From NCBI GenBank assembly GCA_963790475.1, contig CAWBOS010000006.1:192001-256000 (forward strand): DNA of 64,000 nt. The letters run 5' to 3'. The translations under genes were made by a program, and so were the position numbers. Below, in pieces: positions 1 to 64,000 of this stretch; position 1 is the stretch's first letter; the number at the start of each line of letters is the position of its first letter. The notes under the pieces were generated by a model that was not told the origin of the DNA, made no database searches, and saw nothing but the letters and a program-made list of their open reading frames with translations. This DNA comes from an uncultured delta proteobacterium (GTDB lineage: Bacteria; Desulfobacterota; RBG-13-43-22).

Positions 1-207
1 GGCATCAAAGGGTTTTATGGAGGCACCCTGACCAGCAACGTGGTGAACCTCCAGTTGACGCGGAAGGTGGGTTTCAAAGAGCTGTTCGATATTCAATACT
101 GGAAACTCGGGCATATCCGAAAATGTCAACTTCGGGGAATCAGTCAAGATGGGCTTCGAGAATATGCAGACACAGTTCGGTGGGAAGATTACTTTTGTGC
201 TCAGTAA
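1..207 (+). CDS. C-terminal part of a probable GNAT-like acetyltransferase (runs off window start)
   Basis: Frame 1 open to TAA 205-207; GGTLTSNVVNLQLTRKVGFKE resembles the GNAT C-terminal N..xL..KxGF motif. Confidence 0.45.
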   Translation, partial: GIKGFYGGTLTSNVVNLQLTRKVGFKELFDIQYWKLGHIRKCQLRGISQDGLREYADTVRWEDYFCAQ

Positions 208-481
208 CTGCCTGATGAACCGCTGGGGTATCCTGGGGGGCAGTCGGGCGGCTGAAAAATTGAAGTGGTATGGCCTGGATTAGTTGCAAAAATTGCAATT
301 GGCCAAGCTGCAAAATATCCTGAGCTATACCGCCAACTGGGTGCCGTATTATCGGGACCTGTCTAATTGGATCGGGTTTGTACCGGAAGACCTAAAAGAG
401 TTTGAAGATGTCCGGCGCCTCCCCTTTCTGTCGCGTTATGAAGCCATCAAGCACCACGAGGGGACGGTCGTAACGGCTTGA
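149..481 (+). pseudogene. Degraded N-terminus of a phenylacetate-CoA ligase (PaaK/CapK-like) family gene
   Basis: LQKLQLAKLQNILSYTANWVPYYR...EDVRRLPFLSR is the typical family N-terminus; upstream stops and truncation after about 65 aa. Confidence 0.6.
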
Positions 482-647
482 TTATCCAGGGTCTAAAAGC
501 AGGAAGATTAGATGTGCAAGATGTTTTGGCAATTCTATCAAATATATTCAGATATCTTTACAAGCAGTAGGACCCTATGTCATGCCGAAGCCTGGATAAA
601 AGCAGGCGAGACATTACGGGATTCATAATAGAAGGGAGGGATAGATC

Positions 648-1460
648 ATGAGAAACCGTGCTAAAGAACTCACCGGCTTAACGGATTATTTAAGCCTGAT
701 AGGCGTCCGCGATTTACCGCCTCTCACCTCTCCATTTGACCCGGGGTATGACCCGCTTACCCTGGAAAGTCACATGGAACAGAGCGCACACCTGATAGCA
801 GTGTTAAAAATTTCCATGGCATGCTGGCAAATCGCAAACGAAGCCAGCACCCGCAGAAAAGTGGACGCGGCCAACCGGCTGAAAATCCCCACCTGCACCG
901 GCGGAGGCCCCTTCGAAGTTGCCGTGCAGTTCGGCAAACTCCCAGGATTCCTCGATCTGGTCGCCGATATCGGTTTCAGGCGAATTGAAGCTGGCGAAGG
1001 GTTTACAGATATGCCTCTTCCTCCAGGGCATGTGATTAAACTGGCAGCCGAAAGAGGATTGGAGGTTCAATTCGAAGTCGGCAAGAAGCACGAAGGCACT
1101 TTTATCTCCGATGTCATTGAAGAGCTCATCGACCAAGGGAAAAGGTGGCTGGATGCCGGAGCCAAACAAATTGTGGTTGAAGCGCGAGAAAATGCCCAGA
1201 ATATTGGCGTATTTGGCAGTAAAGGCGAATTTGACGCATCGGCCGCTGACCGTTTCGCGAATGCCTTTGGGTTAGAGGTCGCAATTTTTGAGGCACCCAC
1301 TAAACCAAGCCAGTTCGCGATGTTAAACCATTTTGGTCCAATGGTCCACTTGAGTAATGTCCGCATCGAAGAACTGCTCCGCGTAGAAATTTACCGAAGA
1401 GGCCTCCACTCCGATGCTTTTCAACAAGACAACTTAAGACCGGTAGGGCCGTTAAAATAA
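648..1460 (+). CDS. comA: Phosphosulfolactate synthase (ComA family)
   Basis: EVGKK, VEARE, FEAP, V.LSNV and RRGL.SD motifs; strong SD GGGAGG. Confidence 0.88.
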   Translation: MRNRAKELTGLTDYLSLIGVRDLPPLTSPFDPGYDPLTLESHMEQSAHLIAVLKISMACWQIANEASTRRKVDAANRLKIPTCTGGGPFEVAVQFGKLPGFLDLVADIGFRRIEAGEGFTDMPLPPGHVIKLAAERGLEVQFEVGKKHEGTFISDVIEELIDQGKRWLDAGAKQIVVEARENAQNIGVFGSKGEFDASAADRFANAFGLEVAIFEAPTKPSQFAMLNHFGPMVHLSNVRIEELLRVEIYRRGLHSDAFQQDNLRPVGPLK

Positions 1461-1492
1461 AACTAAACTTTCACCTTAATCTTGCTTACGGT

Positions 1493-1525
1493 AAATTCCC
1501 CGCAGCTTGCTGCGTGGTAGTTCAT
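1493..1525. repeat. Short palindrome resembling an IS200/IS605-type end or REP
   Basis: ttccccgcagc-tt-gctgcgtggtagttcat; perfect core cgcagc/gctgcg 1501-1514. Confidence 0.4.
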
Positions 1526-1590
1526 TGCAGCGATAAACGAGTATTCGAAAAAATATTGACGTAAAAGGCAAGGAGACCACTTTTCTTATC

Positions 1591-2445
1591 TTGACCCGTT
1601 TGGAACAGTACAATAGAGTACTGAAAAATTTCATGGGTAATAATCAAAGAACAATAAATGAAAACGAGTTAGAATCGTGGGAAATTATTTACGATGAACA
1701 AAGTTTCGTTGGGGATTTCTTCCGCCGAAGAATGGAAAAGGCTCTCTCGTGGGTCGACGCGATGAATTTCTCTGAAAATGCTATAATCTTTGATGCGGGT
1801 TGTGGCGGAGGCCGGTTGGTAGAAGAAGCTGTCAAGAAAGGGTATCACATAATCGGGATGGATTCCAATGAGGATGTGCTGAAGAAGGCGTTGGGTTCTC
1901 TGAAAAAAAGACCGGGCAGCAATTACTGCTTTTTACGAGGTGATGTCAAGATTATACCGGTGAAGGATTCAAGCCTGGACGCAATTATTTGCCTGGGGGT
2001 TATTTCTTATTTGAAATCGGAGATGACTGTTCTGCTTGAGTTTGCAAGAGTTTTGAAACCGGGTGGATTGCTTATTTTGAGTGCGACCAATAAGGCTCGG
2101 CTAGTGGGGCGCCTGGATATTCCTCTCATGATTTCGTCCATTAAAAAGAAGATTTTTGTGCACAAGAATATGAAGGAAGATGATGATTCTTCCAGAGAAG
2201 GAAATCATCGACAACGATCATATTTAATTCCTCGCTTCTCAAATTCGTTAGAATCCGCGGGGTTTTCTGTTTCAGGATACGTAACTTTTCCATATGAACT
2301 TCCCACATTATTTGGGCGAGAATTTCTACCACGAAGCTTCTCTGAAAAGGTCTCGTTGTTTATCGAACGATTTGCCAATTTACCCCTGGTTGGATCTTTT
2401 GGATCGAGGTGGATGATCAAAGCGCAAAAAAAGAACTTTTCATAA
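1591..2445 (+). CDS. Class I SAM-dependent methyltransferase
   Basis: IFDAGCGGG motif I; ARVLKPGG. Confidence 0.88.
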   Translation: MTRLEQYNRVLKNFMGNNQRTINENELESWEIIYDEQSFVGDFFRRRMEKALSWVDAMNFSENAIIFDAGCGGGRLVEEAVKKGYHIIGMDSNEDVLKKALGSLKKRPGSNYCFLRGDVKIIPVKDSSLDAIICLGVISYLKSEMTVLLEFARVLKPGGLLILSATNKARLVGRLDIPLMISSIKKKIFVHKNMKEDDDSSREGNHRQRSYLIPRFSNSLESAGFSVSGYVTFPYELPTLFGREFLPRSFSEKVSLFIERFANLPLVGSFGSRWMIKAQKKNFS

Positions 2446-2618
2446 GATAATTATTATAATAATGAAACCTATGCTTATTTTCAAGAGATCTATCGATTCG
2501 TCGCTGCAGTTTTCTGAATACGAGAATTCTCGTAGCTACGGTAAGCCGTTGAAAATAATCAAAATAAGTCCAGTCGTTCTCTGGAACCATCTATTAAAAT
2601 AAATCATGTGAAATTGCT

Positions 2619-3371
2619 ATGTTGACGGGGAATCATATGATTGCAATTGATGTTTTTTACAACAAAAGACTTGACTACGATAACACGTATGCGATTTTGG
2701 CAGTAGATGTAATTCGGGCGACAACCACCGCCATTACTGGCGTTGCGATGGGGAGAAAGTGTTATCCAGCGTCTTCGATTGAAGACGCGACCACTCTCGC
2801 TAAAAAGCTGGTGAACCCGTTGCTGGTGGGTGAATTGGGCGGGAACATGCCCTACGGGTTTGACCTACAAAACAGCCCCTTTCTGGTGGCCTCACGGACC
2901 GATATTATCCGCCCGATGATTCTCCTTTCCACGTCCGGCACCCGACTCATCACCAAATATAAAGGCCACGATGCCGTTTACCCGGCCTGCCTCCGAAACT
3001 ACAAAGCGCTCATCCCCCACCTGGCGGCTCACCACGACAAAGTAGCCTTGATTGGCGCAGGCACTCGCGGAGAGTTCCGCGAGGAAGACCAGCTTTGCTG
3101 CGCGTGGATAGCCGAAGGGCTCATTCAGAACGGTTTTAAACCTGAAAACGAAATGACTGCGGAAATGATCGAGCGCTGGCGGCATGCTTCGGTCGACATT
3201 ATTAGAGACGGCGAAAGCGCCGCTTATCTCAACCGATCGGGGCAAACCCAGGATCTGGATTTTATCCTGGCGCATGTGGACGACCTGCCTTTTGTGTACC
3301 AATTTAAAAATGACCAGATTGTTGAACTGTCAAAAACCACAACTTGGGAAAAAGCTGTTTTATCAGAGTGA
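2619..3371 (+). CDS. comB: 2-phosphosulfolactate phosphatase (ComB family)
   Basis: VDVIRATTT, GELGG..GFDLQNSP, STSGT and ED motifs. Confidence 0.9.
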   Translation: MLTGNHMIAIDVFYNKRLDYDNTYAILAVDVIRATTTAITGVAMGRKCYPASSIEDATTLAKKLVNPLLVGELGGNMPYGFDLQNSPFLVASRTDIIRPMILLSTSGTRLITKYKGHDAVYPACLRNYKALIPHLAAHHDKVALIGAGTRGEFREEDQLCCAWIAEGLIQNGFKPENEMTAEMIERWRHASVDIIRDGESAAYLNRSGQTQDLDFILAHVDDLPFVYQFKNDQIVELSKTTTWEKAVLSE

Positions 3372-3375
3372 AACC

Positions 3376-4596
3376 TTGACTTTAAAGCAGACCAAAATTC
3401 GACTGAAGATAGAACCATCAACACCTTGCGTCGTGATCTGCCCAGGCTACCACGGGCACGGGGTCGCACGGAGTCTTGGACGGCTGGGCGTCCCTGTCTT
3501 CGGGGTGCATGCCAACCCGAGATCTCCTTCCGCTAGCTCACATTACTGGCGCAGCAACTATCTTTGGGACCTTTCGAAAGCCTCACCCGATGAATCTTTA
3601 AACTGGTTCCTTAAACTTGCCTGCACAATTGGACAACGCCCCATTCTCATTCCCACTGACGATCATAGCTGCTTGTTTGTAGACGACCACGCCGAAGCAC
3701 TGCTTCAGGAATACGAGTTCCCAAAGCAGCCAACCGGGCTGACACGTGCGCTCTCTAACAAAAAGCTGCTTTATTCGCTGTGCAACGAGGAGTCAATTCT
3801 AACCGCCGAGACAGTCTTTCCGCAGTCGCGCGCCGACGTCATCCAGTTTATGGAAAAAGGAAACTTCCCTGTTATGCTCAAAGGGATTGACACAGTCGCT
3901 CTTCAAAAACGGGTCGGGGTTCGCATGGTTATCGTCAATGACGGTGAGACGCTGCTGAAACGCTACGATGAGATGGAAATGCCCGGCGCGCCCAGTTTGA
4001 TGATGCAGGAGTATATCCCAGGAGGAGCGGAAAACGTGTGGATGTTCGACGGATATTTTGACAGCAATTCAAACTGTCGATTCGGAATCACTGCCCGCAA
4101 ACTGCGTCAGTACCCGGCCTATACAGGCATGACCAGCCTGGGAGTATGCGAAACCAACGAAACACTCTTTAACCAAATCCAGGCCTTTATGAAAGCGGTT
4201 GGGTACTGCGGCATTCTGGATATTGGCTACAAATATAACCCGGCTAACAGAAAATATTATCTCTTAGACCCCAATCCGCGACTCGGTTGTTCATTTCGTC
4301 TCTTTGTTGATTCCATCGATATGGACGTGGTAAGGGCACTGTATTGCGACCTGACTAGGCAACCTATCCCGACCGGGAAACCAGTGGAAGGGCGCAAATG
4401 GCTGGTTGAGCTCTTTGACATCGTCTCCTCCTATCGCTATTGGCGCGATGGAAATCTTAAGTTTGGAAACTGGCTGCATTCATTCCAGGGGTTGCAAGAG
4501 GCGCAATGGTTCGCTTGGGATGACATGCGCCCATTTCTTAATGTTTGGAAGTATTCCGCCGAGACGCTCTTCAAACCGAAAGAGAAAAAGAACTGA
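3376..4596 (+). CDS. ATP-grasp carboxylate-amine ligase (D-aspartate-ligase-like); probable start TTG 3376 rather than 3184
   Basis: ARSLGRLG, LIPTDD, FPVMLK, QEYIPG, KLRQYP, LLDPNPR; the 3184 start would overlap comB extensively. Confidence 0.85.
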   Translation: MTLKQTKIRLKIEPSTPCVVICPGYHGHGVARSLGRLGVPVFGVHANPRSPSASSHYWRSNYLWDLSKASPDESLNWFLKLACTIGQRPILIPTDDHSCLFVDDHAEALLQEYEFPKQPTGLTRALSNKKLLYSLCNEESILTAETVFPQSRADVIQFMEKGNFPVMLKGIDTVALQKRVGVRMVIVNDGETLLKRYDEMEMPGAPSLMMQEYIPGGAENVWMFDGYFDSNSNCRFGITARKLRQYPAYTGMTSLGVCETNETLFNQIQAFMKAVGYCGILDIGYKYNPANRKYYLLDPNPRLGCSFRLFVDSIDMDVVRALYCDLTRQPIPTGKPVEGRKWLVELFDIVSSYRYWRDGNLKFGNWLHSFQGLQEAQWFAWDDMRPFLNVWKYSAETLFKPKEKKN

Positions 4597-4620
4597 TGAC
4601 ACTGGAATACAGACACATCC

Positions 4621-5493
4621 ATGAAACCCCAGACAAAGAACAAAAACGCAAATTTCGTCACACCTCTCCAGTTTCATGAGGAAAAGAATAACGTCAACAC
4701 TTATTTCGCGTCTGAATCTTCGGGCTGGAACGATATCTATCAAAAAGAGGATGTCTATTCCATAATCCATCAAGACCGCCGTGCGATCGCGTTTCAATAT
4801 TTCCAGGAATTGTCGCTGCCGCGGGATGCCCGCATACTGGAAATTGGGTGCGGCGCCGGTTTAACCTCGGTGGATATCGCCCGTCAGGGTTATGTCGTCC
4901 AAGCGGTTGATAGCGTGGAAGCCATGATTGACCTGACTCGTAAGAATGCGCTCAAATTTGGAATGGAAAAACAAATTCACGCCAGCGTGATGGATGTGTA
5001 TAACCTACAGTTTTCAAAACAAACCTTTGCCCTGGTCATAGCCCTGGGGGTGGCTCCTTGGCTTGCCGACCTGAACAGGGCTCTCAAAGAAATCTCAAGG
5101 GTGCTAACTCCCGGGGGGTATGTCCTGATGAATGTGGATAACCGCTATCGCCTCAATCACCTGCTAGACCCGTTTTATTTTCCCAGGCTCGCTGGTTTGA
5201 AAGAGCGGTTGAGGGATTTCCTAGAAAAGGCTAGCGTGTGCAAAACTTCCAGCATTCCCCGCCCTAAAAGACACAGCATCAAAGAGTTTGAGTCCCTGCT
5301 CGAGTCCGCCAGTCTGGTCAAACTAAAACACCGGATGCTTGGGTTTGGCCCATTTACCTTTTTAAAGATTCGCCTGTTCCCGAACTCAGTTGGAATCAAG
5401 CTTCATCGGTACCTACAAAACGAGGCCGACAAGGGAACCCCCCTCCTCCGTTCGACCGGGTCACAATACCTGGTTCTGGCGCATAAAATGTAA
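4621..5493 (+). CDS. Class I SAM-dependent methyltransferase
   Basis: ILEIGCGAG motif I; RVLTPGG; similar architecture to 1591-2445. Confidence 0.88.
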   Translation: MKPQTKNKNANFVTPLQFHEEKNNVNTYFASESSGWNDIYQKEDVYSIIHQDRRAIAFQYFQELSLPRDARILEIGCGAGLTSVDIARQGYVVQAVDSVEAMIDLTRKNALKFGMEKQIHASVMDVYNLQFSKQTFALVIALGVAPWLADLNRALKEISRVLTPGGYVLMNVDNRYRLNHLLDPFYFPRLAGLKERLRDFLEKASVCKTSSIPRPKRHSIKEFESLLESASLVKLKHRMLGFGPFTFLKIRLFPNSVGIKLHRYLQNEADKGTPLLRSTGSQYLVLAHKM

Positions 5494-5526
5494 CTTGTTA
5501 TTCCTTTTTTCATTCAACCAACCAAA

Positions 5527-6837
5527 ATGAACTCAATAATTTCTCTCAAGACCGGGGTCTGGTACGGCGATAGGCAAATTAATTTGCCCATCCCCTCGAG
5601 TTGGGATGTAAAGGTCCTTTGGCCGGCCACCCCCCCCCCTCTGACGGCGGAAGAGTTATTGAGCACCCTGGAACATCCAATAGGCAAAGCGAGGCTGACT
5701 GAAGTCTGCCGGAAGAAATCCCGACCCTTGATTCTCGTTGATGACCTGAACCGCCCTACCCCCACAGCCGAAATCATGCCGCATTTGCTAAAAATGATGA
5801 GCACGGTCGGCATCCCCTCCGAAGCGATCAAAATCCTCATGGCTACCGGTACGCATGGCCAACCGGAACCAGACGCTGTTCTCAAAAAGGTAGACGCAGC
5901 ATTCGCTAACGATCAACTACAGGTACACAACTGCTTTGCGGACACTATAAAAATTGGGGTTACCTCCTCCGGTATACCTGTATTTGTGAACAAAATCGTC
6001 ATGGAAAGCGATGTGGTCATTGGCATCAGCGGAATTTACCCCAACCACACCGCCGGTTTTGGCGGCGGGTCCAAGCTTGCTCTAGGCGTGTTGGGGATTC
6101 AAACCATCTACCATTTGCACTTTCGTCACAAGTCGGCCGGCTGGGGGAATTTCTTTCCGGAGATGGGTTTCCGACGGGATCTGGATGAAATCGCCAGAAT
6201 GATTGGTATGGAATTTAATATCTCCCTGATTATTGACGCTAACCGGCAGATCGTTCGGATGTATTGTGGCGACCCAATCGCCTACTTCCCTCGAGCAGTT
6301 TTATATTACCAGCAGGTGTTCCGTACCCAGCTCCCCGGCGATGCAGATGTCGTCATCTCAAATGCCTACCCCAACGATTGTTCACTCACATTTACGCGGA
6401 TGAAGGGATTTGTTCCGCTTGCTCTGTGCACCCCAGCAGCGACTAGAATTGCTATTTCTGCATGTCCTGAGGGGCTAGGGCTTCATAATATCTGGCCGTT
6501 TGTAAACGTGCCGCCGCGTCACCGGTTGAAACATATCCTGCGGGTTTTATCCGTCCTGACTTTAAAAGAAATCCTGGTGAGGGGGTTTCGCACCGCAATC
6601 TCCCCACTCACGAAAAGGCTTACCAACCGGCAGAAGTCAGGGAACCTAAAGGCGCTCCAATCCGTATGGCTGTACCAGACGTGCGGCTCAGAAATTAATC
6701 TACCAGCAAATGTGCCCGGAATCCATATCACATCGGATTGGCAAAAAATCCTTGAGGCTGTTCTTCGAGAACAGTCGAATCGAAATCAGCTCAAGGTTTT
6801 GGTTTATCCGTGCGCTTTTCTTCAACTGTTCGAATAA
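5527..6837 (+). CDS. LarA (nickel-pincer lactate racemase) homologue
   Basis: VDDLNRPTP, ATGTH, AGFGGGSK and TIYHLH match LarA motifs. Confidence 0.82.
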   Translation: MNSIISLKTGVWYGDRQINLPIPSSWDVKVLWPATPPPLTAEELLSTLEHPIGKARLTEVCRKKSRPLILVDDLNRPTPTAEIMPHLLKMMSTVGIPSEAIKILMATGTHGQPEPDAVLKKVDAAFANDQLQVHNCFADTIKIGVTSSGIPVFVNKIVMESDVVIGISGIYPNHTAGFGGGSKLALGVLGIQTIYHLHFRHKSAGWGNFFPEMGFRRDLDEIARMIGMEFNISLIIDANRQIVRMYCGDPIAYFPRAVLYYQQVFRTQLPGDADVVISNAYPNDCSLTFTRMKGFVPLALCTPAATRIAISACPEGLGLHNIWPFVNVPPRHRLKHILRVLSVLTLKEILVRGFRTAISPLTKRLTNRQKSGNLKALQSVWLYQTCGSEINLPANVPGIHITSDWQKILEAVLREQSNRNQLKVLVYPCAFLQLFE

Positions 6838-6856
6838 TAATTTCTCCCGGAGGATT

Positions 6857-9001
6857 ATGACTATGAGAGTTTGTATGATTGCATATACCTTCTATGAAAA
6901 CGACAATCGAGTAAGACGATATGCCGATGCCTTGGTAAAAAGAGGGGATCATGTAGATGTGGTAGCGTTGCGAAATCCCGAGTTCGCAGAGCAGGAGAAC
7001 TTTCATGGAGTTAACATATACCACATTCAAGCAAGAATCCAAAATGAGAAGCATAAGCTGTTGTATTTGGCAAAGCTACTACTTTTTCTGGTTAACTCCG
7101 GAATATTTGTCACAAAGCAACACTTGAAAAATCCATATGATGTGCTTCATATCCATAATGTCCCGGACTTCTTGGTATTTTCCGGTTTGATACCAAAGCT
7201 AAAGGGTGCAAAAGTCATTCTCGATATTCATGACATAGTCCCTGAGTTTTACGCCTCCAAATTCAAAGTCTCCAAGGATTCTCTGGTTTGTAAAGTGTTG
7301 ATGCAGATCGAGAAACTGTCGATAGCTTTTTCGGACCACGTAATTATCTCCAATCATATTTGGGAGCAAAGACTCCTCTCACGATCTATCTCGAAAGAGA
7401 AGTGTTCCGTTTTTCTCAATTACCCGGACCCCGTACTATTCTATCCGCGGAAAGTGGAGAGAGAGGCGAATAAACTAATTTTCTTATACCCCGGAACCTT
7501 GGCGTGGCACCAGGGTTTGGACGTTGCTATCAAGGCATTTGCTCTGGTAAGAGACGAGCTTGAATCTGCTGAAATGCATGTCTATGGTGGTGGCCCTGAA
7601 AGGAGAAGACTCGAGCTACTCGCTACTGAACTTGGGATAAGTCGACAAGTTGTTTTCAAGGGATCATTTCCTATAGATGAGATTGTCGATGTTATGGCGA
7701 GGTCGAACATTGGGGTGGTCCCTAAAAGAAATGATTCGTTTGGAGGGGAGGCTTTTAGCACAAAGATATTTGAGTTCATGTCTCTCGGGGTTCCCGTGAT
7801 TGCTTCGAGGACTAGGATCGACTCTTACTATTTCGATAAGTCTGTCATCCAGTTCTTCGAGCCGGGAGACGAGAATGATTTGGCGAGATGTATGATTCTG
7901 CTCGGAAAAAACAAGGGGCTACGAGATGGCATCGCAGACCGGGCCCTGGAATTTATCAAGCAATACTCGTGGGATAAAAAGAAACAAGCCTATTTTGAGT
8001 TGGTGGATGGGTTGGTCCGGAAGAATGGCGTTGTGAAAACCTCTGGGGGACAGGCAACTAGTAAGCTGCTGGGGGTTTATTATTTGATGAAACCATTCAT
8101 ACCGAGGCGCCTGCAGATCCAGATACGGAGAAGGGTTGCGTCACGAAAGAGTATCTCCAATCGACATATTTGGCCCATTAACGAGCAAACGTCAAAAAAA
8201 CCTGAAGCATGGCGCGGGTGGCCCGATGACAAACGTTTTGCCCTGGTCCTTACCCACGACGTGGAAGGAGCCAAGGGTGTCCCGAATTGTCTCAGGTTGG
8301 CCGATCTCGAGCAAGATCTTGGCTACCGGTCTTCTTTTAACTTCGTGGCCCTGGACTACGAGATTTCGAAGGAATTGATGGATAGTTTACGGGCTCGGGG
8401 GTTCGAGATTGGCCTGCACGGTCTCTATCATCATGGAAATTTGTTCAAATCCAGAAGGGCTTTTCAAAAGCAAGTTCCTCGGATTAATGAATTTTTGAAG
8501 AAATGGAATGCGGCGGGCTTCAGATCCCCCAGTATGTATCATAATTTGGAATGGATCTGTGATTTGGATATTGAGTATGATGCCTCCACATTCGATACGG
8601 ACCCATTCGAACCTCAACCGGACAGCGCGGGTACGATTTATCCGTTTATCATATCAAGGAACGGATCGAAAAGCGGATTCGTGGAGCTGCCCTATACACT
8701 TCCGCAAGACCATCTGTTGTATGTGGTGATGAGAGAAAGAACTCCCTCAATCTGGAAGCAAAAACTGGATTGGATTGCCGAGAAAGGCGGTCTGGCCTTA
8801 ATAATTACTCATCCTGATTACATAGACTTCGCTGATAAGAGAAAGCCTGTGGATGCCTATCCGGCCAATTATTATGTTGAATTTCTCCAATATATCAAAG
8901 ACCGGTACGATGGGCAGTACTGGCATGCGCTTCCGAAAGATGTCGCCCGGTTCATACGGGAATCAGAAACAGCAGCTCAGTCGTCTATAAATGGAAAATA
9001 A
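6857..9001 (+). CDS. GT4 glycosyltransferase fused to a polysaccharide-deacetylase-like domain
   Basis: N-half DNRVRR...STKIFEFMSLGVPVI; C-half LTHDVE, GLHG, GFRSP; ATG 6857 after GGAGG. Confidence 0.85.
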   Translation: MTMRVCMIAYTFYENDNRVRRYADALVKRGDHVDVVALRNPEFAEQENFHGVNIYHIQARIQNEKHKLLYLAKLLLFLVNSGIFVTKQHLKNPYDVLHIHNVPDFLVFSGLIPKLKGAKVILDIHDIVPEFYASKFKVSKDSLVCKVLMQIEKLSIAFSDHVIISNHIWEQRLLSRSISKEKCSVFLNYPDPVLFYPRKVEREANKLIFLYPGTLAWHQGLDVAIKAFALVRDELESAEMHVYGGGPERRRLELLATELGISRQVVFKGSFPIDEIVDVMARSNIGVVPKRNDSFGGEAFSTKIFEFMSLGVPVIASRTRIDSYYFDKSVIQFFEPGDENDLARCMILLGKNKGLRDGIADRALEFIKQYSWDKKKQAYFELVDGLVRKNGVVKTSGGQATSKLLGVYYLMKPFIPRRLQIQIRRRVASRKSISNRHIWPINEQTSKKPEAWRGWPDDKRFALVLTHDVEGAKGVPNCLRLADLEQDLGYRSSFNFVALDYEISKELMDSLRARGFEIGLHGLYHHGNLFKSRRAFQKQVPRINEFLKKWNAAGFRSPSMYHNLEWICDLDIEYDASTFDTDPFEPQPDSAGTIYPFIISRNGSKSGFVELPYTLPQDHLLYVVMRERTPSIWKQKLDWIAEKGGLALIITHPDYIDFADKRKPVDAYPANYYVEFLQYIKDRYDGQYWHALPKDVARFIRESETAAQSSINGK

Positions 9002-9066
9002 CAAGCACCTCTATCTTGGTCTGATTGACCAATTGGTCAAGTAAATCCAAAAATATGGTATAAAAA

Positions 9067-9432
9067 ATGAAGGAAACCGAGGGGAAGAACAAGAAGTACG
9101 ATTTAGAGGACCGGACTTTTGAATTTGCACGAGAGGTTATTGCTTTTGTCAATAAACTGAAAAAAACGTTGGCGAATATTGAAATTGGAAAACAACTGAT
9201 CCGGGCCGCCGGTTCAGTTGGAGCAAATTATATCGAGGCAAATGAAGGGCTGAGCAGGAAGGATTTCATTATGAGAATAAAGATCTGCCGAAAGGAAGCC
9301 AAGGAAGCCGGATACTGGATTCGTCTGATCGATTGCGAAGAAGGTCTGGAAAGTTCTAGAGAAAAGTTGGTGAGCGAAAGCAAAGAGTTAACTAAAATAT
9401 TTGGAGCAATAATTATTAGATGCAAATCCTAA
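9067..9432 (+). CDS. Four-helix-bundle protein (23S rRNA IVP / Avd-like family)
   Basis: DLEDRTFEF...QLIRAAGSVGANYIEANE..SRKDF...KEAKE..YW. Confidence 0.9.
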   Translation: MKETEGKNKKYDLEDRTFEFAREVIAFVNKLKKTLANIEIGKQLIRAAGSVGANYIEANEGLSRKDFIMRIKICRKEAKEAGYWIRLIDCEEGLESSREKLVSESKELTKIFGAIIIRCKS

Positions 9433-9454
9433 ATCGCGAATTCTAAACTCAAAA
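9424..9454 (+). repeat. Heptamer repeat (aaatcct/aaatcgc/gaattct/aaactca) overlapping the stop codon
   Basis: Imperfect reverse complement of 9924-9954. Confidence 0.7.
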
Positions 9455-9466
9455 TAAGGATTTCTT

Positions 9467-9706
9467 ATGATTAGAAATTATACCGCTAAATATATAAAAA
9501 TTAGCAAAGGGTATATGGGACAGTTAATTGAGTGGCCGGAGGTCATCACTGAAGGCCGGGATATTGAAGAATGCCGTCGAATGCTGCGGGATGCCCTAAA
9601 ACAAATGGTTTTAGCCTATAAGCAGATACATAAAGAAATTCCCATTGGCGACGGTTTGATCGAACAGCTCCCCGTGGATATCCAAGATGTCTATCAAACG
9701 GCGTGA
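9467..9706 (+). CDS. hicB: HicB-family antitoxin
   Basis: YTAKY...EWPEVITEGRDIEECRRMLRDAL. Confidence 0.85.
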   Translation: MIRNYTAKYIKISKGYMGQLIEWPEVITEGRDIEECRRMLRDALKQMVLAYKQIHKEIPIGDGLIEQLPVDIQDVYQTA

Positions 9707-9875
9707 CCTAATCAAATATCTTGAAGAAAATGGATTTCGTTTTATAAGAGAAGGTGGGAGTCATTCTATCTATTCGAATGAGAACAAAACCATCCCGGTT
9801 AAAAGGCATCGTTCTTTAGATAGAATAACCGCCAATGAACTTTGCAAGCAAGCCGGAATAATCCCAAAATTTTGA
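9687..9875 (+). CDS. hicA: HicA-family toxin
   Basis: KRRDLIKYLEENGF..IREGGSH..IPVKRH. Confidence 0.88.
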   Translation: MSIKRRDLIKYLEENGFRFIREGGSHSIYSNENKTIPVKRHRSLDRITANELCKQAGIIPKF

Positions 9876-9923
9876 TGTCAGATTTTTGGATTGGGGTATT
9901 TGAATATTAGTATGGTCTATTAT

Positions 9924-9954
9924 TTTCGGATTTCGAATTTGGGATTTAGAGTTT
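9924..9954 (+). repeat. Heptamer repeat (tttcgga/tttcgaa/tttggga/tttagag) ending at the next start codon
   Basis: Imperfect reverse complement of 9424-9454. Confidence 0.7.
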
Positions 9955-11263
9955 GACCAGAATGCGTCTCGATCGTCTATTAACCCTATATCTATTTGGT
10001 CCTCTGGCTCGCCTCCGCAAACCCAGGGGTCTGCGAATCCCCATCCTCATGTATCACAGTATTTCCGATGACCCGGAAACCGGCCATCCGTACTATTGGA
10101 TCAACACATCCCCGGCATGCTTCGCCGAACACATGAAATTTCTTTATGATAATGGATATCAGGTAATTCCCCTCTCAACCGCGGTCGAAATGATCCGGAT
10201 GGAAAAAACTAATTCTAAAATTCTAAATTTTAACCTCGAACCTCGAACCTCGAACCTCGAACCTGGATCGAACCTCGAACCTCGAACCTCGAACCCCGAA
10301 AAGGGATTAACCAACAAACCAAACAAACTTAACGAACTCAATAACCCAATAGACCCAATCAACCAGCCAACCAATCAATCCGATCAATTAAATGGACTGG
10401 ATAGACCAAACCAACAAAATAGACCCAATGAACTCAAGGAACCCGAAGAACCCAATGAACTCAACCAACCCAATAGACTCAAAGAACCAGAGAAACCCCG
10501 CTACGTGGTCTTAACCTTTGACGATGGCTATCTCGACTTCTACACCGAAGCCTTTCCCATCCTCCAGCAATACGGTTTCCACGCAACCGTGTTTCTTCCG
10601 ACGATCTTCATCGATGGGAAAAGACCAGGCCTTCGGGGTAAGGAGCACCTCAACTGGGATCAGGTTCGCGAACTTCGTACCGTCGGCATTACTATCGGCT
10701 CTCACACCTGCAGCCACCCACAGCTTTACGATTTGCCGTTAGATAAAATTGAGCAGGAACTCCACCGGTCAAAAGAATCAATCGAATTTCATCTGAATCA
10801 AACAACCAACAAAGAAGTTAAGCAATCAGCCCAGTCAACCAATAAGCCCAATAAACTAAATGAATCCTATGAGCTATCAGCTATGAGCTATAAGCCATTT
10901 CCACCCGATCACCCGATCACCCTGTCTTCCGTGGATTCTTTTTGTTATCCTTATAAATTTCCCGGGCAAAACAAAGCTTTTCGAACTTTGCTATCCGATT
11001 CCTTGAAGAAAACAGGCTATAACAACTGCGTTACGACGAGGATAGGATCATACAATACCGCGGAGGATATTTTGTGTATGAAACGGTTGCCTATGAATAG
11101 GGCCGACGACCATTGGCTTTTTCGTGCGAAGCTTCAGGGAGGCTATGATTGGCTTGCGTGTCTTCAATCCCTGACTAAAAAAACCAACAGGGGGAGCAGA
11201 GTTGGCCGTCCGGTAGGTCAAATGATCGAGAAAGTCCAAACAAAGGCAGGGGTAAGAGCATGA
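9953..11263 (+). CDS. Polysaccharide deacetylase (CE4/NodB-like) with two repeat-derived in-frame insertions
   Basis: ILMYH, LTFDDG, GSHTCSH, FCYPY; low-complexity inserts about 10205-10497 and 10796-10928. Confidence 0.88.
   Translation: MTRMRLDRLLTLYLFGPLARLRKPRGLRIPILMYHSISDDPETGHPYYWINTSPACFAEHMKFLYDNGYQVIPLSTAVEMIRMEKTNSKILNFNLEPRTSNLEPGSNLEPRTSNPEKGLTNKPNKLNELNNPIDPINQPTNQSDQLNGLDRPNQQNRPNELKEPEEPNELNQPNRLKEPEKPRYVVLTFDDGYLDFYTEAFPILQQYGFHATVFLPTIFIDGKRPGLRGKEHLNWDQVRELRTVGITIGSHTCSHPQLYDLPLDKIEQELHRSKESIEFHLNQTTNKEVKQSAQSTNKPNKLNESYELSAMSYKPFPPDHPITLSSVDSFCYPYKFPGQNKAFRTLLSDSLKKTGYNNCVTTRIGSYNTAEDILCMKRLPMNRADDHWLFRAKLQGGYDWLACLQSLTKKTNRGSRVGRPVGQMIEKVQTKAGVRA
10232..10298 (+). repeat. 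(AACCTCG)n heptamer array inside CDS
   Basis: 4 perfect + 1 variant unit, 4-nt spacer, 3 perfect + 1 variant unit. Confidence 0.95.
10308..10497 (+). repeat. Degenerate 9-mer array inside CDS (actcaataa/cccaataga/cccaatgaa type)
   Basis: Direct reading; same family as intergenic 39424-39485 and reverse complement of 37438-37490. Confidence 0.85.
10867..10925 (+). repeat. Heptamer (ctatgag/ctatcag) x4 plus octamer (cacccgat) x3 inside CDS
   Basis: Heptamer tract is the near reverse complement of intergenic 36214-36244. Confidence 0.85.
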
Positions 11264-12126
11264 CTCCCGGATATGTCGTCATCACTCCCATCAGGGATGA
11301 GGAAGCCTACATAGAAAAGACCATCGACTCTATGGTTTCTCAAACAATTGCCCCAATGCAATGGATTATCGTTGACGATGGATCTACGGACGGTACCGGT
11401 GGGCTTATAGATAATGCGGCGAACCTTTACCCTTGGATTCTGTCAATCCATCGAGAGGATAGAGGATTTCGCAAGGCGGGTGGTGGGGTTATTGAGGCCT
11501 TTTACGCTGGTTATGCCGCACTCTCGTGTGAAGATTGGGATTTTGTCGTAAAACTGGACGGGGACCTGTCCTTCGAACCGGACTATTTTGAGAAGTGTTT
11601 TGCTATTTTCAGAACAGATCCCAAACTCGGGGTCGGTGGAGGCCATATCTATAACCTGATCGAAGGCAGATTGGAGCTGGAAAAACAACCACGCTTCCAT
11701 GTGCGAGGAGCTACGAAAATTTACAGGAGAACCTGTTGGGATGCAATAGGCAGTCTGCTTGCCGCACCCGGGTGGGACACCCTCGATGAGGTAAAGGCAA
11801 ATATGCTCGGCTGGACCAGCTACAGCTTCCCGGAGTTGAAGCTGACTCATCATCGGTACACAGGCGGTGCCGATGGCACCTGGCGAGACGCGGTTAAGAA
11901 CGGCCTTTCGGACTACATTTGTGGATACCACCCCTTATTTATGGCAATCAAATGCCTCAAGCGGCTCGGGGGAAAACCCTATCTGTTGGGATCATTGGGC
12001 CACGCCTACGGCTTTGGGAAGGGCTACCTTAAGGGGGTATCTCAAATCAATGACCCAGCGCTCATCAAATACCTGAGGGCGCAGCAGTTGAAGAGGCTTT
12101 GCCTGAAATCCAGTATCTGGACTTAG
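11260..12126 (+). CDS. GT2 glycosyltransferase
   Basis: VVITPIRDEE, IVDDGSTD, KLDGD, GWD. Confidence 0.9.
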   Translation: MTPGYVVITPIRDEEAYIEKTIDSMVSQTIAPMQWIIVDDGSTDGTGGLIDNAANLYPWILSIHREDRGFRKAGGGVIEAFYAGYAALSCEDWDFVVKLDGDLSFEPDYFEKCFAIFRTDPKLGVGGGHIYNLIEGRLELEKQPRFHVRGATKIYRRTCWDAIGSLLAAPGWDTLDEVKANMLGWTSYSFPELKLTHHRYTGGADGTWRDAVKNGLSDYICGYHPLFMAIKCLKRLGGKPYLLGSLGHAYGFGKGYLKGVSQINDPALIKYLRAQQLKRLCLKSSIWT

Positions 12127-12163
12127 GAAGTCAGTTCCCTATTCCGGAGGCAGTCGGCAAAAA

Positions 12164-13138
12164 ATGGATTTATCAATAATCATCGTCAACTGGAATTCCG
12201 CGAACTACCTCCGGAAATGCCTTGAGACTGTATTCGCGAACATCCATGGCCTTGATTTCGAAGTTATTGTAGTCGATAATGCATCCTACGACGGATGCGG
12301 CGAAATACTCGAAACTTACTTCCCGACTGTCAAGTTTGTACAAAGTGCCAAGAATCTCGGGTTTGCAGGCGCCAATAATCTTGGCTTCAACCATTCGTCC
12401 GGAGAAAATCTCCTCTTCCTGAATCCGGATACTGAAGTTCTCGGCTCGGCAATCCAGGACATGCTTCATGTCCTCCGAACGATTCCCGACGCCGGAGCAG
12501 TGGGATGCAGGCTGCTGAATACGGATGGGTCTTTACAGACTACCTGCATCCAGCCGTTCCCAACCCTCCTAAACCAGATGCTGGACACAGATTTTCTGAT
12601 ACTTCGTTTCCCCAGTTGGAAAATTTGGGGCGTAAGGCCCCTTTTCTTCGGTTCGGACCATGCTGAAACTGTTGAGGTGGTGACCGGAGCCTGTTTGCTG
12701 GTAAGGCGAAGTGATTTTGAAAAAGCAGGGATATTCAGTTCCGATTATTTTATGTATGGGGAAGATATAGATCTATGTTTTAAACTGGTCAGGTCCGGTC
12801 AAAGGAATTATTACCAGGGAGGCGCATCGATTGTCCACCATGGGGGGAAGAGTGCGGATCAGGCGAGCTTCAGCCATTTCAATGCGGTCCATAAACGGGA
12901 TTCCGTTCGTATATTTTTCTGCAAATTCAGGGGCCCTTTCCAGGCCCACCTTTACACCTTCACCACCGGGTTATCTGCGGTCGCCCGGTTGATTGTGATC
13001 CTTTTGTCCAGTCCCGGGGCCTTCCTGACTCGGCGCAGGAAGCGCCTGGGGGTGACATTCAAAAAATGGATGACCGTCTTAAAGTGGTCCTTAAGGGGCT
13101 CCCGGCGGACCAACGAAATTTCTTTAAAAGGCGTTTAG
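12164..13138 (+). CDS. GT2 glycosyltransferase (WbbL-like)
   Basis: SIIIVNWNS, VDNASYD, NLGFAGANN, LNPDT, GACLL, YGEDID. Confidence 0.9.
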   Translation: MDLSIIIVNWNSANYLRKCLETVFANIHGLDFEVIVVDNASYDGCGEILETYFPTVKFVQSAKNLGFAGANNLGFNHSSGENLLFLNPDTEVLGSAIQDMLHVLRTIPDAGAVGCRLLNTDGSLQTTCIQPFPTLLNQMLDTDFLILRFPSWKIWGVRPLFFGSDHAETVEVVTGACLLVRRSDFEKAGIFSSDYFMYGEDIDLCFKLVRSGQRNYYQGGASIVHHGGKSADQASFSHFNAVHKRDSVRIFFCKFRGPFQAHLYTFTTGLSAVARLIVILLSSPGAFLTRRRKRLGVTFKKWMTVLKWSLRGSRRTNEISLKGV

Positions 13139-13147
13139 ACAATTTCC

Positions 13148-15070
13148 ATGTGTGGAATCTGCGGCATATTTTATCTGGATAAGGATCGGGTGGTGTCACC
13201 GATTCTTTTGAAAAACATGGCTGACATCATGCATCACCGGGGGCCTGACGACGAAGGGTTTTATATCGCCGGACGGATTGGATTTGGCCATAGACGCCTC
13301 TCGATTATCGACCTCGATACAGGCAAGCAGCCGATAAGCAATGAAGATGAAACAGTCTGGATCGTTTTCAATGGAGAAATCTATAATTATCTGGAACTTA
13401 AAAAAACATTGATAGCCAAGGGACATCAGTTTAAGACTCGCTCGGATACCGAGGTGATTATTCATGCTTATGAGGAATATGGGGCCGATTGCGTAACCAA
13501 GCTCAATGGGATGTTCGCCTTCGCCATCTGGGACGAAAAACAACAAACCTTATTCCTGGCCCGGGACCGTGTCGGGATCAAACCGCTTTATTATACCCGG
13601 ACTGAAGGGGCCTTGGTGTTTGCCTCTGAAATCAAGGCCATTCTGACGGATCCTTCCATTCCCAGGAGAATGAACCTGGGTTCCATCGACAGGTTTCTGA
13701 CTTACTATTATCTCCCCGGGGAAGAAACTTTACTCGAAGGTATCTATAAACTTAGTCCAGGCCATTATCTAATAGCTAATGAAAAGGGGGTAACCAAACG
13801 GCGGTATTGGGATTTACATTTTGATATTTCACCTCGCTGGCAGGATTTTAATGAAGCGGTGGAAGCCTTACGGGAGATCCTGCGCCGGTCGGTCAAGGAT
13901 CATATGATCAGTGATGTCCCGGTGGGTGTGCTGCTCAGCGGCGGGGTGGATTCTACCGGAGTGTTGCGTTATGCCGTCGAGCAGACCGACAAACCTATTC
14001 GGACGTTTACCATCGGGTTTGAGGGAGAGAAATTTACCGACGAACGGCCCTATGCCCGTTTGGCGGCCGAGCGCTATGGTACGATTCATCAGGATATAAC
14101 CATGACCTCCAGGGATTTCCGTGAATTCCTCCCCCATTATGTCTGGCATATGGAAGAGCCCGTCTGTGAACCGCCGGCCGTGGCCCTCTATTATGTTTCC
14201 CGGCTCGCCCGGGACAACGGGGTCAAGGTGCTGCTCTCCGGGGAGGGGGGGGACGAGGCCTTCGGAGGTTATCAGACTTACCGAAACCTTCTTTTATTAG
14301 AGAAATTAAAATCAGCCTTCGGTCCGGCCAAAGGATTGTTGCGACTCGGTTTTCAGGCTTTGGGGCGGGTCGGTCTGAAACGTTTTGAACACTACGGCAC
14401 CTTGGTTGACCCGACCCTATCCCAATACTACCTCAGTCGTACTTCCACCCCATACATGGGATTCAACCGCCTCAAAGGTTCCCTTTACACGGAGGAATTC
14501 AAGGAAGCACTCCGTACCGGCCAATCAGCGGAATCAACCAATCAGCCTTTCAATCAATTTGATGATCTGCAGATCAACCAATCTCCCTTAAATTACATGC
14601 TTTATATGGATACGAAAACCTGGCTTCCGGATGATTTGCTGGTAAAGGCGGACAAGATGACCATGGCCACCTCTGTAGAGCTGCGGGTACCGCTGCTCGA
14701 TTTTCAAATTCTGGAATTCGCGGCATCGCTTCCGGAGGATTATAAGGTTCGGGGCTGGGAAACCAAACGGATCCTTAAGGCGTGCCTGGCAGAGTCCGTG
14801 CCCTCGGAAATTTTAAGAAGGAAAAAGACCGGCTTTCCAGTTCCATACGGCAACTGGTTACAAGGGAACCTGAAAGATCTCGTTGAAAAAAACTTATTAG
14901 AAAAAGAAGCTGTTGGACGTGGCTATTTTTTCAGAAAAGGGATAGAAGAGATGGTCTCAGCCAATGCGACGAGAGGGGATGGCGCCAAGGAGATCTTTTC
15001 CCTATTGGTATTAGAACTTTGGCATAAAAAATTTTTAGATAACAAAACCATGAATCCTTTAAGCTCTTAA
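13148..15070 (+). CDS. asnB: Asparagine synthase (glutamine-hydrolysing) family amidotransferase
   Basis: MCGICG, HRGPD, NGEIYN, LLSGGVDS, SGEGGDE, ELRVP. Confidence 0.93.
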   Translation: MCGICGIFYLDKDRVVSPILLKNMADIMHHRGPDDEGFYIAGRIGFGHRRLSIIDLDTGKQPISNEDETVWIVFNGEIYNYLELKKTLIAKGHQFKTRSDTEVIIHAYEEYGADCVTKLNGMFAFAIWDEKQQTLFLARDRVGIKPLYYTRTEGALVFASEIKAILTDPSIPRRMNLGSIDRFLTYYYLPGEETLLEGIYKLSPGHYLIANEKGVTKRRYWDLHFDISPRWQDFNEAVEALREILRRSVKDHMISDVPVGVLLSGGVDSTGVLRYAVEQTDKPIRTFTIGFEGEKFTDERPYARLAAERYGTIHQDITMTSRDFREFLPHYVWHMEEPVCEPPAVALYYVSRLARDNGVKVLLSGEGGDEAFGGYQTYRNLLLLEKLKSAFGPAKGLLRLGFQALGRVGLKRFEHYGTLVDPTLSQYYLSRTSTPYMGFNRLKGSLYTEEFKEALRTGQSAESTNQPFNQFDDLQINQSPLNYMLYMDTKTWLPDDLLVKADKMTMATSVELRVPLLDFQILEFAASLPEDYKVRGWETKRILKACLAESVPSEILRRKKTGFPVPYGNWLQGNLKDLVEKNLLEKEAVGRGYFFRKGIEEMVSANATRGDGAKEIFSLLVLELWHKKFLDNKTMNPLSS

Positions 15071-15102
15071 GGAATTGTTTTTAAAATATAGGAAAACCGG
15101 TT

Positions 15103-16320
15103 ATGGAACATAACGCTAAGGTTCGGGTATTGTACAGCTTTCCTCACAAAATCGGGGCTGATAGGATCTGTTATACAGCCTGGCAGCAGGTAAATGGTCT
15201 GGCCCTTGCCGGTGCCGATATTTTGGTTTTCCCGGGGGTTCTTCACAAACCATTTCCGTCGAAGGTGAAAGTGCAGCCAACCCTCGCACGAGGGAAACTG
15301 CGGCTGTCGTACAAGCTTTTGGGGACCATGCGCGCCTGCGCGTTACACGACCATATTGTATCTCGCAGGATAAAAAAGCTGGTGGGCCAGATCGATATCA
15401 TCCACACCTGGGCCTTGGGGGCGGAAGAAACGCTAAAGACTGCCGCCAGGCTAGGGATTCCAACAGTTTTGGAAAGGCCTAACGCCCATACGCGTTTTGC
15501 CTATGAGGTGGTACAAAGGGAATGCGAGAAACTGGGCGTGGCTTTGCCGCCGAACCACGAACATGCTTATAAGGCCGATGTTCTGGAAAAGGAGGAAAGG
15601 GAGTATGAAATGGCCGATTATCTGTTATGCCCCTCCGAATTTGTGGTAAAAACCTTTCTTGACCAGGGTTTTAAACGGGAGAAATTGGTCAGGCACATAT
15701 ATGGATTTGATGAGAAGAGATTTTTTCCTGACAATAGGCAGAAAGATAACGGCAAAGGGATTACCATGATCTCGGTAGGTGTATGCGCCGTGAGGAAAGG
15801 GTTGCATTATGCATTGGAGGCCTGGCTGAATTCTCCAGCCAGCCGAGATGGGACATTCTTAATCGCCGGGGAATTTGTTCCCGACTATGCCAAAAAACTC
15901 TCGAAAATGCTGTCCCATCCTAGTGTTCAGGTGCTCGGGCACCGTAACGACGTGCCGGAATTGATCCGGAAAAGTGACATCCTGGTTCTGCCAAGCATCG
16001 AGGAAGGTTTTGGCCTGGTTTGCACTGAAGCCATGGGAAGTGGATGTGTCCCACTGGTTTCGGACGCCTGCACAGAAATATGTGTACATATGGAAAATGC
16101 CTTAGTGCACCACGTTGGTGACGTTAAGATGCTCACCCAACAAATCAACCAACTTTACCAAGATCGATTGCTCCTGGAGAGACTGCGTAAGGGATGTTTG
16201 GAAACCGCACCTGAAGTTACGTGGACCGTAGCAGGAGTCAGGTTGCTCCAGGCGTATCGAGAGGTCATGGCAGCCAGATCCGAGAGGAATATCTTAGATC
16301 GGCTCTCTCTGTGTAGTTAA
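15103..16320 (+). CDS. GT4 glycosyltransferase
   Basis: RKG, LPSIEEGFGLVCTEAMGSG. Confidence 0.9.
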   Translation: MEHNAKVRVLYSFPHKIGADRICYTAWQQVNGLALAGADILVFPGVLHKPFPSKVKVQPTLARGKLRLSYKLLGTMRACALHDHIVSRRIKKLVGQIDIIHTWALGAEETLKTAARLGIPTVLERPNAHTRFAYEVVQRECEKLGVALPPNHEHAYKADVLEKEEREYEMADYLLCPSEFVVKTFLDQGFKREKLVRHIYGFDEKRFFPDNRQKDNGKGITMISVGVCAVRKGLHYALEAWLNSPASRDGTFLIAGEFVPDYAKKLSKMLSHPSVQVLGHRNDVPELIRKSDILVLPSIEEGFGLVCTEAMGSGCVPLVSDACTEICVHMENALVHHVGDVKMLTQQINQLYQDRLLLERLRKGCLETAPEVTWTVAGVRLLQAYREVMAARSERNILDRLSLCS

Positions 16321-16335
16321 GTTTAGGTTATCTGT

Positions 16336-17295
16336 ATGAAAATCAGCGTTCTTATCCCGACTTACAATTCTTCAAAGACTATCCGAGCGACTCTCGACTC
16401 AGTGTTACAGCAAACTGTTCAGCCGGATGAAATACTTGTTCTCGATGATGGAAGCACCGACGATACGGTGTCACTGCTTAATTCATACAAGGGAAAGGTT
16501 AACGTTTTTCAGCAGGGGAATAGAGGTGTGGCCAGTGCCCGAAATGTGCTTTGCGAGCGTGCCAATGGGGACCTCATTGCTTTCCTCGATCACGATGACA
16601 TCTGGCATCCAGCCTACCTCGAGGTACAGCGTAGGCATTTAGAAGATTACCCAGACTCAGTTGCGTTCTTCACAGGGCATGTTAACTTTTATGGATATGG
16701 GGCGTACCGTTGGGAGAATAATGAATTTGACGTCGAGGAGACTCCTGAAGTAATGAGCCCCTTGAGGTTCTTTAAGAGATATAACAAATTCAACGGCCTT
16801 TTTAGCTCCGCCAGTTTCTTTTGCATTCGCAAATCGGTGCTGTCAAAAATTGGTAGCGAACCATTCCTTGAACAAGTCAGTGGAGTGGACGATGGTTATC
16901 TCTGCAATTTACTTCCCTTTTTTGGTTGTGTAGTCTATACTCGGCTTCCTTTGGTAGCGTATAGAATTATTAAGGAGGGACAATCGACGGACAAATTAAA
17001 GACCTTCGGGCTCAATGTAAAAATGTTTGAGCTTCTCGAGAGACGCTACAGAAACTTGCTAGACAGGAGACTCTCCACGGCCTTCGAAATGGCTTATGCT
17101 TCAAAAAGACGGACATACGCCAAGTTTTTATTGGGGGCAGGGATGACCTCCGACGCACGAGCCCAGCTACGGCACTCTCTGGGAAACACAAAAAATCCTT
17201 TGTCAATAGTAAAATCCCAGGCCTTGCTGTTATTGAGCTACATGCCCTCTCAGCTACAGCCTAAATATCCTACGAGCTACCGAGAATGGGAGTGA
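16336..17295 (+). CDS. GT2 glycosyltransferase
   Basis: SVLIPTYN, DDGSTD, ASARN, FLDHDD. Confidence 0.9.
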   Translation: MKISVLIPTYNSSKTIRATLDSVLQQTVQPDEILVLDDGSTDDTVSLLNSYKGKVNVFQQGNRGVASARNVLCERANGDLIAFLDHDDIWHPAYLEVQRRHLEDYPDSVAFFTGHVNFYGYGAYRWENNEFDVEETPEVMSPLRFFKRYNKFNGLFSSASFFCIRKSVLSKIGSEPFLEQVSGVDDGYLCNLLPFFGCVVYTRLPLVAYRIIKEGQSTDKLKTFGLNVKMFELLERRYRNLLDRRLSTAFEMAYASKRRTYAKFLLGAGMTSDARAQLRHSLGNTKNPLSIVKSQALLLLSYMPSQLQPKYPTSYREWE

Positions 17296-17387
17296 TGAGA
17301 ATCTTTGTGAATATCAATGTGGTCGGAGGAGTTTGGATCAACCGCAGGAGACTATTATGAACCGGGATAGTAAAAATTACTAAGAAT

Positions 17388-18752
17388 GTGAAGAGGCGGA
17401 TGCCAGAAACAAATGCTCCAACTTTGAGCCTGATAGGCCTCCTGTTAACCTTAGGGTTAGGCTCCTTGTTCCTTGTGTTACCGCGACGGTTCGCAGTGTT
17501 TCCGCTGATAGCGTCGGCATGCTTCATTACCTTGGGCCAGACAATTGTAGTCGCAAATATCTTTCATTTTACATCCTTCCGGATCGTTATACTCGTTGGA
17601 TGGCTTAGGCTGCTTGTCCGCCACGAATTATCATTATCAACAAAGTTCAATATCATGGACAAGCTTATCATTGTCTATGCAAGCGTGGGTTTTATATTAC
17701 CTATCATACTATTCGGGACTCTAGAAGCTCTAATAGCCCAGTCGGGGTTTATATATAACTTAATAGGCATATATTTCTTATTCAGATTCCTAATTAGAGA
17801 TTACGAGGATATGGAAAAAGCTGTCAAGATACTAGGTCTCTGTTTGATTCCTCTTGCAGGGTTTATGATCGTTGAGATGTCTACGGGCAGGAATATGTTT
17901 TCTGCTTTAGGAGGTGTTCCCGAGTTCAGCGCTTTTCGAGATGGCCAATTTCGCTGTCAAGGACCGTTTAGGCATCCAATCCTGGCCGGTAGCTTGGGGG
18001 CTGTGTCCACGCCTCTCCTAATAGGGTTGTTGGGCAAGCAAGAAAATCGCAGATGGTGGGCCATACTAAGTATTATTGCCTCTACGGCGATTGTTATTGC
18101 TTCACATTCGAGTGGGCCCGCCTTGGCCTATGGCTTTGGGTTGATTGGCTTGGGGGCCTGGCTCTGGAGACGTAAAATGCGCCTTATCAGATGGGCAATC
18201 CTGACATCATTGATCTTGCTCCATCTCATAATGAAGGCGCCTGTGTGGTATTTGATGGACCGTATTAGCGGCTTAATAGGCGGAGGTGGGTGGCACCGGG
18301 CTTACCTTATAGATCAGGCGATTAAGCACATTGACGAGTGGTGGCTATTGGGCACGAAATCTACAGCTGATTGGATGCCTTACACTCTCGCCATCGACCC
18401 CAACGCCGCCGATATTACTAATCAATTTATTGTTGAAGGTGTGACAGGAGGGCTGTTAAGGATGGGGCTCTTTATCTGTATAATTGTGACATGCTTCATA
18501 ATAATCGGTAGTCGTGTGCGTAAACTGAATAATGTGTTTAAATATCAGGCATTTCTTATATGGGGTCTTGGGGCCAGCCTGCTGGCGCATGTCACATCGT
18601 TCTTTTCTGTATCCTATTTTGATCAAATGACTTTGTTCTGGTACATGCTCCTGGCATTTATTGTAACGTCAATTCCTTCATCTCGAGTTAGCGAGAATAT
18701 CACCACGGCTGGTTTTCAATATCCTAACCTTCACGACTGTTTCAAGAAATGA
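17388..18752 (+). CDS. Multi-pass membrane protein, Wzy polymerase / O-antigen-ligase-like
   Basis: About 12 hydrophobic segments; R.QGPF.HP, HR; EPS context. Confidence 0.7.
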   Translation: MKRRMPETNAPTLSLIGLLLTLGLGSLFLVLPRRFAVFPLIASACFITLGQTIVVANIFHFTSFRIVILVGWLRLLVRHELSLSTKFNIMDKLIIVYASVGFILPIILFGTLEALIAQSGFIYNLIGIYFLFRFLIRDYEDMEKAVKILGLCLIPLAGFMIVEMSTGRNMFSALGGVPEFSAFRDGQFRCQGPFRHPILAGSLGAVSTPLLIGLLGKQENRRWWAILSIIASTAIVIASHSSGPALAYGFGLIGLGAWLWRRKMRLIRWAILTSLILLHLIMKAPVWYLMDRISGLIGGGGWHRAYLIDQAIKHIDEWWLLGTKSTADWMPYTLAIDPNAADITNQFIVEGVTGGLLRMGLFICIIVTCFIIIGSRVRKLNNVFKYQAFLIWGLGASLLAHVTSFFSVSYFDQMTLFWYMLLAFIVTSIPSSRVSENITTAGFQYPNLHDCFKK

Positions 18753-19259
18753 ATGATATGTACTGCTATGTAATTGTATGAGAGAAATGCTTGCATTCAC
18801 TCTAATGCGATCACAGGGGTATCTATTTTTAGGTCTTTTCGGAGTCCCTGTTTTCAATTGTTTCATGAGATGACGGCAATTCACTCAAATTCAATTTTGA
18901 CTAATGATCATAGGCAATTCAGTGATTTACTTTTGATGTGTTTTTATGATTTATCGTTGAATTAATCCATTTTATATAATTTCATTCCTTCAAGATCAGA
19001 GGATTGTCAATAACAAAAATTATATAGTGAAAAATCATTCAGCCTATATCGAAATCTGTAGAGAAAAACCTTCACCAGGGTGCTTATTTTTATATGCCGT
19101 TCTCAAAATATAGCTGATATTTTCAACTAATTTTTGTCATTTTATTACAAGTATTGTTAATCAATCCCCGCGCTTAACAGAGAACAGATATTTCCAAATC
19201 ATGAACAAAATATAATAAATGTAGATACATGTAATTTCCTGCTGATTAATTAATTATTG

Positions 19260-19275
19260 TGGCATTTTATTTGCA
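19260..19275 (+). promoter_or_regulatory. Sigma54 -24/-12 promoter
   Basis: TGGCATTTTATTTGCA, GG-N10-GC spacing. Confidence 0.7.
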
Positions 19276-19395
19276 ATAAAATATTTTGTCAAAATTTAGG
19301 TTAAATTATAAGGTGAAGGGGAATTTTTTATGAATAGAGTAGAATTATTTAGTAAATATACAAAAAAAAATGAGATTATAGGTCAAAGGGTTATA

Positions 19396-20892
19396 ATGGC
19401 TCAATGCTTTAAAATTTGGATAGTAATAGCCTCCATTTTTTTATTCGTTGGACTTTGTGAGGCAAAAGATATTTATATTACTCAGACAGCAGCAGGGGGA
19501 AACACTGGAGCCGATTGCGCTAATGCCCATGCCGTGACATGGTTCAATTCTACCTCGAACTGGGGTACAGGGACTGGTAAAATAAGTCCGGGGGATACCG
19601 TTCATCTTTGTGGAACGATTACTTCATCCCTTTCGGCGCAGGACGGTAGTGCCGGAAATCCCGTGACTATCCTATGGGAAACAGGGGCCAAACTTAGCCA
19701 ATCCGCCGCCAGTACATTCATCGACATTACAGGGAGTACCTATCTTATCTTCGATGGAGGGACAAATGGAATAATTGAAAATACCGGAAATGGAACAGGA
19801 GGAACTTCGGTTTCAACCAAGGGTTTTGATATTGCAGGAGCCCATGATATTGAGGTAAGAAAATTAACCTTCCAAAACTTTTATACTCATACTTCCTTGA
19901 GCGACACAAACGTAGATGCGGCAGCAGGAGGGGCATTTTATATCAATGGTGGTGCTTCCAACATATCGATTCACGATAACACTTTTACCGATATAGGGTG
20001 GGTAATTAATCTTCAATGTGGATCAAACACCTGTTCGGGGTTCAATATTTATAATAATACCATTACGAATTACGATCATGGGATAGCCGTAGGAATGAAT
20101 AATGGTGGATCAATTACTGGCAGTAGCTTTTACAATAATCACTTTGGGACCACTCTGAATTGGGACACAACAGCCAATGCTTATCACCATGATGGGATTC
20201 ATCTGTATATCAATTCGGGAACGGCGACAACGGGAATCTCTATTTACAATAACCTTTTTGATGGGGATTGGGGAGATCATACTACAGCCCAAATTTACAT
20301 TGAAAATCCATGGTCGCTAACTGTTTATAATAATGTTTTTATCGGAGAGAATAGCAGAAATCTAACAAACGGGCATCTAAGTGTAAATGGTTTAAAAAGT
20401 GGTTCTAAAATATTGAATAATACGATAGTTGGAAGCGGGGCATCTTTTCAAACCGCATCGTGTTTGACTTTAGGCGGATCAGGAATGACAGTAGAAAACA
20501 ATGTTGTTACGGATTGTGCAAATCCAATTTATGTTGATATTCCATCTACCTTTACGAGCCTGGATTACAACATTTACGCCAAAAGTGGAAGCTCAAATGC
20601 TTTCAAGTGGGGATCTACCTTCTACAGTTACAGTAATTTTGCAGGTTGGAAATCTGCTTCAGGAGAAGGAAGCCATTCTTCGTATCAAACCAGTGCTGGA
20701 TTAAGTTCTACTGGTGTACCACAGGCAGGATCAATTGTTTTAAGTGGCGGAGCAAATTTAACTTCCCTTGATATAAACACTCTTAATTCGGATAAGGCAG
20801 GCACATCAAGACCTATAAATGGGGCTTGGGGCATAGGGGCTTTTCAGCTCTCTTATCCCCTACTTCAGCCAAAAAATTTGCACGTAAATTAA
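19396..20892 (+). CDS. Secreted right-handed beta-helix (pectin-lyase-like fold) protein; start ATG 19396 preferred over 19330
   Basis: Signal peptide ending CEA-K; PGDTVHL; repeated IYNN.F / HHDGI motifs; C-terminal WGIGAFQ. Confidence 0.7.
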   Translation: MAQCFKIWIVIASIFLFVGLCEAKDIYITQTAAGGNTGADCANAHAVTWFNSTSNWGTGTGKISPGDTVHLCGTITSSLSAQDGSAGNPVTILWETGAKLSQSAASTFIDITGSTYLIFDGGTNGIIENTGNGTGGTSVSTKGFDIAGAHDIEVRKLTFQNFYTHTSLSDTNVDAAAGGAFYINGGASNISIHDNTFTDIGWVINLQCGSNTCSGFNIYNNTITNYDHGIAVGMNNGGSITGSSFYNNHFGTTLNWDTTANAYHHDGIHLYINSGTATTGISIYNNLFDGDWGDHTTAQIYIENPWSLTVYNNVFIGENSRNLTNGHLSVNGLKSGSKILNNTIVGSGASFQTASCLTLGGSGMTVENNVVTDCANPIYVDIPSTFTSLDYNIYAKSGSSNAFKWGSTFYSYSNFAGWKSASGEGSHSSYQTSAGLSSTGVPQAGSIVLSGGANLTSLDINTLNSDKAGTSRPINGAWGIGAFQLSYPLLQPKNLHVN

Positions 20893-21270
20893 GGTTCATT
20901 TAAATACACAGTATTTTATAAACAGGACATTTTAAGAGCATTAGTGTTTGAGAATCGGGATGTAGCCCCGAAAGCTGCTACCAAACCAAACAAAATTCCC
21001 AGGTTGATCTCTTCATATAGAAGGTGTTTTGCAAGGGACGAATATATTCAATTTTCTATCTGGGGGGTACATAGTCCCGCCATCAATGAATCTTCTATCT
21101 TTTCTGCCATACTACGAAATAAGGAATCGTTAGATAGTTCTACGATGGCTTATTCAAATTTGAACTAGCCAGGTTTCCCTCAATTCATAACCCTCTTTAT
21201 TTCAGCCTTTTCATAAAGGTTTTTTTTGAAGGTGAGTATTTGACGGGGGTAAGATGGAGTAACAGAAATA

Positions 21271-21945
21271 TTGGAAAATTCAGCTTTCAAAAATAAGAGC
21301 GACCCGTACTACAACATGTTCAAGAGCCGGATAGCTTCTCTAATTCCTGACGGTCCGAATGTAATACTCGATGTCGGATGTGCGGCAGGCACCTTTGGCC
21401 GGAAGCTTAAGAAATGGAATAAGGCCCATGAATTAGTTGGGATTGAAATTTTTAAGGAAGCAGCGGATGAGGCTTCAAAATGTTATGATAAAGTATATTG
21501 TGCTGACGTAGAGAACTCTCAACTCGAATATAGTGAGTATTTTGATTTTGTGATTTGCAGTGATATCCTAGAACATCTCAAGAACCACTATGAAATTCTT
21601 CGCAAGATCCATGGTTGGTTGAAAAAAGATGGATTTGTTCTCTTTTCCATTCCCAATATTCGGTACTGGAGAGTGATACGAAATCTTGTCATTCTTGGTC
21701 GCTGGGAATATGCGGAGGCAGGGATCCTTGACAAGACCCACTTGCGATTTTTTACGAGGCGATCCTTTTTAAAAGTTCTAAGAGAATCTGGGTTCCTCAT
21801 TCAACATTACGAAATGATCGTAGACGGGCTTAAACAGAAGCTGTTTGATCGAGTTACGTGCCATCTTTTTGAGGAATTCATGGGAGCACAAATAATTTTT
21901 GTTGCGAAGAAAGGAGAGACTATCGCTAGCAGACGCGGAGGATAA
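21271..21945 (+). CDS. Class I SAM-dependent methyltransferase
   Basis: ILDVGCAAG, DILEHL, SIPN, GILDKTHLRFFT. Confidence 0.9.
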   Translation: MENSAFKNKSDPYYNMFKSRIASLIPDGPNVILDVGCAAGTFGRKLKKWNKAHELVGIEIFKEAADEASKCYDKVYCADVENSQLEYSEYFDFVICSDILEHLKNHYEILRKIHGWLKKDGFVLFSIPNIRYWRVIRNLVILGRWEYAEAGILDKTHLRFFTRRSFLKVLRESGFLIQHYEMIVDGLKQKLFDRVTCHLFEEFMGAQIIFVAKKGETIASRRGG

Positions 21946-22030
21946 AATAATTACTTGGGGGAACAGATTATTATGCCACTGCTTAATTGTAACTTATTTT
22001 ATGCTCCTTATAATAAAGGTGGACATTTTA

Positions 22031-23215
22031 ATGAAAATACTTATGCAAAATAGACAAATGGCTCTTTCATATCCCGGTGGTGATACAATACAAATGTTAA
22101 AAACAAAAGAATATTTGGAGAAAAATGGCTTAACTGTTGATATATCTTTAGAAAGAGATCCAGAGGTCAAGTCCTATGACCTAATTCATATTTTTAACAT
22201 GCAGGATGTCGCTGTTACCCATAGCTATTTTCAGATCCTAAATGCCAAGAAAAAACGGAAACCCATTGCTCTTTCAACTATTTACTGGAACCTCTCTGAG
22301 GCTAACTCATGGGCAAGAGTTTTTAGGCAAGAAAAAGGTCCGTGGTATAAAACAAAAACTCTTGACCAGGTTATAAATTCAATATCAAGAAGAGCATTCT
22401 CAGTCGAGATTAGAAGGTTGCGTTACCTTGAGTGGCTTCAATGGCGTGCGCGGCAAGAGGAAAGTAACGAATTGATTAAGTCTTAACAACTATCTTGTTT
22501 ACTGCTTGCTGATGTTGTGTTGCCCAATGCGATTGCAGAATTGGATATGCTGATCAACGATTTTGAGATTTCTCCCAATAGAGCGTATATAATTCCAAAT
22601 GGCGCAGACTCTCTTTTTGAACACAGCGATGGAGCGGAATTTAAAAGGAAATATGGGTTACAAGACTTTGTATTATGTGTTGGGAGGATAGAACCTAACA
22701 AGAATCAACTTATGCTTATTAGGGCGATGAAAGGCTCAGGACTTCCGTTGGTTCTAATAGGAAAATGCGGAGATAAGGAGTATCTAAAACGATGCTTGAA
22801 CGAGTCTAAATCTGAGGTTAAATTTTTAGAAGCGATGCCGCATAGCGATCTTAGGTCTGCCTACGGGGCAGCAAAAGTTCACGCTCTACCAAGTTGGCGT
22901 GAAACCCCTGGTCTGGTAAGCCTAGAGGCAGGTCTTGCCGGCTGTAATGTGGTGGTTACCAACAGGGGTTCTACAGAAGAATATTTTAGAGATCTTGCGT
23001 TCTACTGTGAACCTGATGATGTCTCATCAATTAGGAGCGCGGTCATAAGAGCATTCAACGCACCTAGGACTCGTGATTTGGCAGACCATATTTTCAAGAA
23101 TTACACCTGGGAAAAGGCGGCAGAGAAAACATTAGACGCATATAAATCTATTATCGCTGAAGGAAGCGCGAGAGATGCTTATGCCAAATCACCATCTTTG
23201 AGGTTGAACTCCTGA
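22031..23215 (+). pseudogene. GT4 glycosyltransferase interrupted by an in-frame TAA at 22484-22486
   Basis: PGGDTIQMLKTKEYL N-half and VGRIEPNKNQ...ETPGLVSLEAG C-half lie in the same frame. Confidence 0.8.
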
Positions 23216-23585
23216 AGATAGCCGCCATTTAAATGATTAGGATTCTTTATAACTCGCTGATACCTTATCATTTAAGAAGCGGGGTCAACTTCAGAGCCAT
23301 CAACCTGGCCAGATATTTACGAACCTCTCCTTGAACTTTAAACCAAATTATCGAGAAAATATTTCTGGAATAATTTGAATGCGCTTTAATAAATTTCTGA
23401 ATTGACCCTGTGCTGCCCAATCTTTTTATCCCTTTACTGGTAAATTCTTCTTGGTCTTTTAGACTTCTCTCTGCCTCTATTTTTCCATTTATTGAATTCA
23501 TCCCCTATAGTCATAGGGTTTCTCAAAACATCTTTATTTTATAATTATAGCCGGAAGCACTTTTGTCTCCATTTATGCGCCATTC

Positions 23586-25169
23586 ATGCATAATTTCGAT
23601 AATGTGGGTCTTGTGGTGAAAATAAAATCTGGGTTAGGCAAATTGAAAAAGATTGAAAGAATGAGGCTATTATTTGTCGGTGTTGTCAGAAGGTTTGAAC
23701 AAGAAACCCCAATAGTCTATAGGCTCCTTCATGGAGGTTTTTGGGCTTTGGGGGGCACAGTTGCTTCTCGTATTTTTTCCATGGCTACCACAATTTTCAT
23801 CGCCAGAATTTTGGGTAAAGAAGATTATGGGGCCTATGGCATGGTTCAGAGCACCATAGGTATGTTCGGCCTTTTTGCAGGGATGGCTATGGGAGCTACA
23901 ACTTCAAAATATGTTGCCCAACTGAAATCAAGTGACCCTGCGAGAAGCGGTAGGATTATTGGGCTCACAATGATGCTTTCGATCATTTCAGGAGGTCTAT
24001 CAATGGTACTCATAATTACAGGAGCACCATGGTTGGCCCGAGTAACATTAAATCGCCCAGATCTGACTCCTATTTTGATGACTGGAGCAATATTGTTATT
24101 TATGATGACTGTAGGTGGGGTTCAGATTAGTTCCCTCGCCGGGTTCGAAGCATTCAAAGAAATTGCGATAATTAACGTCATACAGGGCGTCGCTACTCCT
24201 TTTATATCTCTGCCCCTGGTATACATCTATGGCATCCATGGGGCTATAGTTTCACTTATTATAATTACTGCTCTGGGTTGGTATTTTTGTAAAATTGCCA
24301 TTAAGCGGGAGTGCGATAAATTCAACATTGTCTACAAGACGTTTTCCTTTTCAAATTTAAGTGAACGGGGCATTCTTTGGAGATTTGCCTTGCCTGCTTT
24401 AATTTCAGGCGCTCTGGTTATCCCGGTTACATGGGCTACCAATGCAGTCCTTGTGAACCAGATTAACGGTTATTCCGAACTTGGCCTCTTTAATGCAGCT
24501 AATCAGTGGCGGCAATTCATAACATTTATCCCTCTAATACTTTCCGGGGTTATGCTGCCCATATTCTCAGATGTTCATGGTAGGCAGCAGAGCCATGAGT
24601 TTGTCCACGCGCTAAACATCAATTTGGGTTTGACATGGACCATTGCCCTACCGATGACTATCCTGACAATCGTTGTCAGGGGTCTAATATCCGATTTATT
24701 TGGTAGGCAATTTTCCGGTATGGTCCCCTTGATGGCACCACTCATGGTTACTTCTTTCTTAAACATTTTAAACAACGTAATTGGAACAGCTTTAATGGGA
24801 TCGGGACAAATGTGGATCGGGGCAATGTTCAATCTGGCGTGGGCTATCAGTTTATGCATAATCACATTAATCATGGTTCCTAAGTTTGGGGGTTTGGGCT
24901 TAGCAATTGCTTATTTGATCGCTTATGCCTTACATACCGTCTGGCAGATGATTTATGTCGAAATGAAACTGGCCCCATCTTCAATCCTCCGACACTGGAG
25001 GTTAATCCTAATATCAATTTTCTGTTTGGGGATTGCACCTTTTACATCCCAATCCTATCTGCCTTCAATCATTCCAAACTTATTTTTGATTGCAATAGGT
25101 TTCGTGCCATTATCGGGACTGATATACAGATTCTTTTCTGCCCAGCGCTCTTTCACCATAACTACTTAA
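23586..25169 (+). CDS. wzx: Polysaccharide flippase (Wzx)
   Basis: IARILGKEDYGAY, ELGLFNAA; about 14 TM segments. Confidence 0.88.
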   Translation: MHNFDNVGLVVKIKSGLGKLKKIERMRLLFVGVVRRFEQETPIVYRLLHGGFWALGGTVASRIFSMATTIFIARILGKEDYGAYGMVQSTIGMFGLFAGMAMGATTSKYVAQLKSSDPARSGRIIGLTMMLSIISGGLSMVLIITGAPWLARVTLNRPDLTPILMTGAILLFMMTVGGVQISSLAGFEAFKEIAIINVIQGVATPFISLPLVYIYGIHGAIVSLIIITALGWYFCKIAIKRECDKFNIVYKTFSFSNLSERGILWRFALPALISGALVIPVTWATNAVLVNQINGYSELGLFNAANQWRQFITFIPLILSGVMLPIFSDVHGRQQSHEFVHALNINLGLTWTIALPMTILTIVVRGLISDLFGRQFSGMVPLMAPLMVTSFLNILNNVIGTALMGSGQMWIGAMFNLAWAISLCIITLIMVPKFGGLGLAIAYLIAYALHTVWQMIYVEMKLAPSSILRHWRLILISIFCLGIAPFTSQSYLPSIIPNLFLIAIGFVPLSGLIYRFFSAQRSFTITT

Positions 25170-25255
25170 CAGCAATTTCGAAGTACCATACAAATTTTTT
25201 TATAAATTTAAAAACGGTCAAACTCGTAACACAATTTCATATAAAAACTGAAAAA

Positions 25256-25381
25256 TGTCAGTTTTTTTTACAAATATTCAAATACTATATCAATAAAGTA
25301 ATATATTGAATCTACATTATATTATGTGATCTGATTTTTTTAGCCACATGAATCTATTTATTTATGTCGGGAATTTTTACA
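25256..25381. promoter_or_regulatory. Two TGT-N11-ACA sites (25256-25272, 25365-25381), candidate PrsR enhancer boxes
   Basis: tgtcagttttttttaca and tgtcgggaatttttaca; the second is nearly identical to the boxes upstream of the PEP-CTERM gene. Confidence 0.65.
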
Positions 25382-25445
25382 ATTCCTTGCTTGGCTATTT
25401 GAAAAAAATATGAAATTATTTAATAAAATTAAATAGATAAATAAT

Positions 25446-25461
25446 TGGTCTCAAATTTGCA
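25446..25461 (+). promoter_or_regulatory. Sigma54 -24/-12 promoter
   Basis: TGGTCTCAAATTTGCA, GG-N10-GC, downstream of two enhancer-like boxes. Confidence 0.6.
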
Positions 25462-25495
25462 ATACATTTATATAAAAAATGCAAGGAGATTCCAA

Positions 25496-28400
25496 GTGAG
25501 AAATTCACGTTTAAATATTAATTTATTGATATTACTATTTATTTTAATAGTTCTTCCGTCGGTTGCCAGGGCCGATTGGCTTGATCCCGGATGGAGTAGT
25601 CGAGGGGTAATAACCGTGACCAACCCCGGAGGGGTCTCTTTGACCGGATTTCAGGTCAAAATACCACTTAATAGTACCTTTGATTTTAGTAGGTCGAAAA
25701 ATGATGGCTCTGATATTCGTTTGACTTCAGCGGATGGCATTACCCCCGTTCCGTTTTGGATAGAGTCTTGGAATAGTGCTGAAAAAACAGGCATTTTATG
25801 GGCAAAGGTGCCATCCATTTCTCCTACGGGTACGGCCCTCTTTCTTTATTATGGAAATCCTTCGGCAGTCAGTATCTCTAATGGGTCGGCAGTATTTGAA
25901 TTTTTTGATGATTTTGAATCAAACGGCACTACGACACTCGGATACTACCAATTGAATTTTCCTCAGACGGAACTGGTAAGGGACCAAGCCTGGGAAGCAA
26001 CCGCTCCACACTCTCTCAGCGTGGTGGAAGTGAACAGCGGGGGCTACACTTATTGGGGTTATTACGGGCTGCAGGATGGCTGTGGTGGGGTCGGTCTGGC
26101 CCGCAGTAATGACCTTATTAATTGGACAAAATACTCCCTTAATCCTTTATTCAGTAATGGAAGGTGGCCTTCTGTTCTTAAGGTGGACAAGACCTTTTAT
26201 ATGCTTTATACCAAGGACTTTTGTGCTACCAGTTATATTATCTTAGCAGAAAGTACCGACGGAATAGCCTTCAGTGACGTAAAACAGATAGTGTTACCGC
26301 AAACCGGCTACCGCAACCAGAACCCCAATCTGTTTTTCAACCCAAACGATGGTCAGTATTATCTGTACTGGTACAACGGAAACGATTCAAACAATTTTAT
26401 CATTAAAGCACGAAAGGCCCCTACCCCTGAAGGATTGGATAACCCGGCTACTGAGACGATCGTATTGCAATCCAGCAATACACTGGCTGCCCCTAATATG
26501 CTATTCCGTGACGGAACGTATTTTCTCTCGACGGAAAGCAAGGATAGTTCCGGCAATTGGATTGTCGATATCTACTCCAGCACCTCGCCGACCAGCGGAT
26601 TCTCCATGCTACCCGGGAACCCAATTATTCCTGATGGTGCTGCCTGTAACTTCCAGCATGTATTTGGAACTCAACTTCATGACTACTATTGTAAACAGAC
26701 GGGAGGCGTCTGGACCTTAGACCATCAGGTCGCCGATTTGACAGCCGGACGGGTAAACGAGCCATCAGGGGATCTTAGCAAATGGGCTGCCAGCGGCGGC
26801 ACATGGAATATTGTCAGCGATATCCAGCAGGATGGATCCGTGGGCGGTGTGGCCCAGGGCAGTATCAGCAATACCCGGGACATTCTTCTCTCCTCGTACA
26901 CCGGTACAGATTATGTCCTTGAAGGGTACGGCCGGCTGCTCAGCGGGCGTGTGTGGGGTTTCGGCACGCGGGCAACCGACAAGAATAATTTGTATTCCAG
27001 TAATCTTTACGAGGACCTTGACGGGACTTATAACCTGTATGAATACGATTGGGCAGGAGGCAGGGCCTCGACGCTTGCGCTGGCGGGCGTGGGCCAGATT
27101 GACCTCGATAGCTGGTACAAGCTCACGGTGAAGGCACACGGGAACACGATAGAGGTATTTAAGGATGATGTGCTCATGATCAACCCCACCTCTTCTCAAT
27201 ATGCCTCCGGTGCGGTGGCCCTCTATGGCGAGCGAAATACCGTAGCCCAGTTCAACAACGTGCTGGTGAGGAAGTATGCAGCCACAGAGCCTGTGGCGAC
27301 AATCACGCAATCAACAGTCATCACGAGCCTCAGCCCTTCCTCTGCGACAGCCGGCGGTCCTGCTTTTACACTGACGGTGAACGGGGGCAATTTTACTGTC
27401 AATTCCGTAGTGCAATGGAACGGTTCGGCTCGAACGACCACGTTTTTATCGGGCAGCCAGCTTCAGGCGAGCATCAGTGCGGCTGATATTGCTAATTCCG
27501 GAATAGTAGGAGTCTCCGTATTTGATCCCAATTCATCCGGTCTTTCCAACACGGTCACGTTTACGGTTCAGGGTCCAGCCTTACAGCCGGTTCTCGTGAG
27601 CCTCGCTCCTTCCTCTGCGACAGCGGGTGGCCCCGCCTTCACCCTGACGGTGAACGGGAGCAATTTTACCGGAAGCTCCGTAGTGCAATGGAACGGTTCG
27701 GCGCGAACGACCACGTTCTTGTCGGGCAGCCAGCTTCAGGCGAGCATCAGTGCAACGGACATAGCCTCTTCGGGGAATGTTCCGGTGACGGTGTTTACCC
27801 CGTCACCCGGAGGAGGGACCTCGAATTCGATATCGTTTGGGATTGTTAATACCGTGCCACTTCTTGTGTCGCTCACTCCTTCTTCTGCGACAGCCGGTAA
27901 TTCTGCTTTTACCCTGACGGTGAACGGGGGCAATTTTACTGTCAATTCCGTAGTACAGTGGAACGGTTCGGCTCGAACGACCACGTTTTTATCGGGCAGC
28001 CAGCTTCAGGCGAGCATCAGTGCGGCTGATATTGCTAATTCCGGAATAGTAGGAGTCTCCGTATTTGATCCCAATTCATCCGGTCTTTCCAACACGGTCA
28101 CGTTTACGGTTCAGGGTCCAGCCTTACAGCCGGTTCTCGTGAGCCTCGCTCCTTCCTCTGCGACAGCGGGTGGCCCCGCCTTCACCCTGACGGTGAACGG
28201 GAGCAATTTTACCGGAAGCTCCGTAGTGCAATGGAACGGTTCGGCGCGAACGACCACGTTCTTGTCGGGCAGCCAGCTTCAAGCGAGCATCAGCGTAACG
28301 GATATAGTCTCGGCGGGGAATGTTCCGGTGACGGTGTTTACCCCGTCACCCGGAGGAGGGACCTCGAATTCGATATCGTTCGTTGTTGCCCCTCAACCGG

Positions 28401-29308
28401 GGCAGATAGGCTGGCTTGATCCGGCATGGAGTAGTCGAAAGTTAGTAACCATCACCAATCCGGGAGGGGTGACCCTGAGCAACTTCCAGGTTTGGGTGAC
28501 GTTAGACAGCAGCTTTGACTTTGCCAGCGTGAAAAGCGATGGCTCCGATATTCGCTTTACCATGGACGACGGCATTACCCCTGTTTCTTTCTGGATAGAG
28601 TCTTGGAACAGCACAAACCGGACGGCCCTTATTTGGGTGAATATACCGTCAATTCCATCCGCCGGGACGTCTCTTTATCTTTATTACGGAAATCCGGGTG
28701 CCGTCACGGCGGCCAACGGATCGGCAACGTTCGATTTCTTTGATGATTTTGAAGGGACAGCACTTGATACATCGAGGTGGACTGCGAGCGGAGGCACGTG
28801 GTCCATTGTCAGCGATGTCCAGCAAGACGGATCTGTGGGAGGGGTAGCCCAGGGAAGTATCAGCAACACCCTTGATATCCTTCGCTCCTCGTATACCGGT
28901 ACTGATTATGTGCTTGAAGCATACGGCCGGCTGCTCAGCGGGCGGGTATGGGGGCTTGGTACACGGGCAACGGACAAAAATAACTTGTATTCCAGCAATT
29001 TGTATGCAGATTTGGACAGTGCCTACAACCTGTATGAATATGGCTGGTCGGGAGGCCGTGCCTCGACGCTTGCGCTGGCGGGCGTGGGCCAGATTGACCT
29101 CGATAGCTGGTATATTCTCACGGTGAAGGTCCATGGGAATACGATCGAGGTATTAAAGGACGGGGTCTCCATGATCAATACTACCTCCGCTCTATATGCT
29201 TCCGGCGCTGTGGCTCTCTACGGCGAACGAAATACCGTCGCCCAGTTCAACAACGTGCTGGTAAGAAAATATGCAGCAGTGGAACCTCAGGCGACAATAG
29301 CGCCTTGA
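25496..29308 (+). CDS. Large secreted mosaic protein: DUF2341, GH43-like beta-propeller, ConA-like/DUF1080-like, 4 IPT/TIG repeats, second DUF2341 + ConA-like unit
   Basis: GTG 25496 after AAGGAG; signal peptide ARA-D; DGSDIR...FWIESW...YYGNP twice; 4x PSSATAG..FTLTVNG.NF. Confidence 0.78.
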   Translation: MRNSRLNINLLILLFILIVLPSVARADWLDPGWSSRGVITVTNPGGVSLTGFQVKIPLNSTFDFSRSKNDGSDIRLTSADGITPVPFWIESWNSAEKTGILWAKVPSISPTGTALFLYYGNPSAVSISNGSAVFEFFDDFESNGTTTLGYYQLNFPQTELVRDQAWEATAPHSLSVVEVNSGGYTYWGYYGLQDGCGGVGLARSNDLINWTKYSLNPLFSNGRWPSVLKVDKTFYMLYTKDFCATSYIILAESTDGIAFSDVKQIVLPQTGYRNQNPNLFFNPNDGQYYLYWYNGNDSNNFIIKARKAPTPEGLDNPATETIVLQSSNTLAAPNMLFRDGTYFLSTESKDSSGNWIVDIYSSTSPTSGFSMLPGNPIIPDGAACNFQHVFGTQLHDYYCKQTGGVWTLDHQVADLTAGRVNEPSGDLSKWAASGGTWNIVSDIQQDGSVGGVAQGSISNTRDILLSSYTGTDYVLEGYGRLLSGRVWGFGTRATDKNNLYSSNLYEDLDGTYNLYEYDWAGGRASTLALAGVGQIDLDSWYKLTVKAHGNTIEVFKDDVLMINPTSSQYASGAVALYGERNTVAQFNNVLVRKYAATEPVATITQSTVITSLSPSSATAGGPAFTLTVNGGNFTVNSVVQWNGSARTTTFLSGSQLQASISAADIANSGIVGVSVFDPNSSGLSNTVTFTVQGPALQPVLVSLAPSSATAGGPAFTLTVNGSNFTGSSVVQWNGSARTTTFLSGSQLQASISATDIASSGNVPVTVFTPSPGGGTSNSISFGIVNTVPLLVSLTPSSATAGNSAFTLTVNGGNFTVNSVVQWNGSARTTTFLSGSQLQASISAADIANSGIVGVSVFDPNSSGLSNTVTFTVQGPALQPVLVSLAPSSATAGGPAFTLTVNGSNFTGSSVVQWNGSARTTTFLSGSQLQASISVTDIVSAGNVPVTVFTPSPGGGTSNSISFVVAPQPGQIGWLDPAWSSRKLVTITNPGGVTLSNFQVWVTLDSSFDFASVKSDGSDIRFTMDDGITPVSFWIESWNSTNRTALIWVNIPSIPSAGTSLYLYYGNPGAVTAANGSATFDFFDDFEGTALDTSRWTASGGTWSIVSDVQQDGSVGGVAQGSISNTLDILRSSYTGTDYVLEAYGRLLSGRVWGLGTRATDKNNLYSSNLYADLDSAYNLYEYGWSGGRASTLALAGVGQIDLDSWYILTVKVHGNTIEVLKDGVSMINTTSALYASGAVALYGERNTVAQFNNVLVRKYAAVEPQATIAP
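27337..28381 (+). repeat. Near-identical tandem duplication of a two-IPT unit, period 543 bp
   Basis: 27361 onward matches 27904 onward; 27421 matches 27964. Confidence 0.9.
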
Positions 29309-29536
29309 TAAGGAGAGATTTTTAGGTTTTATATTCAAAAGCGTGGTTATAATGATAGCATTAAATCTATAAGTCAATCCATTTTCCTTCAAGAGGCTGC
29401 TTGAAATTTTCAACCAGCCTCCTTCCCTTTTTGACAGAGCTGACTCAATCCCTCATCCAAAATAATCAGAAATTTCAACTCTTCCTTACCGATGCCATAA
29501 AACGGTTAAGATAATTATTCTCGGGGAAAATTCTTT

Positions 29537-30730
29537 ATGAAGATAGCATTTATCTTTGGAACACGGCCGGAAGCCATTAAGTTGGCACCGATTATCCTGG
29601 CGATGAGAAACCACCCGGTTATGCAGGGCATAGTTTGTGTCACCGGACAACACAGAGAAATGCTTGACCAGATGATGAACGTTTTTGGAATCACAGCTGA
29701 TGCCGATTTAGGGCTGATGCAGCCTAACCAAACCCTGTCTGGTCTAACGGCAAGGGCGATAGAAGCCTTGGATGGGTTTCTGCAGGAGGTTAAGCCTGAT
29801 TTTATTTTTGTTCAGGGGGACACGACAACGGCCTTTTGTGCTGCCTTGGTTGCCTTTTATCACCACATTCCTGTTGGGCACGTCGAGGCCGGGCTACGGA
29901 CATATAACTATGAGGCTCCCTGGCCTGAAGAGGCCAATCGAGTCCTTCTTTCCCGTTTGGCCTCCCTCCATTTTACACCGACAGAAATCTCCAGGGAAAA
30001 CCTTCTTAAAGAAGGTATTGCGGATAAGACAATAACCATAACTGGAAATACTGTCATTGATGCCTTATTTTTAGCTTTAAAGATGGTTAAACAAAAGCTG
30101 CCAAGAATTCCGGATCTTCCAGATTTCCTTCAGCCTTCAGCCGGAAGCCAAAATAATAATCCAAGAATGATCCTCATAACCGGGCACCGAAGGGAGAGTT
30201 TCGGGAAGGGATTCGAAAATATCTGCCAGGCGATCGCTGAATTGGCAATGCGTTTTTCAGATGTCCATTTTGTCTATCCCGTTCATCTCAACCCAAATGT
30301 GCAAGTCCCGGTGAGGCGCATTCTTGGTTTCGGCGAGGGCGGTTCAAAAGAGAGAAGAAACGGGGAAGGCCAGTATGATCAAACTCCACTCTGGAATGTT
30401 CACTTGATTGAACCTTTAGCCTATCTGGAATTTATCGGTATGATGGAAAGATCCACCCTGTTACTGACCGATTCCGGAGGGGTTCAGGAAGAAGCCCCTA
30501 GCCTAGGGAAACCGGTACTGGTAATGCGGGAAACTACCGAGCGACCAGAGGGTGTAGCTGCCGGGACGGCTCGTCTGGTAGGAACGGACAAAGAGAGGAT
30601 CGTTTCTGAGGTGTCGCGCTTGCTTAATGATCAAGAATTTTACTTATCTATGTCCCAACGCCGTAATCCTTACGGAGATGGCCTGGCATCGGAAAGAATT
30701 ATCCAGGTGGTTTGTGACTACCTGAAATGA
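29537..30730 (+). CDS. wecB: UDP-N-acetylglucosamine 2-epimerase (non-hydrolysing)
   Basis: FGTRPEAIK, TGQHREML, GHVEAGLR, PEEANR, TGHRRE, DSGGVQEEAP. Confidence 0.95.
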   Translation: MKIAFIFGTRPEAIKLAPIILAMRNHPVMQGIVCVTGQHREMLDQMMNVFGITADADLGLMQPNQTLSGLTARAIEALDGFLQEVKPDFIFVQGDTTTAFCAALVAFYHHIPVGHVEAGLRTYNYEAPWPEEANRVLLSRLASLHFTPTEISRENLLKEGIADKTITITGNTVIDALFLALKMVKQKLPRIPDLPDFLQPSAGSQNNNPRMILITGHRRESFGKGFENICQAIAELAMRFSDVHFVYPVHLNPNVQVPVRRILGFGEGGSKERRNGEGQYDQTPLWNVHLIEPLAYLEFIGMMERSTLLLTDSGGVQEEAPSLGKPVLVMRETTERPEGVAAGTARLVGTDKERIVSEVSRLLNDQEFYLSMSQRRNPYGDGLASERIIQVVCDYLK

Positions 30731-30995
30731 TCATGACTGGTTCTGATGAATATCATTTGTGTCGGAGTGAGCGACCCTACATAGAGATTCGGTTTCATAG
30801 GGTGTATTCGATTACAAGTTGAAGCTTCCCAATTCTTGCCTCGGATTCAGAAATGGCCCAACAAAATTTTGGATGTGGGTGTCTTATGGACATCCGATAT
30901 TTAAAGAACGATTAAGGACCTATGGCCTGTCATAATGGGGGACGTTGGTGCAGAAAGTTCTTGACGGAAGGGACGGGTTGTGAGATGATGGTATA

Positions 30996-31961
30996 ATGCC
31001 ACGATTAGCCCGCTTAGACGCCCACGGGGTGTTGCACCACGTCATTGGCCGTGGGATTGAACGTAGAAAGATATTTTATAAGGATAAGGATCGGGAGGAT
31101 TTTGTTGACCGGCTGGCGGGATTGGCGGAAAAGGGGGCCTGGGTCGTTTATGCCTGGGTCCTGATGTCCAATCATTATCATCTGTTGATCAAGACCAAAA
31201 ATCAGCCCCTGGCCGACAACATGAGGAAACTGTTGACCGGGTACGCGGTTAACTTCAACCACCGGCATAAGCGTGTAGGGCATCTGTTTCAAAACCGGTA
31301 TAAATCCATTGTCTGCCAGGAAGAGAACTATTTGCGAGAATTGGTTCGCTACATTCATCTGAACCCGCTGAGAGCCGGATTGGTTCAAGATACGGAACAG
31401 CTTAACCGGTATCCCTGGTCGGGGCATTCGGCTTTGCTGGGCTGGGTCAAACGGGAATGGCAGGATATCGGTTATGTGATGTCCTTTTTCGGCAACGAGC
31501 GACAGGCCCGCCGGAACTATTTAACCTACATGGTCGAAGGGATAGAGCAGGGGAGACGCGCGGATTTGGTCGGGGGAGGGTTGCTCCGAAGTTTGGGCGG
31601 CTGGTCGGAAGTGTTAGCCTTAAGAACCAAAAAAGAGCGGGTTCCCTACGACCAACGGATACTTGGAGATGGAGACTTTGTGGAGGGTTTACGATCGGCC
31701 TTGGACGATTTAATTTTTAGAAATCGAAGAAGTACAGTGAAGACCATGGACTTGGAAACCTTAATCGAACAAACCGGTTCCAAATACGGCCTGCTCCCGG
31801 GGGAACTCCGGTCCGGAAGCCGAAGGCGTGAGGCGGTCCGGGCTCGTGGGGAAATCGCCTGGGGAGCTGTGCGGGAACTGGGATATTCGGGGGCCGAGGT
31901 GGCCCGGTATCTGGGTGTGACCACTTCCTGCATCAACCGGGTGGTGGGAAGGGGCCGGTAA
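30996..31961 (+). mobile_element. Y1 HUH transposase, RAYT-like, with C-terminal HTH (DnaA_C-like)
   Basis: MPRLARLD..HHVIGRG, LMSNHYHLL (HUH), GHLFQNRY, RYIHLNP (catalytic Tyr), YPWS. Confidence 0.88.
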
Positions 31962-32125
31962 GATTGGGATAATGGAAGGGTGGAAGATTGGAAGGACAAA
32001 GACAGAGAACGGAGGGAGAAAGATTGGGGGCGGGTTAGGGGTTTATTGGGTCTGATGGGTCGTTTGGTTTTTTTTACTGAACAGACTAAATAGACCAAAA
32101 AGATTATAGGACCAGATAGACCCAA
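31962..32125. repeat. Stacked 8-mer, 7-mer and 9-mer repeats with a local inverted 9-mer pair
   Basis: gattggga/taatggaa/gattggaa; gggtttattgggtctgatgggtcgtttgg vs agactaaatagacc...gatagacccaat. Confidence 0.75.
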
Positions 32126-32467
32126 TTAAAGGGATAGACTTAACTTAAGGGCTCGTTCGACTTCTTTCATTTTATTTTCATCGACCAACCCCAACCTTTT
32201 TTCCAGTCGATCTTTAGAAACCGTTAGGATCTGGATGGTTTTTATAATAGAAGGTTTTATCAATCCACCTTGAGGTGGATCTAGTAATACATTCATAGGA
32301 TATTTCTTTACTGTTGTTGAAACGGCGGCGACAATCGTAGTCGAAGCATGTTCATTGCCAATATTGTTTTGAATAACCAGCGCAGGTCTTTTCCCGGCCT
32401 GCTCGCTGCCGCGGGCCGGGTTCCAATTGACAACCCATATTTCACCACGCTTGGGGAAGGTGGTCAT
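32126..32467 (-). CDS. mazF: MazF/PemK toxin
   Basis: KRGEIW..WNPARGSEQAGKRPALVIQNN...QILTVSKDRL. Confidence 0.92.
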   Translation of the reverse strand: MTTFPKRGEIWVVNWNPARGSEQAGKRPALVIQNNIGNEHASTTIVAAVSTTVKKYPMNVLLDPPQGGLIKPSIIKTIQILTVSKDRLEKRLGLVDENKMKEVERALKLSLSL

Positions 32468-32697
32468 TGGTGAATTTCCTTTTGGGCTTCCAAGGTCAAT
32501 TCAGAAAATTTCCGGTCTTCATCCGCCATCTCCCGGTATCCCTCGGCCATTAAGGCTTCAGTCTTTTTTTCCAACCATAAGGAAAATGACTCTTGCGCCA
32601 AACGGCTTCGGGCCAAATTAAAACGCTTGGCGGCCTGGTCAACAGCCTCACATAATCCTTCATCGATAGTAATGGTAATTTTTTTCTTGGTTTGCAT
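32464..32697 (-). CDS. RHH/CopG antitoxin (NdoAI-like)
   Basis: KITITIDE...RSRL...MAEGYREMAD; overlaps toxin start. Confidence 0.85.
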   Translation of the reverse strand: MQTKKKITITIDEGLCEAVDQAAKRFNLARSRLAQESFSLWLEKKTEALMAEGYREMADEDRKFSELTLEAQKEIHQ

Positions 32698-32728
32698 TAT
32701 GCCCCCAATTAGTCTTACTTTTTAGCAG

Positions 32729-32757
32729 ATATTATGTCATATTTTGAGTCATGTCAA
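32729..32757 (-). promoter_or_regulatory. Sigma70 promoter of the TA module
   Basis: TTGACA-17-TAATAT on the minus strand. Confidence 0.65.
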
Positions 32758-32791
32758 GAGAAAAATTTGGACACAAATGAATTGTGAGAGC

Positions 32792-32939
32792 TTGGTTTGG
32801 TCTGTCGGTTTGTTGAGTTTAATATGTCTATTTTGTCTATTTGGTTGAGGACTGAGGAAAAAGGATAAAGGAACGAGGAGCGAGGAGAAAAGATTGAGAT
32901 GCGAGGAAAAAGGAACGAGGGGAAAGGAGAAAGGAGAAA
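32792..32939 (+). repeat. 9-mer (G/T-rich) then heptamer (nnAGGAn) tandem arrays
   Basis: tgaggac tgaggaa aaaggat aaaggaa cgaggag cgaggag...; 32853-32872 is identical to 34796-34815. Confidence 0.85.
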
Positions 32940-32951
32940 TGACCAGGGGGG

Positions 32952-33242
32952 CTATGGTTTTAGCTTGGACAGCAGAAGCCGGAATTGATCATAGAGGTCT
33001 CTCCGGTGGCCGACATAAAAAACCTGGACAACCCGATTATCATTGTCAACGGTGTATATGATCCTGAATCTCTTGGGTTTAAAGGACTTAAATTCGGCGA
33101 GTTCCTCCTGCAAATCGTCGCCGACATAGGGTTCCTCACGAAGTTGGTCTAAGGCGTCTCGTATGATCTTCTTATGATCAGGATGCAGGCGGGAGATGCA
33201 TTGCGCTGCTTCAGGAGTGAAACTAACCCGGTACTTCTTCAT
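32952..33242 (-). CDS. relE: RelE/ParE-family toxin
   Basis: YRVSFTPEA...PYVGDDL...FRIIYTVD..VGHRRDLY. Confidence 0.88.
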   Translation of the reverse strand: MKKYRVSFTPEAAQCISRLHPDHKKIIRDALDQLREEPYVGDDLQEELAEFKSFKPKRFRIIYTVDNDNRVVQVFYVGHRRDLYDQFRLLLSKLKP

Positions 33243-33508
33243 TTCCCAAAAACCTTATCGTACTCGACCCATTTTCCCAGATTGGCCTCCTGGATAGATT
33301 TTCGAATGATTTTCATGGCCGACTCATCGGAAAGGATGTCGATGGTCTCGAGGAGACCTATAAATTTTCTCATACTAATCAAAACAGCCTCTGGAGCGCC
33401 GTTTTTAGTAATGGCGAAGGCATCGTCGGAATCCTCAAGTTTTCGGATTAAATTCAGAAGATTGCTTTTAGCTTTGGTGATTGGGATATAATCCTGTATG
33501 ATCTGCAT
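33239..33508 (-). CDS. Phd/YefM antitoxin
   Basis: IPITKAKSNL...ITKNGAPEAVLIS...ETIDILSD. Confidence 0.9.
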   Translation of the reverse strand: MQIIQDYIPITKAKSNLLNLIRKLEDSDDAFAITKNGAPEAVLISMRKFIGLLETIDILSDESAMKIIRKSIQEANLGKWVEYDKVFGK

Positions 33509-33524
33509 ATTTATTCTCCAATAG

Positions 33525-33563
33525 TTTTAATGGTCATTATACTGACTATTAAAATGCTGTCAA
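33525..33563 (-). promoter_or_regulatory. Sigma70 promoter with palindromic operator
   Basis: TTGACA-16-TATAAT; ttttaatggtca-ttatac-tgactattaaaa inverted repeat. Confidence 0.75.
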
Positions 33564-33621
33564 CCTATTTTGTGGGACGCAAAAATAGTTGATTTGTCGG
33601 AGGTAAATTTGGTAGTTTCTT

Positions 33622-33915
33622 GCCGCAGACCGGCACAGACAGGACCGGACAAAACCGTGTCTCTCACAGAGCGCACAGAGGCACAGAGAAAACTAATTTA
33701 TGGATTGCCGTTGAGGGGAAGGCAATCCAAAACCAGCGTCGCCTTTCCGCGAAATAATCTCTCTCTGAGAACTCTGAGGGCTTGAGTGACCGGAGGGAAC
33801 GGGCGAGAGGAAAATCTTTATCTCTCACAGAGCTCACAGAGACACAGAGGCAAGAAAGATTTTCATTGCGTTTGAGAAGGCCGCAATTAAGACCTGTCTG
33901 TCGCCTGAAGGCGAA
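33622..33915 (+). repeat. Modular hairpin element: one full copy (33660-33810) plus the 5' arm of the next (33821-33850)
   Basis: 5' arm ctctcacagagcgcacagaggcacagaga; 3' arm tctctgagaactctgagggct..gaccggagggaacgggcgagagg. Confidence 0.85.
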
Positions 33916-34154
33916 GATGCTTCTCTGGAGTGTATATATTAATTGAGGGATTAAGATTTAATAAGTTCCGGAATCAAACAAATCAGGTATTCTCCCGATG
34001 CTGCTTGGGGCAAGGCATAAGTTGTCTTCTTGGCATTTTATGCCGATGGCTATAAGAAGGTGAGGATGGTACGATTAGCAAGGTTTGTTATAACCGGCGT
34101 CCTTCGCTCACCCCAATATCCCCGGATGATTAAAAAATTTTTTTCGAGTTTACG

Positions 34155-34811
34155 ATGATGAAAAATCGATCCACTCAAAATTGGTACAGGCAGATCAAGG
34201 TGTTATTACCTACAATACTGATCGCCTATTCAATAACATTGGCGGCTATTGTCGGAATCTCCATTTATGCAATTTCCACAGGGAGGCGAATCTGGTATTT
34301 CACGGTTGATCCGTTTCTTATTGGCAACCTGCCATTTTATGCCGGCTTTCTTTCTAATTTGGGACTGCTTTTGTGGAGTGCCAGCGCAACGGTTTGTTTT
34401 TTTAGCGCAATGATCCTGCGTGATGAAGAATTAATAAACCGATATAGGTATTTTTTTGTTATGTCTGGTCTCTTTACTTCCTTGATTATGTTTGACGGTC
34501 TCTTTCAGATGCATCGCATTTTCTATCCGAATCACCTTCATCTCTCAACTTTTATGATCTATTGCGTTTATAGTATTCTTGGACTCTGGTATCTCTTTAT
34601 TTTTAGAAAACAAATTATGGAGACTGAATATTTAATGCTTGCCTTGGCTTTAAGCTTCCTTGGGTTGGCCGTAATTATTGATACCGTGTCTATGGTACCG
34701 AGAGGTCGTACGGCGCTTTCGGATTTATTTAAATTTTTTGGAATTGTGAGCTGGTTCATCTATTTTATCCGCACTTGCCGGAAGGTTCTGAGGAATGAGG
34801 AAAAAGGATAA
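34155..34811 (+). CDS. Hypothetical 7-TM membrane protein
   Basis: 218 aa hydrophobic ORF; DP..PFYAGFLSNLG. Confidence 0.7.
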   Translation: MMKNRSTQNWYRQIKVLLPTILIAYSITLAAIVGISIYAISTGRRIWYFTVDPFLIGNLPFYAGFLSNLGLLLWSASATVCFFSAMILRDEELINRYRYFFVMSGLFTSLIMFDGLFQMHRIFYPNHLHLSTFMIYCVYSILGLWYLFIFRKQIMETEYLMLALALSFLGLAVIIDTVSMVPRGRTALSDLFKFFGIVSWFIYFIRTCRKVLRNEEKG

Positions 34812-34843
34812 AGGATCGTGGAGATTTACCTAAAACGAAAGTT

Positions 34844-35137
34844 CCTCTCTCAGAACTGTGAGGGCAAGATTGACCGGGGAGTGAGCGGCGAGAGGAAAAG
34901 TCTTTATCTCTCACAGAGCTCACAGGGGGCACGGAGATGATATTTATTGATTGCCGTTGAGGGAGGGGGCGGCAATCAATATCCATCCGTCGCCTGGCGA
35001 CGACCCGTGGTTACACGCCCAAAGGGCCAGATGGTAGGAGGAAGACAAGTCGTCTTCCCTCCTGTCAGGTATTTGTCTGTGGCAAAAGAAGCTCTGAGAA
35101 CTGAGGGCTCAATTGACCGAAGGGAACGGGCGAGAGA
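34844..35137 (+). repeat. Modular hairpin element: a 3' arm (34844-34895) and a full copy (34907-35137)
   Basis: Same arms as 33660-33810; includes the aggaggaagac-aagtc-gtcttcc module. Confidence 0.85.
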
Positions 35138-35256
35138 AAACAGGAGACGTCGGAAAATTGTGTCTAAGCACAAAGAATGGCGCCAGTTTTTCGCCTTGGC
35201 TTAAGACCAAGAATTATATCCCATTGAAATACTGATTTTTTTTATAGGCCTCCTCA

Positions 35257-35272
35257 TGGCATAGGTTTTGCT
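35257..35272 (+). promoter_or_regulatory. Sigma54 -24/-12 promoter
   Basis: TGGCATAGGTTTTGCT, GG-N10-GC. Confidence 0.7.
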
Positions 35273-35329
35273 AAATCAGGAAGAAAGCAATTATCTCACT
35301 TTATCAATACTGGAGAAAGGGAGGTTTTT

Positions 35330-36178
35330 ATGATGGTGAAGAAGACTAGGGCTTCGAAGAACAGCTTTTCAGGAAAAAGGGGTTATGGGTGGGTGCCGGA
35401 TATTCCGGATCAGAGGGATTATCTTTTAAGCGCAGTGCTTAAGGTGCCGGCCAGGCTGCCTGGCAAGGTAGATTTGCGGCCGCTCTGTTCCAAGATTGAA
35501 GATCAGGGCCAACTGGGGAGCTGCACGGCCAATGCCCTGGCCGGGGCCATCGAGTTCCTGGAACGAAAGGACAAGGTTCCTTTTCAGGATTTCAGCAGGC
35601 TCTTTATTTACTATAACGAACGGGCCTTGGAACACACCATAAACTCCGATTCGGGGGCCATGATCCGGGATGGGATCAAGACTATGGCCAAGCAAGGGGT
35701 CTGCTCCGAGAAGAGCTGGCCCTATGAGGTATCCAAGTTTAAATCTAAACCGGGACCAGCCTGCTATAAAGAAGCCTTGGAACATCAGATCACCTCCTAT
35801 CGTCGTATTCTCACCCTTGATCAGATGCGGACCTGTCTGGCCGAAGGGTTCCCTTTTATCTTTGGCTTTACCGTGTACGAGAGCTTTGAAACCCAGGAAG
35901 TCGCCCGGACCGGTGTTGTGAATATGCCCGACCATGGCGAGCAGGTGCTCGGAGGGCATGCCGTTCTCGCCGTGGGGTACGATCATTCCAAAGAGAGATT
36001 TATTGTCCGAAATTCCTGGGGAAGCGGTTGGGGCCTGAAGGGCTATTTCACCATGCCCTATAAATACCTCAGCAACCGTAACCTTTCCGACGACTTTTGG
36101 ACCATCCGCAGGGGAGAATTGATGGTTCCCAGAAAAAAGGAAAGGATTGAGGTACGAGGAAAAAGAGTTGAGGGGTGA
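35330..36178 (+). CDS. Papain-like cysteine peptidase (C1 family)
   Basis: DQGQLGSCTANA, GGHAV, RNSWG catalytic motifs. Confidence 0.92.
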   Translation: MMVKKTRASKNSFSGKRGYGWVPDIPDQRDYLLSAVLKVPARLPGKVDLRPLCSKIEDQGQLGSCTANALAGAIEFLERKDKVPFQDFSRLFIYYNERALEHTINSDSGAMIRDGIKTMAKQGVCSEKSWPYEVSKFKSKPGPACYKEALEHQITSYRRILTLDQMRTCLAEGFPFIFGFTVYESFETQEVARTGVVNMPDHGEQVLGGHAVLAVGYDHSKERFIVRNSWGSGWGLKGYFTMPYKYLSNRNLSDDFWTIRRGELMVPRKKERIEVRGKRVEG

Positions 36179-36622
36179 TCTCTCACAGAGCAGAGGGAGG
36201 CACAGAGGGGAAAAGCTCATAGCTCAAAGCTGATAGCTGATAGCGAGAAAGAACTATCAAGAGATAGCGTCATTATTTTTTCATTGCGGTCGAGAAGGAC
36301 CGCAGTTGTCTATGACAAAAGAAAAGAAGGATTTATAGCCACGGACGCACACGGACAAAGTCTGGACGAAAGATAATTTGCCTGGCCCCTACAAGGACGT
36401 GGCCAAGCAAACCCAGCCGTCGCCTGGCGGCGAACCTGGAGTTAAGTACCTGATCCATTAGGCCTTAGGTAAGCCGAAGGCTGGATGGGTTATGAAAATC
36501 GGCCTGACACCGAATTTTATAAAAAGTGGTTCCTTCTCTCTGGGAAATCTGAGGGCTCGAGTGACGGGAGGGAATGGGCGAGCGGAAAAGATCCGATCTC
36601 TCACAGGGCACGCAGAGGCACA
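36179..36622 (+). repeat. Extended modular hairpin element (36179-36586) with internal heptamer tract, plus the next 5' arm (36597-36622)
   Basis: Arms as above; agctcat/agctcaa/agctgat 36214-36244; internal modules shared with 61951-62165. Confidence 0.82.
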
Positions 36623-36709
36623 ACTAGGCATTGCGCAATGTTTGAGTTATTGACATTCTCTGAAGATGCGCTTAATATAGGCTCATAATTAAACGCTAGA
36701 GGTGCAACA

Positions 36710-36940
36710 ATGAGAATAACCGCACATATTCCGGATAATATTGCAAAAGATGTTAAGAGGTTTGCTGACAATGAAAAGATGTCGGTATCGGCGGTAATAG
36801 CCGAAGCGCTTCAATATTATGTTTACGAAAAAAAAAAGATGGAAACCGGGAAAAAAGTTTTGGCCATGATCGGCAAGGTGCACGTTTCTGAAGATGCACA
36901 TAAAGAACTTAATAAAATGAGAGCAGAGACTGAAAGATGA
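36710..36940 (+). CDS. RHH-type antitoxin
   Basis: MRITAHIPD...SVSAVIAEAL; ATGA overlap with PIN gene; TTGACA-17-TAATAT at 36650-36678. Confidence 0.8.
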   Translation: MRITAHIPDNIAKDVKRFADNEKMSVSAVIAEALQYYVYEKKKMETGKKVLAMIGKVHVSEDAHKELNKMRAETER

Positions 36941-37329
36941 TAGGTTTGGATTCGGGTTTTTTTGTTGAGCTTCTTAAGGGCAATCAACAAACCGAAAGAA
37001 TCTGGAATGACATTTTGGATGGTCAAGGTTCTGTAGTATCGTGCATTTCTTTATTTGAACTTAAGAGGCTCGGCCTGAAAGGTTTGATTGATATCAGCAC
37101 GATCGACACTATTAATGAAGCGATTATGAATATATGCAATATTGCCTGGTTAGATAATGTTACTGTTGTCAATACGGCTGCTAATTTTTCCCACGGATTG
37201 GGAATCCACATGGCTGATGCCTTGATCCTTTCAGGATTTATTAAATATGGAGTTACGAAAATATACACAACGGATCAACACATTTCTTTGTATAAGAAAA
37301 AAGGCGTGAGGGTTATTATGCTAATTTAA
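36937..37329 (+). CDS. vapC: PIN-domain toxin (VapC)
   Basis: GLDS, SLFEL, ADALI, YTTD. Confidence 0.88.
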   Translation: MIGLDSGFFVELLKGNQQTERIWNDILDGQGSVVSCISLFELKRLGLKGLIDISTIDTINEAIMNICNIAWLDNVTVVNTAANFSHGLGIHMADALILSGFIKYGVTKIYTTDQHISLYKKKGVRVIMLI

Positions 37330-37367
37330 TCCATGACTTTTTTTACTTTGTTCTTATAGGGCGCCTT

Positions 37368-37552
37368 TCAATTGACCGGATGGAACGGGCGTGAGAAAAA
37401 AGGTGAAAGGAACTAGGAGCGGGTTATGGGTGGGGATTTGTTGAGTTTGTTGAGTCAATTGGGTTCATTGAGTTATTGGGTTTAATTGGTAGGCTTGGGT
37501 ATCCTCTTTTAATACAAAAATACCGTTTGTCGTTTATCGTTCGGTGTTCGGC
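37368..37552 (+). repeat. Element 3' arm followed by 7-mer and 9-mer arrays
   Basis: tcaattgaccggatggaacgggcgtgag; ttgttgagtttgttgagtcaattgggttcattgagttattggg. Confidence 0.8.
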
Positions 37553-37701
37553 GAACCCCAATTTTCATACTTCGGGGCGGTTGGCAAAGGTCTGAGGGTT
37601 TTATATAAAAAAACTCCGCACAAACTGTACGGGTTTTTTATCGGTAATAAATTGTTTGGGATAAGAATTTTATTAGTGTTTTTTCCTTGTCCGGGTAGCG
37701 G

Positions 37702-37910
37702 CTAACTCTTAATTCTCAAATTTTCTAAAGTTGGAACCGTTTTAAAGAGATCGCTTTCCGTTGCCTTTCGGTCGAAGGTGTAAGTTACCACAGCCTTTTC
37801 ACGATGATTGGAAAGACCGATAAGATAGTCGGCAAAGTCAGCCTTTCAGTCTGCCGCTGGTCATTGCGGACAATATAGCGAATAAGAACATTGGTATCCA
37901 ATCCAATCAA
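37702..37910 (-). pseudogene. VapC with large internal deletion and frameshift
   Basis: MIGLDTNVLIRYIVRND joined out of frame to KADFADYLIG...TYTFDRKA. Confidence 0.8.
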
Positions 37911-38140
37911 GACGATGCCCCTTTAGCTATTGCCTTATCCATATCAGCCAAGGATAGGGCTTTTTGGGGTTTAGGGACCATCCCCTTCAAACTGGATATC
38001 GTTTCCACCACAGGAATGATCTCCAACCTTTCATTGTCAATGACAATAAATTCCAGTTTACTGCCCGGGATAATTTTCAGTCGTCTCCTGGCTTCAGCCG
38101 GTAGAGTCACTTGTCCTTTGCTGGTTACCGTGGCAATCAT
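37907..38140 (-). CDS. AbrB/MazE-type antitoxin
   Basis: ATVTSKGQVTLPAEARRRL..PGSKLEF. Confidence 0.9.
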   Translation of the reverse strand: MIATVTSKGQVTLPAEARRRLKIIPGSKLEFIVIDNERLEIIPVVETISSLKGMVPKPQKALSLADMDKAIAKGASS

Positions 38141-38216
38141 TTCTTACCTCTTCTATATGTTCCTTACTTTTTAACCTTACTTTATCCAAATAAAATATTT
38201 TGTCAAGAGAATCCAT

Positions 38217-38293
38217 GTCCGGAGGGGATGGGCGAGAGAAGAAAATAGTGCCCTGAGGGACTGACGATAGGAGGAAGACAGGTCGTCTTCCTC
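38217..38293 (+). repeat. Element 3' arm plus gccc-n4-ggg / ggaagac-n5-gtcttcc module
   Basis: Matches 62141-62219 and 35017-35062. Confidence 0.8.
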
Positions 38294-38377
38294 GTTTCCA
38301 GCCGTAGTCGTTGGTACAAGGAAAATCCTCATTGCTAAAATTCCGAATGTAGTGTATTGTAGTACAAGAGGTGGGAA

Positions 38378-38596
38378 ATGAGAAACGTATTATCTGTGAG
38401 CCTTCCGGGAAATTTGGTGAAAGACCTTAATAGTTTTGCCAAGTCAACAGGAAGGAATAAAAGCGACATTTTAAGAGATTCGTTGGGCAATTACCTTTGG
38501 GAAATTAAATTCAAGGAGACCAAGAAACGCCTTTCCGCCAAAGCAAAGAAAGCCGGAATCATAACCGAAGATGATGTTTTTAAAACGGTATCATGA
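38378..38596 (+). CDS. RHH/CopG antitoxin
   Basis: LSVSLP...GRNKSDILRDSL...AGIITEDDVF. Confidence 0.85.
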   Translation: MRNVLSVSLPGNLVKDLNSFAKSTGRNKSDILRDSLGNYLWEIKFKETKKRLSAKAKKAGIITEDDVFKTVS

Positions 38597-39000
38597 AAGC
38601 CGCTTTCGATACTAATGTCCTAGTTGCGGCATTCCTTACCGACGGTTTATGCTCCAAGCCCCTTTTAAGAGCACGCCGCAAGGAATTCTCCTTAATTCTG
38701 TGCCCTTATATTTTGCAGGAGTTTCAAAAATTTCTTCAAGCAAAAATTAAGGCCTCAAGCCGGGAAATAGAAATGGCGGTTAAGCTCCTTGAAGAAGGGG
38801 CTTTTGAGATAAAGCATCCTTCGATGATTATTGAAAGGACATGCCGAGATATCGATGATGATAATATTCTCAGCTGTGCCTTGGCTTCAGAATCGGAGTA
38901 TTTGGTGACCGGAGATGATGATTTATTAACACTTCATAAGTATGGAAAAACAAAAATCATCAAACCTCGACAGTTTGAAGATCTTTTTGTCGACAATTAA
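38593..39000 (+). CDS. PIN-domain toxin (PIN_3 type)
   Basis: FDTNVLV, CRDIDDD, LVTGDDDLL. Confidence 0.9.
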   Translation: MKAAFDTNVLVAAFLTDGLCSKPLLRARRKEFSLILCPYILQEFQKFLQAKIKASSREIEMAVKLLEEGAFEIKHPSMIIERTCRDIDDDNILSCALASESEYLVTGDDDLLTLHKYGKTKIIKPRQFEDLFVDN

Positions 39001-39053
39001 AAGAATTGCCCAACCACGTTCTTCGGTTATCGGTGGCAAAAAAAGCCTTTCTA

Positions 39054-39485
39054 TCCACGGACCCACACAGACAGAAACTGGGACAATAGCTTATCTCTCG
39101 CGGAGCACGCGGAGGCACAGAGATTTTTTTCATTGCGGTTGAGGGACCGCAATGAAAAACACCCCGTAGTCTGATTTCCCTTTCTCAGAAAATCAGACTA
39201 TAAGTAACACACTCTGCAAACTCTGAAGGCTTGAGCGAAGCGGGCGGGAGAAAAGGGGTTTTGAAGTCAAAATGAAAAATGGAAAGTGCAGTTTGGTCTG
39301 TTTGGTCTATTGAGTCTATTGAGTTTGTTGAGTTCATTGCGTTGAGGAGAGAGGAAGAAGGAGAAAGGACAGGAAACACGGGGAAGAATGGATTGATGGA
39401 ATAATGGAAAAGGCAACAAGGATCAACCCAAACCACTCAAGTAACTCAATAACCCAACTAACTCAAGCAACCCAATAAATTCAAC
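39054..39485 (+). repeat. Modular hairpin element (39094-39252) followed by stacked 7/9/8-mer arrays with an inverted 9-mer pair
   Basis: 39291-39345 (ttgagtctattgagtttgttgagttcattg) is complementary in type to 39424-39485 (actcaataacccaactaactcaa). Confidence 0.82.
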
Positions 39486-39908
39486 GGTGCCGGGTTCAGA
39501 TGAATTTACCCTCTTAACAATAAAAAACCCCCCACATAATGCAAGCCTTCCCAATGACCGTCCACATAATAATCCTTCACACTCTCCGTATAACCATTCC
39601 TTGCCTCATGTAGATCTCCCTCGACTGGTGTTACAATCGAAGTATTTGGTTCCACACCTACAGGTGGTAGGGAGAAATTTAACCACGCAACCACACTGAG
39701 ATCATTAGTTGCTTCCAGTCCTGCCTTTGTCGGTGGCAAAAGAGAAGTATTAAAAGACTTTTTAGACACAGAACCAAGGAAGGAGAAACGAAGAAACAAG
39801 GTATGGAACGATAGCCTAAAAAATATTGACACTTTATGGTATAAAGTGTACCCTTTGCTCAGAATATAAAAGAATATTTCCCATTGCTGTAAAATTGAGG
39901 TGATCTAA

Positions 39909-40145
39909 ATGATAGAGGTAAATGCCAAAAAGGCTCGTGGGCAGTTAAGCTCCTTGCTTAAACAAGTCGAGGAAGGAGAAGAAGTGATCATTTCCCGTAA
40001 TGGAAAAAGGATTGCCCGGATGGTTTCTTTAATAGAATCCCCCAAGCGACTTCCAAGCTTGAATGATTTCAGGGCAAAGGTCAGAATTAATGGTGAGCCG
40101 CTGAGTGGAATCGTGGTGCAATCCCGGAAGGAAGAACGCTATTGA
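39909..40145 (+). CDS. Phd/YefM antitoxin
   Basis: VNAKKARGQLSSLLKQVEEGEEVIISRNGKRIARM; upstream palindrome acactttat-ggt-ataaagtgt over a TTGACA. Confidence 0.88.
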   Translation: MIEVNAKKARGQLSSLLKQVEEGEEVIISRNGKRIARMVSLIESPKRLPSLNDFRAKVRINGEPLSGIVVQSRKEERY

Positions 40146-40212
40146 TGATGGTATTGAAAAAAGTTCACAATCGTTACGAGCCTATTGAGGCATCATCCTA
40201 GGGAGGTAATCG

Positions 40213-40668
40213 TTGATGGTTTATGTAGATACCAGTCTTCTTGCCGCCTATTATTCCCCTGAACCTTTGAGCGGGAAAGCAGAGGAATTTCTAATTGGTC
40301 AGGAGGGGTTGGCCATCAGCAGTCTGACCGAAATTGAGCTTTTTTCAGCCCTTTCAAGAAAGGTGCGGGAGGAAGGACTTCATCAAATGGATGCTAAAAA
40401 GATTGCTTCTCGGTTTCTGTCCCATGTGGATGGGAATTTTTTCAAATATCTTACAGTAGAAACCAGACATTATCGACTGGCACGTGATTGGTTGGGGTTG
40501 TTCAACACCAGTCTGCGAAGCCTGGATGCCTTGCATTTAGCCGTAGCCTCATCACAAGGATTAGCTGTCGCTACCTCCGATCTTAAATTTTCCCAATCAG
40601 CTCGCGCAATGGGTCTGGAAGTTCTGTTGATTTCGTTTGAGGAGCCGAATGCCGAGAAAAGCATTTAA
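40213..40668 (+). CDS. vapC: PIN-domain toxin (VapC)
   Basis: YVDTS, TEIEL, LRSLDALHLA, TSD. Confidence 0.9.
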   Translation: MMVYVDTSLLAAYYSPEPLSGKAEEFLIGQEGLAISSLTEIELFSALSRKVREEGLHQMDAKKIASRFLSHVDGNFFKYLTVETRHYRLARDWLGLFNTSLRSLDALHLAVASSQGLAVATSDLKFSQSARAMGLEVLLISFEEPNAEKSI

Positions 40669-40710
40669 AAGTATCTGTGACCAGGGCTTCAGTCTAATAC
40701 TCTTCTATAT

Positions 40711-41052
40711 CTATATGGATAGATGAACCTTCATGGCCTTGTCAATCGCTTCTATATCTTCGAGTTCCAGTTTCCCTATGAATTTTATCAACCTCCTTCG
40801 ATCAAGGGTCCGAATCTGATCGGCCTTAACCTTGGAGTCTTTGGGCAGGTTGCCTTTTCCCTGAGGGATGAAAACCTCAAAAGGGTAAATCTTCTCCAAG
40901 TTTTTAGAGGTAACCGTAAGAACGGTCACTGTGCTTGAATACAGGTTATTGACGTCATTGGAAACCACCACCACCGGCCTGGTTTTTGCTATTTCGTTCC
41001 CGATTGCCGGATCTAGACCGGCCAGAAAGACATCGCCTCGCTTAATATTCAT
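40711..41052 (-). CDS. mazF: MazF/PemK toxin
   Basis: RGDVF..LDPAIGNEIAKTRPVVVVSND...DQIRTLDRRRL. Confidence 0.92.
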   Translation of the reverse strand: MNIKRGDVFLAGLDPAIGNEIAKTRPVVVVSNDVNNLYSSTVTVLTVTSKNLEKIYPFEVFIPQGKGNLPKDSKVKADQIRTLDRRRLIKFIGKLELEDIEAIDKAMKVHLSI

Positions 41053-41296
41053 CCCAGCCCTCCAAGTCGATAATGAAAAAATCTTGCGAAATTTCCCGAC
41101 CTTCTCCGTTGCGGACTTGGTAGCCTTCCTTCAGTATTTGTTCTTGTCGTTCCCTCCGCATTTTTTTCAATTTTTCTCTCAAGGTCATTGCAATAAATTG
41201 ACTTTTTTTGCGTGGTTCAACAAATTGATTTAATTCCTCCACTAGTTCATCCGGCAAAGTAATATTCAGCCTGGTGGTCTCCATAATGCACCTCAT
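41042..41296 (-). CDS. RHH/CopG antitoxin
   Basis: RLNITLPDEL...KSQFIA...LKEGYQ. Confidence 0.85.
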   Translation of the reverse strand: MRCIMETTRLNITLPDELVEELNQFVEPRKKSQFIAMTLREKLKKMRRERQEQILKEGYQVRNGEGREISQDFFIIDLEGWDEY

Positions 41297-41422
41297 TTGA
41301 TGTATTAATAATACATATTAATTTACACATTCAATTAAATTTTATCAAGATAAATTTGGAACACCTTAATAGGAAAAAAAAACGAAGATTGGTGACTGAG
41401 CAACCTATGAAAAGAGTTTTAT

Positions 41423-41518
41423 AGTCAAAATGAAAAATGCAAAAGATAAAGTGCAAAATGAAAAAAGGGTAAAGGGGAGGGTGGTGGGTTCATAGTCAGA
41501 GAGCTGGGTTCAGAGACC
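41423..41518 (+). repeat. Heptamer arrays (agtcaaa/atgaaaa/atgcaaa type, then G-rich)
   Basis: agtcaaaatgaaaaatg identical at 39265-39281; related tract at 48341. Confidence 0.78.
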
Positions 41519-41944
41519 TCAACATATCTTTTCCCCTTGTGCGGCTACTTTTAACCTTGCATCATAGGTCAAAAGCAGCAATTCAGGAAAATGGTCTTGA
41601 AGACCCTTGGCAGCAGATAGATGCCAGAGGTCGGCTCCTCCGAGGGGCCATTTATTGGACAGATTCCTGATGATATTCCATTGGGGGATGATAAATAACC
41701 GTCTCCAAGGACCATTTTCCAAAACTTCAACTGCTGCATCCACAAGAAGCGCGGCCATGTCTCTTTCGCGCCGAATTCTCGATAAAACCGCAAGCACTTC
41801 TGCATAGGATAAATGGGAAAGGAAATGGTGTCCTGATTGACCGGCCCATTTCTGGGCGTTCTGGCTGTGTTCATCTAATAGGAGGGCTGAAAGTACGGCC
41901 GAGGCATCCCAGTAGATGACTACCGGTTTTTCTTCCCTTGTCAT
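41519..41944 (-). CDS. vapC: PIN-domain toxin (VapC)
   Basis: YWDASA, SYAEV, GADLWHL, TYD. Confidence 0.88.
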   Translation of the reverse strand: MTREEKPVVIYWDASAVLSALLLDEHSQNAQKWAGQSGHHFLSHLSYAEVLAVLSRIRRERDMAALLVDAAVEVLENGPWRRLFIIPQWNIIRNLSNKWPLGGADLWHLSAAKGLQDHFPELLLLTYDARLKVAAQGEKIC

Positions 41945-42228
41945 CGGTCTCTTCCCTCTTGAAGATATCTTTGGGCTAAACCTTCCGGTGCGGGAAGGGG
42001 CGGGGGGAGACGTCTTCCGTAATTTTTTGACAAGGGTTCGGTCAACCCTTGTTCTTCCAGGATTCGGATACGATCCTCAAGGGAAAGTTTTTTCTGAGAA
42101 AAAGGGATTATTCTCCCTATCGGCTTGCCCCGTTCGGTAATAATGACCTCCTGACCTTCTTTAACTTTTTTCATTACTTTGCTCAAATTAATTTTGGCAT
42201 CCCGTATTCCAAAGGTTTTCGATAGCAT
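41941..42228 (-). CDS. Phd/YefM antitoxin
   Basis: GIRDAKINLSKVMKKVKEGQEVIITERGKPIGRI. Confidence 0.9.
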   Translation of the reverse strand: MLSKTFGIRDAKINLSKVMKKVKEGQEVIITERGKPIGRIIPFSQKKLSLEDRIRILEEQGLTEPLSKNYGRRLPPPLPAPEGLAQRYLQEGRDR

Positions 42229-42315
42229 AGTTCGTTCCTTTTTTGGTGACTTTGTAGTTACAATTTTAATGCAGTCTATGTAGTCATCTAGGTCAAGTTA
42301 TTTAATAAGATAACA

Positions 42316-42572
42316 GTGAAAGGGAAAAGGGGAAAGGGGAGAGGGGTTGGTTACGGGTTACAAGTTGCGGATTCATTGAAAAGTCTTGGGTTGAGGACTG
42401 AGGAGAAAGGATTTTTTACGCCAAATCCAACAAATTACAGTCAGTCAATAAAGGAAACAGACCAAACGACCAGACAGATAAAACAGACCAAACGACCAGA
42501 CAGATAAAACAGACCAGAAAGACCAAAAAAACGAACAGACCAAAAAAAAACCAGATAGACTCAATTAACTCT
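42316..42572 (+). repeat. G-rich heptamer tracts followed by C/A-rich 9-mer tract with a perfect 26-bp tandem duplication
   Basis: aaacagaccaaacgaccagacagata at 42455-42480 and 42481-42506. Confidence 0.85.
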
Positions 42573-42801
42573 AAAAACAAAGCACCTTAATGCTAACAGC
42601 CGGCAGATCTTCCAAGAGGGGAAACCCTGGAAATTCCTTTACCTCTGTTCCATTTTGGTCTAATCTGGTCTTTAGGTAATGCTCGGAGACTGAAACGATG
42701 CCCGGGCCCGCTGATCCGGACTCCCGGTTATTTCTTTAGCCAAAAAAACTTCATTCGGAGGGTTAAGGTTAAAAGGCCACAGACCAAAGAGGAAGATAAG
42801 G

Positions 42802-43686
42802 ATGATGATGGACAAACAAACCAAACTGAGAACCGCATTATTTTTTCTGATAACAGTCATTATCGGCCTGTTGATTTTATTTCCTCTAAAGGCACTTTTG
42901 TATTCGGAATCCAAAGGGATGTATTATGAATATTATTCCCATATTCTTTTGATACCCCTGGTGAGCGCCTACTTGCTTTATAACCGTCGCCAAGAAATAT
43001 GGGAATTCAAGAAAACCGCCATCCCGGTGTCGGGAGTTTTGGTTGGCGTTATTGGTATTATAGGCTACGGGACAGCCTTGGTACAAGATCAAAACATGGG
43101 ATTCATTAATGCCGTCGCCGGGCAAATCACTGGCTTACTTATTGCCTGGTTGGGAGCCTTCCTGCTTTTCTGGGGGACGGCCGCTTTTCGGCAGGCCCTT
43201 TTCCCTTTGCTGTTCCTTTTCTTTATGGTGCCGGTCCCCATGGATCTGATGGACGCCTTTATTTATGCCCTCCAGTGGGGGTCTTCCGAGGCTACAGGGC
43301 TGATCTTCAGTGTCCTCGGCACCCCTTATTACCGGGAAGGCTTCATCTTTCAACTGCAGACGGTCACCATCGAAGTAGCCAGGCAGTGCAGCGGCATCCG
43401 CTCCACCATGGCCATGGTCATCACCGGTGTCCTGGCCGCCCACCTTTTTTTGCGCGACAACGGGAAGAAGCTGATCCTGATGTTGACCATATTACCAATA
43501 ACTGTTTTTAAAAACGGCCTAAGGATCGTCATCCTGACGCTTTTGGCCATTCATGTTGACATGCGTTTCCTGACCGACAGCTTTTTGCACCATTCCGGGG
43601 GGTTTTTGTTTTATATACCGGGACTTTTAATTTTTGGGGGAATCCTCTTGCTTTTAAGAAGAGTTGAAAAAAGGACTGAGGACTGA
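42802..43686 (+). CDS. xrt: Exosortase (EpsH family)
   Basis: YSH, FMVPVP, CSGIRS (Cys), NGLRI (Arg), LHH (His). Confidence 0.92.
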   Translation: MMMDKQTKLRTALFFLITVIIGLLILFPLKALLYSESKGMYYEYYSHILLIPLVSAYLLYNRRQEIWEFKKTAIPVSGVLVGVIGIIGYGTALVQDQNMGFINAVAGQITGLLIAWLGAFLLFWGTAAFRQALFPLLFLFFMVPVPMDLMDAFIYALQWGSSEATGLIFSVLGTPYYREGFIFQLQTVTIEVARQCSGIRSTMAMVITGVLAAHLFLRDNGKKLILMLTILPITVFKNGLRIVILTLLAIHVDMRFLTDSFLHHSGGFLFYIPGLLIFGGILLLLRRVEKRTED

Positions 43687-43706
43687 GTGCTTAGGATTGA
43701 GGGGTG
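43672..43706 (+). repeat. Heptamer repeat aggactg/aggattg spanning the exosortase stop
   Basis: 43672-43683 is the exact reverse complement of 44271-44282. Confidence 0.85.
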
Positions 43707-43769
43707 AATTAGATAGAAGACCGGGAATGATTTTAAGGGACATTTTCAAGAATTTGAAAGGAAAGAATT

Positions 43770-44162
43770 GTGGAAAAGAAAAAAATTGAAAAATTTGAAG
43801 ATTTGATTGCCTGGCAGAAAGCCCGCGAATTGACAAAAATTATTTACCAAATTACGAACTACGGGAAGTTTTCGACGGATTTTGGGGTAAGGGATCAAAT
43901 CCGAAGATCAGCCGTTTCCAATATTGCTGAAGGATTCGAGCGGGGAGGTCGGGCGGAATTCCACCAATATTTAGTTATTGCAAAAGGCTCTTGCGCGGAA
44001 TTAAGATCCCAATTATATGTTGCCTTGGATGCCGGGTATCTTGACATAGTCACCTATCAAAAAGTAAATGCCTTGGCTGAAGAAACAAGCCGTTTGATAG
44101 GTGGACTTAGATCAGCAGTCTATCGCCAGAAAACTGTTGATCGTGTAAAGAGAACAAATTAA
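43770..44162 (+). CDS. Four-helix-bundle protein (23S rRNA IVP / Avd-like)
   Basis: [13 protein letters not shown]...[17 protein letters not shown]...[12 protein letters not shown]. Confidence 0.9.
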
Positions 44163-44259
44163 GATAAGAGGGAAAACATAACAAAAAGAGTTTATTTTGG
44201 TATTCGGAATTGAAGAAAACGAACCTTATTCCCGGAGCATAAGGTCTGATGAATAAGTT

Positions 44260-44282
44260 CTCAGTCCATCGTCCTCAGTCCT
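44260..44282 (+). repeat. Heptamer repeat ctcagtc just before the prsK start
   Basis: ctcagtc catcgtc ctcagtc ct. Confidence 0.85.
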
Positions 44283-44288
44283 AAAAAA

Positions 44289-46415
44289 ATGCTTTCCTAT
44301 ACTTTACTTATATCTTTAGTCGCTGCTTCCCTGGCGGGTCTGATTGCCGCCCTGGCCCTGTATCGCGATCCCCACAACTTGGTACACAAGATATTGGCCG
44401 CTGGGATGGTGGTTCTGGCTGTTGACGCAATCTTGACCTTCCTGAGCAGGGGGGCTTCCGAGCCTATGGGCATGATCGCCTGGCGGCAATGGCTTTACCT
44501 GGTTTCTGCTTTTCTTCCGGCCTTGTGGCTGGCCTTCGGTCTCAGCTATGCCCGTGCCGATCACCGGGAAAATCTGTTGCGCTGGAAATGGACCCTGGGC
44601 CTCGTCTTGGTCATCCCTCTGGTGCTGGCTGGCATTTATCGGGATGCTCTTTTTGCCGGGCCGCCGGTTTGGATTCCCGACACCGGGTGGGTCATTCCCT
44701 TGGGATGGGCAGGTTACGCCTTTAATCTGTTCCTACTCATTACCTTTATTATGATTCTTCTCGATTTGGAAAAGACCCTACGGGGTTCGCGCGGGGTCAT
44801 GCGCTGGCAGATCAAGTTTACTGTCCTGGGTCTGATCGCCCTTTTCGGAGCACGGATATTCACTTCCAGCCAGAATATTCTTTATCGCTCCGATAACCTG
44901 GACTTGGCGCTGGTCAACAACGGGGCACTTATTATCGCCGGGGTGTTGATTCTTCGGTCGTTGTTTCGGACCAAATTCTTCAGTGCTGAGCTCTATGTTT
45001 CCCAAAAGATTCTCTACAACTCGCTGACCCTGCTGATTATCGGCATTTACTTCATCGCCGTCAGTCTTTTGGCCAAGCTTTCGACCTACTGGTTCCTCGG
45101 CCGGACCTTACCCCTCCAGGCCTTTTTCCTACTGGTGGCCCTGGTAGGTTTAACGATCCTCATTTTTTCCGACCGGCTTCGCCGCAAAACCAAGCTTTTT
45201 ATCAGCCGTAATTTCCAACGCCCCCTTTACGACTATCGTAAGGAATGGATCCGTTTCACCCAGGAGACCACGGCGGTTCGAAATGTCCAGGATCTTTGTC
45301 AGGCTGTAACCCGAATGGTTTCTGATATCCTCCATTTCCTTTCCGTAACCATCTGGTTGGTGGACGAAGCAGGTGGAAGGCTGGTTCTGGGCGGTTCCAC
45401 AGCGATTACCCAACAGGAGGCCGATTCTCTGAGACCCTTCGAAAAGGCACAGAAAGAATTAATCGAGGCTATGGCTATGGAAGTGGATCCGGTGGATTTT
45501 GACAGCGCTTCGACTTCCTGGTCCATCAGCATCCCGGAATTAGACCTGGAATTTTTGAAGGCGGCTCGAATCCGCTATGTGGTGACTCTTCGAGCCGGAG
45601 AAACCTTGATCGGGTTGTTGACCTTGGATCAAAGAGTAGCCGAAGATCTATTGACCCTGGAGGACTTCGACCTCATTAAGACCATCGCCGATCAGACTTC
45701 CGCCGGATTGAACCAGTTAAGATTGGCCGAAAAGGTCCAGAAGACCCGGGAGATGGAGGCCTTTCAAACCATGTCCACCTTTTTCATCCATGACCTGAAA
45801 AATGTGGCCTCCCGTCTTTCACTGACCATGCAGAATCTGCCGGTACATTTTAACAATCCCGAGTTCCGGCAAGATGCCCTGCAAAGCATCGGCCAGAGTC
45901 TGGAAAAGATCAACGGATTATGCAGCCGCCTATCCTCCTTGCGGGAAAAACTGGAGGTGCATCTGAAAGAAGCTGATCTGAACGAAATGGTAAAAAAGAA
46001 TCTATCTGAATTTGAAGGAGCGTTGCAAGCCCGCCTGATCCAGGACTTTACCCCACTTCCCAGAATTCCATTGGACCTGGAGCAGATTTCCAAGGTCCTG
46101 ACCAACCTGGTCTTAAATGCCAATGAAGCCCTAACTCCCGGGAATGCCGGCGGCGAAATCCGGGTGGCCACTCGCCTTTTGAATAATTGGGTCGAGTTTT
46201 CGGTTAGTGACAATGGTCTGGGCATGTCCCGGGAAATGATAGAGCGCTCCCTTTTCCTGCCTTTCCGGACCACCAAGAAGCAAGGCATGGGCATCGGCCT
46301 TTTTCAGAGTAAGATGATTGTCGAAGCCCACCACGGACGCATCGAGGTGGAAAGCGAGGAGGGAAAGGGGACGACGTTCAGGGTGTTGCTGCCGACCTAT
46401 AATAAAAGGGGGTAG
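44289..46415 (+). CDS. prsK: PEP-CTERM system histidine kinase
   Basis: Multi-TM N-terminus, RWQIK, YDYRKEW, GAF region, FFIHDLKN, NLVLNA, GMGIGL. Confidence 0.92.
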   Translation: MLSYTLLISLVAASLAGLIAALALYRDPHNLVHKILAAGMVVLAVDAILTFLSRGASEPMGMIAWRQWLYLVSAFLPALWLAFGLSYARADHRENLLRWKWTLGLVLVIPLVLAGIYRDALFAGPPVWIPDTGWVIPLGWAGYAFNLFLLITFIMILLDLEKTLRGSRGVMRWQIKFTVLGLIALFGARIFTSSQNILYRSDNLDLALVNNGALIIAGVLILRSLFRTKFFSAELYVSQKILYNSLTLLIIGIYFIAVSLLAKLSTYWFLGRTLPLQAFFLLVALVGLTILIFSDRLRRKTKLFISRNFQRPLYDYRKEWIRFTQETTAVRNVQDLCQAVTRMVSDILHFLSVTIWLVDEAGGRLVLGGSTAITQQEADSLRPFEKAQKELIEAMAMEVDPVDFDSASTSWSISIPELDLEFLKAARIRYVVTLRAGETLIGLLTLDQRVAEDLLTLEDFDLIKTIADQTSAGLNQLRLAEKVQKTREMEAFQTMSTFFIHDLKNVASRLSLTMQNLPVHFNNPEFRQDALQSIGQSLEKINGLCSRLSSLREKLEVHLKEADLNEMVKKNLSEFEGALQARLIQDFTPLPRIPLDLEQISKVLTNLVLNANEALTPGNAGGEIRVATRLLNNWVEFSVSDNGLGMSREMIERSLFLPFRTTKKQGMGIGLFQSKMIVEAHHGRIEVESEEGKGTTFRVLLPTYNKRG

Positions 46416-46478
46416 GGTATAGGGTGTAAGGGGTAGGGTGGATACTTAATATGGGTTTTAGGGGGTAGGGTGTTAGCT
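46407..46478 (+). repeat. G-rich heptamer repeat (agggtgt type) spanning the prsK stop
   Basis: agggggt agggtat agggtgt aaggggt agggtg; complementary C-rich tract at 46917-46946. Confidence 0.8.
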
Positions 46479-46510
46479 AGAGATAGGAAGCGAAAAAATG
46501 AGGGCAAAAA

Positions 46511-46868
46511 ATGGAGAGTTATAAGGAGTTGATCGCTTAATCAAAAAGGTTATCAATTATCCCTTCAGGTTTATGAGATTACAAAAAGATTTCCGAAAGA
46601 AGAGATTTATGGAATAATTTCTCAAATGAGGAGGAGCGCCGTTTCGATACCCTGTAACATCGTGGAAGGATATCGACGAGGACACAGAAAGGAACATATA
46701 CAATTCCTTTATATGTCTTATGGGTCTTGCAGTGAATTGGAGACCCTCCTTTCTTTATCTAAAAATCTTGGCTTTTTAGAACAGCACTTTTTTGATAAGA
46801 TTTATTCCTTACAAGAAGAAACTTCGAACTTATTGAAAAGTTTAATTGTATCCTTATCCCGGAAGTGA
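46511..46868 (+). pseudogene. Four-helix-bundle gene with +1 frameshift
   Basis: MESYKELIA then TAA 46538-46540; removing one A gives AYQKGYQLSLQVYEITKRFPKEEIYGIISQMRRSAVSIPCNIVEG. Confidence 0.85.
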
Positions 46869-46903
46869 TTTAGTTAGAACCCCCGGATTGAAAGGAAAAG
46901 AAT

Positions 46904-48298
46904 ATGCCGGAAGAATCACCCCCTCCCACCATCCCCCTCCCCCCTATTCAGAAGCCGCGTCTTCTTATCGTTGAAGATGATGAATCCATTCGCACCCAAA
47001 TGAAGTGGGCCCTGATGCAGGACTACGATGTCTTTCTATCCGAAGACCGGGCCAGGGCTTTAGATCTTTTGCGTTTGGAAAAGCCCGCCGTAGTAACTTT
47101 GGACCTCGGACTGCCACCAACCCCGGCGGATGTGACCGAAGGCTTTGCTGCTTTGGCTGATATCCTGGCTGAGGACAATCTGGTCAAGGTGATTATTATT
47201 ACCGGACAAGGGGAAAAGGACAACGCGCTGAAAGCCGTGGCCGAGGGGGCCTACGATTTCTTTATCAAACCCATACAGCTTGACGAACTTAAGGTGGTTA
47301 TTAGACGGGCCTTTTACGTTTCCCGTCTGGAACGCGAGAACCGGGTCTTACAGCAACAGGGGGCCGGACAGCCCTTTGCCGAAATGCTGGGCCGCAGCCC
47401 GCAGATGGAGGAGGTCATTACCACCATCCGCAAGGTGGCCACTACGGATGTTTCGGTGCTGATCAATGGTGAGAGCGGAACCGGTAAGGAATTAGTGGCC
47501 CGGGCCATTCATCAACATAGCAACAGGAGCAGCGGGCCGTTTGTAGTGATTAACTGTGGGGCAATCCCGGAGAACCTTCTGGAAAGTGAATTGTTCGGCC
47601 ACGAGAAGGGCTCCTTCACCGGTGCCCATATACAGCGCAAGGGTTTAATCGAGATGGCCCAGGGAGGAACCTTATTTCTAGATGAGATCGGGGAATTACC
47701 GCTGGGCCTGCAGGTCAAGCTCCTGCGTTTCCTTCAAGAACAGACCATTGAACGCGTCGGTGGAAGGGTCCAGATTGCCATAAATGCTCGGGTGTTGGCT
47801 GCCACCAACCTGGACCTCCAAAAGGCTGTGGCCGAGGGTCGCTTCCGTGAGGACCTTTATTTTCGGCTGGGAGTGATTTCCATTGCCCTACCGCCCTTAC
47901 GGGATCGGGAAGGTGACCTGATACTGCTGGCTAATGCTTTTCTGCATCGATATGTCCAGGAAACCAGAAAGAAAATAACCGGTTTCACTCAACAGGCCGT
48001 CAGGGCGATGGGCCAATATGCGTGGCCGGGGAACATCCGGGAGCTGGAAAACCGAATCAAGCGGGCGGTGGTCATGGCTGATGGAGCCAAGATTAATCCA
48101 CTGGACCTGGAACTGGAAACAGCCAAGGGTAAATATTACGGTCTTACTCTGAAAGATGCCCGGGAGGCTGTGGAAAAAGAACTGATTTTGAAGGCTCTGC
48201 AAAGGAATAAGGGGAAGGTGACCCAAACAGCCGATGAGCTGGGCATCAGCCGCCCTACCTTATATGAGCTTATGGAGAAGCTGGGGATTTCGAAATAA
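46904..48298 (+). CDS. prsR: PEP-CTERM-box sigma54 response regulator
   Basis: REC (TLDLGLPP), [27 protein letters not shown]; follows prsK. Confidence 0.92.
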
Positions 48299-48315
48299 GC
48301 ATGGATATAGTAAAA

Positions 48316-48467
48316 AGGACTGGGGACTGAGTTATACTTAAGTCAAATTTCAAATTGCAAAGGGTAAAGGGCAAAATTAAAAATTTAAATGTTTTTGATG
48401 GATTCGGTGAAAAATCGGATGGAGGGGATGAAAAGATGGAATAATGGAAGGATGAAAAAATGATAGG
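48316..48467 (+). repeat. Stacked 7-mer and 8-mer repeats after prsR
   Basis: aggactg gggactg; agtcaaa tttcaaa ttgcaaa; gatggaat aatggaag gatgaaaa. Confidence 0.75.
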
Positions 48468-48477
48468 AATCAATTTT

Positions 48478-48584
48478 TGTCGGGATTTCTTACAAAAACG
48501 AAAATTGATGTAAAATATAATAAAAATAAATAGTTATATAAAATAAGGCTTAAATGAAACTTCAATGTGTCGGAATATCTTACA
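48478..48584. promoter_or_regulatory. Two TGT-N11-ACA enhancer boxes (48478-48494, 48568-48584), candidate PrsR sites
   Basis: tgtcgggatttcttaca and tgtcggaatatcttaca upstream of a sigma54 promoter. Confidence 0.75.
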
Positions 48585-48701
48585 AATAATATTTATGAAA
48601 ATTCATCTTTGGAATAAGACTTACTGAGAAGAAATATTTTTCATTAAGTAAATCAGCTAATTAGGACATATAAAAACATGATATTTAACTTTTTTCTATT
48701 A

Positions 48702-48717
48702 TGGCATAATTATTGCT
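48702..48717 (+). promoter_or_regulatory. Sigma54 -24/-12 promoter
   Basis: TGGCATAATTATTGCT. Confidence 0.8.
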
Positions 48718-48759
48718 TTTATAATTTTATAACAAAAAAATAACTCTGAGGTGATACAA

Positions 48760-49416
48760 ATGAAAAAATTCTTGATTATTATTTTTTTTATGATGTCGGC
48801 ATGTTTGATATTCGTACCGGCGACAATGGCGCTTACAATTAGCGACGGTGACTTGGTTCAGGTTCAATCTTACAACCCAAACGATATGGCCGGAATATTT
48901 ATCTTTAATGTGAAAAATAATGGTGGCAGTCCGCTGGGGACCTATGATACGTTTTGTATTCAGGAGACTGTTTATATTTACCCTGGCACTTGGTACCAAG
49001 TAGAACTATCAGATTATGTTGGTAAAAATCCAAATAATAGCGGCGATAAGCTAAACGGGGCGGTTGACTATCTCTTTTATCGGTACAAGTCCGGGGCCTA
49101 TGATACGCCATTTGCTGGCTCTTATTCTAACCAGGCTGATTTTCAAAAGCTTCTCTGGAGTCTACAAGGGACAGGTGATCCATTTTCGTCAACAGGAACG
49201 CTCTGGGCCAGTGATTTGGGAATTTATACAAGTGACTCCTCTCTACATCATCCCTGGGGGACCGAAGTTATTAACCTTTACACTGAAAATACTAACGGGG
49301 GATACACGGAAATTCAAAACCAACTATACAATCAGGTTCCAGAGCCCATGACTTTGCTGCTTCTTGGTTTTGGTCTTATTGGTGTTGCTGGTCTCAGGAG
49401 GAGGCTGAAAGCTTAA
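48760..49416 (+). CDS. PEP-CTERM sorting-domain protein
   Basis: Signal peptide; TFCIQ; C-terminus VPEPMTLLLLGFGLIGVAGLRRRLKA. Confidence 0.95.
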   Translation: MKKFLIIIFFMMSACLIFVPATMALTISDGDLVQVQSYNPNDMAGIFIFNVKNNGGSPLGTYDTFCIQETVYIYPGTWYQVELSDYVGKNPNNSGDKLNGAVDYLFYRYKSGAYDTPFAGSYSNQADFQKLLWSLQGTGDPFSSTGTLWASDLGIYTSDSSLHHPWGTEVINLYTENTNGGYTEIQNQLYNQVPEPMTLLLLGFGLIGVAGLRRRLKA

Positions 49417-49468
49417 GGTAAAAATAGGCTGCCGGCTTAAATTACAATATAAAGAAAAATGCCAATTG

Positions 49469-49498
49469 AAAAAAGCCGCTCTTGGGAGCGGCTTTTTT
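49469..49498 (+). terminator. Rho-independent terminator
   Basis: aaaaaagccgctc-ttgg-gagcggctttttt. Confidence 0.9.
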
Positions 49499-49503
49499 AT
49501 TTG

Positions 49504-49586
49504 GTGCGCCCGAAAAGGGGAAGTGTTTGCCTGACGGCAAGGGTTGTCACCTTGAGGTTGGATCTGAAGGAAGCCGCAGACAAAGC
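49504..49586 (+). mobile_element. Truncated 5' fragment of a group IIC intron
   Basis: Starts GTGCGCCC a few nt after a terminator; gcctgacggcaagggt...atctgaaggaagc..caaa resembles IIC domain I. Confidence 0.7.
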
Positions 49587-49799
49587 AATATTCTACCCGA
49601 TTCCAGTAGACCCCGCTGATTTGGAGATAGTGTTTTTCTTCAGGCCCTCCATTTATTTTAATCCTTAGGTCGACTTTTTGGTTTGTGTGACTTGTTGAAA
49701 AAATGGTAAACTCCCAAGAAGAAAAAAACCGTCGCAGAAATCAAATTGAAGATGATCTAAGAGCCACGAGGGCGGTTCTGCGATCGAGGGGAAGAAGAA

Positions 49800-50459
49800 T
49801 TGAGTAAAAGGGTTTTATATCCGGTCGTTTTTATTGCCGGATTATTAATTGTATTATTCTTCTTATCCCCACCTATTTTGAATAGGGCGGGTGATTTTTT
49901 AGCTCCCATGAGTAATGGAAAGGCGGAGGTCATTATTTTAGAGGGAACCGAGACCATAAAAAATGGCGCAGTCCAAGAAGGAATAGAGCTTTTGAGAACC
50001 AGCCAGGCTAAGTGTTTGGTAATTGTGTTACACATCAGCAAAAAGGAGGGTCAACTTTTTGCTATCCAAGAAGAATATCCAAAATTATTGAAGGAAAAAT
50101 TTAAAGCACTGGGACTAAAAGAAAAACAACTGAAAATACTCTTCGTTCCTATTAACGACAATCCTATAACCTTAACCGAGGCCAGGTTTGTTGTCGGGAT
50201 CCTGGCCAAGGAAGGTTTTCGCCATGCTATATTGCTCTCCGAAGGATTTCACGCCCGCAGAAGCTGGTCGGTTTACAGGCAGGAAGGGAAGCGATTCAAT
50301 ATCTCAGTTATGTCTTACCCATTTTTCATTGATTTCAGAAAAGAAAACTGGTGGCACCAAAAAGAAGGTATTCGGGATTTTGTTGAGGAGGTTACCAAGC
50401 TCGTATATTACTTGGGTTGCAGGTATATTTCGATAGGGTCTGTCCTAACCTCAAAATGA
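49800..50459 (+). CDS. YdcF/DUF218-like membrane-anchored protein
   Basis: N-terminal TM, AGDFL, TLTEA, SEGFHARRS, E..KL.YY. Confidence 0.7.
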   Translation: MSKRVLYPVVFIAGLLIVLFFLSPPILNRAGDFLAPMSNGKAEVIILEGTETIKNGAVQEGIELLRTSQAKCLVIVLHISKKEGQLFAIQEEYPKLLKEKFKALGLKEKQLKILFVPINDNPITLTEARFVVGILAKEGFRHAILLSEGFHARRSWSVYRQEGKRFNISVMSYPFFIDFRKENWWHQKEGIRDFVEEVTKLVYYLGCRYISIGSVLTSK

Positions 50460-50507
50460 AATTTGGACAACTGCCCTTCCATACTTGGAACGATGTCTTT
50501 TCCACCA

Positions 50508-50975
50508 TTAACACCATACCTTTCCTAAGATAATACCGAGTATAATCCAGATGGGGATTGAAATAATGATTGCCCAGGCAATACCGGTTAGTCTTTTAAT
50601 CGATCTTTCCAGTTTTTTGGTATGCAGGGCCCTCTCCACCTTGATCCGCACTTCGTCAAGTTGAACGGGCTTGGCGATATAATCATAGGCGCCATGTTTT
50701 ATGACTTCGATGGCCGTCTCAATTGTCGGATAGCCGGTAATGAGGAGGAAAGGTATTTTTAATTTCTGAGACCTGACCTGTTTGAGCAATTCAAGACCAT
50801 CCATGTCGGGCATAACAAGGTCGGAGATGATGCAGTCGATATCATTTTGGCTGAGTTTGCCTAAAGCCTCAGCACCATTTGAGGCAAACTTGACTTCGTA
50901 ACCAAGGTGTTGAAAGTAATCTACCAGAAGTTTTTGGATTTGTTCGTCATCATCTACGATAAGAATTCGTTTCAT
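50508..50975 (-). CDS. Response regulator receiver with C-terminal TM helix
   Basis: ILIVDDD, SDLVMPDMDG, ITGY, AKP; hydrophobic tail. Confidence 0.88.
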   Translation of the reverse strand: MKRILIVDDDEQIQKLLVDYFQHLGYEVKFASNGAEALGKLSQNDIDCIISDLVMPDMDGLELLKQVRSQKLKIPFLLITGYPTIETAIEVIKHGAYDYIAKPVQLDEVRIKVERALHTKKLERSIKRLTGIAWAIIISIPIWIILGIILGKVWC

Positions 50976-51536
50976 GAATGTCGTAACTCCCCTTTTTTAT
51001 AAAGTCTTATGGTGTCATAATCTAGATAGGTTTCAAGAAAAAAACGAAAAAACCAGGAGAAAGGACCACGAAATTTTGAGATCTAAAAGGGTTAAAAAAA
51101 ATTTATTCACAAGGTTCAACTCCAAGGCTGTAATAAAATACGCCTTGATCATCATTCGCTGATCTCAAGAGAATAATGCCCCCCTCTTCTAACTTTCCCT
51201 TCCTTACCGAAGAGATCGATAAATATTCTTTCTTTTTGATATATTCAGTTAGGGAAAAAATATTTCAGGGATAACTTTATAACCGAATGTTTCAATTTCC
51301 AAAACAGAGCGGTTATCTAACGCGAATTCACTGGAAAATATTTTTTGAGAAAAATAATTACCGGGGTAAATTAGATCTTTCCTGTCTAAGCTGATCAATT
51401 AAAAGTAAATATATCTACAGGTTAATTTGGAAAAATATAGAATAGGGACAGAGATAGTGTCAAGGAGAAAAAGTGGAAAAAGATAGCCGGGGACAAAAAG
51501 CAAGGTTAACGAACAAGGCAATACTGGCAGGGTTAA

Positions 51537-51644
51537 TTATTGTAAGGTAGGGACCTCGTCGGCTTCTTTGGCTTTTACCAGCATAGATATTAAGAAAACC
51601 CCCAAACTGCATCCCACAAATAACCCAAAGATAAAAAGAAACAT
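51537..51644 (-). CDS. Small membrane protein, 35 aa (DUF3789-like), below the ORF-track cut-off
   Basis: AGGAGG-4nt-ATG; MFLFIFGLFVGCSLGVFLISMLVKAKEADEVPTLQ. Confidence 0.65.
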   Translation of the reverse strand: MFLFIFGLFVGCSLGVFLISMLVKAKEADEVPTLQ

Positions 51645-51840
51645 AATGCCTCCTGGCTTTACAGGAAGTTTTGAACAACCCTTCCTTTTGCCATTCTCTT
51701 TGTCAGACTCACATCATAACCCTTAAAATACAAAAGGTTTTCGGTAGATAAAGCTGCCTTTGACCGGATCGTTTTCCTTGACCTTGGATAAAATTGAATG
51801 TTTTTCAAGGTCCTGACAATAAGGGTTTGTTAAAATAAAA

Positions 51841-51856
51841 AGCAAAAATAGTACCA
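51841..51856 (-). promoter_or_regulatory. Sigma54 -24/-12 promoter (minus strand)
   Basis: TGGTACTATTTTTGCT. Confidence 0.6.
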
Positions 51857-52138
51857 TTTGGGACCATTATTTTTTAACTATATGTTTTTATTCTATTATA
51901 ATAATTTTTTACCCAAAACAGAAGGCAATAATAACAAAAAGCTGTATGAAATTTCAGACATTATTCTGCATAGAATGCAGGTTTTTCTTTTAAGTAAAAC
52001 ACCATCTTGCCAAGGTCTAAAACAGGTCTTTCATCTTTCTTAAATCAAAATTATTTCAAAGCCCTAAAGTGATACCTGTTTTCTTTCTTAAAATAAAATG
52101 GTATAAAAATCTATAAATTTTATCTCTAAGGAGAAACA

Positions 52139-54427
52139 ATGATGAGATCTTATTTTGGTAAATGGGTCAAAGTGCCCTTTTGGATTCTGATCGGCCTTAT
52201 CCTGATCGGTTTTATGGGCTGCAGCAAAGAAGCCAAGATGGAACGTCATTGGAAGAAAGGGGAGAACTACTTCACTCAGAATAAGTTTAATGAGGCCGTC
52301 ATCGAATATAAAAATGTTCTTCAGCTTAATCCGAAGAATGCCCAGGCCCATTATAAACTGGGGCTTGCTTACTTAAGGACGAATAATTTCAAGGGAGCCT
52401 TTTCTGAATTTTCCCAGGCCGTGGATCTGAATCCGAATTTTATTGATGCCCGGCTCCAGTTAGGGACCCTCTATTTACTAACCCGGGATATCCCCAAAGC
52501 CAGGGAGCAAATAAAAAAAATATCCTTGAAAGAGCCGGATAATCCTTCGGCCCTTCTCTTGAACAGCTCCATTTACGCCCTGGAAAAGGACCTTGATAAG
52601 GCCATTGCCGAAGCCCGGAAGGCCATTGAGAAGGACCCCAAAAAGATTGAGGCCTATCTCCAATTGGCCGCTTTATATATCCTTAACAAAGACATGACCA
52701 AGGCCGAACAAACCTATAAGGAGGCCATCAAGACCGACGAAAAATCCATAAAAGCCCGGTATGCACTGGCCGGATTATATAGCCGGACCGGCAAGAATGA
52801 ATTGGCTGAGGCAGAACTCATCAAAGTCACCCAGATTTTTCCTAAAGATACCGGGGCGGCGATCACTTTAGGCAACTTTTATGCCTCGGTCAAAAGGAAC
52901 GAAGATGCGGAAAAGCAATTTTTAAAGGCGATTGAACTGGATTCCAATAATATTCCTTCCCGGCTCCATCTGGGGGACTTTTACCTGGCCTGGACCAAGA
53001 AAGACAAGGCCCTGGAAACCTATCAAAAGGCCATGGATATGGACTCCAGGAATATCCCTTCCCGAATTCGGGTAGCTGAGATCTATTTAGCGGAAAAGAA
53101 ATACGATAAGGCATCGGAATTGATAGAAAAGATACTGAAAATCAATTCCAAAAGTCAGGAGGGGATCTTTCTAAAAGGAAGACTGTACCTGGCTAAAGGG
53201 GAATTTGATAAAGCTTTGGCCCTGCTCCAGTCCTATCTCAAGGAATATCCCAAATCCTCCATGGGTCATTATTTCTTAGGGTTGGCCTATATGGGGAACA
53301 AGGATAGTTTGCAGGCCAAGAGCGAAGTGACTGAAGCGGTAAAGTTAAACCCCGGAGACGTGAGGGCCCGGTTACTGCTGGCGGACCTTCACTTCCGGGC
53401 CAGGGCCTATGATCTGGCCATTGAACAGTCCCAGGAAATCTTGAAAATTAACCCGAATATCTTTCAAGCCCACCTGATGTTGAGCCAGGCCTATCTCCTG
53501 AAAGGAGATGCCCTCAAGTCAGAAAAGGCCTGTGAAGAAGTAATTCGTATCGTACCCAAGAATCCGATAGGATATTATCAGCTGGCCCGTACCCTGTTGG
53601 CCCAGAAAAAGGAAAAAGAAGCTTTGATCCAATCGGAGAAGGCCCTAACTCTTCAACCTAATTATGTGGAAGCCCTTGGCTTGGTGGTGGGGGTTTACCT
53701 AAAACAAAAAGACACCCAGAAGGCCGTTACCCGGGTGGAGACTCAAATCCAGCAGAACCCCAAAAACGCCTATTTTTATCAGATGCTGGCCAATCTGGAG
53801 GAGGTCAAAAAAGATACGGCCAAGGCGGAAACCTTATATAAAAAGGCCATAGATATAAATCCCAATATCACGGCCTTTCATATTGCCCTGGGGAATTTTT
53901 ATGCCCGTTATAAAATGTCGGATAAGGCCGTTAAGGAATTGAACACAGCCATCCAACAAAACCCCAACTCGTTACAGGCTATGATGACCCTGGGCATAAT
54001 TTATGACTCCCAGAAAAATTATGATAAGGCCGTTGAATATTATCAAAAGGCCTTAAAGATCAATCCCAAGTTTGCCCCGGCGGCCAATAACCTGGCTTTT
54101 CGTTATGCCGAAAAGGGAGATAAGATCGATGAGGCCCTCAATCTGGTCCAGATGGCCAAAGAGCAGTTCCCTGATGACCCTAATATTGCCGATACCCTGG
54201 GATGGGTCTATTACAAAAAGAATGTCTTTACCCGGGCTATCGTCCATTTTAAGGAGGCCTTGGAAAAGGAAAAGGATAATCCAATTATTCATTATCATTT
54301 AGGTCTGGCTTATTTTAAAAACAATGACAAGGATCAGGCCCGGAAGGAATTGAAAAAGGCCCTGGAATTGGACCCCAAATTCTCAGGGTTCGAAGAGGCC
54401 ATGTCCGTACTGGAAAAGATCAGGTAG
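52139..54427 (+). CDS. prsT: TPR-repeat lipoprotein, PrsT-like
   Basis: Lipobox FMGC; many TPRs; NNLA and DTLGWVYY; PEP-CTERM context. Confidence 0.8.
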   Translation: MMRSYFGKWVKVPFWILIGLILIGFMGCSKEAKMERHWKKGENYFTQNKFNEAVIEYKNVLQLNPKNAQAHYKLGLAYLRTNNFKGAFSEFSQAVDLNPNFIDARLQLGTLYLLTRDIPKAREQIKKISLKEPDNPSALLLNSSIYALEKDLDKAIAEARKAIEKDPKKIEAYLQLAALYILNKDMTKAEQTYKEAIKTDEKSIKARYALAGLYSRTGKNELAEAELIKVTQIFPKDTGAAITLGNFYASVKRNEDAEKQFLKAIELDSNNIPSRLHLGDFYLAWTKKDKALETYQKAMDMDSRNIPSRIRVAEIYLAEKKYDKASELIEKILKINSKSQEGIFLKGRLYLAKGEFDKALALLQSYLKEYPKSSMGHYFLGLAYMGNKDSLQAKSEVTEAVKLNPGDVRARLLLADLHFRARAYDLAIEQSQEILKINPNIFQAHLMLSQAYLLKGDALKSEKACEEVIRIVPKNPIGYYQLARTLLAQKKEKEALIQSEKALTLQPNYVEALGLVVGVYLKQKDTQKAVTRVETQIQQNPKNAYFYQMLANLEEVKKDTAKAETLYKKAIDINPNITAFHIALGNFYARYKMSDKAVKELNTAIQQNPNSLQAMMTLGIIYDSQKNYDKAVEYYQKALKINPKFAPAANNLAFRYAEKGDKIDEALNLVQMAKEQFPDDPNIADTLGWVYYKKNVFTRAIVHFKEALEKEKDNPIIHYHLGLAYFKNNDKDQARKELKKALELDPKFSGFEEAMSVLEKIR

Positions 54428-54576
54428 GGACTTGAAAAAGAGAATATCAACATAGAAACTTGACAAAGGAAGACTAATCACTACTGTAACAGGAGGTTTG
54501 AGAAAAGTCCTCCTTTTTCCCAATTTCTGAGTTAGGATAAAGTCCTTACCTCGAAATACTATAGGCAATCCTTTGA

Positions 54577-54601
54577 GTAATCCCGCCAAAAGGCGGGATC
54601 G
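54577..54601. repeat. REP-like hairpin
   Basis: atcccgcc-aaaa-ggcgggat. Confidence 0.5.
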
Positions 54602-54657
54602 GCTTCCTTGAACTTGAACAAAATTGAACCTTTTTCGAAGCTCTCATAATATCATAA

Positions 54658-56106
54658 ATGATGCGGCTGACTATTTTTTGGCGATTAATTATCGGTTATC
54701 TGATAATCTTTATTTTGGTGATGATGGTCGGAGTCTATGCCATTATCCAACTCAGACAGTTTAATACGGTCACTCGATACATTCTGAACGTTGATAATCG
54801 AATTCTGGAATACGAAAAAAAACTGTTGGATTTGACACTCTCTCAGCATCGATTCCTGAAAAAGTATATCATCACCAGAGATCAAAACCTCTATAATCAG
54901 TTTTTTTCAGCGAAAGAAGCATTTTCCAGGAATCTGGATATGGCCTTCGCTGTTTCCGATACCCCCGTCCATCAGGATATCCTGACAAAAATCAGGGCAT
55001 ACCAAAACCGTTATCAATCTCTGGTACGGAAAGAAAATGACCTAATCCAGTCCAAGGAAATCTATTCCAAGAAAGAATACGAAAAAGAAAAAGAAAGACT
55101 GATCGATGGTATCCTAAAAGAATTAGAACTATTGGAGATTCGAGTTCAACAAGATGCCCATCAACGGATGAAGGAACAGGGGGAGGCCGGAGATTCCGCC
55201 CGTTATATCGCTGTAATCCTGGCCTCGCTCGCCTTGGGTTCGGTCGTTATCATATCTTTTCTTATAACCAGAAGCATCACTCGACCTTTGGGTTTGCTGA
55301 GACTGAAAACCCGAGAGATATCCGAAGGAGTTTTTAAGAGTAATTTGAAGATTTCTTCTTCCCCGGAGATTTCTGAGTTGGCCCAGGCCTTTAATTTGAT
55401 GGTTCATCGCCTCAGTACCCTGGAAAAAATGAAATCCGATTTTTTTTCCACTATGTCTCACGAACTGCGGACCCCGCTGACTTCCATTAAAGAAGGGATT
55501 GCCCTCCTACAGGAGGAGGCGGCCGGGCCGATTACCGAAAAACAAAAAAAGCTTCTGGCCATTGTTGCCCAGGAAAGCCGTCGGTTGATTGACTTGGTTA
55601 ATTCCTCCCTGGACCTGTCCAAGATGGAGGCGGGGATGATGATCTATCGCTTTGAACAGGCCGATTTTGTTTTCCTGATCGATAAGGTGATCGTGGAGAT
55701 GGGCCCTCTGGTGCAAGCTAAGAAAATTAGACTGGAGGCAGAGGTCAAGACAAAGTTGCCAAGGATTAAAATGGACCAGGAGAGGATCCTGCAAGTGCTT
55801 CGTAATCTGATTGGAAACGCGGTGAAATTCACTCCTGAAGGGGGGCGCATAGCGGTTTTCGCCGGTCTTGCCGGCCAAAGCGTCAAGGTGGCCGTGAGAG
55901 ACACCGGCCCCGGGATCCCGGAAAATGATCTTGCTACTATTTTTAACAAATTTCACCAGGTAACGCCGGAAAAATCTTATCAGATTAAAGGATCCGGATT
56001 AGGTCTGGCGATAGTCAAACACATCATTATTTCACATGGCGGTAGGGTATGGGCAGAAAGCAAATTAGGGCAAGGAAGCACTTTTTATTTTGTTTTGCCG
56101 GCTTGA
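54658..56106 (+). CDS. HAMP sensor histidine kinase (GlrK/QseE-like)
   Basis: 2 TM, HAMP, SHELRTPL, NAVKF, DTGPG, GSGLGL. Confidence 0.88.
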   Translation: MMRLTIFWRLIIGYLIIFILVMMVGVYAIIQLRQFNTVTRYILNVDNRILEYEKKLLDLTLSQHRFLKKYIITRDQNLYNQFFSAKEAFSRNLDMAFAVSDTPVHQDILTKIRAYQNRYQSLVRKENDLIQSKEIYSKKEYEKEKERLIDGILKELELLEIRVQQDAHQRMKEQGEAGDSARYIAVILASLALGSVVIISFLITRSITRPLGLLRLKTREISEGVFKSNLKISSSPEISELAQAFNLMVHRLSTLEKMKSDFFSTMSHELRTPLTSIKEGIALLQEEAAGPITEKQKKLLAIVAQESRRLIDLVNSSLDLSKMEAGMMIYRFEQADFVFLIDKVIVEMGPLVQAKKIRLEAEVKTKLPRIKMDQERILQVLRNLIGNAVKFTPEGGRIAVFAGLAGQSVKVAVRDTGPGIPENDLATIFNKFHQVTPEKSYQIKGSGLGLAIVKHIIISHGGRVWAESKLGQGSTFYFVLPA

Positions 56107-56681
56107 TTTTTCTATTCCTCAACGGGTGTGCATTCTTGGATAAAATTCGGGAACCGGATCAGCCGGCAATCTCCCGGGCGGAAAAGGAAAAAACCTTAAG
56201 AAGGGAAGCGGCCATTGCCGAAGAGAAAAAAAGGGAAGAGACGGCCAGAGCCCATCTCCTCAAGGGGCGGAAACTTTTTGCCTATGGGGATTTTGAAGGA
56301 TCGTATTGGGAAAATTATACAATAATCACTTTTTTTCAGGGCCAGTCCTCGATGGAGGAGGCTATTTTTATGCTTGGCTTGATCTATAGCCATCCAGGCA
56401 ACCCCAATAAAGATCTTAGCAGGTCCCTTGACTTTATGAAAAGGGTGGTTAAAGAATATCCAAACAGCTTTTTCGGGCAAGAGGCCAAAGCCTGGATAAA
56501 CATTCTCCTAGTGAATGAAAAAGTAGGCAAAGAAAATGAAAAATTGGTGAAAGAAAATGAAAAATTGATAAAAGAACATGAGAAATTGATGAAAGAACAT
56601 GAGAGAATGTCCAAGATGTTGGAAGAGTATAAACAGGTGGATATCGAGATAGAAGATAAAAAGAGAGAGAAAGGAAGATAA
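56049..56681 (+). CDS. Lipoprotein with TPR-like and coiled-coil regions (QseG/YfhG-like position)
   Basis: Lipobox LNGC; coiled-coil tail ending KQVDIEIE; lies between kinase and regulator. Confidence 0.7.
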   Translation: MGRKQIRARKHFLFCFAGLIFLFLNGCAFLDKIREPDQPAISRAEKEKTLRREAAIAEEKKREETARAHLLKGRKLFAYGDFEGSYWENYTIITFFQGQSSMEEAIFMLGLIYSHPGNPNKDLSRSLDFMKRVVKEYPNSFFGQEAKAWINILLVNEKVGKENEKLVKENEKLIKEHEKLMKEHERMSKMLEEYKQVDIEIEDKKREKGR

Positions 56682-56689
56682 TAGAGTCC

Positions 56690-58063
56690 ATGTTTTTGGG
56701 AAATATTTTGGTGGTGGATGATGACCTAAACCTTCTGGAATTGGTGAAAATGAGGCTTGAATCGGCCAATTATGAGGTTACGGCGGCCTCAATCGAAGAA
56801 GAAGCCCTCGGTGCTCTCAAGGAGCGGGTTTTTGATCTGGCCATCGTAGACCTTCAATTGGCCAATCAGGACGGGATATCCCTGATGGAGGCCTTTCATC
56901 AGATCATACCGGATATGCCGGTGGTGATCCTTACGGCCCATGGAAGTATCGAAAGTGCTGTGGAGGCTATGAAGAAAGGGGCCTACAGCTACCTCACCAA
57001 GCCCTTTGACGCCCAAGAGCTGCTGCTGCAGATCAGAATAGCTTTGGAGAACCGCAGGCTCACCTCCGAGGTAAAAAGGTTGGAAACCCTATTAGAAGAG
57101 CATTTTGGTTTTTCAAATATTGTGGCCCGGAGCGAGAAGATGCGCTCCATTCTTGATGGGGTTTCTCAGATTGCCAAAACCGAGTCGACCGTTTATATCC
57201 ATGGAGAAAGCGGAACAGGAAAGGAACTCATTGCCAAGGCCATCCATATGGCCAGCGAAAGGGAAAACAAGGCCTTTGTGGCCATCAATTGCGCCGCCCT
57301 CCCCGAAGGGTTATTGGAGAGCAGGCTTTTTGGCCATGAAAAAGGGGCCTTTACCGGGGCGGTGAAGAGTACTAAAGGCCTTTTTACCCAGGCCCACGGA
57401 GGCACCATTTTCCTCGATGAGATCGGGGACATGCCCCTTGGAATTCAAGCCACGCTTTTGAGGGTTCTTCAGGAACGACAGTTTTACCCAGTGGGCAGCG
57501 AGAAGGTGGTTGAAGTCGATGTCCGGGTGATCGTGGCCACCAACAAGGATCTGGAAACCATGGTCAAACAGGGTCTTTTCCGGGAAGACCTCTATTACAG
57601 GATCCACGTCATTCCTATTTTTCTGCCTCCTTTACGGGAACGAAAAGAGGATATCCCTCTGTTGGTCGAGCATTTTCGGGAAAAATATAACCGGCAAATG
57701 AATAAAGAGGTCAAGGGATTGAGCCAGTCGGCTTTGCAAAAAATGATGCTTTATGATTGGCCGGGAAATGTGAGGGAACTGGAAAATACGTTAGAGTACG
57801 CTGTGGCCATAACCCAACAGGATATCATCCCTGAAGAAATTATTCTTCAACAGACTAAGGGTGTTGTTGCCGCAACCCCGGTTTTGCAGCCCCTCAAGGA
57901 GGCCAGGAACGCTTATGAGAAAAATTATCTGATTCAACTCCTGGAAATCTGCAAAGGGAATATAAGTAATGCTGCCAAACTTGCCGGAAAGTACCGCGCC
58001 GACTTCTACGATCTCCTTAAAAAACATGACCTGAAGGCGGAAGATTTTAAGAATAGCGATTGA
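56690..58063 (+). CDS. Sigma54-dependent response regulator (GlrR/QseF-like)
   Basis: [17 protein letters not shown]; C-terminus AAKLAGKYRADFYDLLKKH. Confidence 0.88.
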   Translation: MFLGNILVVDDDLNLLELVKMRLESANYEVTAASIEEEALGALKERVFDLAIVDLQLANQDGISLMEAFHQIIPDMPVVILTAHGSIESAVEAMKKGAYSYLTKPFDAQELLLQIRIALENRRLTSEVKRLETLLEEHFGFSNIVARSEKMRSILDGVSQIAKTESTVYIHGESGTGKELIAKAIHMASERENKAFVAINCAALPEGLLESRLFGHEKGAFTGAVKSTKGLFTQAHGGTIFLDEIGDMPLGIQATLLRVLQERQFYPVGSEKVVEVDVRVIVATNKDLETMVKQGLFREDLYYRIHVIPIFLPPLRERKEDIPLLVEHFREKYNRQMNKEVKGLSQSALQKMMLYDWPGNVRELENTLEYAVAITQQDIIPEEIILQQTKGVVAATPVLQPLKEARNAYEKNYLIQLLEICKGNISNAAKLAGKYRADFYDLLKKHDLKAEDFKNSD

Positions 58064-58144
58064 CCGGAAGGTCATTTCCCAATGTCGGATAAAAAAAGGC
58101 CGTATCGGTAGACATGGCCTTTCCTTTTTACTGTTTTTCAAATC

Positions 58145-58597
58145 TTATTCTACGGTAATCTTGATTTGTTTTTCCTTGGCCTTTTCACTCTTGGGAAGTG
58201 AAATGGTCAGGACTCCTTCTTTATGAGAGGCCTTTACATTTTTGGTATCCACATCGGTGGTCAGTCGGATACTCCTGGAAAACGAACCGTACCGCCGTTC
58301 GATCAAGTGATAGGACTCGTCTTTTTCTTCTTTTTCCTGCTTCTTTTCCCCTTTAATGGTCAGCATATCCCCGCTGATGGTTACTTCCACTTCTTTGGAA
58401 CTTAATCCGGGAATTTCAGCGGTGACCACTATGTTTTCTTTTGTTTCCTTGACATCTAAAGCTGGCACCCAAGCCGCTTCGGATAGAATCGGGAAACCGG
58501 AATCTCCGAAAAATCGACCCCACAAGTCATCCATCTCTTTTCTTAACTTGGACAAAGTCTTTGTTCTTTCCCAGGGAACAAGCTCAAACATGGTCAC
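58145..58597 (-). CDS. Hsp20 small heat-shock protein
   Basis: PALDVKET, AEIPG, LTIKGEK, ERRYGSFSR, GVLTISLPK. Confidence 0.93.
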   Translation of the reverse strand: MTMFELVPWERTKTLSKLRKEMDDLWGRFFGDSGFPILSEAAWVPALDVKETKENIVVTAEIPGLSSKEVEVTISGDMLTIKGEKKQEKEEKDESYHLIERRYGSFSRSIRLTTDVDTKNVKASHKEGVLTISLPKSEKAKEKQIKITVE

Positions 58598-58709
58598 ACC
58601 CCTTTTTGTTTTTTTTGTTCATAAATCGAAGCACGAAATATTTTATATTTAGGTAATCATTTCTTGGCGTTTTGTCAAGATAGGGCCCACAACCCAATAT
58701 GAACCGTGA

Positions 58710-60479
58710 CTATTTTCCAAATAAGGACAGTTGTTTTTTCTTGGGTTTCAGCGGGTGTTTGGTCCCCCGGATTTCAATCTGTTTTTTTAAGAGGGGTTCA
58801 ATGTTTTCTAAAAACGGAGAAGGGGATTGAACCCAGTTCCGGCCGAACAGGGTCCGTTTTCTGGCCCAGGTTAAAATCACTTTTTCTTTAGCCCGGGTCA
58901 AGCCTACATAAAATAGACGCCGTTCTTCTTCCGGATCCGATTGCTTAAGTAAAGAAAGGGGGAGAAGATTTTCCTCACAGCCGGCAATGAATACTATGGG
59001 AAACTCAAGACCTTTAGCGGCATGAAGGGTCAGTAGTTTGACGGTTTCCTGATCCGGTTCATAAGTGTCCAAACCGGTTTGTATTGAAAGTTCCTCTATA
59101 AATTCTTTCAAGGACCCTCTAAAGGCTGCCGCCCAGAGGCGAAGTTTTTTGATTGCTTCTTCCCCTTCCGCCGAAGCCGGGTGTTTTTCAGAAGGGTTTG
59201 TAAAAATTACTTTTCCCAAAGCCGCCAGCGGTGAAATATCCCAGGAAGGAAGGGATTTGAGGAGGGTCAATAAGGCTCGAATTTCCGGTCGTTCCACCCA
59301 GTGCACTTCCTGAATTTTTTTAAAGGGGATTCCTTTTTTGGAAAAGATACCGGCCAAAACCTCTCCCTGGGCATGAAGCCGGTAAAGGACGGCAAAGTCG
59401 GCAAAGCTCCTGGGCTGGTTATGCCGGAAATCGGAAAATGAATCCATTCCTTTGGATGACAGGCTCAGGCCTCCCATTTCTTCTTCAATAATCCGGGATA
59501 TATATTCCCCTTCTTCTTCGGCAGAAGGCAGGGCAATGACATTCAAGGAGGGCTCCCCTTTAAGGCTGGAGATTAGCCTGACCGGGCTCTTGCAGATCGT
59601 TCCTTCAATAACCTGCGAGGAAGCAGCCAGAACAGTCTGATTCAACCGAAAGGTCTCTTCAAGGGTAACTTCCGTCAAAGAGGGGTTTTCCTGTTGGAGA
59701 CGGGGGAAAAACTCAGCGCTTGCCCCCCGGAAGCCATAAATGGCCTGGTTGGGGTCTCCAATAACCATCCATTCTCCATCCTTTCGGGTCAATAATTCGA
59801 AGAGACGGTATTGGGAAGGATTAATGTCCTGAAATTCATCAATGAATACATAGGGAAAATGGGCCTGAAGGTCTGCTCTGAGGTCAGGACTTCCTTCCAA
59901 AAGAGTGACGGCCTGAATGAGGAGTTCATCAAAATCCCAAAATAGGCCAGCGCCAAGTTTTTCCTGAAAGGCTTGATAACAAGAGGGCCAATTGGGATAG
60001 GTTTCCCAAGGGGGCGGTGTTTCTGGTGAATCCGGCAGGATGAGGGCATTTTTAGCCCAGGAGATGCGGCGGCCCAATTCTTTCAAAGAGGGGATTGGGA
60101 AGTCCGGGAAATATTGCCGGACCGTTTCTCGGAGTAACGCCAAGGCTTCATTTTCGGACAGTAATTGATAAGGAGTAGAAAGGTTCTCCCGCAGAAAGCG
60201 GAAACAAAACCCATGAAATGTGGAAATCCAAGGGGGGGAAAATTGGTCGATCTCTTGGCCAAGTTGATCTATCCGAGACCGCATCTCCTCAGCGGCTTTG
60301 TTGGTAAAGGTGACGGCCAGTATTTGATCAGAGCGGGCGATCCTGCTTGCAATCAGGTGGGCAACGCGATAGGTCAGGGTTCTGGTCTTCCCGGTCCCGG
60401 GTCCGGCCAAAACGATCAAGGGGCCTCCCTGATGTCTGACCACTTTCTCTTGTGAGGGTGTCAGGGACGAAAGATCCAT
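58710..60479 (-). CDS. UvrD/Rep-family helicase; probable start ATG 60479
   Basis: AGPGTGKT, TFTNKAA, DEFQD, GDPNQAIYGFRG, TLHAAKGLEF, EERRLFYVGLTRA. Confidence 0.92.
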   Translation of the reverse strand: MDLSSLTPSQEKVVRHQGGPLIVLAGPGTGKTRTLTYRVAHLIASRIARSDQILAVTFTNKAAEEMRSRIDQLGQEIDQFSPPWISTFHGFCFRFLRENLSTPYQLLSENEALALLRETVRQYFPDFPIPSLKELGRRISWAKNALILPDSPETPPPWETYPNWPSCYQAFQEKLGAGLFWDFDELLIQAVTLLEGSPDLRADLQAHFPYVFIDEFQDINPSQYRLFELLTRKDGEWMVIGDPNQAIYGFRGASAEFFPRLQQENPSLTEVTLEETFRLNQTVLAASSQVIEGTICKSPVRLISSLKGEPSLNVIALPSAEEEGEYISRIIEEEMGGLSLSSKGMDSFSDFRHNQPRSFADFAVLYRLHAQGEVLAGIFSKKGIPFKKIQEVHWVERPEIRALLTLLKSLPSWDISPLAALGKVIFTNPSEKHPASAEGEEAIKKLRLWAAAFRGSLKEFIEELSIQTGLDTYEPDQETVKLLTLHAAKGLEFPIVFIAGCEENLLPLSLLKQSDPEEERRLFYVGLTRAKEKVILTWARKRTLFGRNWVQSPSPFLENIEPLLKKQIEIRGTKHPLKPKKKQLSLFGK

Positions 60480-60539
60480 AAAAAAAGAACAGGTCGGGGT
60501 TTTCCTGACCTGTCCCAAATAAAAAACTAACCGGAAAGG

Positions 60540-60725
60540 CTAAACTTCTTTTACGGTAATAGCCCCGGCTTCACAAACTTCAACACAGCTTTCGCAGCCC
60601 AGACATTCGTCCATATTAACGGGTACGGCTTTGTTGTCCTGAAGCTCAAAAACACTCACCGGGCAGGTATCCACGCAATTGGAATCTCCTGTGCATTTAT
60701 CGGCGTCAACCGTTACTTCAAACAT
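60540..60725 (-). CDS. Dicluster ferredoxin
   Basis: CTGDSNCVDTCP and CLGCESCVEVC. Confidence 0.92.
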   Translation of the reverse strand: MFEVTVDADKCTGDSNCVDTCPVSVFELQDNKAVPVNMDECLGCESCVEVCEAGAITVKEV

Positions 60726-61059
60726 TGATTCTTCCTCCTTGTATTAGAGATAATTTTTCACCAAAAACCAAGGGTTACAAGTCCTTGGGATTATCTTGGG
60801 GTGGATTTAAGGTAGTAAGCCTTCAAATAATCCGGCAGCTTAGAATATTTTTCTCCAAAGGTCAAACAATTTTTTCACCGGAGGAATACTCCGGGCAGAC
60901 AGGTAAAAAAACATGAAGAACCAATAAGAGTTAGAGCTTATCATAAGTCTATTTTGCCCAACTCACAGATATAACCATTAGCCCGGAGGAGTTAAAAAGA
61001 TTGACCGAATTTGCCCCTGTGGTAGATAATGGGACTAACGAAAACCCAAAGGAGGTGCC

Positions 61060-61839
61060 TTGATGCTGGATAAAATGGAAGCCCTTCGCTATGACCGGCA
61101 AATCATGATTAACCATTTTGGGGATGAAGGACAGGAAAAATTAAGAAAAAGCCGGGTCCTGATTGCCGGGGCGGGTGGTCTGGGATCGGCGGCCGCCTAT
61201 TATTTAACCGCTGCCGGAGTGGGCGCACTTAGGATCGTGGACAAGGATAGGGTGGATCTCAGCAACCTAAACCGACAGATCCTCCACTGGGAACCGGACG
61301 TTGACCGGCTCAAGGTGGAATCGGCCAAGGAAAAACTATCCAAACTTAACTCATGGATTGACCTGGATATGCGGAAAGACGATATTAACGAGGAGACGCT
61401 TCCTCAATTGATGGAGGGGTGCGACTTGGTCCTGGACGGCCTGGATAATTTTCCGACCCGTTATTTGATCAACCAACAAATATTACGCCAGGGGATCCCT
61501 TTTATCTATGGAGGTATCCTGGGCATGATGGGCATGGCTACAATGATCCGGCCCGGACAGACTCCTTGTTTGAAATGCCTTTTCCCGCAAGCCCCTCCGC
61601 CTCAGAAGTTCCCGGTCTTAGGGACCACACCGGGAATCATCGGACTGATTGAAGCCAATGAAGCCATTAAGTATCTGGTAGGTTTTGGAAAGCTTCTTGT
61701 CGGCCGGCTGCTCGTTTATAACGGGTTGGATATGCGTTTTTCAGAAGTCCGGATTGAATCCAATCCCGAATGTCCGGTCTGTGCAAAAGTAGATAAAAAT
61801 AAGGGAGAGACGATTCCAAATGTTGACCAAGGGAGATAA
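61060..61839 (+). CDS. moeB: MoeB/ThiF adenylyltransferase
   Basis: RYDRQ, GAGGLG, SNLNRQ, DN, CLKC, CPVC. Confidence 0.85.
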   Translation: MMLDKMEALRYDRQIMINHFGDEGQEKLRKSRVLIAGAGGLGSAAAYYLTAAGVGALRIVDKDRVDLSNLNRQILHWEPDVDRLKVESAKEKLSKLNSWIDLDMRKDDINEETLPQLMEGCDLVLDGLDNFPTRYLINQQILRQGIPFIYGGILGMMGMATMIRPGQTPCLKCLFPQAPPPQKFPVLGTTPGIIGLIEANEAIKYLVGFGKLLVGRLLVYNGLDMRFSEVRIESNPECPVCAKVDKNKGETIPNVDQGR

Positions 61840-61916
61840 ATAGACTAAGGTGTATAAAAAATTAATAGGGTCTAAGAAATTCCTTTGTAACATTTTATCT
61901 ATTCTCAATACGTTTT

Positions 61917-62219
61917 GCCACCGACCCACAAAGACTGGACCAAAGGCCTATCTCTCACAGAGCGCACAGAGGCGCAGAGAATTGATATTTTCTCATTGCC
62001 GGTGAGGGGCCAGCAATGAAAAACCAGTCATGCGCTATCGCGCACCCTGGCCGAAGGCCTGAGGGGTTATGAATAATCGGCCTCTCGCCGATTTTTCATA
62101 AAATATGGTCGTTTTTCTCTGAGAACTCTGAGGGCTCAAGAGACCGTAAGGGAACGGGCGAGAGGAAAAATTAGTGCCCGGAGGGCCTGACGGTAGGAGA
62201 AGACAAGTCGTCTTTCTCC
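61917..62219 (+). repeat. Stand-alone complete copy of the modular hairpin element
   Basis: Leader gccaccgac.., 5' arm 61951-61980, internal hairpins, 3' arm 62116-62165, ggagaagac/gtctttctcc module. Confidence 0.85.
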
Positions 62220-62315
62220 AGTCTTGCAGTTTTCTGTGGTAAAAAGGAAATTGCTGTGCTTTTTTCAAAAAACTAAATTGATAAATTCGTTTAAGTATTA
62301 AGCGAGGTAGTATTC

Positions 62316-63893
62316 ATGGAGGATTGGGCCTTCAACCAGGATGATCGGCGGCGCATGACCGCCCTGGGAATTTCCGAAAGCCGGGTGCGGGCACAGATGG
62401 CCTTGATTCAAAGATCGTCTGGGTATCTTCACCTTCAACGTCCGTGCACACTGGATGACGGGATTGAGCAGGTCCAGGCCCACGAAACCGAAGCCTTGAT
62501 TTTCGTGCAGGAACAGGCAGCCAGGGAAGGCCGGTTCATTAAATTCGTCCCTGCCTCAGGCGCGGCGACCCGGATGGTTCAGGGACTTTTATCTTTATAT
62601 CTCAGCCGATCTTCTTTTGATCTGGATAAAATTTATACTGATTCAAATGAAAACGATTCCGAGGCCGGGGATTTGGTTCGGTTCTTGTCCGGTATTCGTC
62701 GTTTCGCATTTTGGGAGGAGTTGAAAAAGTCCATGGCCCGGGATGGGCTGAACATCTCCAAGGTCATCCATCAAAAACGATGGCGGGAGATTCTGGATTA
62801 TCTCCTAACTGAGCGGGGCTTGAATTACCAGGGCAGGCCTAAAGGGTTGCACCAATTCCACGCCTATCCGGGACATAACCGGACAGCCTTTGAAGAACAC
62901 CTGGTTGAGGCTGTGAACACGATTTGCGATAGAACGGGCCAATGCCATCTTCATGTGACGATTTCTCCGGAACATGAAGACACCTTCAGGAATTTCTTTG
63001 AAACCTTGCGGCCAGCTTACCAAAGCCAATACCACTGCCGTCTTAAGCTTACCTTTTCCTTCCAAAATCATTCCACCGATACTTTGGCGGTTGATCTGGA
63101 AAACCGGCCTTTTCGGGATGCTTCCGGAAACCTTCTCTTTCGTCCCGGGGGTCACGGGGCCTTGCTTCAAAATTTGAGCGATCTTCAAGGTGATTTGATT
63201 TATATAAAAAATATTGATAATGTCCAGCCGGACCGATTGAAAAAACCAACCATTGACTGGAAAAAAATCTTGGGCGGCTATCTGGTTAAGATCCAGCAAA
63301 CCATCCACGCTTTTCTTCGGAAGCTGGCTGAAGAGACGGATAGCGCGTCCTTTTTTTCGGAAGTCAGGGCCTTTTGCCGGGACCGGCTTTTGATTTATCA
63401 ACCTCCAGGTTTAACTAATTGGTCCCTTAAAGAACAAAAAAACTGGCTGATATCTTCATTAAACCGGCCCATTCGGGTCTGCGGTATGGTCAAAAATGAA
63501 GGAGAACCCGGTGGGGGACCGTTTTGGGTAGAGGATAAGGATGGAGTTGTTTCAAGGCAAATTGTGGAAGGCGCCCAGGTCGATCCTGTCTCTGCGGAAC
63601 AAAAGGCTGTTTGGACCTCTTCTACCCATTTTAATCCTGTTGACCTGGTCTGTTCGGTCCGGGATTATAAGGGCCGACCTTTTGATCTGACCCGGTATGT
63701 GGATCCGGAAGCGATTTCCATTACCCGGAAGTCCCATAATGGACGGGACGTAAAGGCCCTGGAATTACCCGGCCTATGGAACAGTAGTATGGCTAAATGG
63801 ATTTCTCTCTTCGTAGAAGTGCCTGTTCAGACCTTCAGTCCGGTTAAAACCATCAATGATTTATTGAGACCGGAACATCAAAACGAGGCCTGA
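62316..63893 (+). CDS. DUF4301 family protein (nucleotidyltransferase-like)
   Basis: KFVPASGAATRM, FRPGGHGALL, KNIDNV, GEPGGGPFW, HFNPVD, LELPGLWN. Confidence 0.88.
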   Translation: MEDWAFNQDDRRRMTALGISESRVRAQMALIQRSSGYLHLQRPCTLDDGIEQVQAHETEALIFVQEQAAREGRFIKFVPASGAATRMVQGLLSLYLSRSSFDLDKIYTDSNENDSEAGDLVRFLSGIRRFAFWEELKKSMARDGLNISKVIHQKRWREILDYLLTERGLNYQGRPKGLHQFHAYPGHNRTAFEEHLVEAVNTICDRTGQCHLHVTISPEHEDTFRNFFETLRPAYQSQYHCRLKLTFSFQNHSTDTLAVDLENRPFRDASGNLLFRPGGHGALLQNLSDLQGDLIYIKNIDNVQPDRLKKPTIDWKKILGGYLVKIQQTIHAFLRKLAEETDSASFFSEVRAFCRDRLLIYQPPGLTNWSLKEQKNWLISSLNRPIRVCGMVKNEGEPGGGPFWVEDKDGVVSRQIVEGAQVDPVSAEQKAVWTSSTHFNPVDLVCSVRDYKGRPFDLTRYVDPEAISITRKSHNGRDVKALELPGLWNSSMAKWISLFVEVPVQTFSPVKTINDLLRPEHQNEA

Positions 63894-64000
63894 AGTAAGG
63901 CGTGAGGCGTGAGGATATCCCTAACCTGAATATTGAAACATTAATCCCTTTCCAAGATTATCATTCTGGACTTATTCCGAAATCGAGTATTCTCAAGCCG

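Follow-up and report, generated by a model that had tools for sequence, protein, structure and literature searches.

The window (the whole 64,000-nt stretch of DNA analyzed here) carries genes for ComA- and ComB-family proteins, an ATP-grasp ligase, a LarA homologue, two methyltransferases (MT1 and MT2) and two deacetylase domains, all on the plus strand and at or near the positions where a sequence-only reading had placed them (Table 1). That reading put the cassette at the head of a run of exopolysaccharide (EPS) genes, which proved wrong: the cassette lies mid-locus, and over the 14 kb that precede the window the same strand encodes a GFO-type oxidoreductase, a DegT aminotransferase, a FemAB-family PEP-CTERM protein, an adenylation enzyme, a methyltransferase and a GT2. 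The region further downstream scores 383 bits against TIGR02916 (cut-off, 300), 628 against TIGR02915 (502.6) and 404 against TIGR02917 (312.2), and the cassette sits inside an XrtA/PEP-CTERM-type EPS locus. The membrane/export part includes a 454-aa protein with nine TM-like segments, for which Wzy-like is a guess, and an unknown 520-aa protein. Neither the cassette enzymes nor the CE4 deacetylase shows a TM or signal-like segment, in line with an ATP-dependent reaction on intermediates in the cytoplasm.

Table 1. Features of the window and the matches that identify them
Feature	Position	Strand	Match or remark
ComA-family phosphosulfolactate synthase (sulfite + PEP)	648..1460	+	PF02679 146.9 bits, cut-off 25.2
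MT1, class I SAM methyltransferase	1591..2445	+	Methyltransf_11/25
ComB-family 2-phosphosulfolactate phosphatase	2619..3371	+	PF04029 123.7 bits, cut-off 26.4
ATP-grasp carboxylate ligase, unnamed family	3310..4596	+	fold match; alternative start TTG 3376
MT2, methyltransferase traveling with the ATP-grasp ligase	4621..5493	+	
LarA homologue (nickel-pincer-nucleotide hydroxy-acid racemase/epimerase family)	5527..6837	+	Lar_N 127.9 bits
GT4 glycosyltransferase with CE4-fold (deacetylase-like) C-terminal domain	6857..9001	+	Glycos_transf_1
CE4 polysaccharide deacetylase, low-complexity insert	9953..11263	+	PF01522 76.8 bits
EPS assembly genes: GT2, GT2, AsnB-type amidotransferase (13148-15070), GT4, GT2	11260..17295	+	
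Membrane/export part: Wzy-like (guess), unknown, MT3, GT4 pieces, Wzx	17388..25169	+	
Wzx flippase	23586-25169	+	
XrtA/PEP-CTERM system regulators PrsK, PrsR, PrsT	44289..54427	+	TIGR02916, TIGR02915, TIGR02917

ComA and ComB are each encoded once in the genome, both in the EPS locus. ComA residues 26 to 258 align to Methanocaldococcus jannaschii ComA (1QWG), with E103, E133, K137, E168 and R170 kept (numbering counted along the chain), and ComB aligns to 2YYV and 1VR0, both probable ComB structures, with the motifs kept relative to 2YYV. Counting against a sulfolactate reading, the scores lie far below the NCBIfam equivalog cut-offs (ComA, 145.8 versus 280; ComB, 91.5 versus 235), and ComA is only some 30% identical to the M. 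jannaschii protein by a by-eye estimate from the alignment, as would suit a pair that no longer uses sulfite or phosphosulfolactate and makes another phospho- or hydroxy-acid for the ligase to attach. We consider such a change of product improbable, given that the 1QWG alignment is full-length and keeps the acidic, Lys and Arg positions, that ComB retains its motifs, and that cassette ComA proteins are 56 to 87% identical across phyla, which indicates strong constraint. The organism also carries DsrAB (DsrA, 615 bits; cut-off, 393), so sulfite should be available, and we know of no ComA-family chemistry besides the addition of sulfite to phosphoenolpyruvate (PEP).

A gene neighborhood survey, which the sequence-only reading had proposed as a check, shows that the association of comA and comB with ATP-grasp, LarA and glycan genes is conserved. 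ComA, ComB and the ATP-grasp ligase occur together in 67 of 80 ligase-seeded genome loci (triad loci) spanning 11 named phyla and including archaea, and in 48 of these they stand tightly in the order ComA-ComB-ligase on one strand. Among the 45 triad loci with a length of 15 kb or more, 38 contain a GT, Wzx, Wzy, Wza or Wzz gene and 41 any glycan gene, while the same glycan HMMs hit 197 of 2,000 random 21-kb segments (10%) and CE4 occurs in 9 of 2,000, these controls being drawn from the source genome only. When 80 metagenome loci are seeded with LarA instead, ComA is present in 50, ComB in 44, the ligase in 42 and MT2 in 57; in the 28 loci that extend 3 kb or more to each side, the counts are 23, 24, 23 and 21. 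One Terriglobia locus (L025), with the order ComA-ComB-ligase-methyltransferase-LarA-CE4-like domain, is collinear with the window although it comes from another phylum, and such recurrence in other phyla places the gene grouping far beyond chance.

ComA and ComB open the archaeal coenzyme M (CoM) route (according to the available text of PMC5695019), and we looked in the genome for a complete CoM route as a rival source of comAB but found none. The absence of comC, comD and comE, claimed earlier for the window, is confirmed there and extends to the whole genome (rated 100% complete), where family searches return no ComD and no ComC of the Ldh_2 type, and where the best ComE score (37 bits) stays below the cut-off of 221.5. 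A split UxaA/SuyAB-like pair is present elsewhere in the genome but would not explain ComAB, because ComAB is synthetic and a sulfo-lyase would undo, not need, it. Furthermore, searches of 40 relatives recover neither the ligase nor ComA, indicating an accessory set that was gained together. With the linkage to the ligase and glycan genes kept across 11 phyla, it is hardly credible that the pair serves CoM synthesis or sulfolactate metabolism and lies in an EPS locus by chance.

The ligase has no match in Pfam. Its longest ORF begins at 3184 and has a TTG in frame at 3376, 5 nt past the comB stop. The AF2 model (pLDDT, 80.9) matches PurK, biotin carboxylase and L-amino-acid ligases in Foldseek (E about 1e-12), so that its predicted fold is that of an ATP-grasp enzyme, and K191, E234, D320, N322 and R324 are invariant among 25 of its more than 2,400 homologues, which bear the JGI label "D-aspartate ligase". 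Natural fusions tie the ligase to its neighbors: at least nine join ATP-grasp and methyltransferase domains, in both orders, and one protein (P0135) combines ATP-grasp, methyltransferase and LarA domains, collinear with the window genes at identities of 45%, 40% and 42%. In two others (P0124 and P0127) the ATP-grasp domain is fused to a FemAB-like domain (PF13480), an arrangement that points to amine-acylating chemistry. A methyltransferase occurs in 39 of the 67 triad loci; MT1 is a distant MT2 paralogue (about 25% identity to MT2-type proteins), and L003 and L021 also carry two methyltransferases.

Thirteen of the 80 ligase loci have no ComA, ComB or both nearby, several of them being short contigs, and three of five genomes searched from ComAB-lacking loci have no ComA at all. 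An ornithine-cyclodeaminase-family gene and a methyltransferase take the place of ComAB in L030, L057 and L068, and the two ligases of L030 are 62 to 68% identical to their counterparts in a ComAB locus (L044). Mapped onto the ligase tree, adjacency to ComAB requires 16 changes versus a shuffled mean of 16.6; it is thus not clustered, and the ligase family is not strictly sulfolactate-specific. Certain orthologous ligases adjoin other acid-making genes.

The LarA homologue reaches 178 bits against its best NCBIfam match (cut-off, 500), aligns to Mar2 (6D6Z) and has malate racemases as its best characterized relatives. H110, H174, K183 and H198 are retained, and LarC and LarE are encoded in the genome. 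It is 38 to 52% identical to 13 cassette-linked LarA proteins versus 28 to 30% to its own-genome paralogues, and by sequence comparison it belongs to a cassette-specific clade. The second catalytic His (His174-like) is a His in just 8 of 14 cassette-linked orthologues; with this position variable, simple two-way racemization may not be the shared function of the clade.

Both deacetylase domains named at the outset are present, one by conventional matches and the GT4-fused one by fold and weakly by HMM. The translation of the CE4 deacetylase shows TFDD and H-x-x-x-H motifs. The fused domain (about 8030-9001) matches CE4 HMMs weakly (PF01522, E 0.006; TIGR03006, E 0.004), but its model (pLDDT, 89) has as best matches 3RXZ, PuuE (3CL6), 1Z7A and ArnD (8T0J) at TM 0.53 to 0.61, and the predicted fold is that of a CE4/NodB deacetylase. 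Among its 1,974 homologues it is fused to partners of about 400 aa, on one side or the other, and H76, D77, H130 and H134 are nearly invariant. This same domain lies 3' of LarA in L025 and L105 and 5' of the ligase in L003. CE4 is found in 13 of 22 long LarA-type loci (11 of 19 once duplicates are removed), starting about 100 nt 3' of LarA on the same strand in L133, L137, L150 and L153 and abutting LarA on the opposite strand in L122. Against a deacetylase link, CE4-like genes occur in just 12 of the 67 ligase-seeded triad loci.

The GT4-deacetylase fusion lies directly 3' of the cassette, and bacillithiol and mycothiol synthesis follow a logic of GT4, deacetylase and ligase. The product might accordingly be a small soluble conjugate of that kind, or a sulfolactate-containing osmolyte, and not a polymer decoration: in one version, GT4 would put GlcNAc on the 2-OH of sulfolactate (a malate analogue with a sulfonate), the fused deacetylase would free the amine and the ATP-grasp enzyme would add an amino acid. 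The window GT4s do match BshA/MshA weakly, the LarA relatives are malate racemases, and four long triad loci carry no glycan gene. We nevertheless give this alternative little credence, since the BshA match is 42 bits versus a cut-off of 273.7, the conserved core is ComA-ComB-ligase with no fixed GT4 (the fusion domain occurs in just 4 of 80 genome loci), the cassette in many phyla has Wzx, Wzy, Wza and Wzz genes as neighbors, and the window locus itself has Wzx and PEP-CTERM regulators.

We favor, at a probability of roughly 0.55, the view that the genes form a cassette for glycan tailoring, which makes a group derived from sulfolactate and links it to the exopolysaccharide. The sulfonated glycan proposed from the sequence alone is supported in this by the conserved linkage and the lack of a CoM route; for the proposed amide to a de-N-acetylated sugar, as for each chemical step, the step order, the acceptor, the bond polarity and the methyltransferase role, we infer what follows. 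ComA would add sulfite to PEP, and ComB would remove the phosphate to give (R)-3-sulfolactate, or might act after ligation. The LarA-type nickel-pincer enzyme may invert C2 of the hydroxy acid, and MT2 may methylate it, most simply at the 2-OH. The ATP-grasp enzyme would then convert the sulfolactate carboxylate to an acyl phosphate and pass it to a free sugar amine on a cytoplasmic nucleotide- or lipid-linked repeat unit, the amine being freed by the CE4 deacetylase, by the CE4-like domain fused to GT4 or by both, or else introduced by the upstream DegT aminotransferase. Wzx would flip the unit, and polymerization would yield an EPS with carbon-bonded sulfonate groups.

The bond could also have the opposite polarity, with the ATP-grasp enzyme activating the carboxylate of a uronic acid in the glycan and sulfolactate attacking through its 2-OH to give an ester, or, in the cyclodeaminase-type loci, the amine of an amino acid attacking instead. 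ATP-grasp enzymes that form esters with 2-hydroxy acids exist (VanA), the swap of ComAB for a cyclodeaminase next to orthologous ligases fits a constant glycan-side substrate, and the AsnB-type amidotransferase of the window hints at polymer carboxylates. UDP-glucose dehydrogenase (UGDH) occurs in 7 of the 67 triad loci but in none of the 22 long LarA-type loci, where CE4 is frequent, and uronic acid esters with hydroxy acids are, to our knowledge, not a common feature of glycans. The FemAB-like fusions likewise favor amine acylation. Campylobacter jejuni Cj1438C does activate the GlcA carboxylate of the capsule (PMC11800379, available portions), but it is TupA-like and the window ligase, with no Pfam match, is not. 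Taken together, we regard reversed polarity as unlikely.

Compared with known systems, the proposed cassette shares the ComA and ComB families with archaeal CoM synthesis, and the same predicted product, (R)-sulfolactate from PEP and sulfite; it differs in that ComC, ComD and ComE are missing, ComAB is instead joined with an ATP-grasp ligase inside glycan loci, and the scores fall below equivalog cut-offs. In Bacillus subtilis, YitD/YitC supply spore sulfolactate. Enterococcus faecium Aslfm, a D-aspartate ligase, is an ATP-grasp enzyme that activates a small acid and places it on an amine of a cell envelope precursor, as proposed here; substrate and context differ, and the likeness is one of role and JGI name, not of measured similarity. 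The bacillithiol/mycothiol pathways resemble the window in its GT4-deacetylase fusion beside an ATP-dependent ligase and in a hydroxy acid that resembles malate, but matches to the BshA and MshA models fall far short of their cut-offs, the fusion is outside the conserved core and the context is polymer export.

The LarA superfamily consists of nickel-pincer-nucleotide (NPN)-dependent enzymes that racemize or epimerize 2-hydroxy acids (PMC7583248, PMC11770544, PMC12611868, available portions), with which the window protein shares the Lar_N domain, the Lys that tethers NPN and the His residues that bind Ni, and LarC and LarE in the genome. It falls outside the characterized subgroups, in a clade tied to ComAB, the ligase and a methyltransferase and with a varying second catalytic His; sulfolactate, polysaccharide and ATP-grasp have zero occurrences in the available text of two sources on the superfamily (PMC7583248, PMC11770544). 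In the C. jejuni capsule, Cj1438C adds serinol-P or ethanolamine-P to the GlcA carboxylate, and a separate phosphatase, Cj1435, later removes the phosphate (PMC11800379, available portions). The likeness lies in a polysaccharide-locus ATP-grasp enzyme that makes an amide decoration, and in the involvement of a small phosphorylated precursor and a distinct phosphatase. Cj1438C joins a sugar carboxylate to a small amine, whereas the window ligase belongs to another, unnamed ATP-grasp family and sulfolactate, the partner dedicated to it, lacks an amine; the polarity is thus opposite to that proposed here, which counts against our preferred reading (PMC11800379, same portions).

If the preferred reading is correct, the locus would make a C-sulfonated EPS, a slime polysaccharide decorated with sulfolactate, and we found no earlier report of a sulfolactyl glycan or a comparable pathway in the literature searched. 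We know of no involvement of ComA or ComB in the taurine decoration of the Staphylococcus aureus type 1 capsule. That capsule is a surface polysaccharide that likewise bears a carbon-bonded sulfonate by way of a small appended molecule, which is taurine there and would be sulfolactate here (PMC12043029, available portions).

All members of the gene set that the sequence-only reading had assigned to the cassette (ComA, ComB, the ATP-grasp ligase, the LarA homologue, two methyltransferases and two deacetylase domains) are present, all on the + strand. Its placement of the cassette at the head of an exopolysaccharide (EPS) gene run proved wrong, as further same-strand genes, a GT2 among them, lie in the 14 kb before the window.

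Features of the window, with coordinates, strand and family assignment
Feature	Coordinates	Strand	Assignment
ComA	648-1460	+	PF02679, 146.9 bits (cut-off 25.2), profile positions 13-243 of 243
MT1, class I methyltransferase	1591-2445	+	
ComB	2619-3371	+	PF04029, 123.7 bits (cut-off 26.4)
Ligase, 428 aa	3310-4596	+	No Pfam match; ATP-grasp by predicted fold
MT2, second methyltransferase	4621-5493	+	
LarA homologue	5527-6837	+	Lar_N, 127.9 bits (cut-off 23.3)
GT4 with 320-aa C-terminal extension	6857-9001	+	
Four-helix-bundle gene between the deacetylase genes	9067-9432	+	23S rRNA intervening-sequence protein family (TIGR02436, 71.5 bits)
CE4 deacetylase	9953-11263	+	PF01522, 76.8 bits (cut-off 23.1)
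7-nt repeat (AACCTCG) inside the CE4 ORF	10232-10300		10.3 copies
27-nt repeat inside the CE4 ORF	10409-10487		
Two adjacent ORFs, 195 aa and 232 aa	21899-23215		195 aa: no Pfam match, one TM-like segment; 232 aa: C-terminal Glycos_transf_1 domain only
1287-aa protein	25445-29308		Four choice-of-anchor Z repeat domains (NF058597, 374 bits)
REP-associated tyrosine transposase-like gene	30996-31961		70.7 bits, below cut-off of 80

A full-length alignment is obtained between window ComA and M. jannaschii ComA (1QWG), and the 1QWG residues E103, E133, K137, E168 and R170 (by our own count along the chain), which we take to be active-site acidic, Lys and Arg residues with catalytic roles, are identical in the window protein. 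Window ComB likewise aligns with 2YYV and 1VR0, two probable ComB structures, and has their conserved blocks. ComA scores 145.8 bits against the coenzyme M (CoM)-pathway equivalog TIGR03849, below its cut-off of 280, and the best NCBIfam equivalog for ComB gives 91.5 bits against a cut-off of 235; judged by these scores, the two are divergent family members, not CoM-pathway equivalogs. In an unlikely rival reading, the substrates of the ComA/ComB-like pair have changed; the low equivalog scores speak for it, the identical active-site residues against it.

The window genome, rated 100% complete with 9.68% contamination, encodes a single ComA and a single ComB, both in the window locus. A search of this genome gave no matches to TIGR03845 (ComD) or PF02615 (Ldh_2-type ComC), and the best score for ComE (TIGR03846) was 37 bits against a cut-off of 221.5. 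With no ComC, ComD or ComE above cut-off, we reject CoM biosynthesis as the role of the pair, and the complete CoM route that might have explained comAB was not found in the genome. In the other form of this very unlikely rival, ComA and ComB would serve catabolism; the genome holds a split UxaA/GarD-like pair (389 aa + 90 aa; contig C13, L088 745-2174) that, with 222 bits, falls far short of the cut-off of 730 for galactarate dehydratase and has the architecture of the sulfolactate sulfo-lyase SuyAB. The genome also encodes DsrA (615 bits, cut-off 393) with a DsrB-like neighbour beside it (G000:C12:101030-103442), and a PAPS-reductase family protein, present in 14/14 control genomes, was absent from the genome search, indicating that sulfite should be a cellular intermediate.

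By its predicted structure, the ligase is a member of the ATP-grasp superfamily. The top Foldseek matches of its AlphaFold model (built from 25 homologues, pLDDT 80.9) are PurK, biotin carboxylases and L-amino-acid ligases (E about 1e-12, probability 1.00, TM about 0.55), and K191, E234, D320, N322 and R324, a pattern that we take to represent the ATP/Mg-binding residues of ATP-grasp enzymes, are invariant among 25 homologues in the family alignment. The fold matches are generic ATP-grasp ones with no close characterised relative among them, the PDB sequence search returned weak matches only (best, acetyl-CoA carboxylase, E 0.026), and the JGI label 'D-aspartate ligase' carried by homologues is a name alone. 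Translation would start either at ATG 3310, overlapping comB, or at TTG 3376, 5 nt past the comB stop. The family has >2400 members in the protein collection searched.

Relatives of the ligase are encoded at no fewer than 553 places in species-representative genomes, and the best 80 loci, which we examined, span 11 named phyla, Bathyarchaeota and Methanobacteriota among them. Both ComA and ComB are present in 67 of these 80 loci (HMM search of six-frame ORFs; 68 each by tblastn), showing that the gene association on which the sequence-only reading depended is conserved. The order ComA-ComB-ligase, tight and co-directional, is found in 48 of the 67 loci carrying this triad, which additionally hold a methyltransferase (39), DegT (12), a LarA homologue (11), a canonical CE4 (11) or UGDH (7), with any CE4-like domain in 12. 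Neighbouring genes, clustered without bias and then assigned with Pfam, fall mostly into glycan-related families: GT4, NAD epimerase/dehydratase, DegT, Wza, a BcsQ-like ATPase, AAA+PEGA, Wzx, Wzy, NusG-like, UGDH, Wzz, GT2 and GFO proteins. Of the triad loci spanning 15 kb or more, 38/45 carry a GT, Wzx, Wzy, Wza or Wzz and 41/45 any glycan gene, and a rough control with the same HMMs, drawn from the window's genome alone, gave hits in 197 of 2000 random 21-kb windows. The long loci L012, L022, L025 and L067 have none of the scored glycan families; L025, from a Terriglobia MAG, has a CE4-like domain all the same and is collinear with the window (ComA-ComB-ligase-MT-LarA-CE4-like domain). A soluble glycoside or thiol-like conjugate as the product is a weak rival, and for a bacillithiol- or mycothiol-type pathway both BshA (42.3 bits vs 273.7) and MshA (37.3 vs 462.5) fall below their equivalog cut-offs. 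Among uncultured lineages, many Acidobacteriota, Chloroflexota, Actinomycetota, Gemmatimonadota and Bathyarchaeota carry the cassette. Closer to the window, the ligase clade (E<=1e-30) and ComA (over cut-off) occur in 0/40 relatives searched, 13 of them of the same genus, which marks the cassette as an accessory module, gained jointly.

ComA, ComB or both are missing from 13/80 ligase loci, some of which are short contigs; five such genomes were searched, and three of them (those of L030, L068 and L074) lack any ComA. In three Acidobacteriota loci (L030 3418-7835, L057 8006-11302 and L068 8609-11251), an ornithine-cyclodeaminase/mu-crystallin gene stands in place of ComA-ComB before the same ligase family, followed by a methyltransferase gene in L030 and L057; these loci would amount to a parallel cassette that uses a different acid. 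The order cyclodeaminase-MT-ligase-ligase-unknown in L030 is syntenic with MT-ComA-ComB-ligase-ligase-unknown in L044, with 62% and 68% identity between the paired ligases of the two loci. Mapping the ComAB-adjacent label onto the ligase tree takes 16 changes, against a shuffled mean of 16.6; linked and unlinked ligases are thus unseparated, and no 'sulfolactate clade' can be defined. Two candidate specificity-determining residues of the ligase, R58 and D404, kept in at least 97% of ComAB-linked ligases, are changed in L057 and L068 and unchanged in L030. The swap of ComAB for cyclodeaminase, together with the unclustered label, indicates that the ligase family is not strictly sulfolactate-specific, and we read the whole as a modular system in which ligase and acceptor stay constant and the acid-making genes are swappable. 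Two further proteins without Pfam match recur in these neighbourhoods, one of ~450 aa following the ligase(s) in 9 loci (e.g., L044 11331-12683 and L030 7892-9238) and one of ~355 aa preceding ComA in 6 loci, including the Bryobacterales locus L054.

Several gene fusions occur among longer proteins related to the ligase (19 at E<=1e-40, and P0008 in addition). The ligase is joined to an MT2-type methyltransferase in both domain orders (P0008, P0126, P0128-P0132, P0136 and P0137), to a second ATP-grasp in tandem (P0121-P0123 and P0125), to a FemAB-like PF13480 domain (P0124 and P0127), to a TylF-type methyltransferase (P0134) and, in more distant relatives of 35-37% identity, to a flavin monooxygenase of the lysine/ornithine N-monooxygenase type (P0138 and P0139). 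One 1186-aa protein, P0135, a single record from one contig, unites ligase, MT and LarA in the gene order of the window (45%, 40% and 42% identity).

The LarA homologue can be aligned to LarA and to the malate racemase Mar2, and falls outside all characterised subgroups (lactate or malate racemase, LarAH10 etc.; best 177.9 bits against a cut-off of 500). Its full-length identity to each of the 13 other cassette-linked LarAs is 38-52%, against 28-30% to the genome's three other Lar_N proteins, all of which exceed the family cut-off; the genome also encodes LarC (443.5 bits) and LarE (256.4 bits, cut-off 150) for the NPN cofactor. LarA has two catalytic His residues, an NPN-tethering Lys and a Ni-binding His, according to PMC12611868; H110, H174, K183 and H198 of the window protein align to His108, His174, Lys184 and His200 of L. 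plantarum LarA. Three of these (H110, K183 and H198) are kept in 14/14 cassette-linked LarAs, and the His174-like position is His in 8/14 and mostly Asn, Gln or Arg in the others. LarA homologues lacking His174 are described in that article as incapable of the usual two-base racemisation, and with this second His variable, the common reaction of the clade may be one-directional or different. The window LarA retains its own His174. For MT2, the PDB search returned generic class I methyltransferases only, giving no pointer to the methyl acceptor.

A reverse search, in which metagenome contigs were scanned with an alignment of the window's LarA clade, yielded 80 loci, of which 50 contain ComA, 44 ComB, 42 the ligase and 57 MT2. 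When the count is restricted to loci with 3 kb or more on each side of LarA (28 in all), these numbers become 23, 24, 23 and 21, so that the tie of ComAB and ligase to LarA homologues holds in 23-24/28. The 22 LarA-type loci of at least 15 kb contain core glycan genes in 18, CE4 in 13 (11/19 once three duplicate pairs are merged), DegT in 6 and UGDH in none, and CE4 was found in 9 of 2000 random 17.3-kb control windows taken from the window's genome only. CE4 begins ~100 nt past LarA on the same strand in L133, L137, L150 and L153, abuts LarA on the opposite strand in L122, and is replaced in L105 by a CE4-like domain of the window's GT4 fusion type. Such frequencies (CE4 13/22 vs UGDH 0/22) favour an amine as the acceptor in LarA-type cassettes like that of the window. 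The rival here is an ester linkage of opposite polarity.

Both deacetylase domains of the cassette stand, the CE4 gene through PF01522 and the GT4 extension through its predicted fold. The CE4 gene product contains TFDD and HTCSH, which match the CE4 metal/catalytic motifs. The extension, from a family of about 2000 proteins, scores 17 bits against PF01522, below the cut-off of 23.1, and other CE4 models are also weak, but its structural model (pLDDT 89) has a CE4/NodB fold with best matches to 3RXZ, PuuE 3CL6, 1Z7A and ArnD 8T0J, and H76, D77, H130 and H134 are nearly invariant among 20 homologues; it is, as modelled, a CE4/NodB-fold domain with the Asp/His/His set. The repeats inside the CE4 ORF encode a low-complexity insert, and the 7-nt tract is now in frame; since gain or loss of one unit shifts the frame, this deacetylase may be phase-variable. 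About 520 nt without a long ORF (to 9952) follow the four-helix-bundle gene.

Downstream of the cassette lie GT2, GT2, an AsnB-type amidotransferase (562 bits against TIGR03108, under the cut-off of 816.9), GT4, GT2, a protein with nine TM-like segments, MT3, GT4 pieces and Wzx, and farther on WecB and the XrtA/PEP-CTERM regulators PrsK (383 bits vs 300), PrsR (628 vs 502.6) and PrsT (404 vs 312.2), all above cut-off. Upstream on the same strand (L097, G000:C6:178001-192700), we observe a UDP-GlcNAc 3-dehydrogenase-like GFO oxidoreductase, a DegT aminotransferase and a FemAB-family PEP-CTERM protein, as well as an agmatinase-like protein, a PigA-like acyl dehydrogenase (prolyl-carrier-protein dehydrogenase-like), an amino-acid adenylation enzyme, a methyltransferase and a GT2. 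This upstream run looks like a second, different acyl-decoration pathway within the same EPS locus. A promoter and terminator scan of 1-12000 gave no excess over shuffles (15 vs 16.2 and 11 vs 13.9), and an Rfam search of 1-26000 gave no match. The ORF pair ending at 23215 may be a split or broken GT4. GC content is 0.39-0.40 at 18000-26000 (Wzy-like, MT3, Wzx), compared with 0.46-0.49 for the cassette and 0.488 for the genome, and the EPS locus looks mosaic.

The sulfolactate-glycan interpretation of the cassette is supported at the level of comparative genomics. In the proposed mechanism, ComA would join sulfite and PEP to phosphosulfolactate and ComB would release (R)-sulfolactate, on which the LarA-type enzyme is predicted to act at C2 and which MT2 would methylate, the 2-OH being the simplest guess at the acceptor. 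The ligase would then form the acyl phosphate of the sulfolactate carboxylate and transfer it to the sugar amine of an intermediate placed in the cytoplasm because ATP is needed. The cassette enzymes and both CE4 domains lack TM- or signal-like segments, which fits a cytoplasmic site; one hydrophobic stretch lies inside the GT4 part. Three sources in the locus could supply the free amine on the sugar, namely the CE4 enzyme, the CE4-like domain fused to GT4 and the upstream GFO/DegT pair. The FemAB-like fusions and the upstream FemAB-family gene suggest that an aminoacyl spacer may first go on the sugar, with sulfolactate as the cap. More boldly, MT2 and the LarA-type enzyme might act together on a transient 2-oxo form, leading to C-methylation. 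In its furthest-reaching form, our reading is that ComA, ComB, the ATP-grasp ligase, MT2, a LarA-type nickel-pincer enzyme and CE4 would constitute an undescribed, horizontally mobile tailoring machine, its parts sometimes fused into one protein, that adds a methylated sulfolactyl amide, inverted at C2, to de-N-acetylated sugars; we put the probability of this at roughly one in three (about 0.35).

If this is true, carbon-sulfonated exopolysaccharides would form a class spread across at least 11 bacterial and archaeal phyla, nickel-pincer enzymes would have their first glycan-tailoring role, and the sulfite of the cell (here from DsrAB) would be tied to matrix chemistry and to the pool of sulfolactate in the environment. 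A carbon-bonded sulfonate is charged at any pH and resistant to sulfatases, and, compared with sulfated or carboxylated polymers, such an EPS would have different metal binding, hydration, recognition by phages and grazers, and persistence. Given its occurrence in many uncultured members of the phyla named above, the cassette could be an unnoticed source of organosulfonates, including sulfolactate for SuyAB-type degraders, and a sulfite sink. In addition, three uncharacterised clades, namely the ATP-grasp family, the LarA clade and the CE4-like domain family, would gain a testable substrate hypothesis.

A literature search with limited coverage of subscription journals found no publication joining phosphosulfolactate synthase with an ATP-grasp enzyme, none on sulfolactate with a biosynthetic gene cluster and a ligase, and none using the term sulfolactyl, although an O-antigen structure paper with a sulfolactyl group could be missed with this scope. 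Publications pairing sulfolactate with polysaccharide terms included none of relevance: PMC4641369 and PMC7324677 have sulfolactate in passing or in reference lists only, and PMC6018796 treats catabolic suyAB/comC only. In two LarA-superfamily surveys (PMC7583248 and PMC11770544), sulfolactate, ATP-grasp and polysaccharide have 0 occurrences. By analogy with Cj1438C/Cj1435 (PMC11800379), phosphosulfolactate may be ligated first and dephosphorylated afterwards. Non-carbohydrate tailoring of surface glycans is already known, as are the enzyme families involved; what is new here is their combination, which is undescribed.

Follow-up and report, generated by a model that had tools for sequence, protein, structure and literature searches.

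Cyanobacterial STRR sequences, reportedly described by Mazel et al. in 1990, are said to comprise several tandem heptamer families in intergenic DNA. Three tandem heptanucleotides of Calothrix are mentioned in the available text of Rehm et al. (2015, PMC4692102), which treats the G-rich heptamers GGGAATC of Xanthomonas and GGGGAYT of Nostoc PCC 7120. According to that text these are intergenic, lie mostly between co-directional genes, and are either G-rich on the sense strand no more than 50 bp past a stop codon or antisense just upstream of an ORF, with 70–75 convergent inverted pairs; there is one family per genome, read as a G-quadruplex, and the account draws no link to cargo genes. Tandem heptanucleotides of Geobacter metallireducens, e.g. 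MTYCTGA ×5, occur at many intergenic sites and were interpreted as protein-binding ‘global regulator binding sites’, mainly occurring as pairs and drawn as strand-switching loops (Aklujkar et al., 2009, PMC2700814); the available portion of that paper describes neither stop-codon placement nor cargo genes. The TAACTGA repeats of marine Beggiatoaceae, cyanobacteria and Bacteroidetes are intergenic and sporadic across phyla, with some overlapping the end of the upstream ORF, but the accessible sections of the report present a single heptamer whose arrays are almost all direct (of 170, one is inverted) and sit immediately before start codons, with no secondary structure predicted (MacGregor, 2015, PMC4679880). 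Finally, the intervening sequences (IVS) of 23S rRNA in Coxiella burnetii (helix 45) and Leptospira have inverted terminal arms that form a stem of ∼ 28 bp, a PF05635/S23p four-helix-bundle ORF within the loop, and tandem heptamers on the 5′ side whose copy number differs among strains; in Coxiella the 28-bp stem is cut by RNase III and the strain-variable heptamers upstream of the ORF are GACAGAT (PMC4990558, as far as its available text goes).

The window analysed here is a 64,000-nucleotide stretch of DNA from an uncultured delta proteobacterium, in which tandem arrays of 7-, 8- and 9-nt units had been noticed at gene ends. We consider, with moderate confidence, that these tracts are the arms of hairpin modules that occur genome-wide and have the architecture of the ORF-bearing 23S rRNA IVS, with a function that we infer. 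The modules differ from the IVS in lying between or overlapping protein-coding genes instead of in rRNA, in mostly being without a loop ORF, in using many heptamer families per genome and in that cutting by RNase III is here presumed. The literature already has paired heptamer arrays with such placement in Xanthomonas and Nostoc, as well as paired sites in Geobacter, but dozens of mostly quadruplex-incapable families, together with cargo genes, are present here. The STRR elements, which the original prediction named as a partial precedent, are one only loosely: several intergenic tandem heptamer families are common to both, whereas the unit sequences are other, arm pairing and stop anchoring are not known to belong to the STRR definition, and the Xanthomonas/Nostoc heptamers and the 23S rRNA IVS stand closer in the available texts (PMC4692102, PMC4990558).

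Purine- or G/T-rich tracts had been said to start at or just inside the 3′ ends of + strand genes, and G-rich tracts do start at 31962, within 34796–34816, and at 43672, ∼ 46406, 48316 and 63898; the gene tails were as given (LRNEEKG, KKERIEVRGKRVEG, KRTED, KRG) and the gene names are backed by Pfam. One base past the stop of a Y1_Tnp + DnaA_C gene (30996–31961, + strand; Pfam) begins a G/A-rich 8-mer tract of TGGAAGGG-like units (31962..32019, + strand), for which a partner array was not found. A short-loop hairpin of 8–9-nt units follows at 32039..32123 (RNAfold), with GGGTTTATTGGGTCTGATGGGTCGTTTGG as its 5′ arm and CAGACTAAATAGACCAAAAAG...GACCAGATAGACCC as its 3′ arm. The stack at 32795..32939, composed of G/T-rich 9-mers (32795–32850) and purine-rich 7-mers (32853–32939), is flanked according to the ORF calls by two − strand toxin–antitoxin pairs, so that its purine-rich part does not lie behind a + strand gene. 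The exact recurrences reported are both present: the 20-nt string TGAGGAAAAAGGATAAAGGA at 32853 and 34796, and the 17-nt string AGTCAAAATGAAAAATG at 39265 and 41423. At the second site of the former, an AGGATAA array (34796..34816, + strand) supplies the final EEKG codons and the TAA stop of a membrane gene (34155–34811, + strand; tail ...LRNEEKG*). An AGCTCAT/AGCTGAT array (36212..36244, + strand) lies 34 nt past the stop of a Peptidase_C1 gene (35330–36178, + strand; Pfam; tail ...KKERIEVRGKRVEG*), and in this orientation the family sits at stop codons genome-wide, at a median distance of −1 nt. The G/T-rich TTGTTGAGT / ATTGGGTT array at 37437..37482 is complementary to 39425–39478, 1.9 kb off, with an antitoxin–PIN pair between them (score 39). 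The latter segment, with AACCCAA / ACTCAAG units, is also the 3′ arm of a long hairpin at 39291..39478 (RNAfold), whose 5′ arm (39291–39343) carries GTTTGGTCT / ATTGAGTYT units and whose loop (39345–39420) is purine-rich. Several families are stacked in 39265–39480, and a check for nested pairing showed the stacked families of spacer 39265–39500 folding as one long nested hairpin (RNAfold).

An AAAATGA array (41423..41465, + strand) contains the 17-nt string in common with 39265–39281. Stacking within one spacer, as originally described, is seen again upstream of xrt (42318..42546), where a GAAAGGG array (42318–42346), a GGACTGA-like unit (42388–42400) and C/A-rich 9/26-mer arrays (42455–42546) succeed one another. 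Three + strand genes follow: xrt (42802–43686; Exosortase_EpsH; tail ...KRTED*), prsK (44289–46415; HisKA_7TM/HATPase; tail ...KRG*) and prsR (46904–48298; Sigma54_activat; tail ...ISK*; all Pfam). Cassette 1 (43672..44282, + strand) consists of a 5′ arm, (AGGACTG)n at 43672–43702, which carries the end of xrt (the KRTED codons and the TGA stop), a PF05635 gene (43770–44162) and a 3′ arm of AGTCCTC/CAGTCCT at 44256–44282, right ahead of prsK; its protein shares 58–60% identity with the AGGACTG-armed copies of a Chloroflexia MAG and of a Gemmatales MAG. Cassette 2 (46406..46943, + strand) has a 5′ arm of GGGTAGG/GGGTGTA units that begins within the last prsK codons (stop 46413–46415) and a CCCCCT 3′ arm at 46919–46943, within the prsR N-terminus. 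Its PF05635 frame (46539–46838) is probably decaying, as judged from a TAA nine codons past the upstream ATG and from indels relative to a related strain. The PF05635 genes within the arm pairs of these two cassettes had been missed in the initial inspection of the window. A third, at 9067..9432 (+ strand), lies outside the range of the original finding, and clear inverted arms were not found beside it (score 17). The complementary C/A-rich tracts described before starts or inside genes are exemplified by the 3′ arm in prsR and by arrays at 10232–10488, which lie within an ORF. Beginning 18 nt past the prsR stop, a solo AGGACTG ×2 array is followed by further G/A-rich arrays (48316..48463, + strand), and an array complementary to it is absent downstream within the window. 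An AGGCGTG ×2.4 array (63898..63914, + strand) lies 5 nt past the stop of the DUF4301 gene (Pfam).

Across the whole genome, TRF returned 525 period-7, 201 period-8 and 194 period-9 arrays in concatenated intergenic DNA, compared with 28, 37 and 41, respectively, in a third-order Markov simulation. The repeat pattern exceeds chance. Period-7 clusters were intergenic in 492 cases, partly so in 52 and coding in 153, while intergenic DNA makes up only ∼ 21% of bases according to the crude, codon-usage-based ORF caller of this analysis, which gives exact stop and approximate start positions. Dozens of families coexist in the genome, and the main heptamers (AGTTCGG, AAGGTTn, AGGACTG and GGTCTnTTT) have G runs no longer than GG. 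The arrays populate gene junctions genome-wide in a fixed order, and the positional and strand grammar proposed for gene 3′ ends holds at this scale. Of the arrays lying no more than 20 nt to either side of a stop, 197 had more G than C in the sense of the gene and 35 were C-rich (104:20 where the gene is on the + strand, 93:15 where it is on the − strand, and 34:10 for convergent spacers), whereas the ratio was reversed within ± 20 nt of starts, with 41 G-rich and 95 C-rich arrays. The bias relative to gene ends is therefore present (Fisher odds ratio 13, p = 2e-26), although this p-value overstates the evidence because arrays that belong to the same family cannot be counted as independent. 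In divergent spacers, which contain no stop codon, the start-side polarity was weak (10 G versus 14 C), and purely purine-rich tracts were a minority without a clear strand bias (27 versus 18).

Total counts in co-directional spacers, 368 G-rich and 349 C-rich arrays, display no strand bias, because a hairpin with its G-rich arm first reads G-first on either strand. The label ‘strand-polarised’ is thus partly an illusion: polarity relative to stops and starts stands, an overall strand bias does not, and hairpin geometry accounts for much of the former. It does not account for the polarity of solo arrays, since 74 G-rich and 16 C-rich arrays without a partner lie within 20 nt after stops and duplex energies revealed a hidden downstream partner for only 17 of the 74. 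Nor is the G-first rule general: in two further genomes from the phylum, each sampled over 200 kb, periodic hairpins split 6 versus 6 and 2 versus 3. The original observation is confirmed by these data and its interpretation is partly supported.

The hairpins are real. An inverted partner within 200 nt (SW ≥ 24) was found for 154 of 521 period-7 and 54 of 192 period-8 intergenic arrays, with 0 in the mirror control for either period; ∼ 30% of intergenic 7/8-nt arrays have such a partner and ∼ 70% have none detected. Long-range mRNA pairing had been suggested, and pairing does occur but is mostly local, with loops of < 150 nt in 127 of 177 array pairs. In 105 of these 127 short-loop pairs the G-rich arm leads (13 C-first, 9 equal), as it does in 69 of 82 ungapped periodic hairpins (8 C-first, 5 equal). 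Moreover, GTTCGGAG followed after 3–60 nt by CTCCGAAC occurs 40 times, and the opposite order 0 times. Variant repeat units are mirrored from arm to arm, and the duplex with the partner arm has a mean energy of −35.7, compared with −19.0 for shuffles. Periodic hairpins start at a median of 13.5 nt after the stop, 49 being nearer the stop and 19 nearer the start. The asymmetry of G.U over A.C mismatches, used to probe for selection acting on the sense transcript, was not significant in periodic hairpins (27 versus 22) and reached significance only in non-periodic ones (116 versus 82, p = 0.019); RNAfold z-scores of whole window spacers were unimpressive (−2.5 to +2.7).

Of the 13 PF05635 matches in this genome, 10 are flanked by inverted arrays (SW ≥ 24) and all 13 are co-oriented with the upstream gene; inverted arrays also flank three of six PF13366 genes. 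AGTTCGG, AGGACTG and GGTCTnTTT are common to empty hairpins and cassettes. A comparison drew on 25 of 30 PF05635 matches, from five genomes with the same hairpin whose record titles name other phyla, and 22 of the 24 testable copies lay clearly between such arms. In 200-kb samples, none of 38 and none of 92 arrays from two PF05635-negative genomes of the phylum had an inverted partner; the figures were 9 of 51 and 38 of 108 for two PF05635-positive genomes, and 11 of 44 and 7 of 55 for two slices of the present genome.

On the hairpin-module reading, each module would comprise a tandem 7–9-nt array starting from a gene end or a few codons inside it, a loop, and a reverse-complement array ahead of the next start. 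The first arm is nearly always G-rich and C-poor in this genome and, as the hairpin is identical on both strands, every gene sees G-rich repeats after its stop and C-rich ones before the next start. The loop is usually 10–80 nt, but in some modules it instead contains a small gene, either for the four-helix-bundle ‘23S rRNA intervening-sequence protein’ of PF05635 or, sometimes, of the PF13366 family. Transcribed together with the host operon, the two arms may form a 20–35-bp RNA stem, a candidate substrate for RNase III or block to 3′ exonucleases, which would uncouple or stabilise neighbouring cistrons.

It is also conceivable, if rather unlikely, that the arrays are binding sites of the four-helix-bundle proteins, each PF05635 clade recognising its own heptamer in DNA or RNA; on this view the many empty hairpins, and the solo arrays found at gene ends, would make up a scattered set of cis-sites, the regulon of the matching protein. 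Indeed, protein clade tracks heptamer across phyla: AGGACTG-armed copies from the Chloroflexia MAG, the Gemmatales MAG and this window are 58–66% identical, GTCAGTG-armed copies from Gemmatales and Bacteroidia 60%, and GTTCGGA-armed copies from Planctomycetia and this genome 50%, against a mean of 28.8% over 426 other pairs. Within the genus, orthologs at 80–88% identity retain AGTTCGG-type arms, whereas those at 59–64% have CGTTCGG arms, one base different. The stop-anchored polarity of partnerless arrays also fits binding, as does an identical hairpin at 31 loci in MAGs of many phyla, the loops and flanks being unrelated. However, the co-variation would follow without any binding if gene and arms are inherited together as a single cassette, the abundant AAGGTTn family supplies the arms of none of the 13 PF05635 copies here, and genome G007 (100% complete) has 45 AGTTCGG ×2 sites but no relative of the GTTCGGA-type protein above 37% identity, with G003 and G011 presenting a similar picture. 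Neutral, slippage-prone DNA that piles up just after stops, where it is least harmful, is an unlikely account, even though unit-sized indels separate strains, whole spacers are exchanged, the same junction holds different families in related species, and heptamers are reported to outnumber other long simple repeats in many bacteria (Mrazek, 2007, as relayed in the available text of PMC4679880). Slippage by itself gives no complementary arms with mirrored variant units, and leaves unaccounted for the fixed arm order (40 versus 0), the recurrence of one heptamer hairpin at the 31 MAG loci and the lack of paired arrays in the two PF05635-negative genomes.

Ordinary intrinsic terminators with stems repetitive by chance would suit the location after stop codons, the higher frequency of all hairpins in convergent (85/625) than in divergent (37/620) spacers and the sense-strand G.U excess of non-periodic hairpins. 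They are nevertheless very unlikely to be what the periodic hairpins are: a T-run of at least 4 follows the stem in only 18 of 68 in the sense direction (antisense, 14 of 68), many lie inside apparent operons such as xrt–prsK–prsR, their arms overlap the coding ends of both flanking genes, and they are not enriched in convergent spacers (9/625, versus 68/4131 co-directional). The arrays and hairpin directly 3′ of the Y1_Tnp + DnaA_C gene recall REP/REPIN-like elements spread by a Y1 (IS200-like, RAYT-type) transposase, an origin that we regard as highly improbable, because among five long Y1-type genes examined only the window copy directly adjoins arrays, one other has a single array ∼ 170 nt downstream and none has inverted flanking arrays; in contrast to REPINs, the hairpin loops and flanks are unrelated. 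G-quadruplex motifs, as proposed for Xanthomonas and Nostoc, are less probable still. The placement rule is that of the available text of PMC4692102, and the GGGTAGG arm at 46406 could form one, but the main families have GG runs at most and a duplex with the partner arm is far more stable than one with shuffled sequence.

Comparison of relatives revealed that arrays gain or lose entire units and that whole modules are swapped at the same junction in related species. In a related strain, ∼ 90% identical, two units (14 nt) are deleted at 43684, in the 5′ arm of cassette 1, and the stretch 42303–42643 is exchanged for 411 unrelated bases. The prsK–prsR junction holds a PF05635 cassette in G000 and G003, and different cargo between ACAGGATT arms in G013. 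After the prsR stop, three species have three different families, the site of 48316..48463 being occupied by a ACAGGATT hairpin in G003 and a GTCTATTTA array in G013. Such exchange rewrites coding sequence on both sides, in the final codons of the gene upstream and the initial codons of the one downstream: the membrane-gene ortholog in G013 has the tail ...RRRMVRQD*, lying in a different array (ACAGGATT), and the DUF4301 protein ends in ...EHQNEA* in G000 instead of the ...EHQPAKPISSSVK* of G003 and G013.

The original prediction held that stop-anchored, strand-polarised repeats of 7, 8 or 9 nt extend over positions 31962..63914. Analysis with TRF returned 65 short-period rows in the window, and the sequence at the predicted coordinates matches the description. 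G-rich tracts begin at, or just inside, the stop codons of the Y1 transposase, membrane, xrt, prsK, prsR and DUF4301 genes, whose names are backed by Pfam. The protein tails LRNEEKG, KKERIEVRGKRVEG, KRTED, KRG and ISK, each ending at a stop codon, were confirmed, and two strings recur exactly: the 20 nt at 32853 reappear at 34796, and the 17 nt at 39265 reappear at 41423. The placement failed for the tract at 32853-32939, which by ORF calls lies between toxin-antitoxin genes of the - strand and not behind a + strand gene.

The analysis was extended to the whole assembly (6.34 Mb in 20 contigs; contamination figure 9.7%), in which a simple codon-usage ORF caller identified 5396 genes covering 79% of bases, with exact stops and approximate starts. 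The commonest TRF period in this genome is 7 (715 rows), and clusters of period 7 are intergenic in 492 cases, partial in 52 and coding in 153. Concatenated intergenic DNA gave 525, 201 and 194 TRF rows for periods 7, 8 and 9, compared with 28, 37 and 41 in a third-order Markov simulation. The period-7 arrays thus belong with the long simple sequence repeats of Mrazek (2007), which are characterized, in the portion of PMC4679880 that deals with them, by units of 5-11 nt, by being longer or more frequent than expected by chance, and by a predominance of heptamers.

Sense-direction totals in co-directional spacers show no strand bias (368 G-rich and 349 C-rich arrays). Their positions are markedly different: G-rich arrays lie at a median of 33 nt from the stop, and C-rich arrays at a median of 97 nt. 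Within 20 nt of a stop codon, 197 arrays are G-rich and 35 C-rich in the sense direction; within 20 nt of a start, the respective counts are 41 and 95. The bias in strand and position at gene ends that had been proposed for the window is therefore present genome-wide, and it is alike for + and - strand genes. Every larger family was found in both orientations, one lying 6-14 nt after stops and its complement 55-135 nt further downstream, near the next start. The arrays are anchored on the stop codon and not on the start, because the stop-side bias holds in convergent spacers (G:C ratio 34:10), whereas the start-side bias in divergent spacers is weak (10:14). The same placement has been described for single families in Xanthomonas and Nostoc, in which the G-rich strand is sense just after stops and antisense just before starts; the section of PMC4692102 concerned reads these repeats as G-quadruplexes. 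Quadruplex-capable GGG(G) units are, however, absent from the main families here (AGTTCGG, AAGGTTn, AGGACTG and AGCTCAT), and GGG runs are limited to a few arms, one of them being GGGTAGG at 46406.

Much of this polarity has a geometric basis. In spacers of the largest family, (AGTTCGG)n is followed by a short loop and (CCGAACT)n, so these tracts are hairpins with tandem-heptamer stems. Of the 521 intergenic arrays of period 7, 154 have a reverse-complement partner within 200 nt, as do 54 of the 192 of period 8, against none in the mirror control. An ungapped scan requiring at least 14 matched bases found 651 inverted repeats versus 137 mirror repeats; with overlaps removed, 558 hairpins were left, 440 of them intergenic and 82 of these with periodic arms, the period being 7 in 58 hairpins, 9 in 13 and 8 in 6. 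The 5' arm of the periodic hairpins is G-rich in 69, C-rich in 8 and balanced in 5. Gapped alignment with loops below 150 nt likewise yielded 127 pairs, of which 105 are G-first, 13 C-first and 9 balanced, and the order GTTCGGAG..CTCCGAAC occurs 40 times and its reverse never. Periodic hairpins start at a median of 13.5 nt past the stop, with 49 nearer a stop and 19 nearer a start. Variant units are mirrored between both arms, and loops and flanks are unrelated from copy to copy. Since a G-first hairpin reads G-first on both strands, the same grammar serves genes of either strand and total G and C counts remain unbiased. Approximately 70% of arrays have no detectable partner and yet are equally polar (74 G-rich vs 16 C-rich within 20 nt after stops); a significant downstream duplex was detected for only 17 of the 74 G-rich solo arrays near stops.

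An abundance of stop codons in the 5' arm does not account for the arm order, as stop triplets number 4.2 per 100 nt in 5' arms and 3.9 in 3' arms. The Shine-Dalgarno-like motifs GGAG, GAGG, AGGA and AAGG reach 6.55 per 100 nt in 5' arms, where shuffled sequence gives 3.63 +/- 0.34, and only 0.05 in 3' arms, an enrichment driven by a few large families. One idea is that the G-first order may keep C-rich, G-poor nascent RNA from staying unpaired, thereby avoiding Rho loading. The G-first order is not general, as 200-kb samples of two other genomes of the phylum, G017 (2:3) and G039 (6:6), did not display it; within each family in these samples the arm order looks fixed. In the genome holding the window, neighbouring spacers in a gene cluster tend to use one heptamer family (contig C13, 463700-472350; C12, 25000-29500; C6, 161300-164300 and 172400-183300), so that complementarity also extends over 1-3 kb, from the arms of one hairpin to those of the next.

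Some of the inverted arms enclose a gene. The window gene at 43770-44162 encodes a PF05635 protein (23S_rRNA_IVP, the 23S rRNA intervening-sequence protein) and has (AGGACTG)n on one side, at 43672, and the complementary array on the other, at 44256. Of the 13 PF05635 matches in the genome, three fall in the window, and inverted tandem arrays (arm-pairing score, SW, at least 24) flank 10 of the 13, with the G-rich arm upstream. The unit differs from copy to copy (AGTTCGG, GGTCTnTTT, GAGGAAC, GACACGG, ATTGATG, CTGGATA). All 13 genes point the same way as the gene upstream of them, and for 12 this holds for both neighbours. Inverted arrays also enclose three of six PF13366 (PDDEXK_3) genes. A PF05635 frame occupies the loop in the modules at 43672-44282 and 46406-46943; no such frame is present in the much more numerous short-loop hairpins (127 pairs, loops below 150 nt). 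The frame of the second module, at 46511-46838, is probably a decaying copy, judging by a TAA nine codons past its ATG and by indels of 1 and 11 nt relative to a ~90%-identical strain. Upstream of one PF05635 gene in another genome of the phylum (G013, contig C137, 18-260), the 5' arm block AACAGTTCGGAGTTTAGAGTTCGGAGTTCGGAG is present three times at 105-nt spacing.

The gene-bearing elements resemble the ORF-carrying intervening sequences (IVS) of 23S rRNA, whose terminal inverted repeats also form a long stem. They differ in location: the IVS elements are inserted in helix 25 or 45 of the 23S rRNA gene, whereas the modules here lie between protein-coding genes (xrt/prsK and prsK/prsR). Hairpins without a gene and solo arrays are far more numerous than the gene-bearing cassettes, have heptamers in common with them, and obey one stop-anchored rule across a genome in which they turn over rapidly. 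This turnover is evident against the ~90%-identical strain, whose contigs align over 41498-46913: the array at 43684 is shorter there by 14 nt (two units), the repeat-rich spacer at 42303-42643 is replaced by 411 unrelated bases, and the 5' arm at 46417-46507 cannot be aligned. At the prsK-prsR junction, a PF05635 cassette with GGGTAGG / CCCCCT arms is common to this genome and G003, and G013 carries a different small gene, which looks PDDEXK_3/GxxExxY-like by eye, between ACAGGATTAACAGGAT and its complement. Divergence of the prsK C-termini sets in immediately after a conserved LLP, the prsR N-terminus in the genome under study is encoded by the C-rich arm, and the three species have three different families after the prsR stop. 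Array-encoded residues likewise replace the C-termini of the DUF4301 and membrane genes in this genome.

The sequence AGTTCGGAGTTCGGAG was found in 13 of 13 other species of the genus, in two of seven other genomes of the family and in two of 20 genomes of the phylum's other families. The exact hairpin (GTTCGGA)2-loop-(TCCGAAC)2 is present at 31 loci in metagenome-assembled genomes, with unrelated flanks and loops; by their record titles these belong to Chloroflexota, Planctomycetota, Acidobacteriota, Bacteroidia, Nitrospirae, Thermodesulfobacteriota, Armatimonadota and Proteobacteria. An open frame of at least 60 codons ends within 45 nt of 28 of the 31 hairpins, which is a hint only, as GC-rich DNA has long random frames. 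Five of the hairpin-bearing genomes were searched for PF05635 and all were positive, with 3, 10, 12, 2 and 3 matches. Once four matches at contig ends and one below the cutoff were dropped, 25 of the 30 were examined and 24 were testable; inverted arms of tandem 7-8-mers are clear in 22 of these, ambiguous in one and absent from the last. Within the phylum sample, PF05635 was detected (E <= 0.001) in 34 of 41 searched genomes, the genome holding the window included. In 200-kb samples, inverted partners accompany 0 of 38 and 0 of 92 arrays in two PF05635-negative genomes (G036 and G037), and 9 of 51 and 38 of 108 arrays in two positive ones (G017 and G039).

The protein and its heptamer co-vary. 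From 32 cassettes (23 of the 25 examined in other genomes and 9 of the 13 in G000, the genome holding the window), 30 passed the arm threshold, giving 435 pairs; mean protein identity is 47.5% in the nine pairs with similar arms versus 28.8% in the other 426. Proteins with AGGACTG arms from Chloroflexia and Gemmatales are 65.7% identical, those with GTCAGTG arms from Gemmatales and Bacteroidia 60%, and those with GTTCGGA arms from Planctomycetia and G000 50%. The AGGACTG-armed protein of the window is 58% identical to the Chloroflexia copy and 60% to the Gemmatales copy, but only 40% to the other cassette protein in the window. Within the genus, orthologues of the GTTCGGA-type protein at 80-88% identity have AGTTCGG-type arms, and those at 59-64% have CGTTCGG. 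Two readings fit this co-variation, namely that gene and arms are inherited and transferred as one unit, or that protein and heptamer are functionally matched. Genomes with an orthologue of the GTTCGGA-type protein at 80% identity or above contain 132, 44, 34, 16 and 41 AGTTCGG arrays, and those lacking one contain 27, 45, 27, 3, 3, 12 and 7; since these genomes are kin and not independent, a dependence of array number on a close orthologue is suggestive at best. One of the latter, G007, has 45 sites of AGTTCGG x2 and no close orthologue, which counts against a strict trans-acting model.

In Coxiella, according to the passage of PMC4990558 on this element, the 28-bp stem of the 23S rRNA IVS is cut by RNase III, and tandem GACAGAT heptamers of strain-variable copy number lie upstream of the S23p ORF. 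By analogy, we infer that the modules would be transcribed with their operons and fold into stems of 20-35 bp, which might be cut by RNase III or else block 3' exonucleases. Intrinsic termination is disfavoured as the main reading of the hairpins, as, of 68 periodic hairpins, 18 have a T-run of at least four after the stem in the sense direction and 14 have one in the antisense direction. Tolerance of G.U pairs on the sense strand of periodic hairpins was not significant (27 vs 22), and RNAfold z-scores of whole spacers were uninformative, since the shuffled controls blend the G-rich half with the C-rich one. A link to REP/REPIN elements mobilized by a RAYT would suit the arrays adjoining the Y1 transposase of the window, but was rejected: among five long Y1 genes that copy is the only one directly adjoined by arrays, inverted flanking arrays were found at none of the five, and the hairpins, with their unrelated loops and flanks, have no conserved full-length copies.

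PF05635 proteins are four-helix bundles that form pentameric rings. The heptamer arrays could conceivably constitute an addressable code, in which each PF05635 clade recognizes its own heptamer and the hundreds of arrays and hairpins at gene 3' ends are its targets, although we consider this unlikely. If true, it would amount to a cassette-borne, sequence-specific marking or processing of transcripts (or DNA), horizontally shared among many phyla, and the G-first, stop-anchored order would reflect how the machinery engages the transcript. The feature itself is real and strong, and is partly explained.

Few unexplained repeats of bacterial genomes are as common as tandem heptamers, which have been read family by family as quadruplexes, regulator sites or translation signals. 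In the genome studied here, dozens of families follow one rule, which is largely that of hairpin geometry and of a design like that of rRNA intervening sequences; three loose ends, namely heptamer repeats, the very large PF05635 family and IVS elements, are thereby joined. Two further precedents can be compared. Paired heptanucleotide sites in Geobacter metallireducens appear in PMC2700814 in a list of putative regulator sites. TAACTGA repeats, as outlined in part of PMC4679880, are direct arrays of a single heptamer just upstream of starts, with no inverted partner in that outline; here, in contrast, there are many families, ~30% are paired, and the anchor is the stop. A literature search, with subscription journals outside its scope, found neither PF05635 genes nor empty hairpins described with heptamer arms outside rRNA, and no paper connecting such hairpins with PF05635. 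For annotation, it is relevant that arrays rewrite the last or first codons of neighbouring genes and can be in-frame, low-complexity linkers inside ORFs.

One such ORF is at 9953-11263 (436 aa), where in-frame C/A-rich arrays of heptamers and 9-mers at 10232-10488 and 10800-10922 (AACCTCG x10, AACCCAAT...) would be translated as low-complexity linkers (NLEPRTSNLEP and PNELNQPN, for example); arrays thus enter coding sequence too. A 21-nt in-frame tandem repeat (56514-56602; 4.2 copies) lies within ORF 56049-56681, which has a histidine kinase on one side and a sigma-54 response regulator on the other, and a 273-nt tandem repeat at 27325-28293 (3.6 copies, 74% matches), within the 1287-aa ORF 25445-29308, presumably represents repeated protein domains.

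The 10 kb at 32126-42228 are dense in toxin-antitoxin genes, including PemK/MazF (32126-32467) and PIN genes (36937-37329, 38593-39000, 40213-40668 and 41519-41944), with stacked repeat arrays between successive genes; one antitoxin-PIN pair lies between two arrays, at 37437 and 39425, that are complementary over a distance of 1.9 kb. The 321-aa product of the gene at 30996-31961 combines an IS200-like Y1_Tnp domain at its N-terminus with a weak DnaA-type helix-turn-helix at its C-terminus, and the genome has about five such long Y1_Tnp copies beside ~10 ordinary IS200/IS605 TnpA copies. Finally, a composite element of ~150-200 nt is present in both orientations at 33640-33900, 34840-34990, 35085-35140, 36179-36300, 39085-39260 and 61930-62080. 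It includes heptamers of the CACAGAG type, a stem-loop of the form CATTGC(G/C)GTTGAGGG...GCAATG and a CTCTGAGAACTCTGAGGGC...GCGAGAGG block, and related arrays (with units such as GCAGAG, CGCAAAG and ACGAAG) flank PF13366 genes elsewhere in the genome.

What the first reader, a model, noticed from the sequence alone, without database searches (positions are those of the whole stretch)
33622..62219. Modular long-hairpin element whose arms can enclose cargo genes
A 5' arm (ctctcacagagcgcacagaggcacagaga) and a partly complementary 3' arm (tctctgagaactctgagggct..gaccggagggaacgggcgagag) define empty copies at 33660-33810, 34907-35137, 36179-36586, 39094-39252 and 61951-62165, all in the same orientation. 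Internal hairpin modules are interchangeable (attgcg..cgcaat; gtcgcc..ggcga; gccgaaggc; tatgaa..atcgg..ccga..ttcata; ggaagac..gtcttcc). In two cases unpaired arms flank genes: 33821/34844-34895 around the membrane-protein gene and 36597/37368-37396 around vapBC. Stems are kept while sequences differ between copies, suggesting selection on structure: a REPIN/MITE-like vehicle or an undescribed structured RNA.
Basis: partly seen in the sequence, partly recalled or inferred. Interest (0 to 1): 0.78.

Follow-up and report, generated by a model that had tools for sequence, protein, structure and literature searches.

The report
Nested hairpin repeats, relatives carry nuclease gene
The window holds seven copies of a widespread nested-hairpin DNA repeat that sits between genes, and in other genomes the same hairpin arms enclose a small nuclease-like gene of unknown function, so these copies look like gene-less relics of a tiny selfish element.

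Summary
There are seven 5' arms, all on the + strand, and 0 in shuffles. Five gene-less elements fold as long imperfect hairpins.

It is not a private oddity. A truncated scan found the 5' arm in 122 stretches, mostly Desulfobacterota MAGs. Of 144 distinct arms, 98 have a partner arm within 650 nt. The arm matches the "nonanucleotide repeats" listed without a function in the Geobacter bemidjiensis genome paper. Rfam has no match.

The arms are conserved in sequence and do not covary. The first inner hairpin covaries strongly around a fixed 7-nt loop. The two strands fold equally well, so nothing marks one strand as an RNA.

Main new result: all 6 GxxExxY (PD-(D/E)XK) genes in the fetched loci lie inside such arms, and so do plasmid copies in Bacteroidota.

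Best reading: gene-less, MITE-like derivatives of a GxxExxY hairpin cassette. In this window the gene slot holds a membrane-protein gene in one copy and vapBC in another. The nearby RAYT-like gene shows no link.

The parts
33627..33810 (+). E1, a complete gene-less element. Upstream CAGAC/CGGAC-repeat module 33627-33658; 5' arm 33659-33689; first inner hairpin (HP1) 33698-33732; second hairpin about 33738-33760; 3' arm 33752-33810.
   Evidence: Fold z -2.0 (+) and -3.7 (-). Arm duplex -30.0, z -3.7.
33820..34895 (+). E2, a split element. 5' arm 33820-33849; HP1 33859-33893; HP2 33899-33917; about 920 nt holding a 218-aa membrane-protein gene (34155-34811); the 3' half of the last inner hairpin; 3' arm 34836-34895.
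   Evidence: 3' arm E 0.02. The gene has 44 proteins at E<=0.001, itself included, and no Pfam or NCBIfam family. Arm duplex -22.0, z -1.8. It is the longest of 69 arm pairs.
34906..35137 (+). E3, a complete gene-less element in which the GGAAGAC hairpin and a GTCTGTGGCAAAA outer-arm module lie inside.
   Evidence: z -3.1 and -4.3; duplex -23.0, z -2.5.
36178..36586 (+). E4, a complete gene-less element of 408 nt with extra modules. It starts directly after the stop codon of the papain-like peptidase gene (35330-36178).
   Evidence: z -3.2 and -2.7; duplex -30.3, z -3.2.
36596..37396 (+). E5. 5' arm 36596-36622; degenerate HP1; sigma-70-like promoter 36650-36678; RHH antitoxin 36710-36940; PIN toxin 36937-37329; terminal half of a 3' arm 37368-37396.
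   Evidence: (E 0.83). The two arm pieces are not complementary (z +0.4).
38203..38300 (+). Orphan terminal half of a 3' arm (38203-38242), followed by the GGAAGAC hairpin module that also follows E7.
   Evidence: D7.
39050..39252 (+). E6, a complete gene-less element (5' arm 39093-39126, 3' arm 39207-39250) with an upstream CACGGAC-type module. Its arms carry the A-to-G / T-to-C variant.
   Evidence: z -6.0 and -5.7; duplex -31.2, z -4.6.
61911..62246 (+). E7, a complete gene-less element (5' arm 61950-61983, 3' arm 62111-62164) nested in a further outer stem. It fills most of the ThiF-DUF4301 spacer.
   Evidence: z -4.6 and -8.3; 356 nt, -131.3 kcal/mol, z -4.97, 0 of 100 shuffles as good.
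30996..31961 (+). Gene with a Y1 (IS200-like) transposase domain and a DnaA-C helix-turn-helix, RAYT-like. Listed because it is the obvious candidate mobiliser; no link to the elements was found.
   Evidence: Pfam Y1_Tnp 6.5e-12. NCBIfam REP_Tyr_transpos 70.7 bits, below the cut-off of 80. No arms in its flanks. 0 of 122 loci hold a homologue.
43672..44282 (+). A cassette of the same design but a different arm family. Arms built of GGACTGA repeats (43672-43701 and 44254-44282) enclose a four-helix-bundle '23S rRNA IVS protein' gene (43770-44162), between epsH and prsK.
   Evidence: 12 nt at 100%, 23 nt at 74% complementary; duplex -64.7, z -5.0.

Best explanation
The seven copies belong to a large family of nested-palindrome repeats found between genes.

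Each complete element has this layout:
- a 5' arm of three CACAGAG units behind TCTCTC;
- a first inner hairpin (HP1) with the fixed loop TGAGAGG;
- further hairpins;
- a last inner hairpin whose loop is the complement, CCTCTCA;
- a 3' arm of two CTCTGNG units plus a conserved tail ending GGGCGAGAG.

In other genomes the same arms and flanking hairpins enclose a gene of about 125 aa for a GxxExxY protein (PD-(D/E)XK nuclease fold). I read that form as the full-length selfish cassette. I read the window's five gene-less copies as its deletion derivatives, as MITEs are to an IS. E2 and E5 are copies whose gene slot is now held by a membrane-protein gene and a vapBC pair.

Inferred steps:
- The GxxExxY nuclease acts on the arms or hairpins to spread the cassette, and it leaves no target-site duplication.
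- Insertion is tolerated inside operons. In the transcript the arms close into a stem that brings the upstream stop codon next to the downstream start.
- The purine-rich 3' end (GAGAGA/G) can serve as the ribosome-binding site.
- The stem may be cut by RNase III, as happens with rRNA intervening sequences.

Shown: anatomy, distribution, the gene-in-arm association, one empty/filled site, and persistence at orthologous sites. Not shown: any activity of GxxExxY, any RNA processing, or recent movement.
For: Family and pairing
- Of 144 distinct 5' arms, 66 have the asymmetric 3' arm and 32 a palindromic partner within 650 nt; 31 have none; 15 are too near a contig end.

GxxExxY association
- tblastn finds GxxExxY in 6 places in the loci, and all 6 lie behind or between such arms.
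- L083: arms 301..898.
- L118+L119: one gene on one contig.
- L097: only the 5' side is held.
- L035: arms of 33 nt, 91% complementary.
- L059: the CACAAAG arm variant.
- L020: arms of 36 nt, 83% complementary, plus an HP1 with loop TGAGAGA.
- The L020 and L059 genes lie 1.2-2.2 kb from the pattern match that fetched the locus, so they were not selected for.
- Family names: PF13366 and TIGR04256.

Outside the phylum (8 plasmid or chromid GxxExxY genes)
- The Bacteroides and Bernardetia copies have CACAGAG / CTCTGTG arms on both sides (z -7.7 and -4.7).
- Gemmatirosa has one unit upstream and a full CGCAGAGG hairpin downstream.
- Sphingomonas has a variant arm upstream only.
- The other 4 have other repeats or none.

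Gene slot
- In E2 the foreign gene lies between HP2 and the 3' half of the last hairpin. That is where GxxExxY lies in L083 and L118/L119.

Empty/filled site
- oppB and oppC overlap (ATGA) in L035.
- In L059 they are separated by a 186-nt arms-only element. It begins 9 nt after the stop and ends 6 nt before the ATG.

Placement
- Among the 41 asymmetric-arm elements, the nearest upstream ORF within 500 nt is on the same strand in 22 and opposite in 8. The same-strand ORFs mostly end 7-34 nt before the arm.
- For the 25 with a neighbour on both sides: 12 sense co-directional, 4 antisense, 8 convergent, 1 divergent.
- In G. bemidjiensis my tally of Table S6 is 28 co-directional, 11 convergent and 3 divergent regions.

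Conservation
- The arms are invariant and do not covary, as expected for a protein recognition site.
- The element is at least as conserved as its coding flanks at orthologous sites (97% against 86-88%, L017 and L044).
Against: - No GxxExxY gene or remnant lies in the 64-kb window. The best tblastn E in 33.5-39.5 kb and 61.8-62.4 kb is 0.5.
- Whether this genome encodes a GxxExxY protein is unknown.
- The nuclease activity and any role in mobility are untested. Its function is listed as unknown (table row seen in PMC3424549).
- No target duplication or defined target motif was seen.
- The gene could equally be a passenger that homes into pre-existing hairpins.
- 4 of 8 plasmid GxxExxY genes lack CACAGAG arms.
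- The loci were fetched by the arm motif, so 4 of the 6 associations are ascertained through the arm.
- Conservation above that of the coding flanks, and persistence at orthologous sites, also fit a host function.
- The conserved HP1 loop has no explained role.
- The structure model of GxxExxY was too poor to use (mean pLDDT 55.3).
Confidence: 0.5

Rival explanations
1. A host-serving cis element in the manner of REP/BIME. The hairpins are kept because, in transcripts or in DNA, they protect mRNA 3' ends, give RNase III processing sites, couple translation of neighbouring genes, or bind a nucleoid protein. GxxExxY, TA pairs and other small genes merely lodge in them.
For: - The elements start 7-34 nt after stop codons and are almost absent between divergent genes: 1 of 25 and 3 of 42 regions in G. 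bemidjiensis.
- The 3' end lies 1-7 nt before start codons in several loci.
- The element is more conserved than its coding flanks.
- The HP1 loop is fixed over stems that covary.
- Elements persist at orthologous sites: smc-ftsY, after gatB, oppA-oppB.
- TA cassettes follow unpaired 5' arms in L004 and L060 as well.
Against: - Orientation relative to transcription is not fixed: 4 of 16 co-directional cases are antisense.
- There is no strand asymmetry in folding or in G-U use.
- Inner content is freely lost at orthologous sites: 96 against 251 nt, and 48 against 252 nt.
- Copy number and presence differ between related genomes.
- The same arm sequence beside the same gene family in distant phyla is hard to explain by a host function alone.
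Confidence: 0.25
2. A REPIN-RAYT system. The hairpins are mobilised or maintained by the Y1 (HUH) transposase-like protein encoded 1.7 kb upstream, at 30996-31961.
For: - A RAYT-like gene lies next to the cluster.
- All 7 copies share one orientation on the probable leading strand (GC skew +0.059; 31 of 34 long ORFs on +). That would suit single-strand transposition.
- No target duplication was seen.
Against: - No arm or hairpin module flanks the gene.
- 0 of 122 arm-bearing loci encode a homologue. This is a weak test, since a RAYT is usually a single copy per genome.
- The score is below NCBIfam's cut-off (70.7 against 80).
- The elements lack the unpaired GTAG or CGTC tag that defines the REP superfamilies (passages of PMC3733652; the sequences).
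Confidence: 0.1
3. A strand-specific structured non-coding RNA, such as a cis-regulatory leader or an sRNA, with the arms as its closing helix.
For: - Folds are significant.
- HP1 covaries.
- The HP1 loop and the last hairpin's loop are complementary.
Against: - Rfam gave no family.
- The closing helix does not covary.
- The + and - strands fold equally well.
- Inner modules are lost, gained and reordered.
- Both orientations occur relative to genes.
Confidence: 0.05
4. Integron-like attC recombination sites that capture gene cassettes (TA pairs, small genes).
For: - A same-orientation array with TA cassettes and gene-less units between them.
- Folded imperfect palindromes of variable length.
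Against: - The Pfam scans of the window listed no integrase family. They covered 56 larger ORFs, not every ORF.
- No GTTRRRY-type core is seen at the element ends.
- Most family members sit singly between housekeeping genes.
Confidence: 0.03

Closest known systems
[quoted passage not shown] 2010, PMC2996986; Table S6 parts 7-8 and section 21 read)
   Same: It is the reverse complement of the 5' arm (CTCAC, CACAGAGG units, then AAA). It is intergenic, often two per spacer, and mostly 3' of genes. 68 entries are listed, Gbem_R9001-R9068.
   Different: The paper lists it as a direct-repeat family whose implications 'remain to be elucidated'. In what I read there is no hairpin model, no asymmetric 3' arm, no inner modules and no enclosed gene. 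Supplementary files 13-15 were not searched.
REP/BIME and REPIN-RAYT systems of Proteobacteria
   Same: Multi-copy intergenic palindromes that sit mostly after genes, form mosaics and clusters, are inherited vertically and persist for a long time. A Y1 transposase-like gene lies nearby.
   Different: There is no GTAG or CGTC tag. The elements are far longer (66-608 nt) and nested. The arms are built of tandem 8-9-nt units. The RAYT-like gene is not flanked by them.
MITEs with an autonomous partner (for example Correia, ERIC, Chunjie; named from recall)
   Same: Inverted-repeat ends shared between gene-less and gene-carrying copies, insertion between genes of operons, and an empty/filled site pair.
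   Different: No target-site duplication was seen. The candidate partner gene is a 125-aa PD-(D/E)XK protein, not a known transposase. There are fixed inner hairpins with conserved loops.
23S rRNA intervening sequences with an S23p / four-helix-bundle ORF (passages of PMC4990558 read)
   Same: A 400-600-nt insert bordered by complementary ends that form a stem of about 25-30 bp and may hold one small ORF. The host transcript stays functional. One of the window's three IVS-protein genes is bracketed in this way.
   Different: The location is between protein-coding genes, not in rRNA. The arm family and the usual cargo (GxxExxY) differ. RNase III cutting is untested here.
Pneumococcal BOX elements and cyanobacterial STRR heptamer repeats (named from recall)
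   Same: A modular build from short units with a variable number of copies, intergenic, able to form hairpins, of unknown function.
   Different: Unrelated sequences. No enclosed gene is known to me for either.

Membership tests
G. bemidjiensis nonanucleotide-repeat family (Aklujkar 2010) | Sequence fits TTT[WCCTCTGTG(R)(Y)]nGTGAG on one strand | tested here: met
   Read by eye, the reverse complement of the window's 5' arms fits the consensus quoted, with small departures in single units.
G. bemidjiensis nonanucleotide-repeat family (Aklujkar 2010) | Intergenic, multi-copy, often more than one per spacer | tested here: met
   Seven 5' arms lie in 5 spacers of the window. The family occurs in 122 stretches of other genomes.
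REP / REPIN-RAYT | Short palindrome with an unpaired GTAG or CGTC tag at one end | tested here: not met
   No such tag is present at the arms or at HP1. The CGTC of the second hairpin is inside its stem. Definition taken from passages of PMC3733652.
REP / REPIN-RAYT | The RAYT gene is flanked by the repeats it serves | tested here: not met
   The flanks 30700-31020 and 31940-33000 hold no arm or hairpin module.
REP / REPIN-RAYT | A RAYT is encoded in the genome | tested here: inconclusive
   A Y1_Tnp domain is present, but the NCBIfam REP_Tyr_transpos score is 70.7 against a cut-off of 80.
MITE with autonomous partner | Terminal inverted repeats shared by short gene-less and longer gene-carrying copies | tested here: met
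   The same arms, HP1 and last hairpin surround GxxExxY genes in L083, L118/L119 and L020. Palindromic arms surround them in L035 and L059.
MITE with autonomous partner | Target-site duplication | tested here: not met
   No direct repeat is seen at the ends of the 41 elements printed with their flanks, nor at the oppB-oppC insertion.
MITE with autonomous partner | The partner gene encodes the enzyme that moves the element | not testable with these tools
   The function of GxxExxY / PDDEXK_3 is listed as unknown. No solved relative was found. The model was too poor to use.
MITE with autonomous partner | Empty and filled orthologous sites | tested here: met
   One pair: oppB/oppC overlap in L035 and are separated by a 186-nt element in L059. 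The direction of the change is inferred, not shown.
rRNA-type intervening sequence | Lies in a 23S rRNA helix | tested here: not met
   All copies lie between protein-coding genes. No rRNA was found in the window.
rRNA-type intervening sequence | Excised from the transcript by RNase III at the terminal stem | not testable with these tools
   Stems of about 25-30 imperfect pairs are predicted. There are no RNA data.
Integron attC site | IntI integrase and GTTRRRY-type core sites | tested here: not met
   The Pfam scans of the window listed no integrase family among the 56 larger ORFs scanned. No such core is seen at the element ends.
Any Rfam family | Reaches the family's gathering score | tested here: not met
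   0 matches in the window and 0 in 20 loci totalling 111,148 bases. The only match in E-value mode is Pab19, 28.4 bits against 55.

The most novel reading that the evidence does not exclude
The CACAGAG arms, with the TGAGAGG-loop and CCTCTCA-loop hairpins, are the cis sites of a so-far undescribed kind of minimal mobile element. Its only gene is the 125-aa GxxExxY PD-(D/E)XK nuclease. The element occurs from Desulfobacterota to Bacteroidota and Gemmatimonadota. It inserts between genes of operons and is made harmless there because its arms close into an IVS-like RNA stem. The stem keeps stop and start codons adjacent and carries the ribosome-binding site. The many gene-less hairpins, including those of this window, would be its MITEs. 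Cassettes holding the four-helix-bundle 'IVS protein' would be a sister class. This would give a first function to a very large protein family.
Probability: 0.3. Interest if true: 0.8.

Novelty: new variant of a known kind. Interest (0 to 1): 0.62.

Why it matters
Intergenic palindromic repeats are common, but few have a known origin. This family's arm was catalogued in 2010 without explanation. Here it is tied to a specific, very abundant protein family of unknown function.

If the link is causal, three things follow:
- It defines a new minimal selfish element and explains why GxxExxY genes sit inside operons such as fabD-fabG and oppA-oppB.
- It offers a testable model of how an insertion can be neutral within an operon.
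- In practice, these hairpins break assemblies and produce spurious small ORFs, so a model of them would improve the annotation of Desulfobacterota genomes.

Tried and rejected
- Rfam, gathering and E-value modes: nothing.
- tRNA or tmRNA in the window: none.
- blastn of E7 against plasmids and phages: no match.
- RAYT link: no homologue in 122 loci, and no repeats at the gene.
- G-U against A-C strand asymmetry as a sign of an RNA strand: none. Fold energy favours + in 22 and - in 19 of 41; G-U pairs number 212 against 210.
- Covariation of the arms: 0 of 25 pairs in 9 minimal elements. Own-arm duplexes average -30.3 and cross-element duplexes -31.4; 98% of permutations were at least as stable.
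- Gene-enclosing arm pairs as a general trait: only 1 of 69 HMM-defined pairs exceeds 608 nt.
- CGTC-tagged REP idea for the second hairpin: dropped, because the CGTC is paired.
- Remnants of GxxExxY or of the IVS protein inside the window's elements: none.
- Solved structures related to GxxExxY: none.
- AlphaFold model from a 30-sequence alignment: mean pLDDT 55.3. It was not used and no fold search was run.
- The idea that the arm supplies the ribosome-binding site of the GxxExxY gene itself: holds in L035 only, so it is not claimed.
- Inverted repeats around the other two IVS-protein genes of the window (46626-46868 and 9067-9432): none.
- Literature searches for the motif, for REPIN/RAYT in Deltaproteobacteria, for GxxExxY and for PDDEXK_3/PF13366: no description of this element beyond the 2010 list.

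Full report
1. WHAT IS IN THE WINDOW

The repeat is real. The 5' arm starts with TCTCTC and holds three CACAGAG units. It occurs 7 times, always on the + strand, at 33659, 33820, 34906, 36178, 36596, 39093 and 61950. None is found in shuffles.

The 3' arm has two CTCTGNG units and a tail ending GGGCGAGAG. It occurs in full at 33752, 35092, 36533, 39207 and 62111. A weaker full-length copy lies at 34836 (E 0.02). Terminal halves lie at 37368 (E 0.83) and 38203.

The five gene-less elements are E1, E3, E4, E6 and E7. They fold far better than shuffles on either strand, with z from -2.0 to -8.3. Their arms form duplexes of -23 to -31 kcal/mol.

E7 sits inside a further stem spanning 61911-62246 (z -4.97). 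Additional modules precede the 5' arm and follow the 3' arm, and in E3 and E4 these modules lie inside the element.

The surroundings:
- 32.1-42.3 kb is an island of type II toxin-antitoxin pairs.
- 42.8-58 kb is an exosortase / PEP-CTERM locus.
- 0.6-30.7 kb is a polysaccharide-synthesis cluster.

2. THE FAMILY ELSEWHERE

Most come from MAGs labelled Desulfobacterales, Desulfobacteraceae, Desulfuromonadales / Geobacter / Oryzomonas, Syntrophobacterales or Thermodesulfobacteriota. A few come from PVC-group bacteria, Treponema and others, and some of those are probably chance matches.

With arm HMMs I counted 144 distinct 5' arms:
- 66 have the asymmetric 3' arm within 650 nt.
- 32 have a simple palindromic partner.
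- 31 have no partner.
- 15 are too close to a contig end.

Pair lengths run from 66 to 608 nt. The window's E2, at 1075 nt, is the only longer one among the 69 pairs.

The arm is already in print. Table S6 of the Geobacter bemidjiensis genome paper lists 68 'nonanucleotide repeats'. Their consensus is the reverse complement of the 5' arm, and no function is given. Rfam has no family for it. Plasmid and phage records show no similar DNA.

3. ANATOMY AND CONSTRAINTS

The arms are conserved as sequence, not as a helix.
- In nine minimal elements, 0 of 25 predicted pairs show a compensated change.
- Among 40 elements, an element's own arms pair no better than arms taken from other elements (-30.3 against -31.4).

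The first inner hairpin (HP1) behaves differently. I chose sites by the loop motif alone: 36 sites, of which 8 are false sites inside palindromic arms. On these, all 14 stem pairs show double changes. 83.9% of cells are paired, against 55% in shuffles (0 of 500 shuffles reach this) and 27-52% when the pairing is slid.

The HP1 loop TGAGAGG is nearly fixed. The last inner hairpin carries its complement, CCTCTCA. Small secondary palindromes are found inserted in the HP1 loop.

The two strands fold equally well: 22 against 19 of 41, p 0.68, with 212 against 210 G-U pairs. Nothing therefore marks one strand as a functional RNA. Compensated stems are also what DNA palindromes show.

4. POSITION RELATIVE TO GENES

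The flanking genes are ordinary and varied. They include smc-ftsY, gatB, opp, fatty-acid and cofactor genes.

Among the 41 asymmetric-arm elements, the nearest upstream ORF within 500 nt is on the same strand in 22 and on the opposite strand in 8. The same-strand ORFs mostly end 7-34 nt before the 5' arm. For the 25 elements with a neighbour on both sides, 12 are sense co-directional, 4 antisense, 8 convergent and 1 divergent.

My tally of the G. bemidjiensis table gives 28 co-directional, 11 convergent and 3 divergent spacers.

Several elements end 1-7 nt before the next start codon.

Orthologous sites in related MAGs hold the element with different inner content: 96 against 251 nt after gatB, 48 against 252 nt between smc and ftsY, 83 against 92 nt, and 303 against 367 nt. 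The shared parts are at least as conserved as the coding flanks.

One empty/filled pair was found. oppB and oppC overlap in L035. In L059 a 186-nt arms-only element separates them, starting 9 nt after the stop and ending 6 nt before the ATG. No target duplication is present.

5. THE CARGO QUESTION AND THE MAIN NEW RESULT

- E2 has a 5' arm, HP1 and HP2. About 920 nt follow, holding a conserved membrane-protein gene (44 proteins at E<=0.001). Then come the 3' half of the last hairpin and a full 3' arm.
- E5 has a 5' arm, a vapBC pair with its own promoter, and only the terminal half of a 3' arm. That half does not pair with the 5' arm.

Elsewhere the recurrent cargo is a single family, GxxExxY (PF13366, TIGR04256). 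tblastn finds it in 6 places in the fetched loci, and all 6 lie behind or between CACAGAG-type arms:
- L083
- L118+L119 (one gene on one contig)
- L097 (only the 5' side is held)
- L035
- L059
- L020

The L020 and L059 genes were not what fetched their locus.

In L083, L118/L119 and L020 the gene lies between the early hairpins and the last hairpin. That is the slot that E2's foreign gene occupies.

Outside the phylum I looked at 8 plasmid or chromid GxxExxY genes:
- Bacteroides finegoldii and Bernardetia have CACAGAG / CTCTGTG arms on both sides.
- Gemmatirosa has one unit upstream and a full hairpin downstream.
- Sphingomonas has a variant arm upstream only.
- Four have other repeats or none.

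All six of these genes that have annotated neighbours lie between co-oriented genes, for example fabD-fabG. Unpaired 5' arms followed by TA pairs recur in L004 and L060.

6. READING

The best-supported reading is that the window's copies are gene-less derivatives of a small selfish cassette. Its full form is: arm, hairpins, GxxExxY gene, hairpin, arm. In two copies the gene slot has been taken by other small self-contained genes.

The shown steps are the anatomy, the distribution, the association with the gene, the deletion variants and one empty/filled site.

The inferred steps are these:
- The PD-(D/E)XK protein recognises the invariant arms or the fixed loops and moves the cassette.
- The transcript's stem makes insertion harmless inside operons.
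- RNase III may cut the stem. This happens with rRNA intervening sequences, which have a 28-bp terminal stem and can hold an S23p ORF (passages of PMC4990558).

In the window, one of three genes of that S23p / four-helix-bundle family is bracketed by a different arm family. So is one in L018.

7. RIVALS

- A host-serving REP/BIME-like role remains plausible (0.25). It is supported by the placement and by conservation above that of the coding flanks.
- A REPIN-RAYT system driven by the Y1 gene at 30996-31961 has no support beyond proximity.
- A strand-specific RNA and an integron-like array are unlikely.

8. NOVELTY

The kind (intergenic palindromic repeats, MITE-like) is known, and the arm repeat was catalogued in 2010.

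New, as far as my searches show, are:
- the nested architecture with fixed loops;
- the spread across a phylum;
- the tie to GxxExxY genes, whose function is listed as unknown (table row in PMC3424549).

9. LIMITS

- The scan was truncated.
- Four of the six gene associations were ascertained through the arm.
- The window's genome and its GxxExxY content are unknown.
- There are no RNA or biochemical data.
- Supplementary files 13-15 of the 2010 paper were not searched.
- The structure model was unusable.

Noticed in passing
window 43672-44282; also 46626-46868 and 9067-9432: Three genes for four-helix-bundle '23S rRNA IVS proteins' (PF05635, TIGR02436) sit between co-oriented genes of the exosortase and polysaccharide clusters. 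The first is bracketed by inverted arms made of GGACTGA repeats. The other two have no such arms. An IVS-protein gene in L018 (3347-3604) is bracketed by yet another arm pair (3276-3298 and 3777-3799).
   Followed up: partly
window 30996-31961: A 321-aa protein with an IS200-like Y1 transposase domain and a DnaA C-terminal helix-turn-helix. It resembles a RAYT but scores below NCBIfam's cut-off. Its flanks hold no repeats.
   Followed up: partly
window 32126-42228: A dense island of type II toxin-antitoxin pairs on both strands: MazF-type with antitoxin, ParE/Phd, RHH-PIN twice, Phd-PIN twice, a second MazF-type pair, and a lone MazE-type antitoxin at 37907-38140 whose toxin partner seems lost.
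   Followed up: partly
window 10218-10496, 32000-32130, 32780-32945, 37440-37500, 39290-39480, 42300-42560: Many spacers are filled with short tandem units of 7-9 nt, such as AACCTCG, TTGAGTNN, GACCAAAC and purine-rich GAGGA-type runs. Some occur as inverted partners on the other strand. They resemble the other repeat families listed for G. bemidjiensis.
   Followed up: no
window 35330-36178: A papain-family cysteine peptidase gene lies between E3 and E4. Its stop codon abuts the first base of E4's 5' arm.
   Followed up: no
loci L002, L044, L046, L054, L055, L072, L102, L122 (first inner hairpin): A small secondary palindrome (CCCCGGTTAAAT ... ATTTAACNGGGGCAGG, or a GGAATAT variant) is inserted at one point of the TGAGAGG loop. 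This is a second, smaller hairpin element that targets the loop of the first.
   Followed up: no
L058, L088, L102, L111, L010, L070, L112 (flanks of elements): Behind unrelated genes, the stop codon is followed by a conserved GTGATCACGGGG...TTTT stretch. Its complement (CCCTGTGATCA) follows the element. This is an outer hairpin layer into whose loop the element appears to be set.
   Followed up: no
L126 (Sphingomonas plasmid record, fabD-fabG) and L123, L125, L127, L128, L129: Annotated GxxExxY genes lie between co-oriented neighbouring genes with very short spacers, across several phyla.
   Followed up: partly
window 25445-29308: A 1287-aa ORF with glycosyl-hydrolase and DUF2341 domains contains 270-273-nt tandem repeats (27313-28305) and a 300-nt repeat pair 2 kb apart.
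   Followed up: no
L071 (about 500 nt after the 5' arm): An unpaired 5' arm with early hairpins is followed by what looks like the start of a tmRNA gene and, further on, an integrase. The rest of the element may have been displaced by an island.
   Followed up: no
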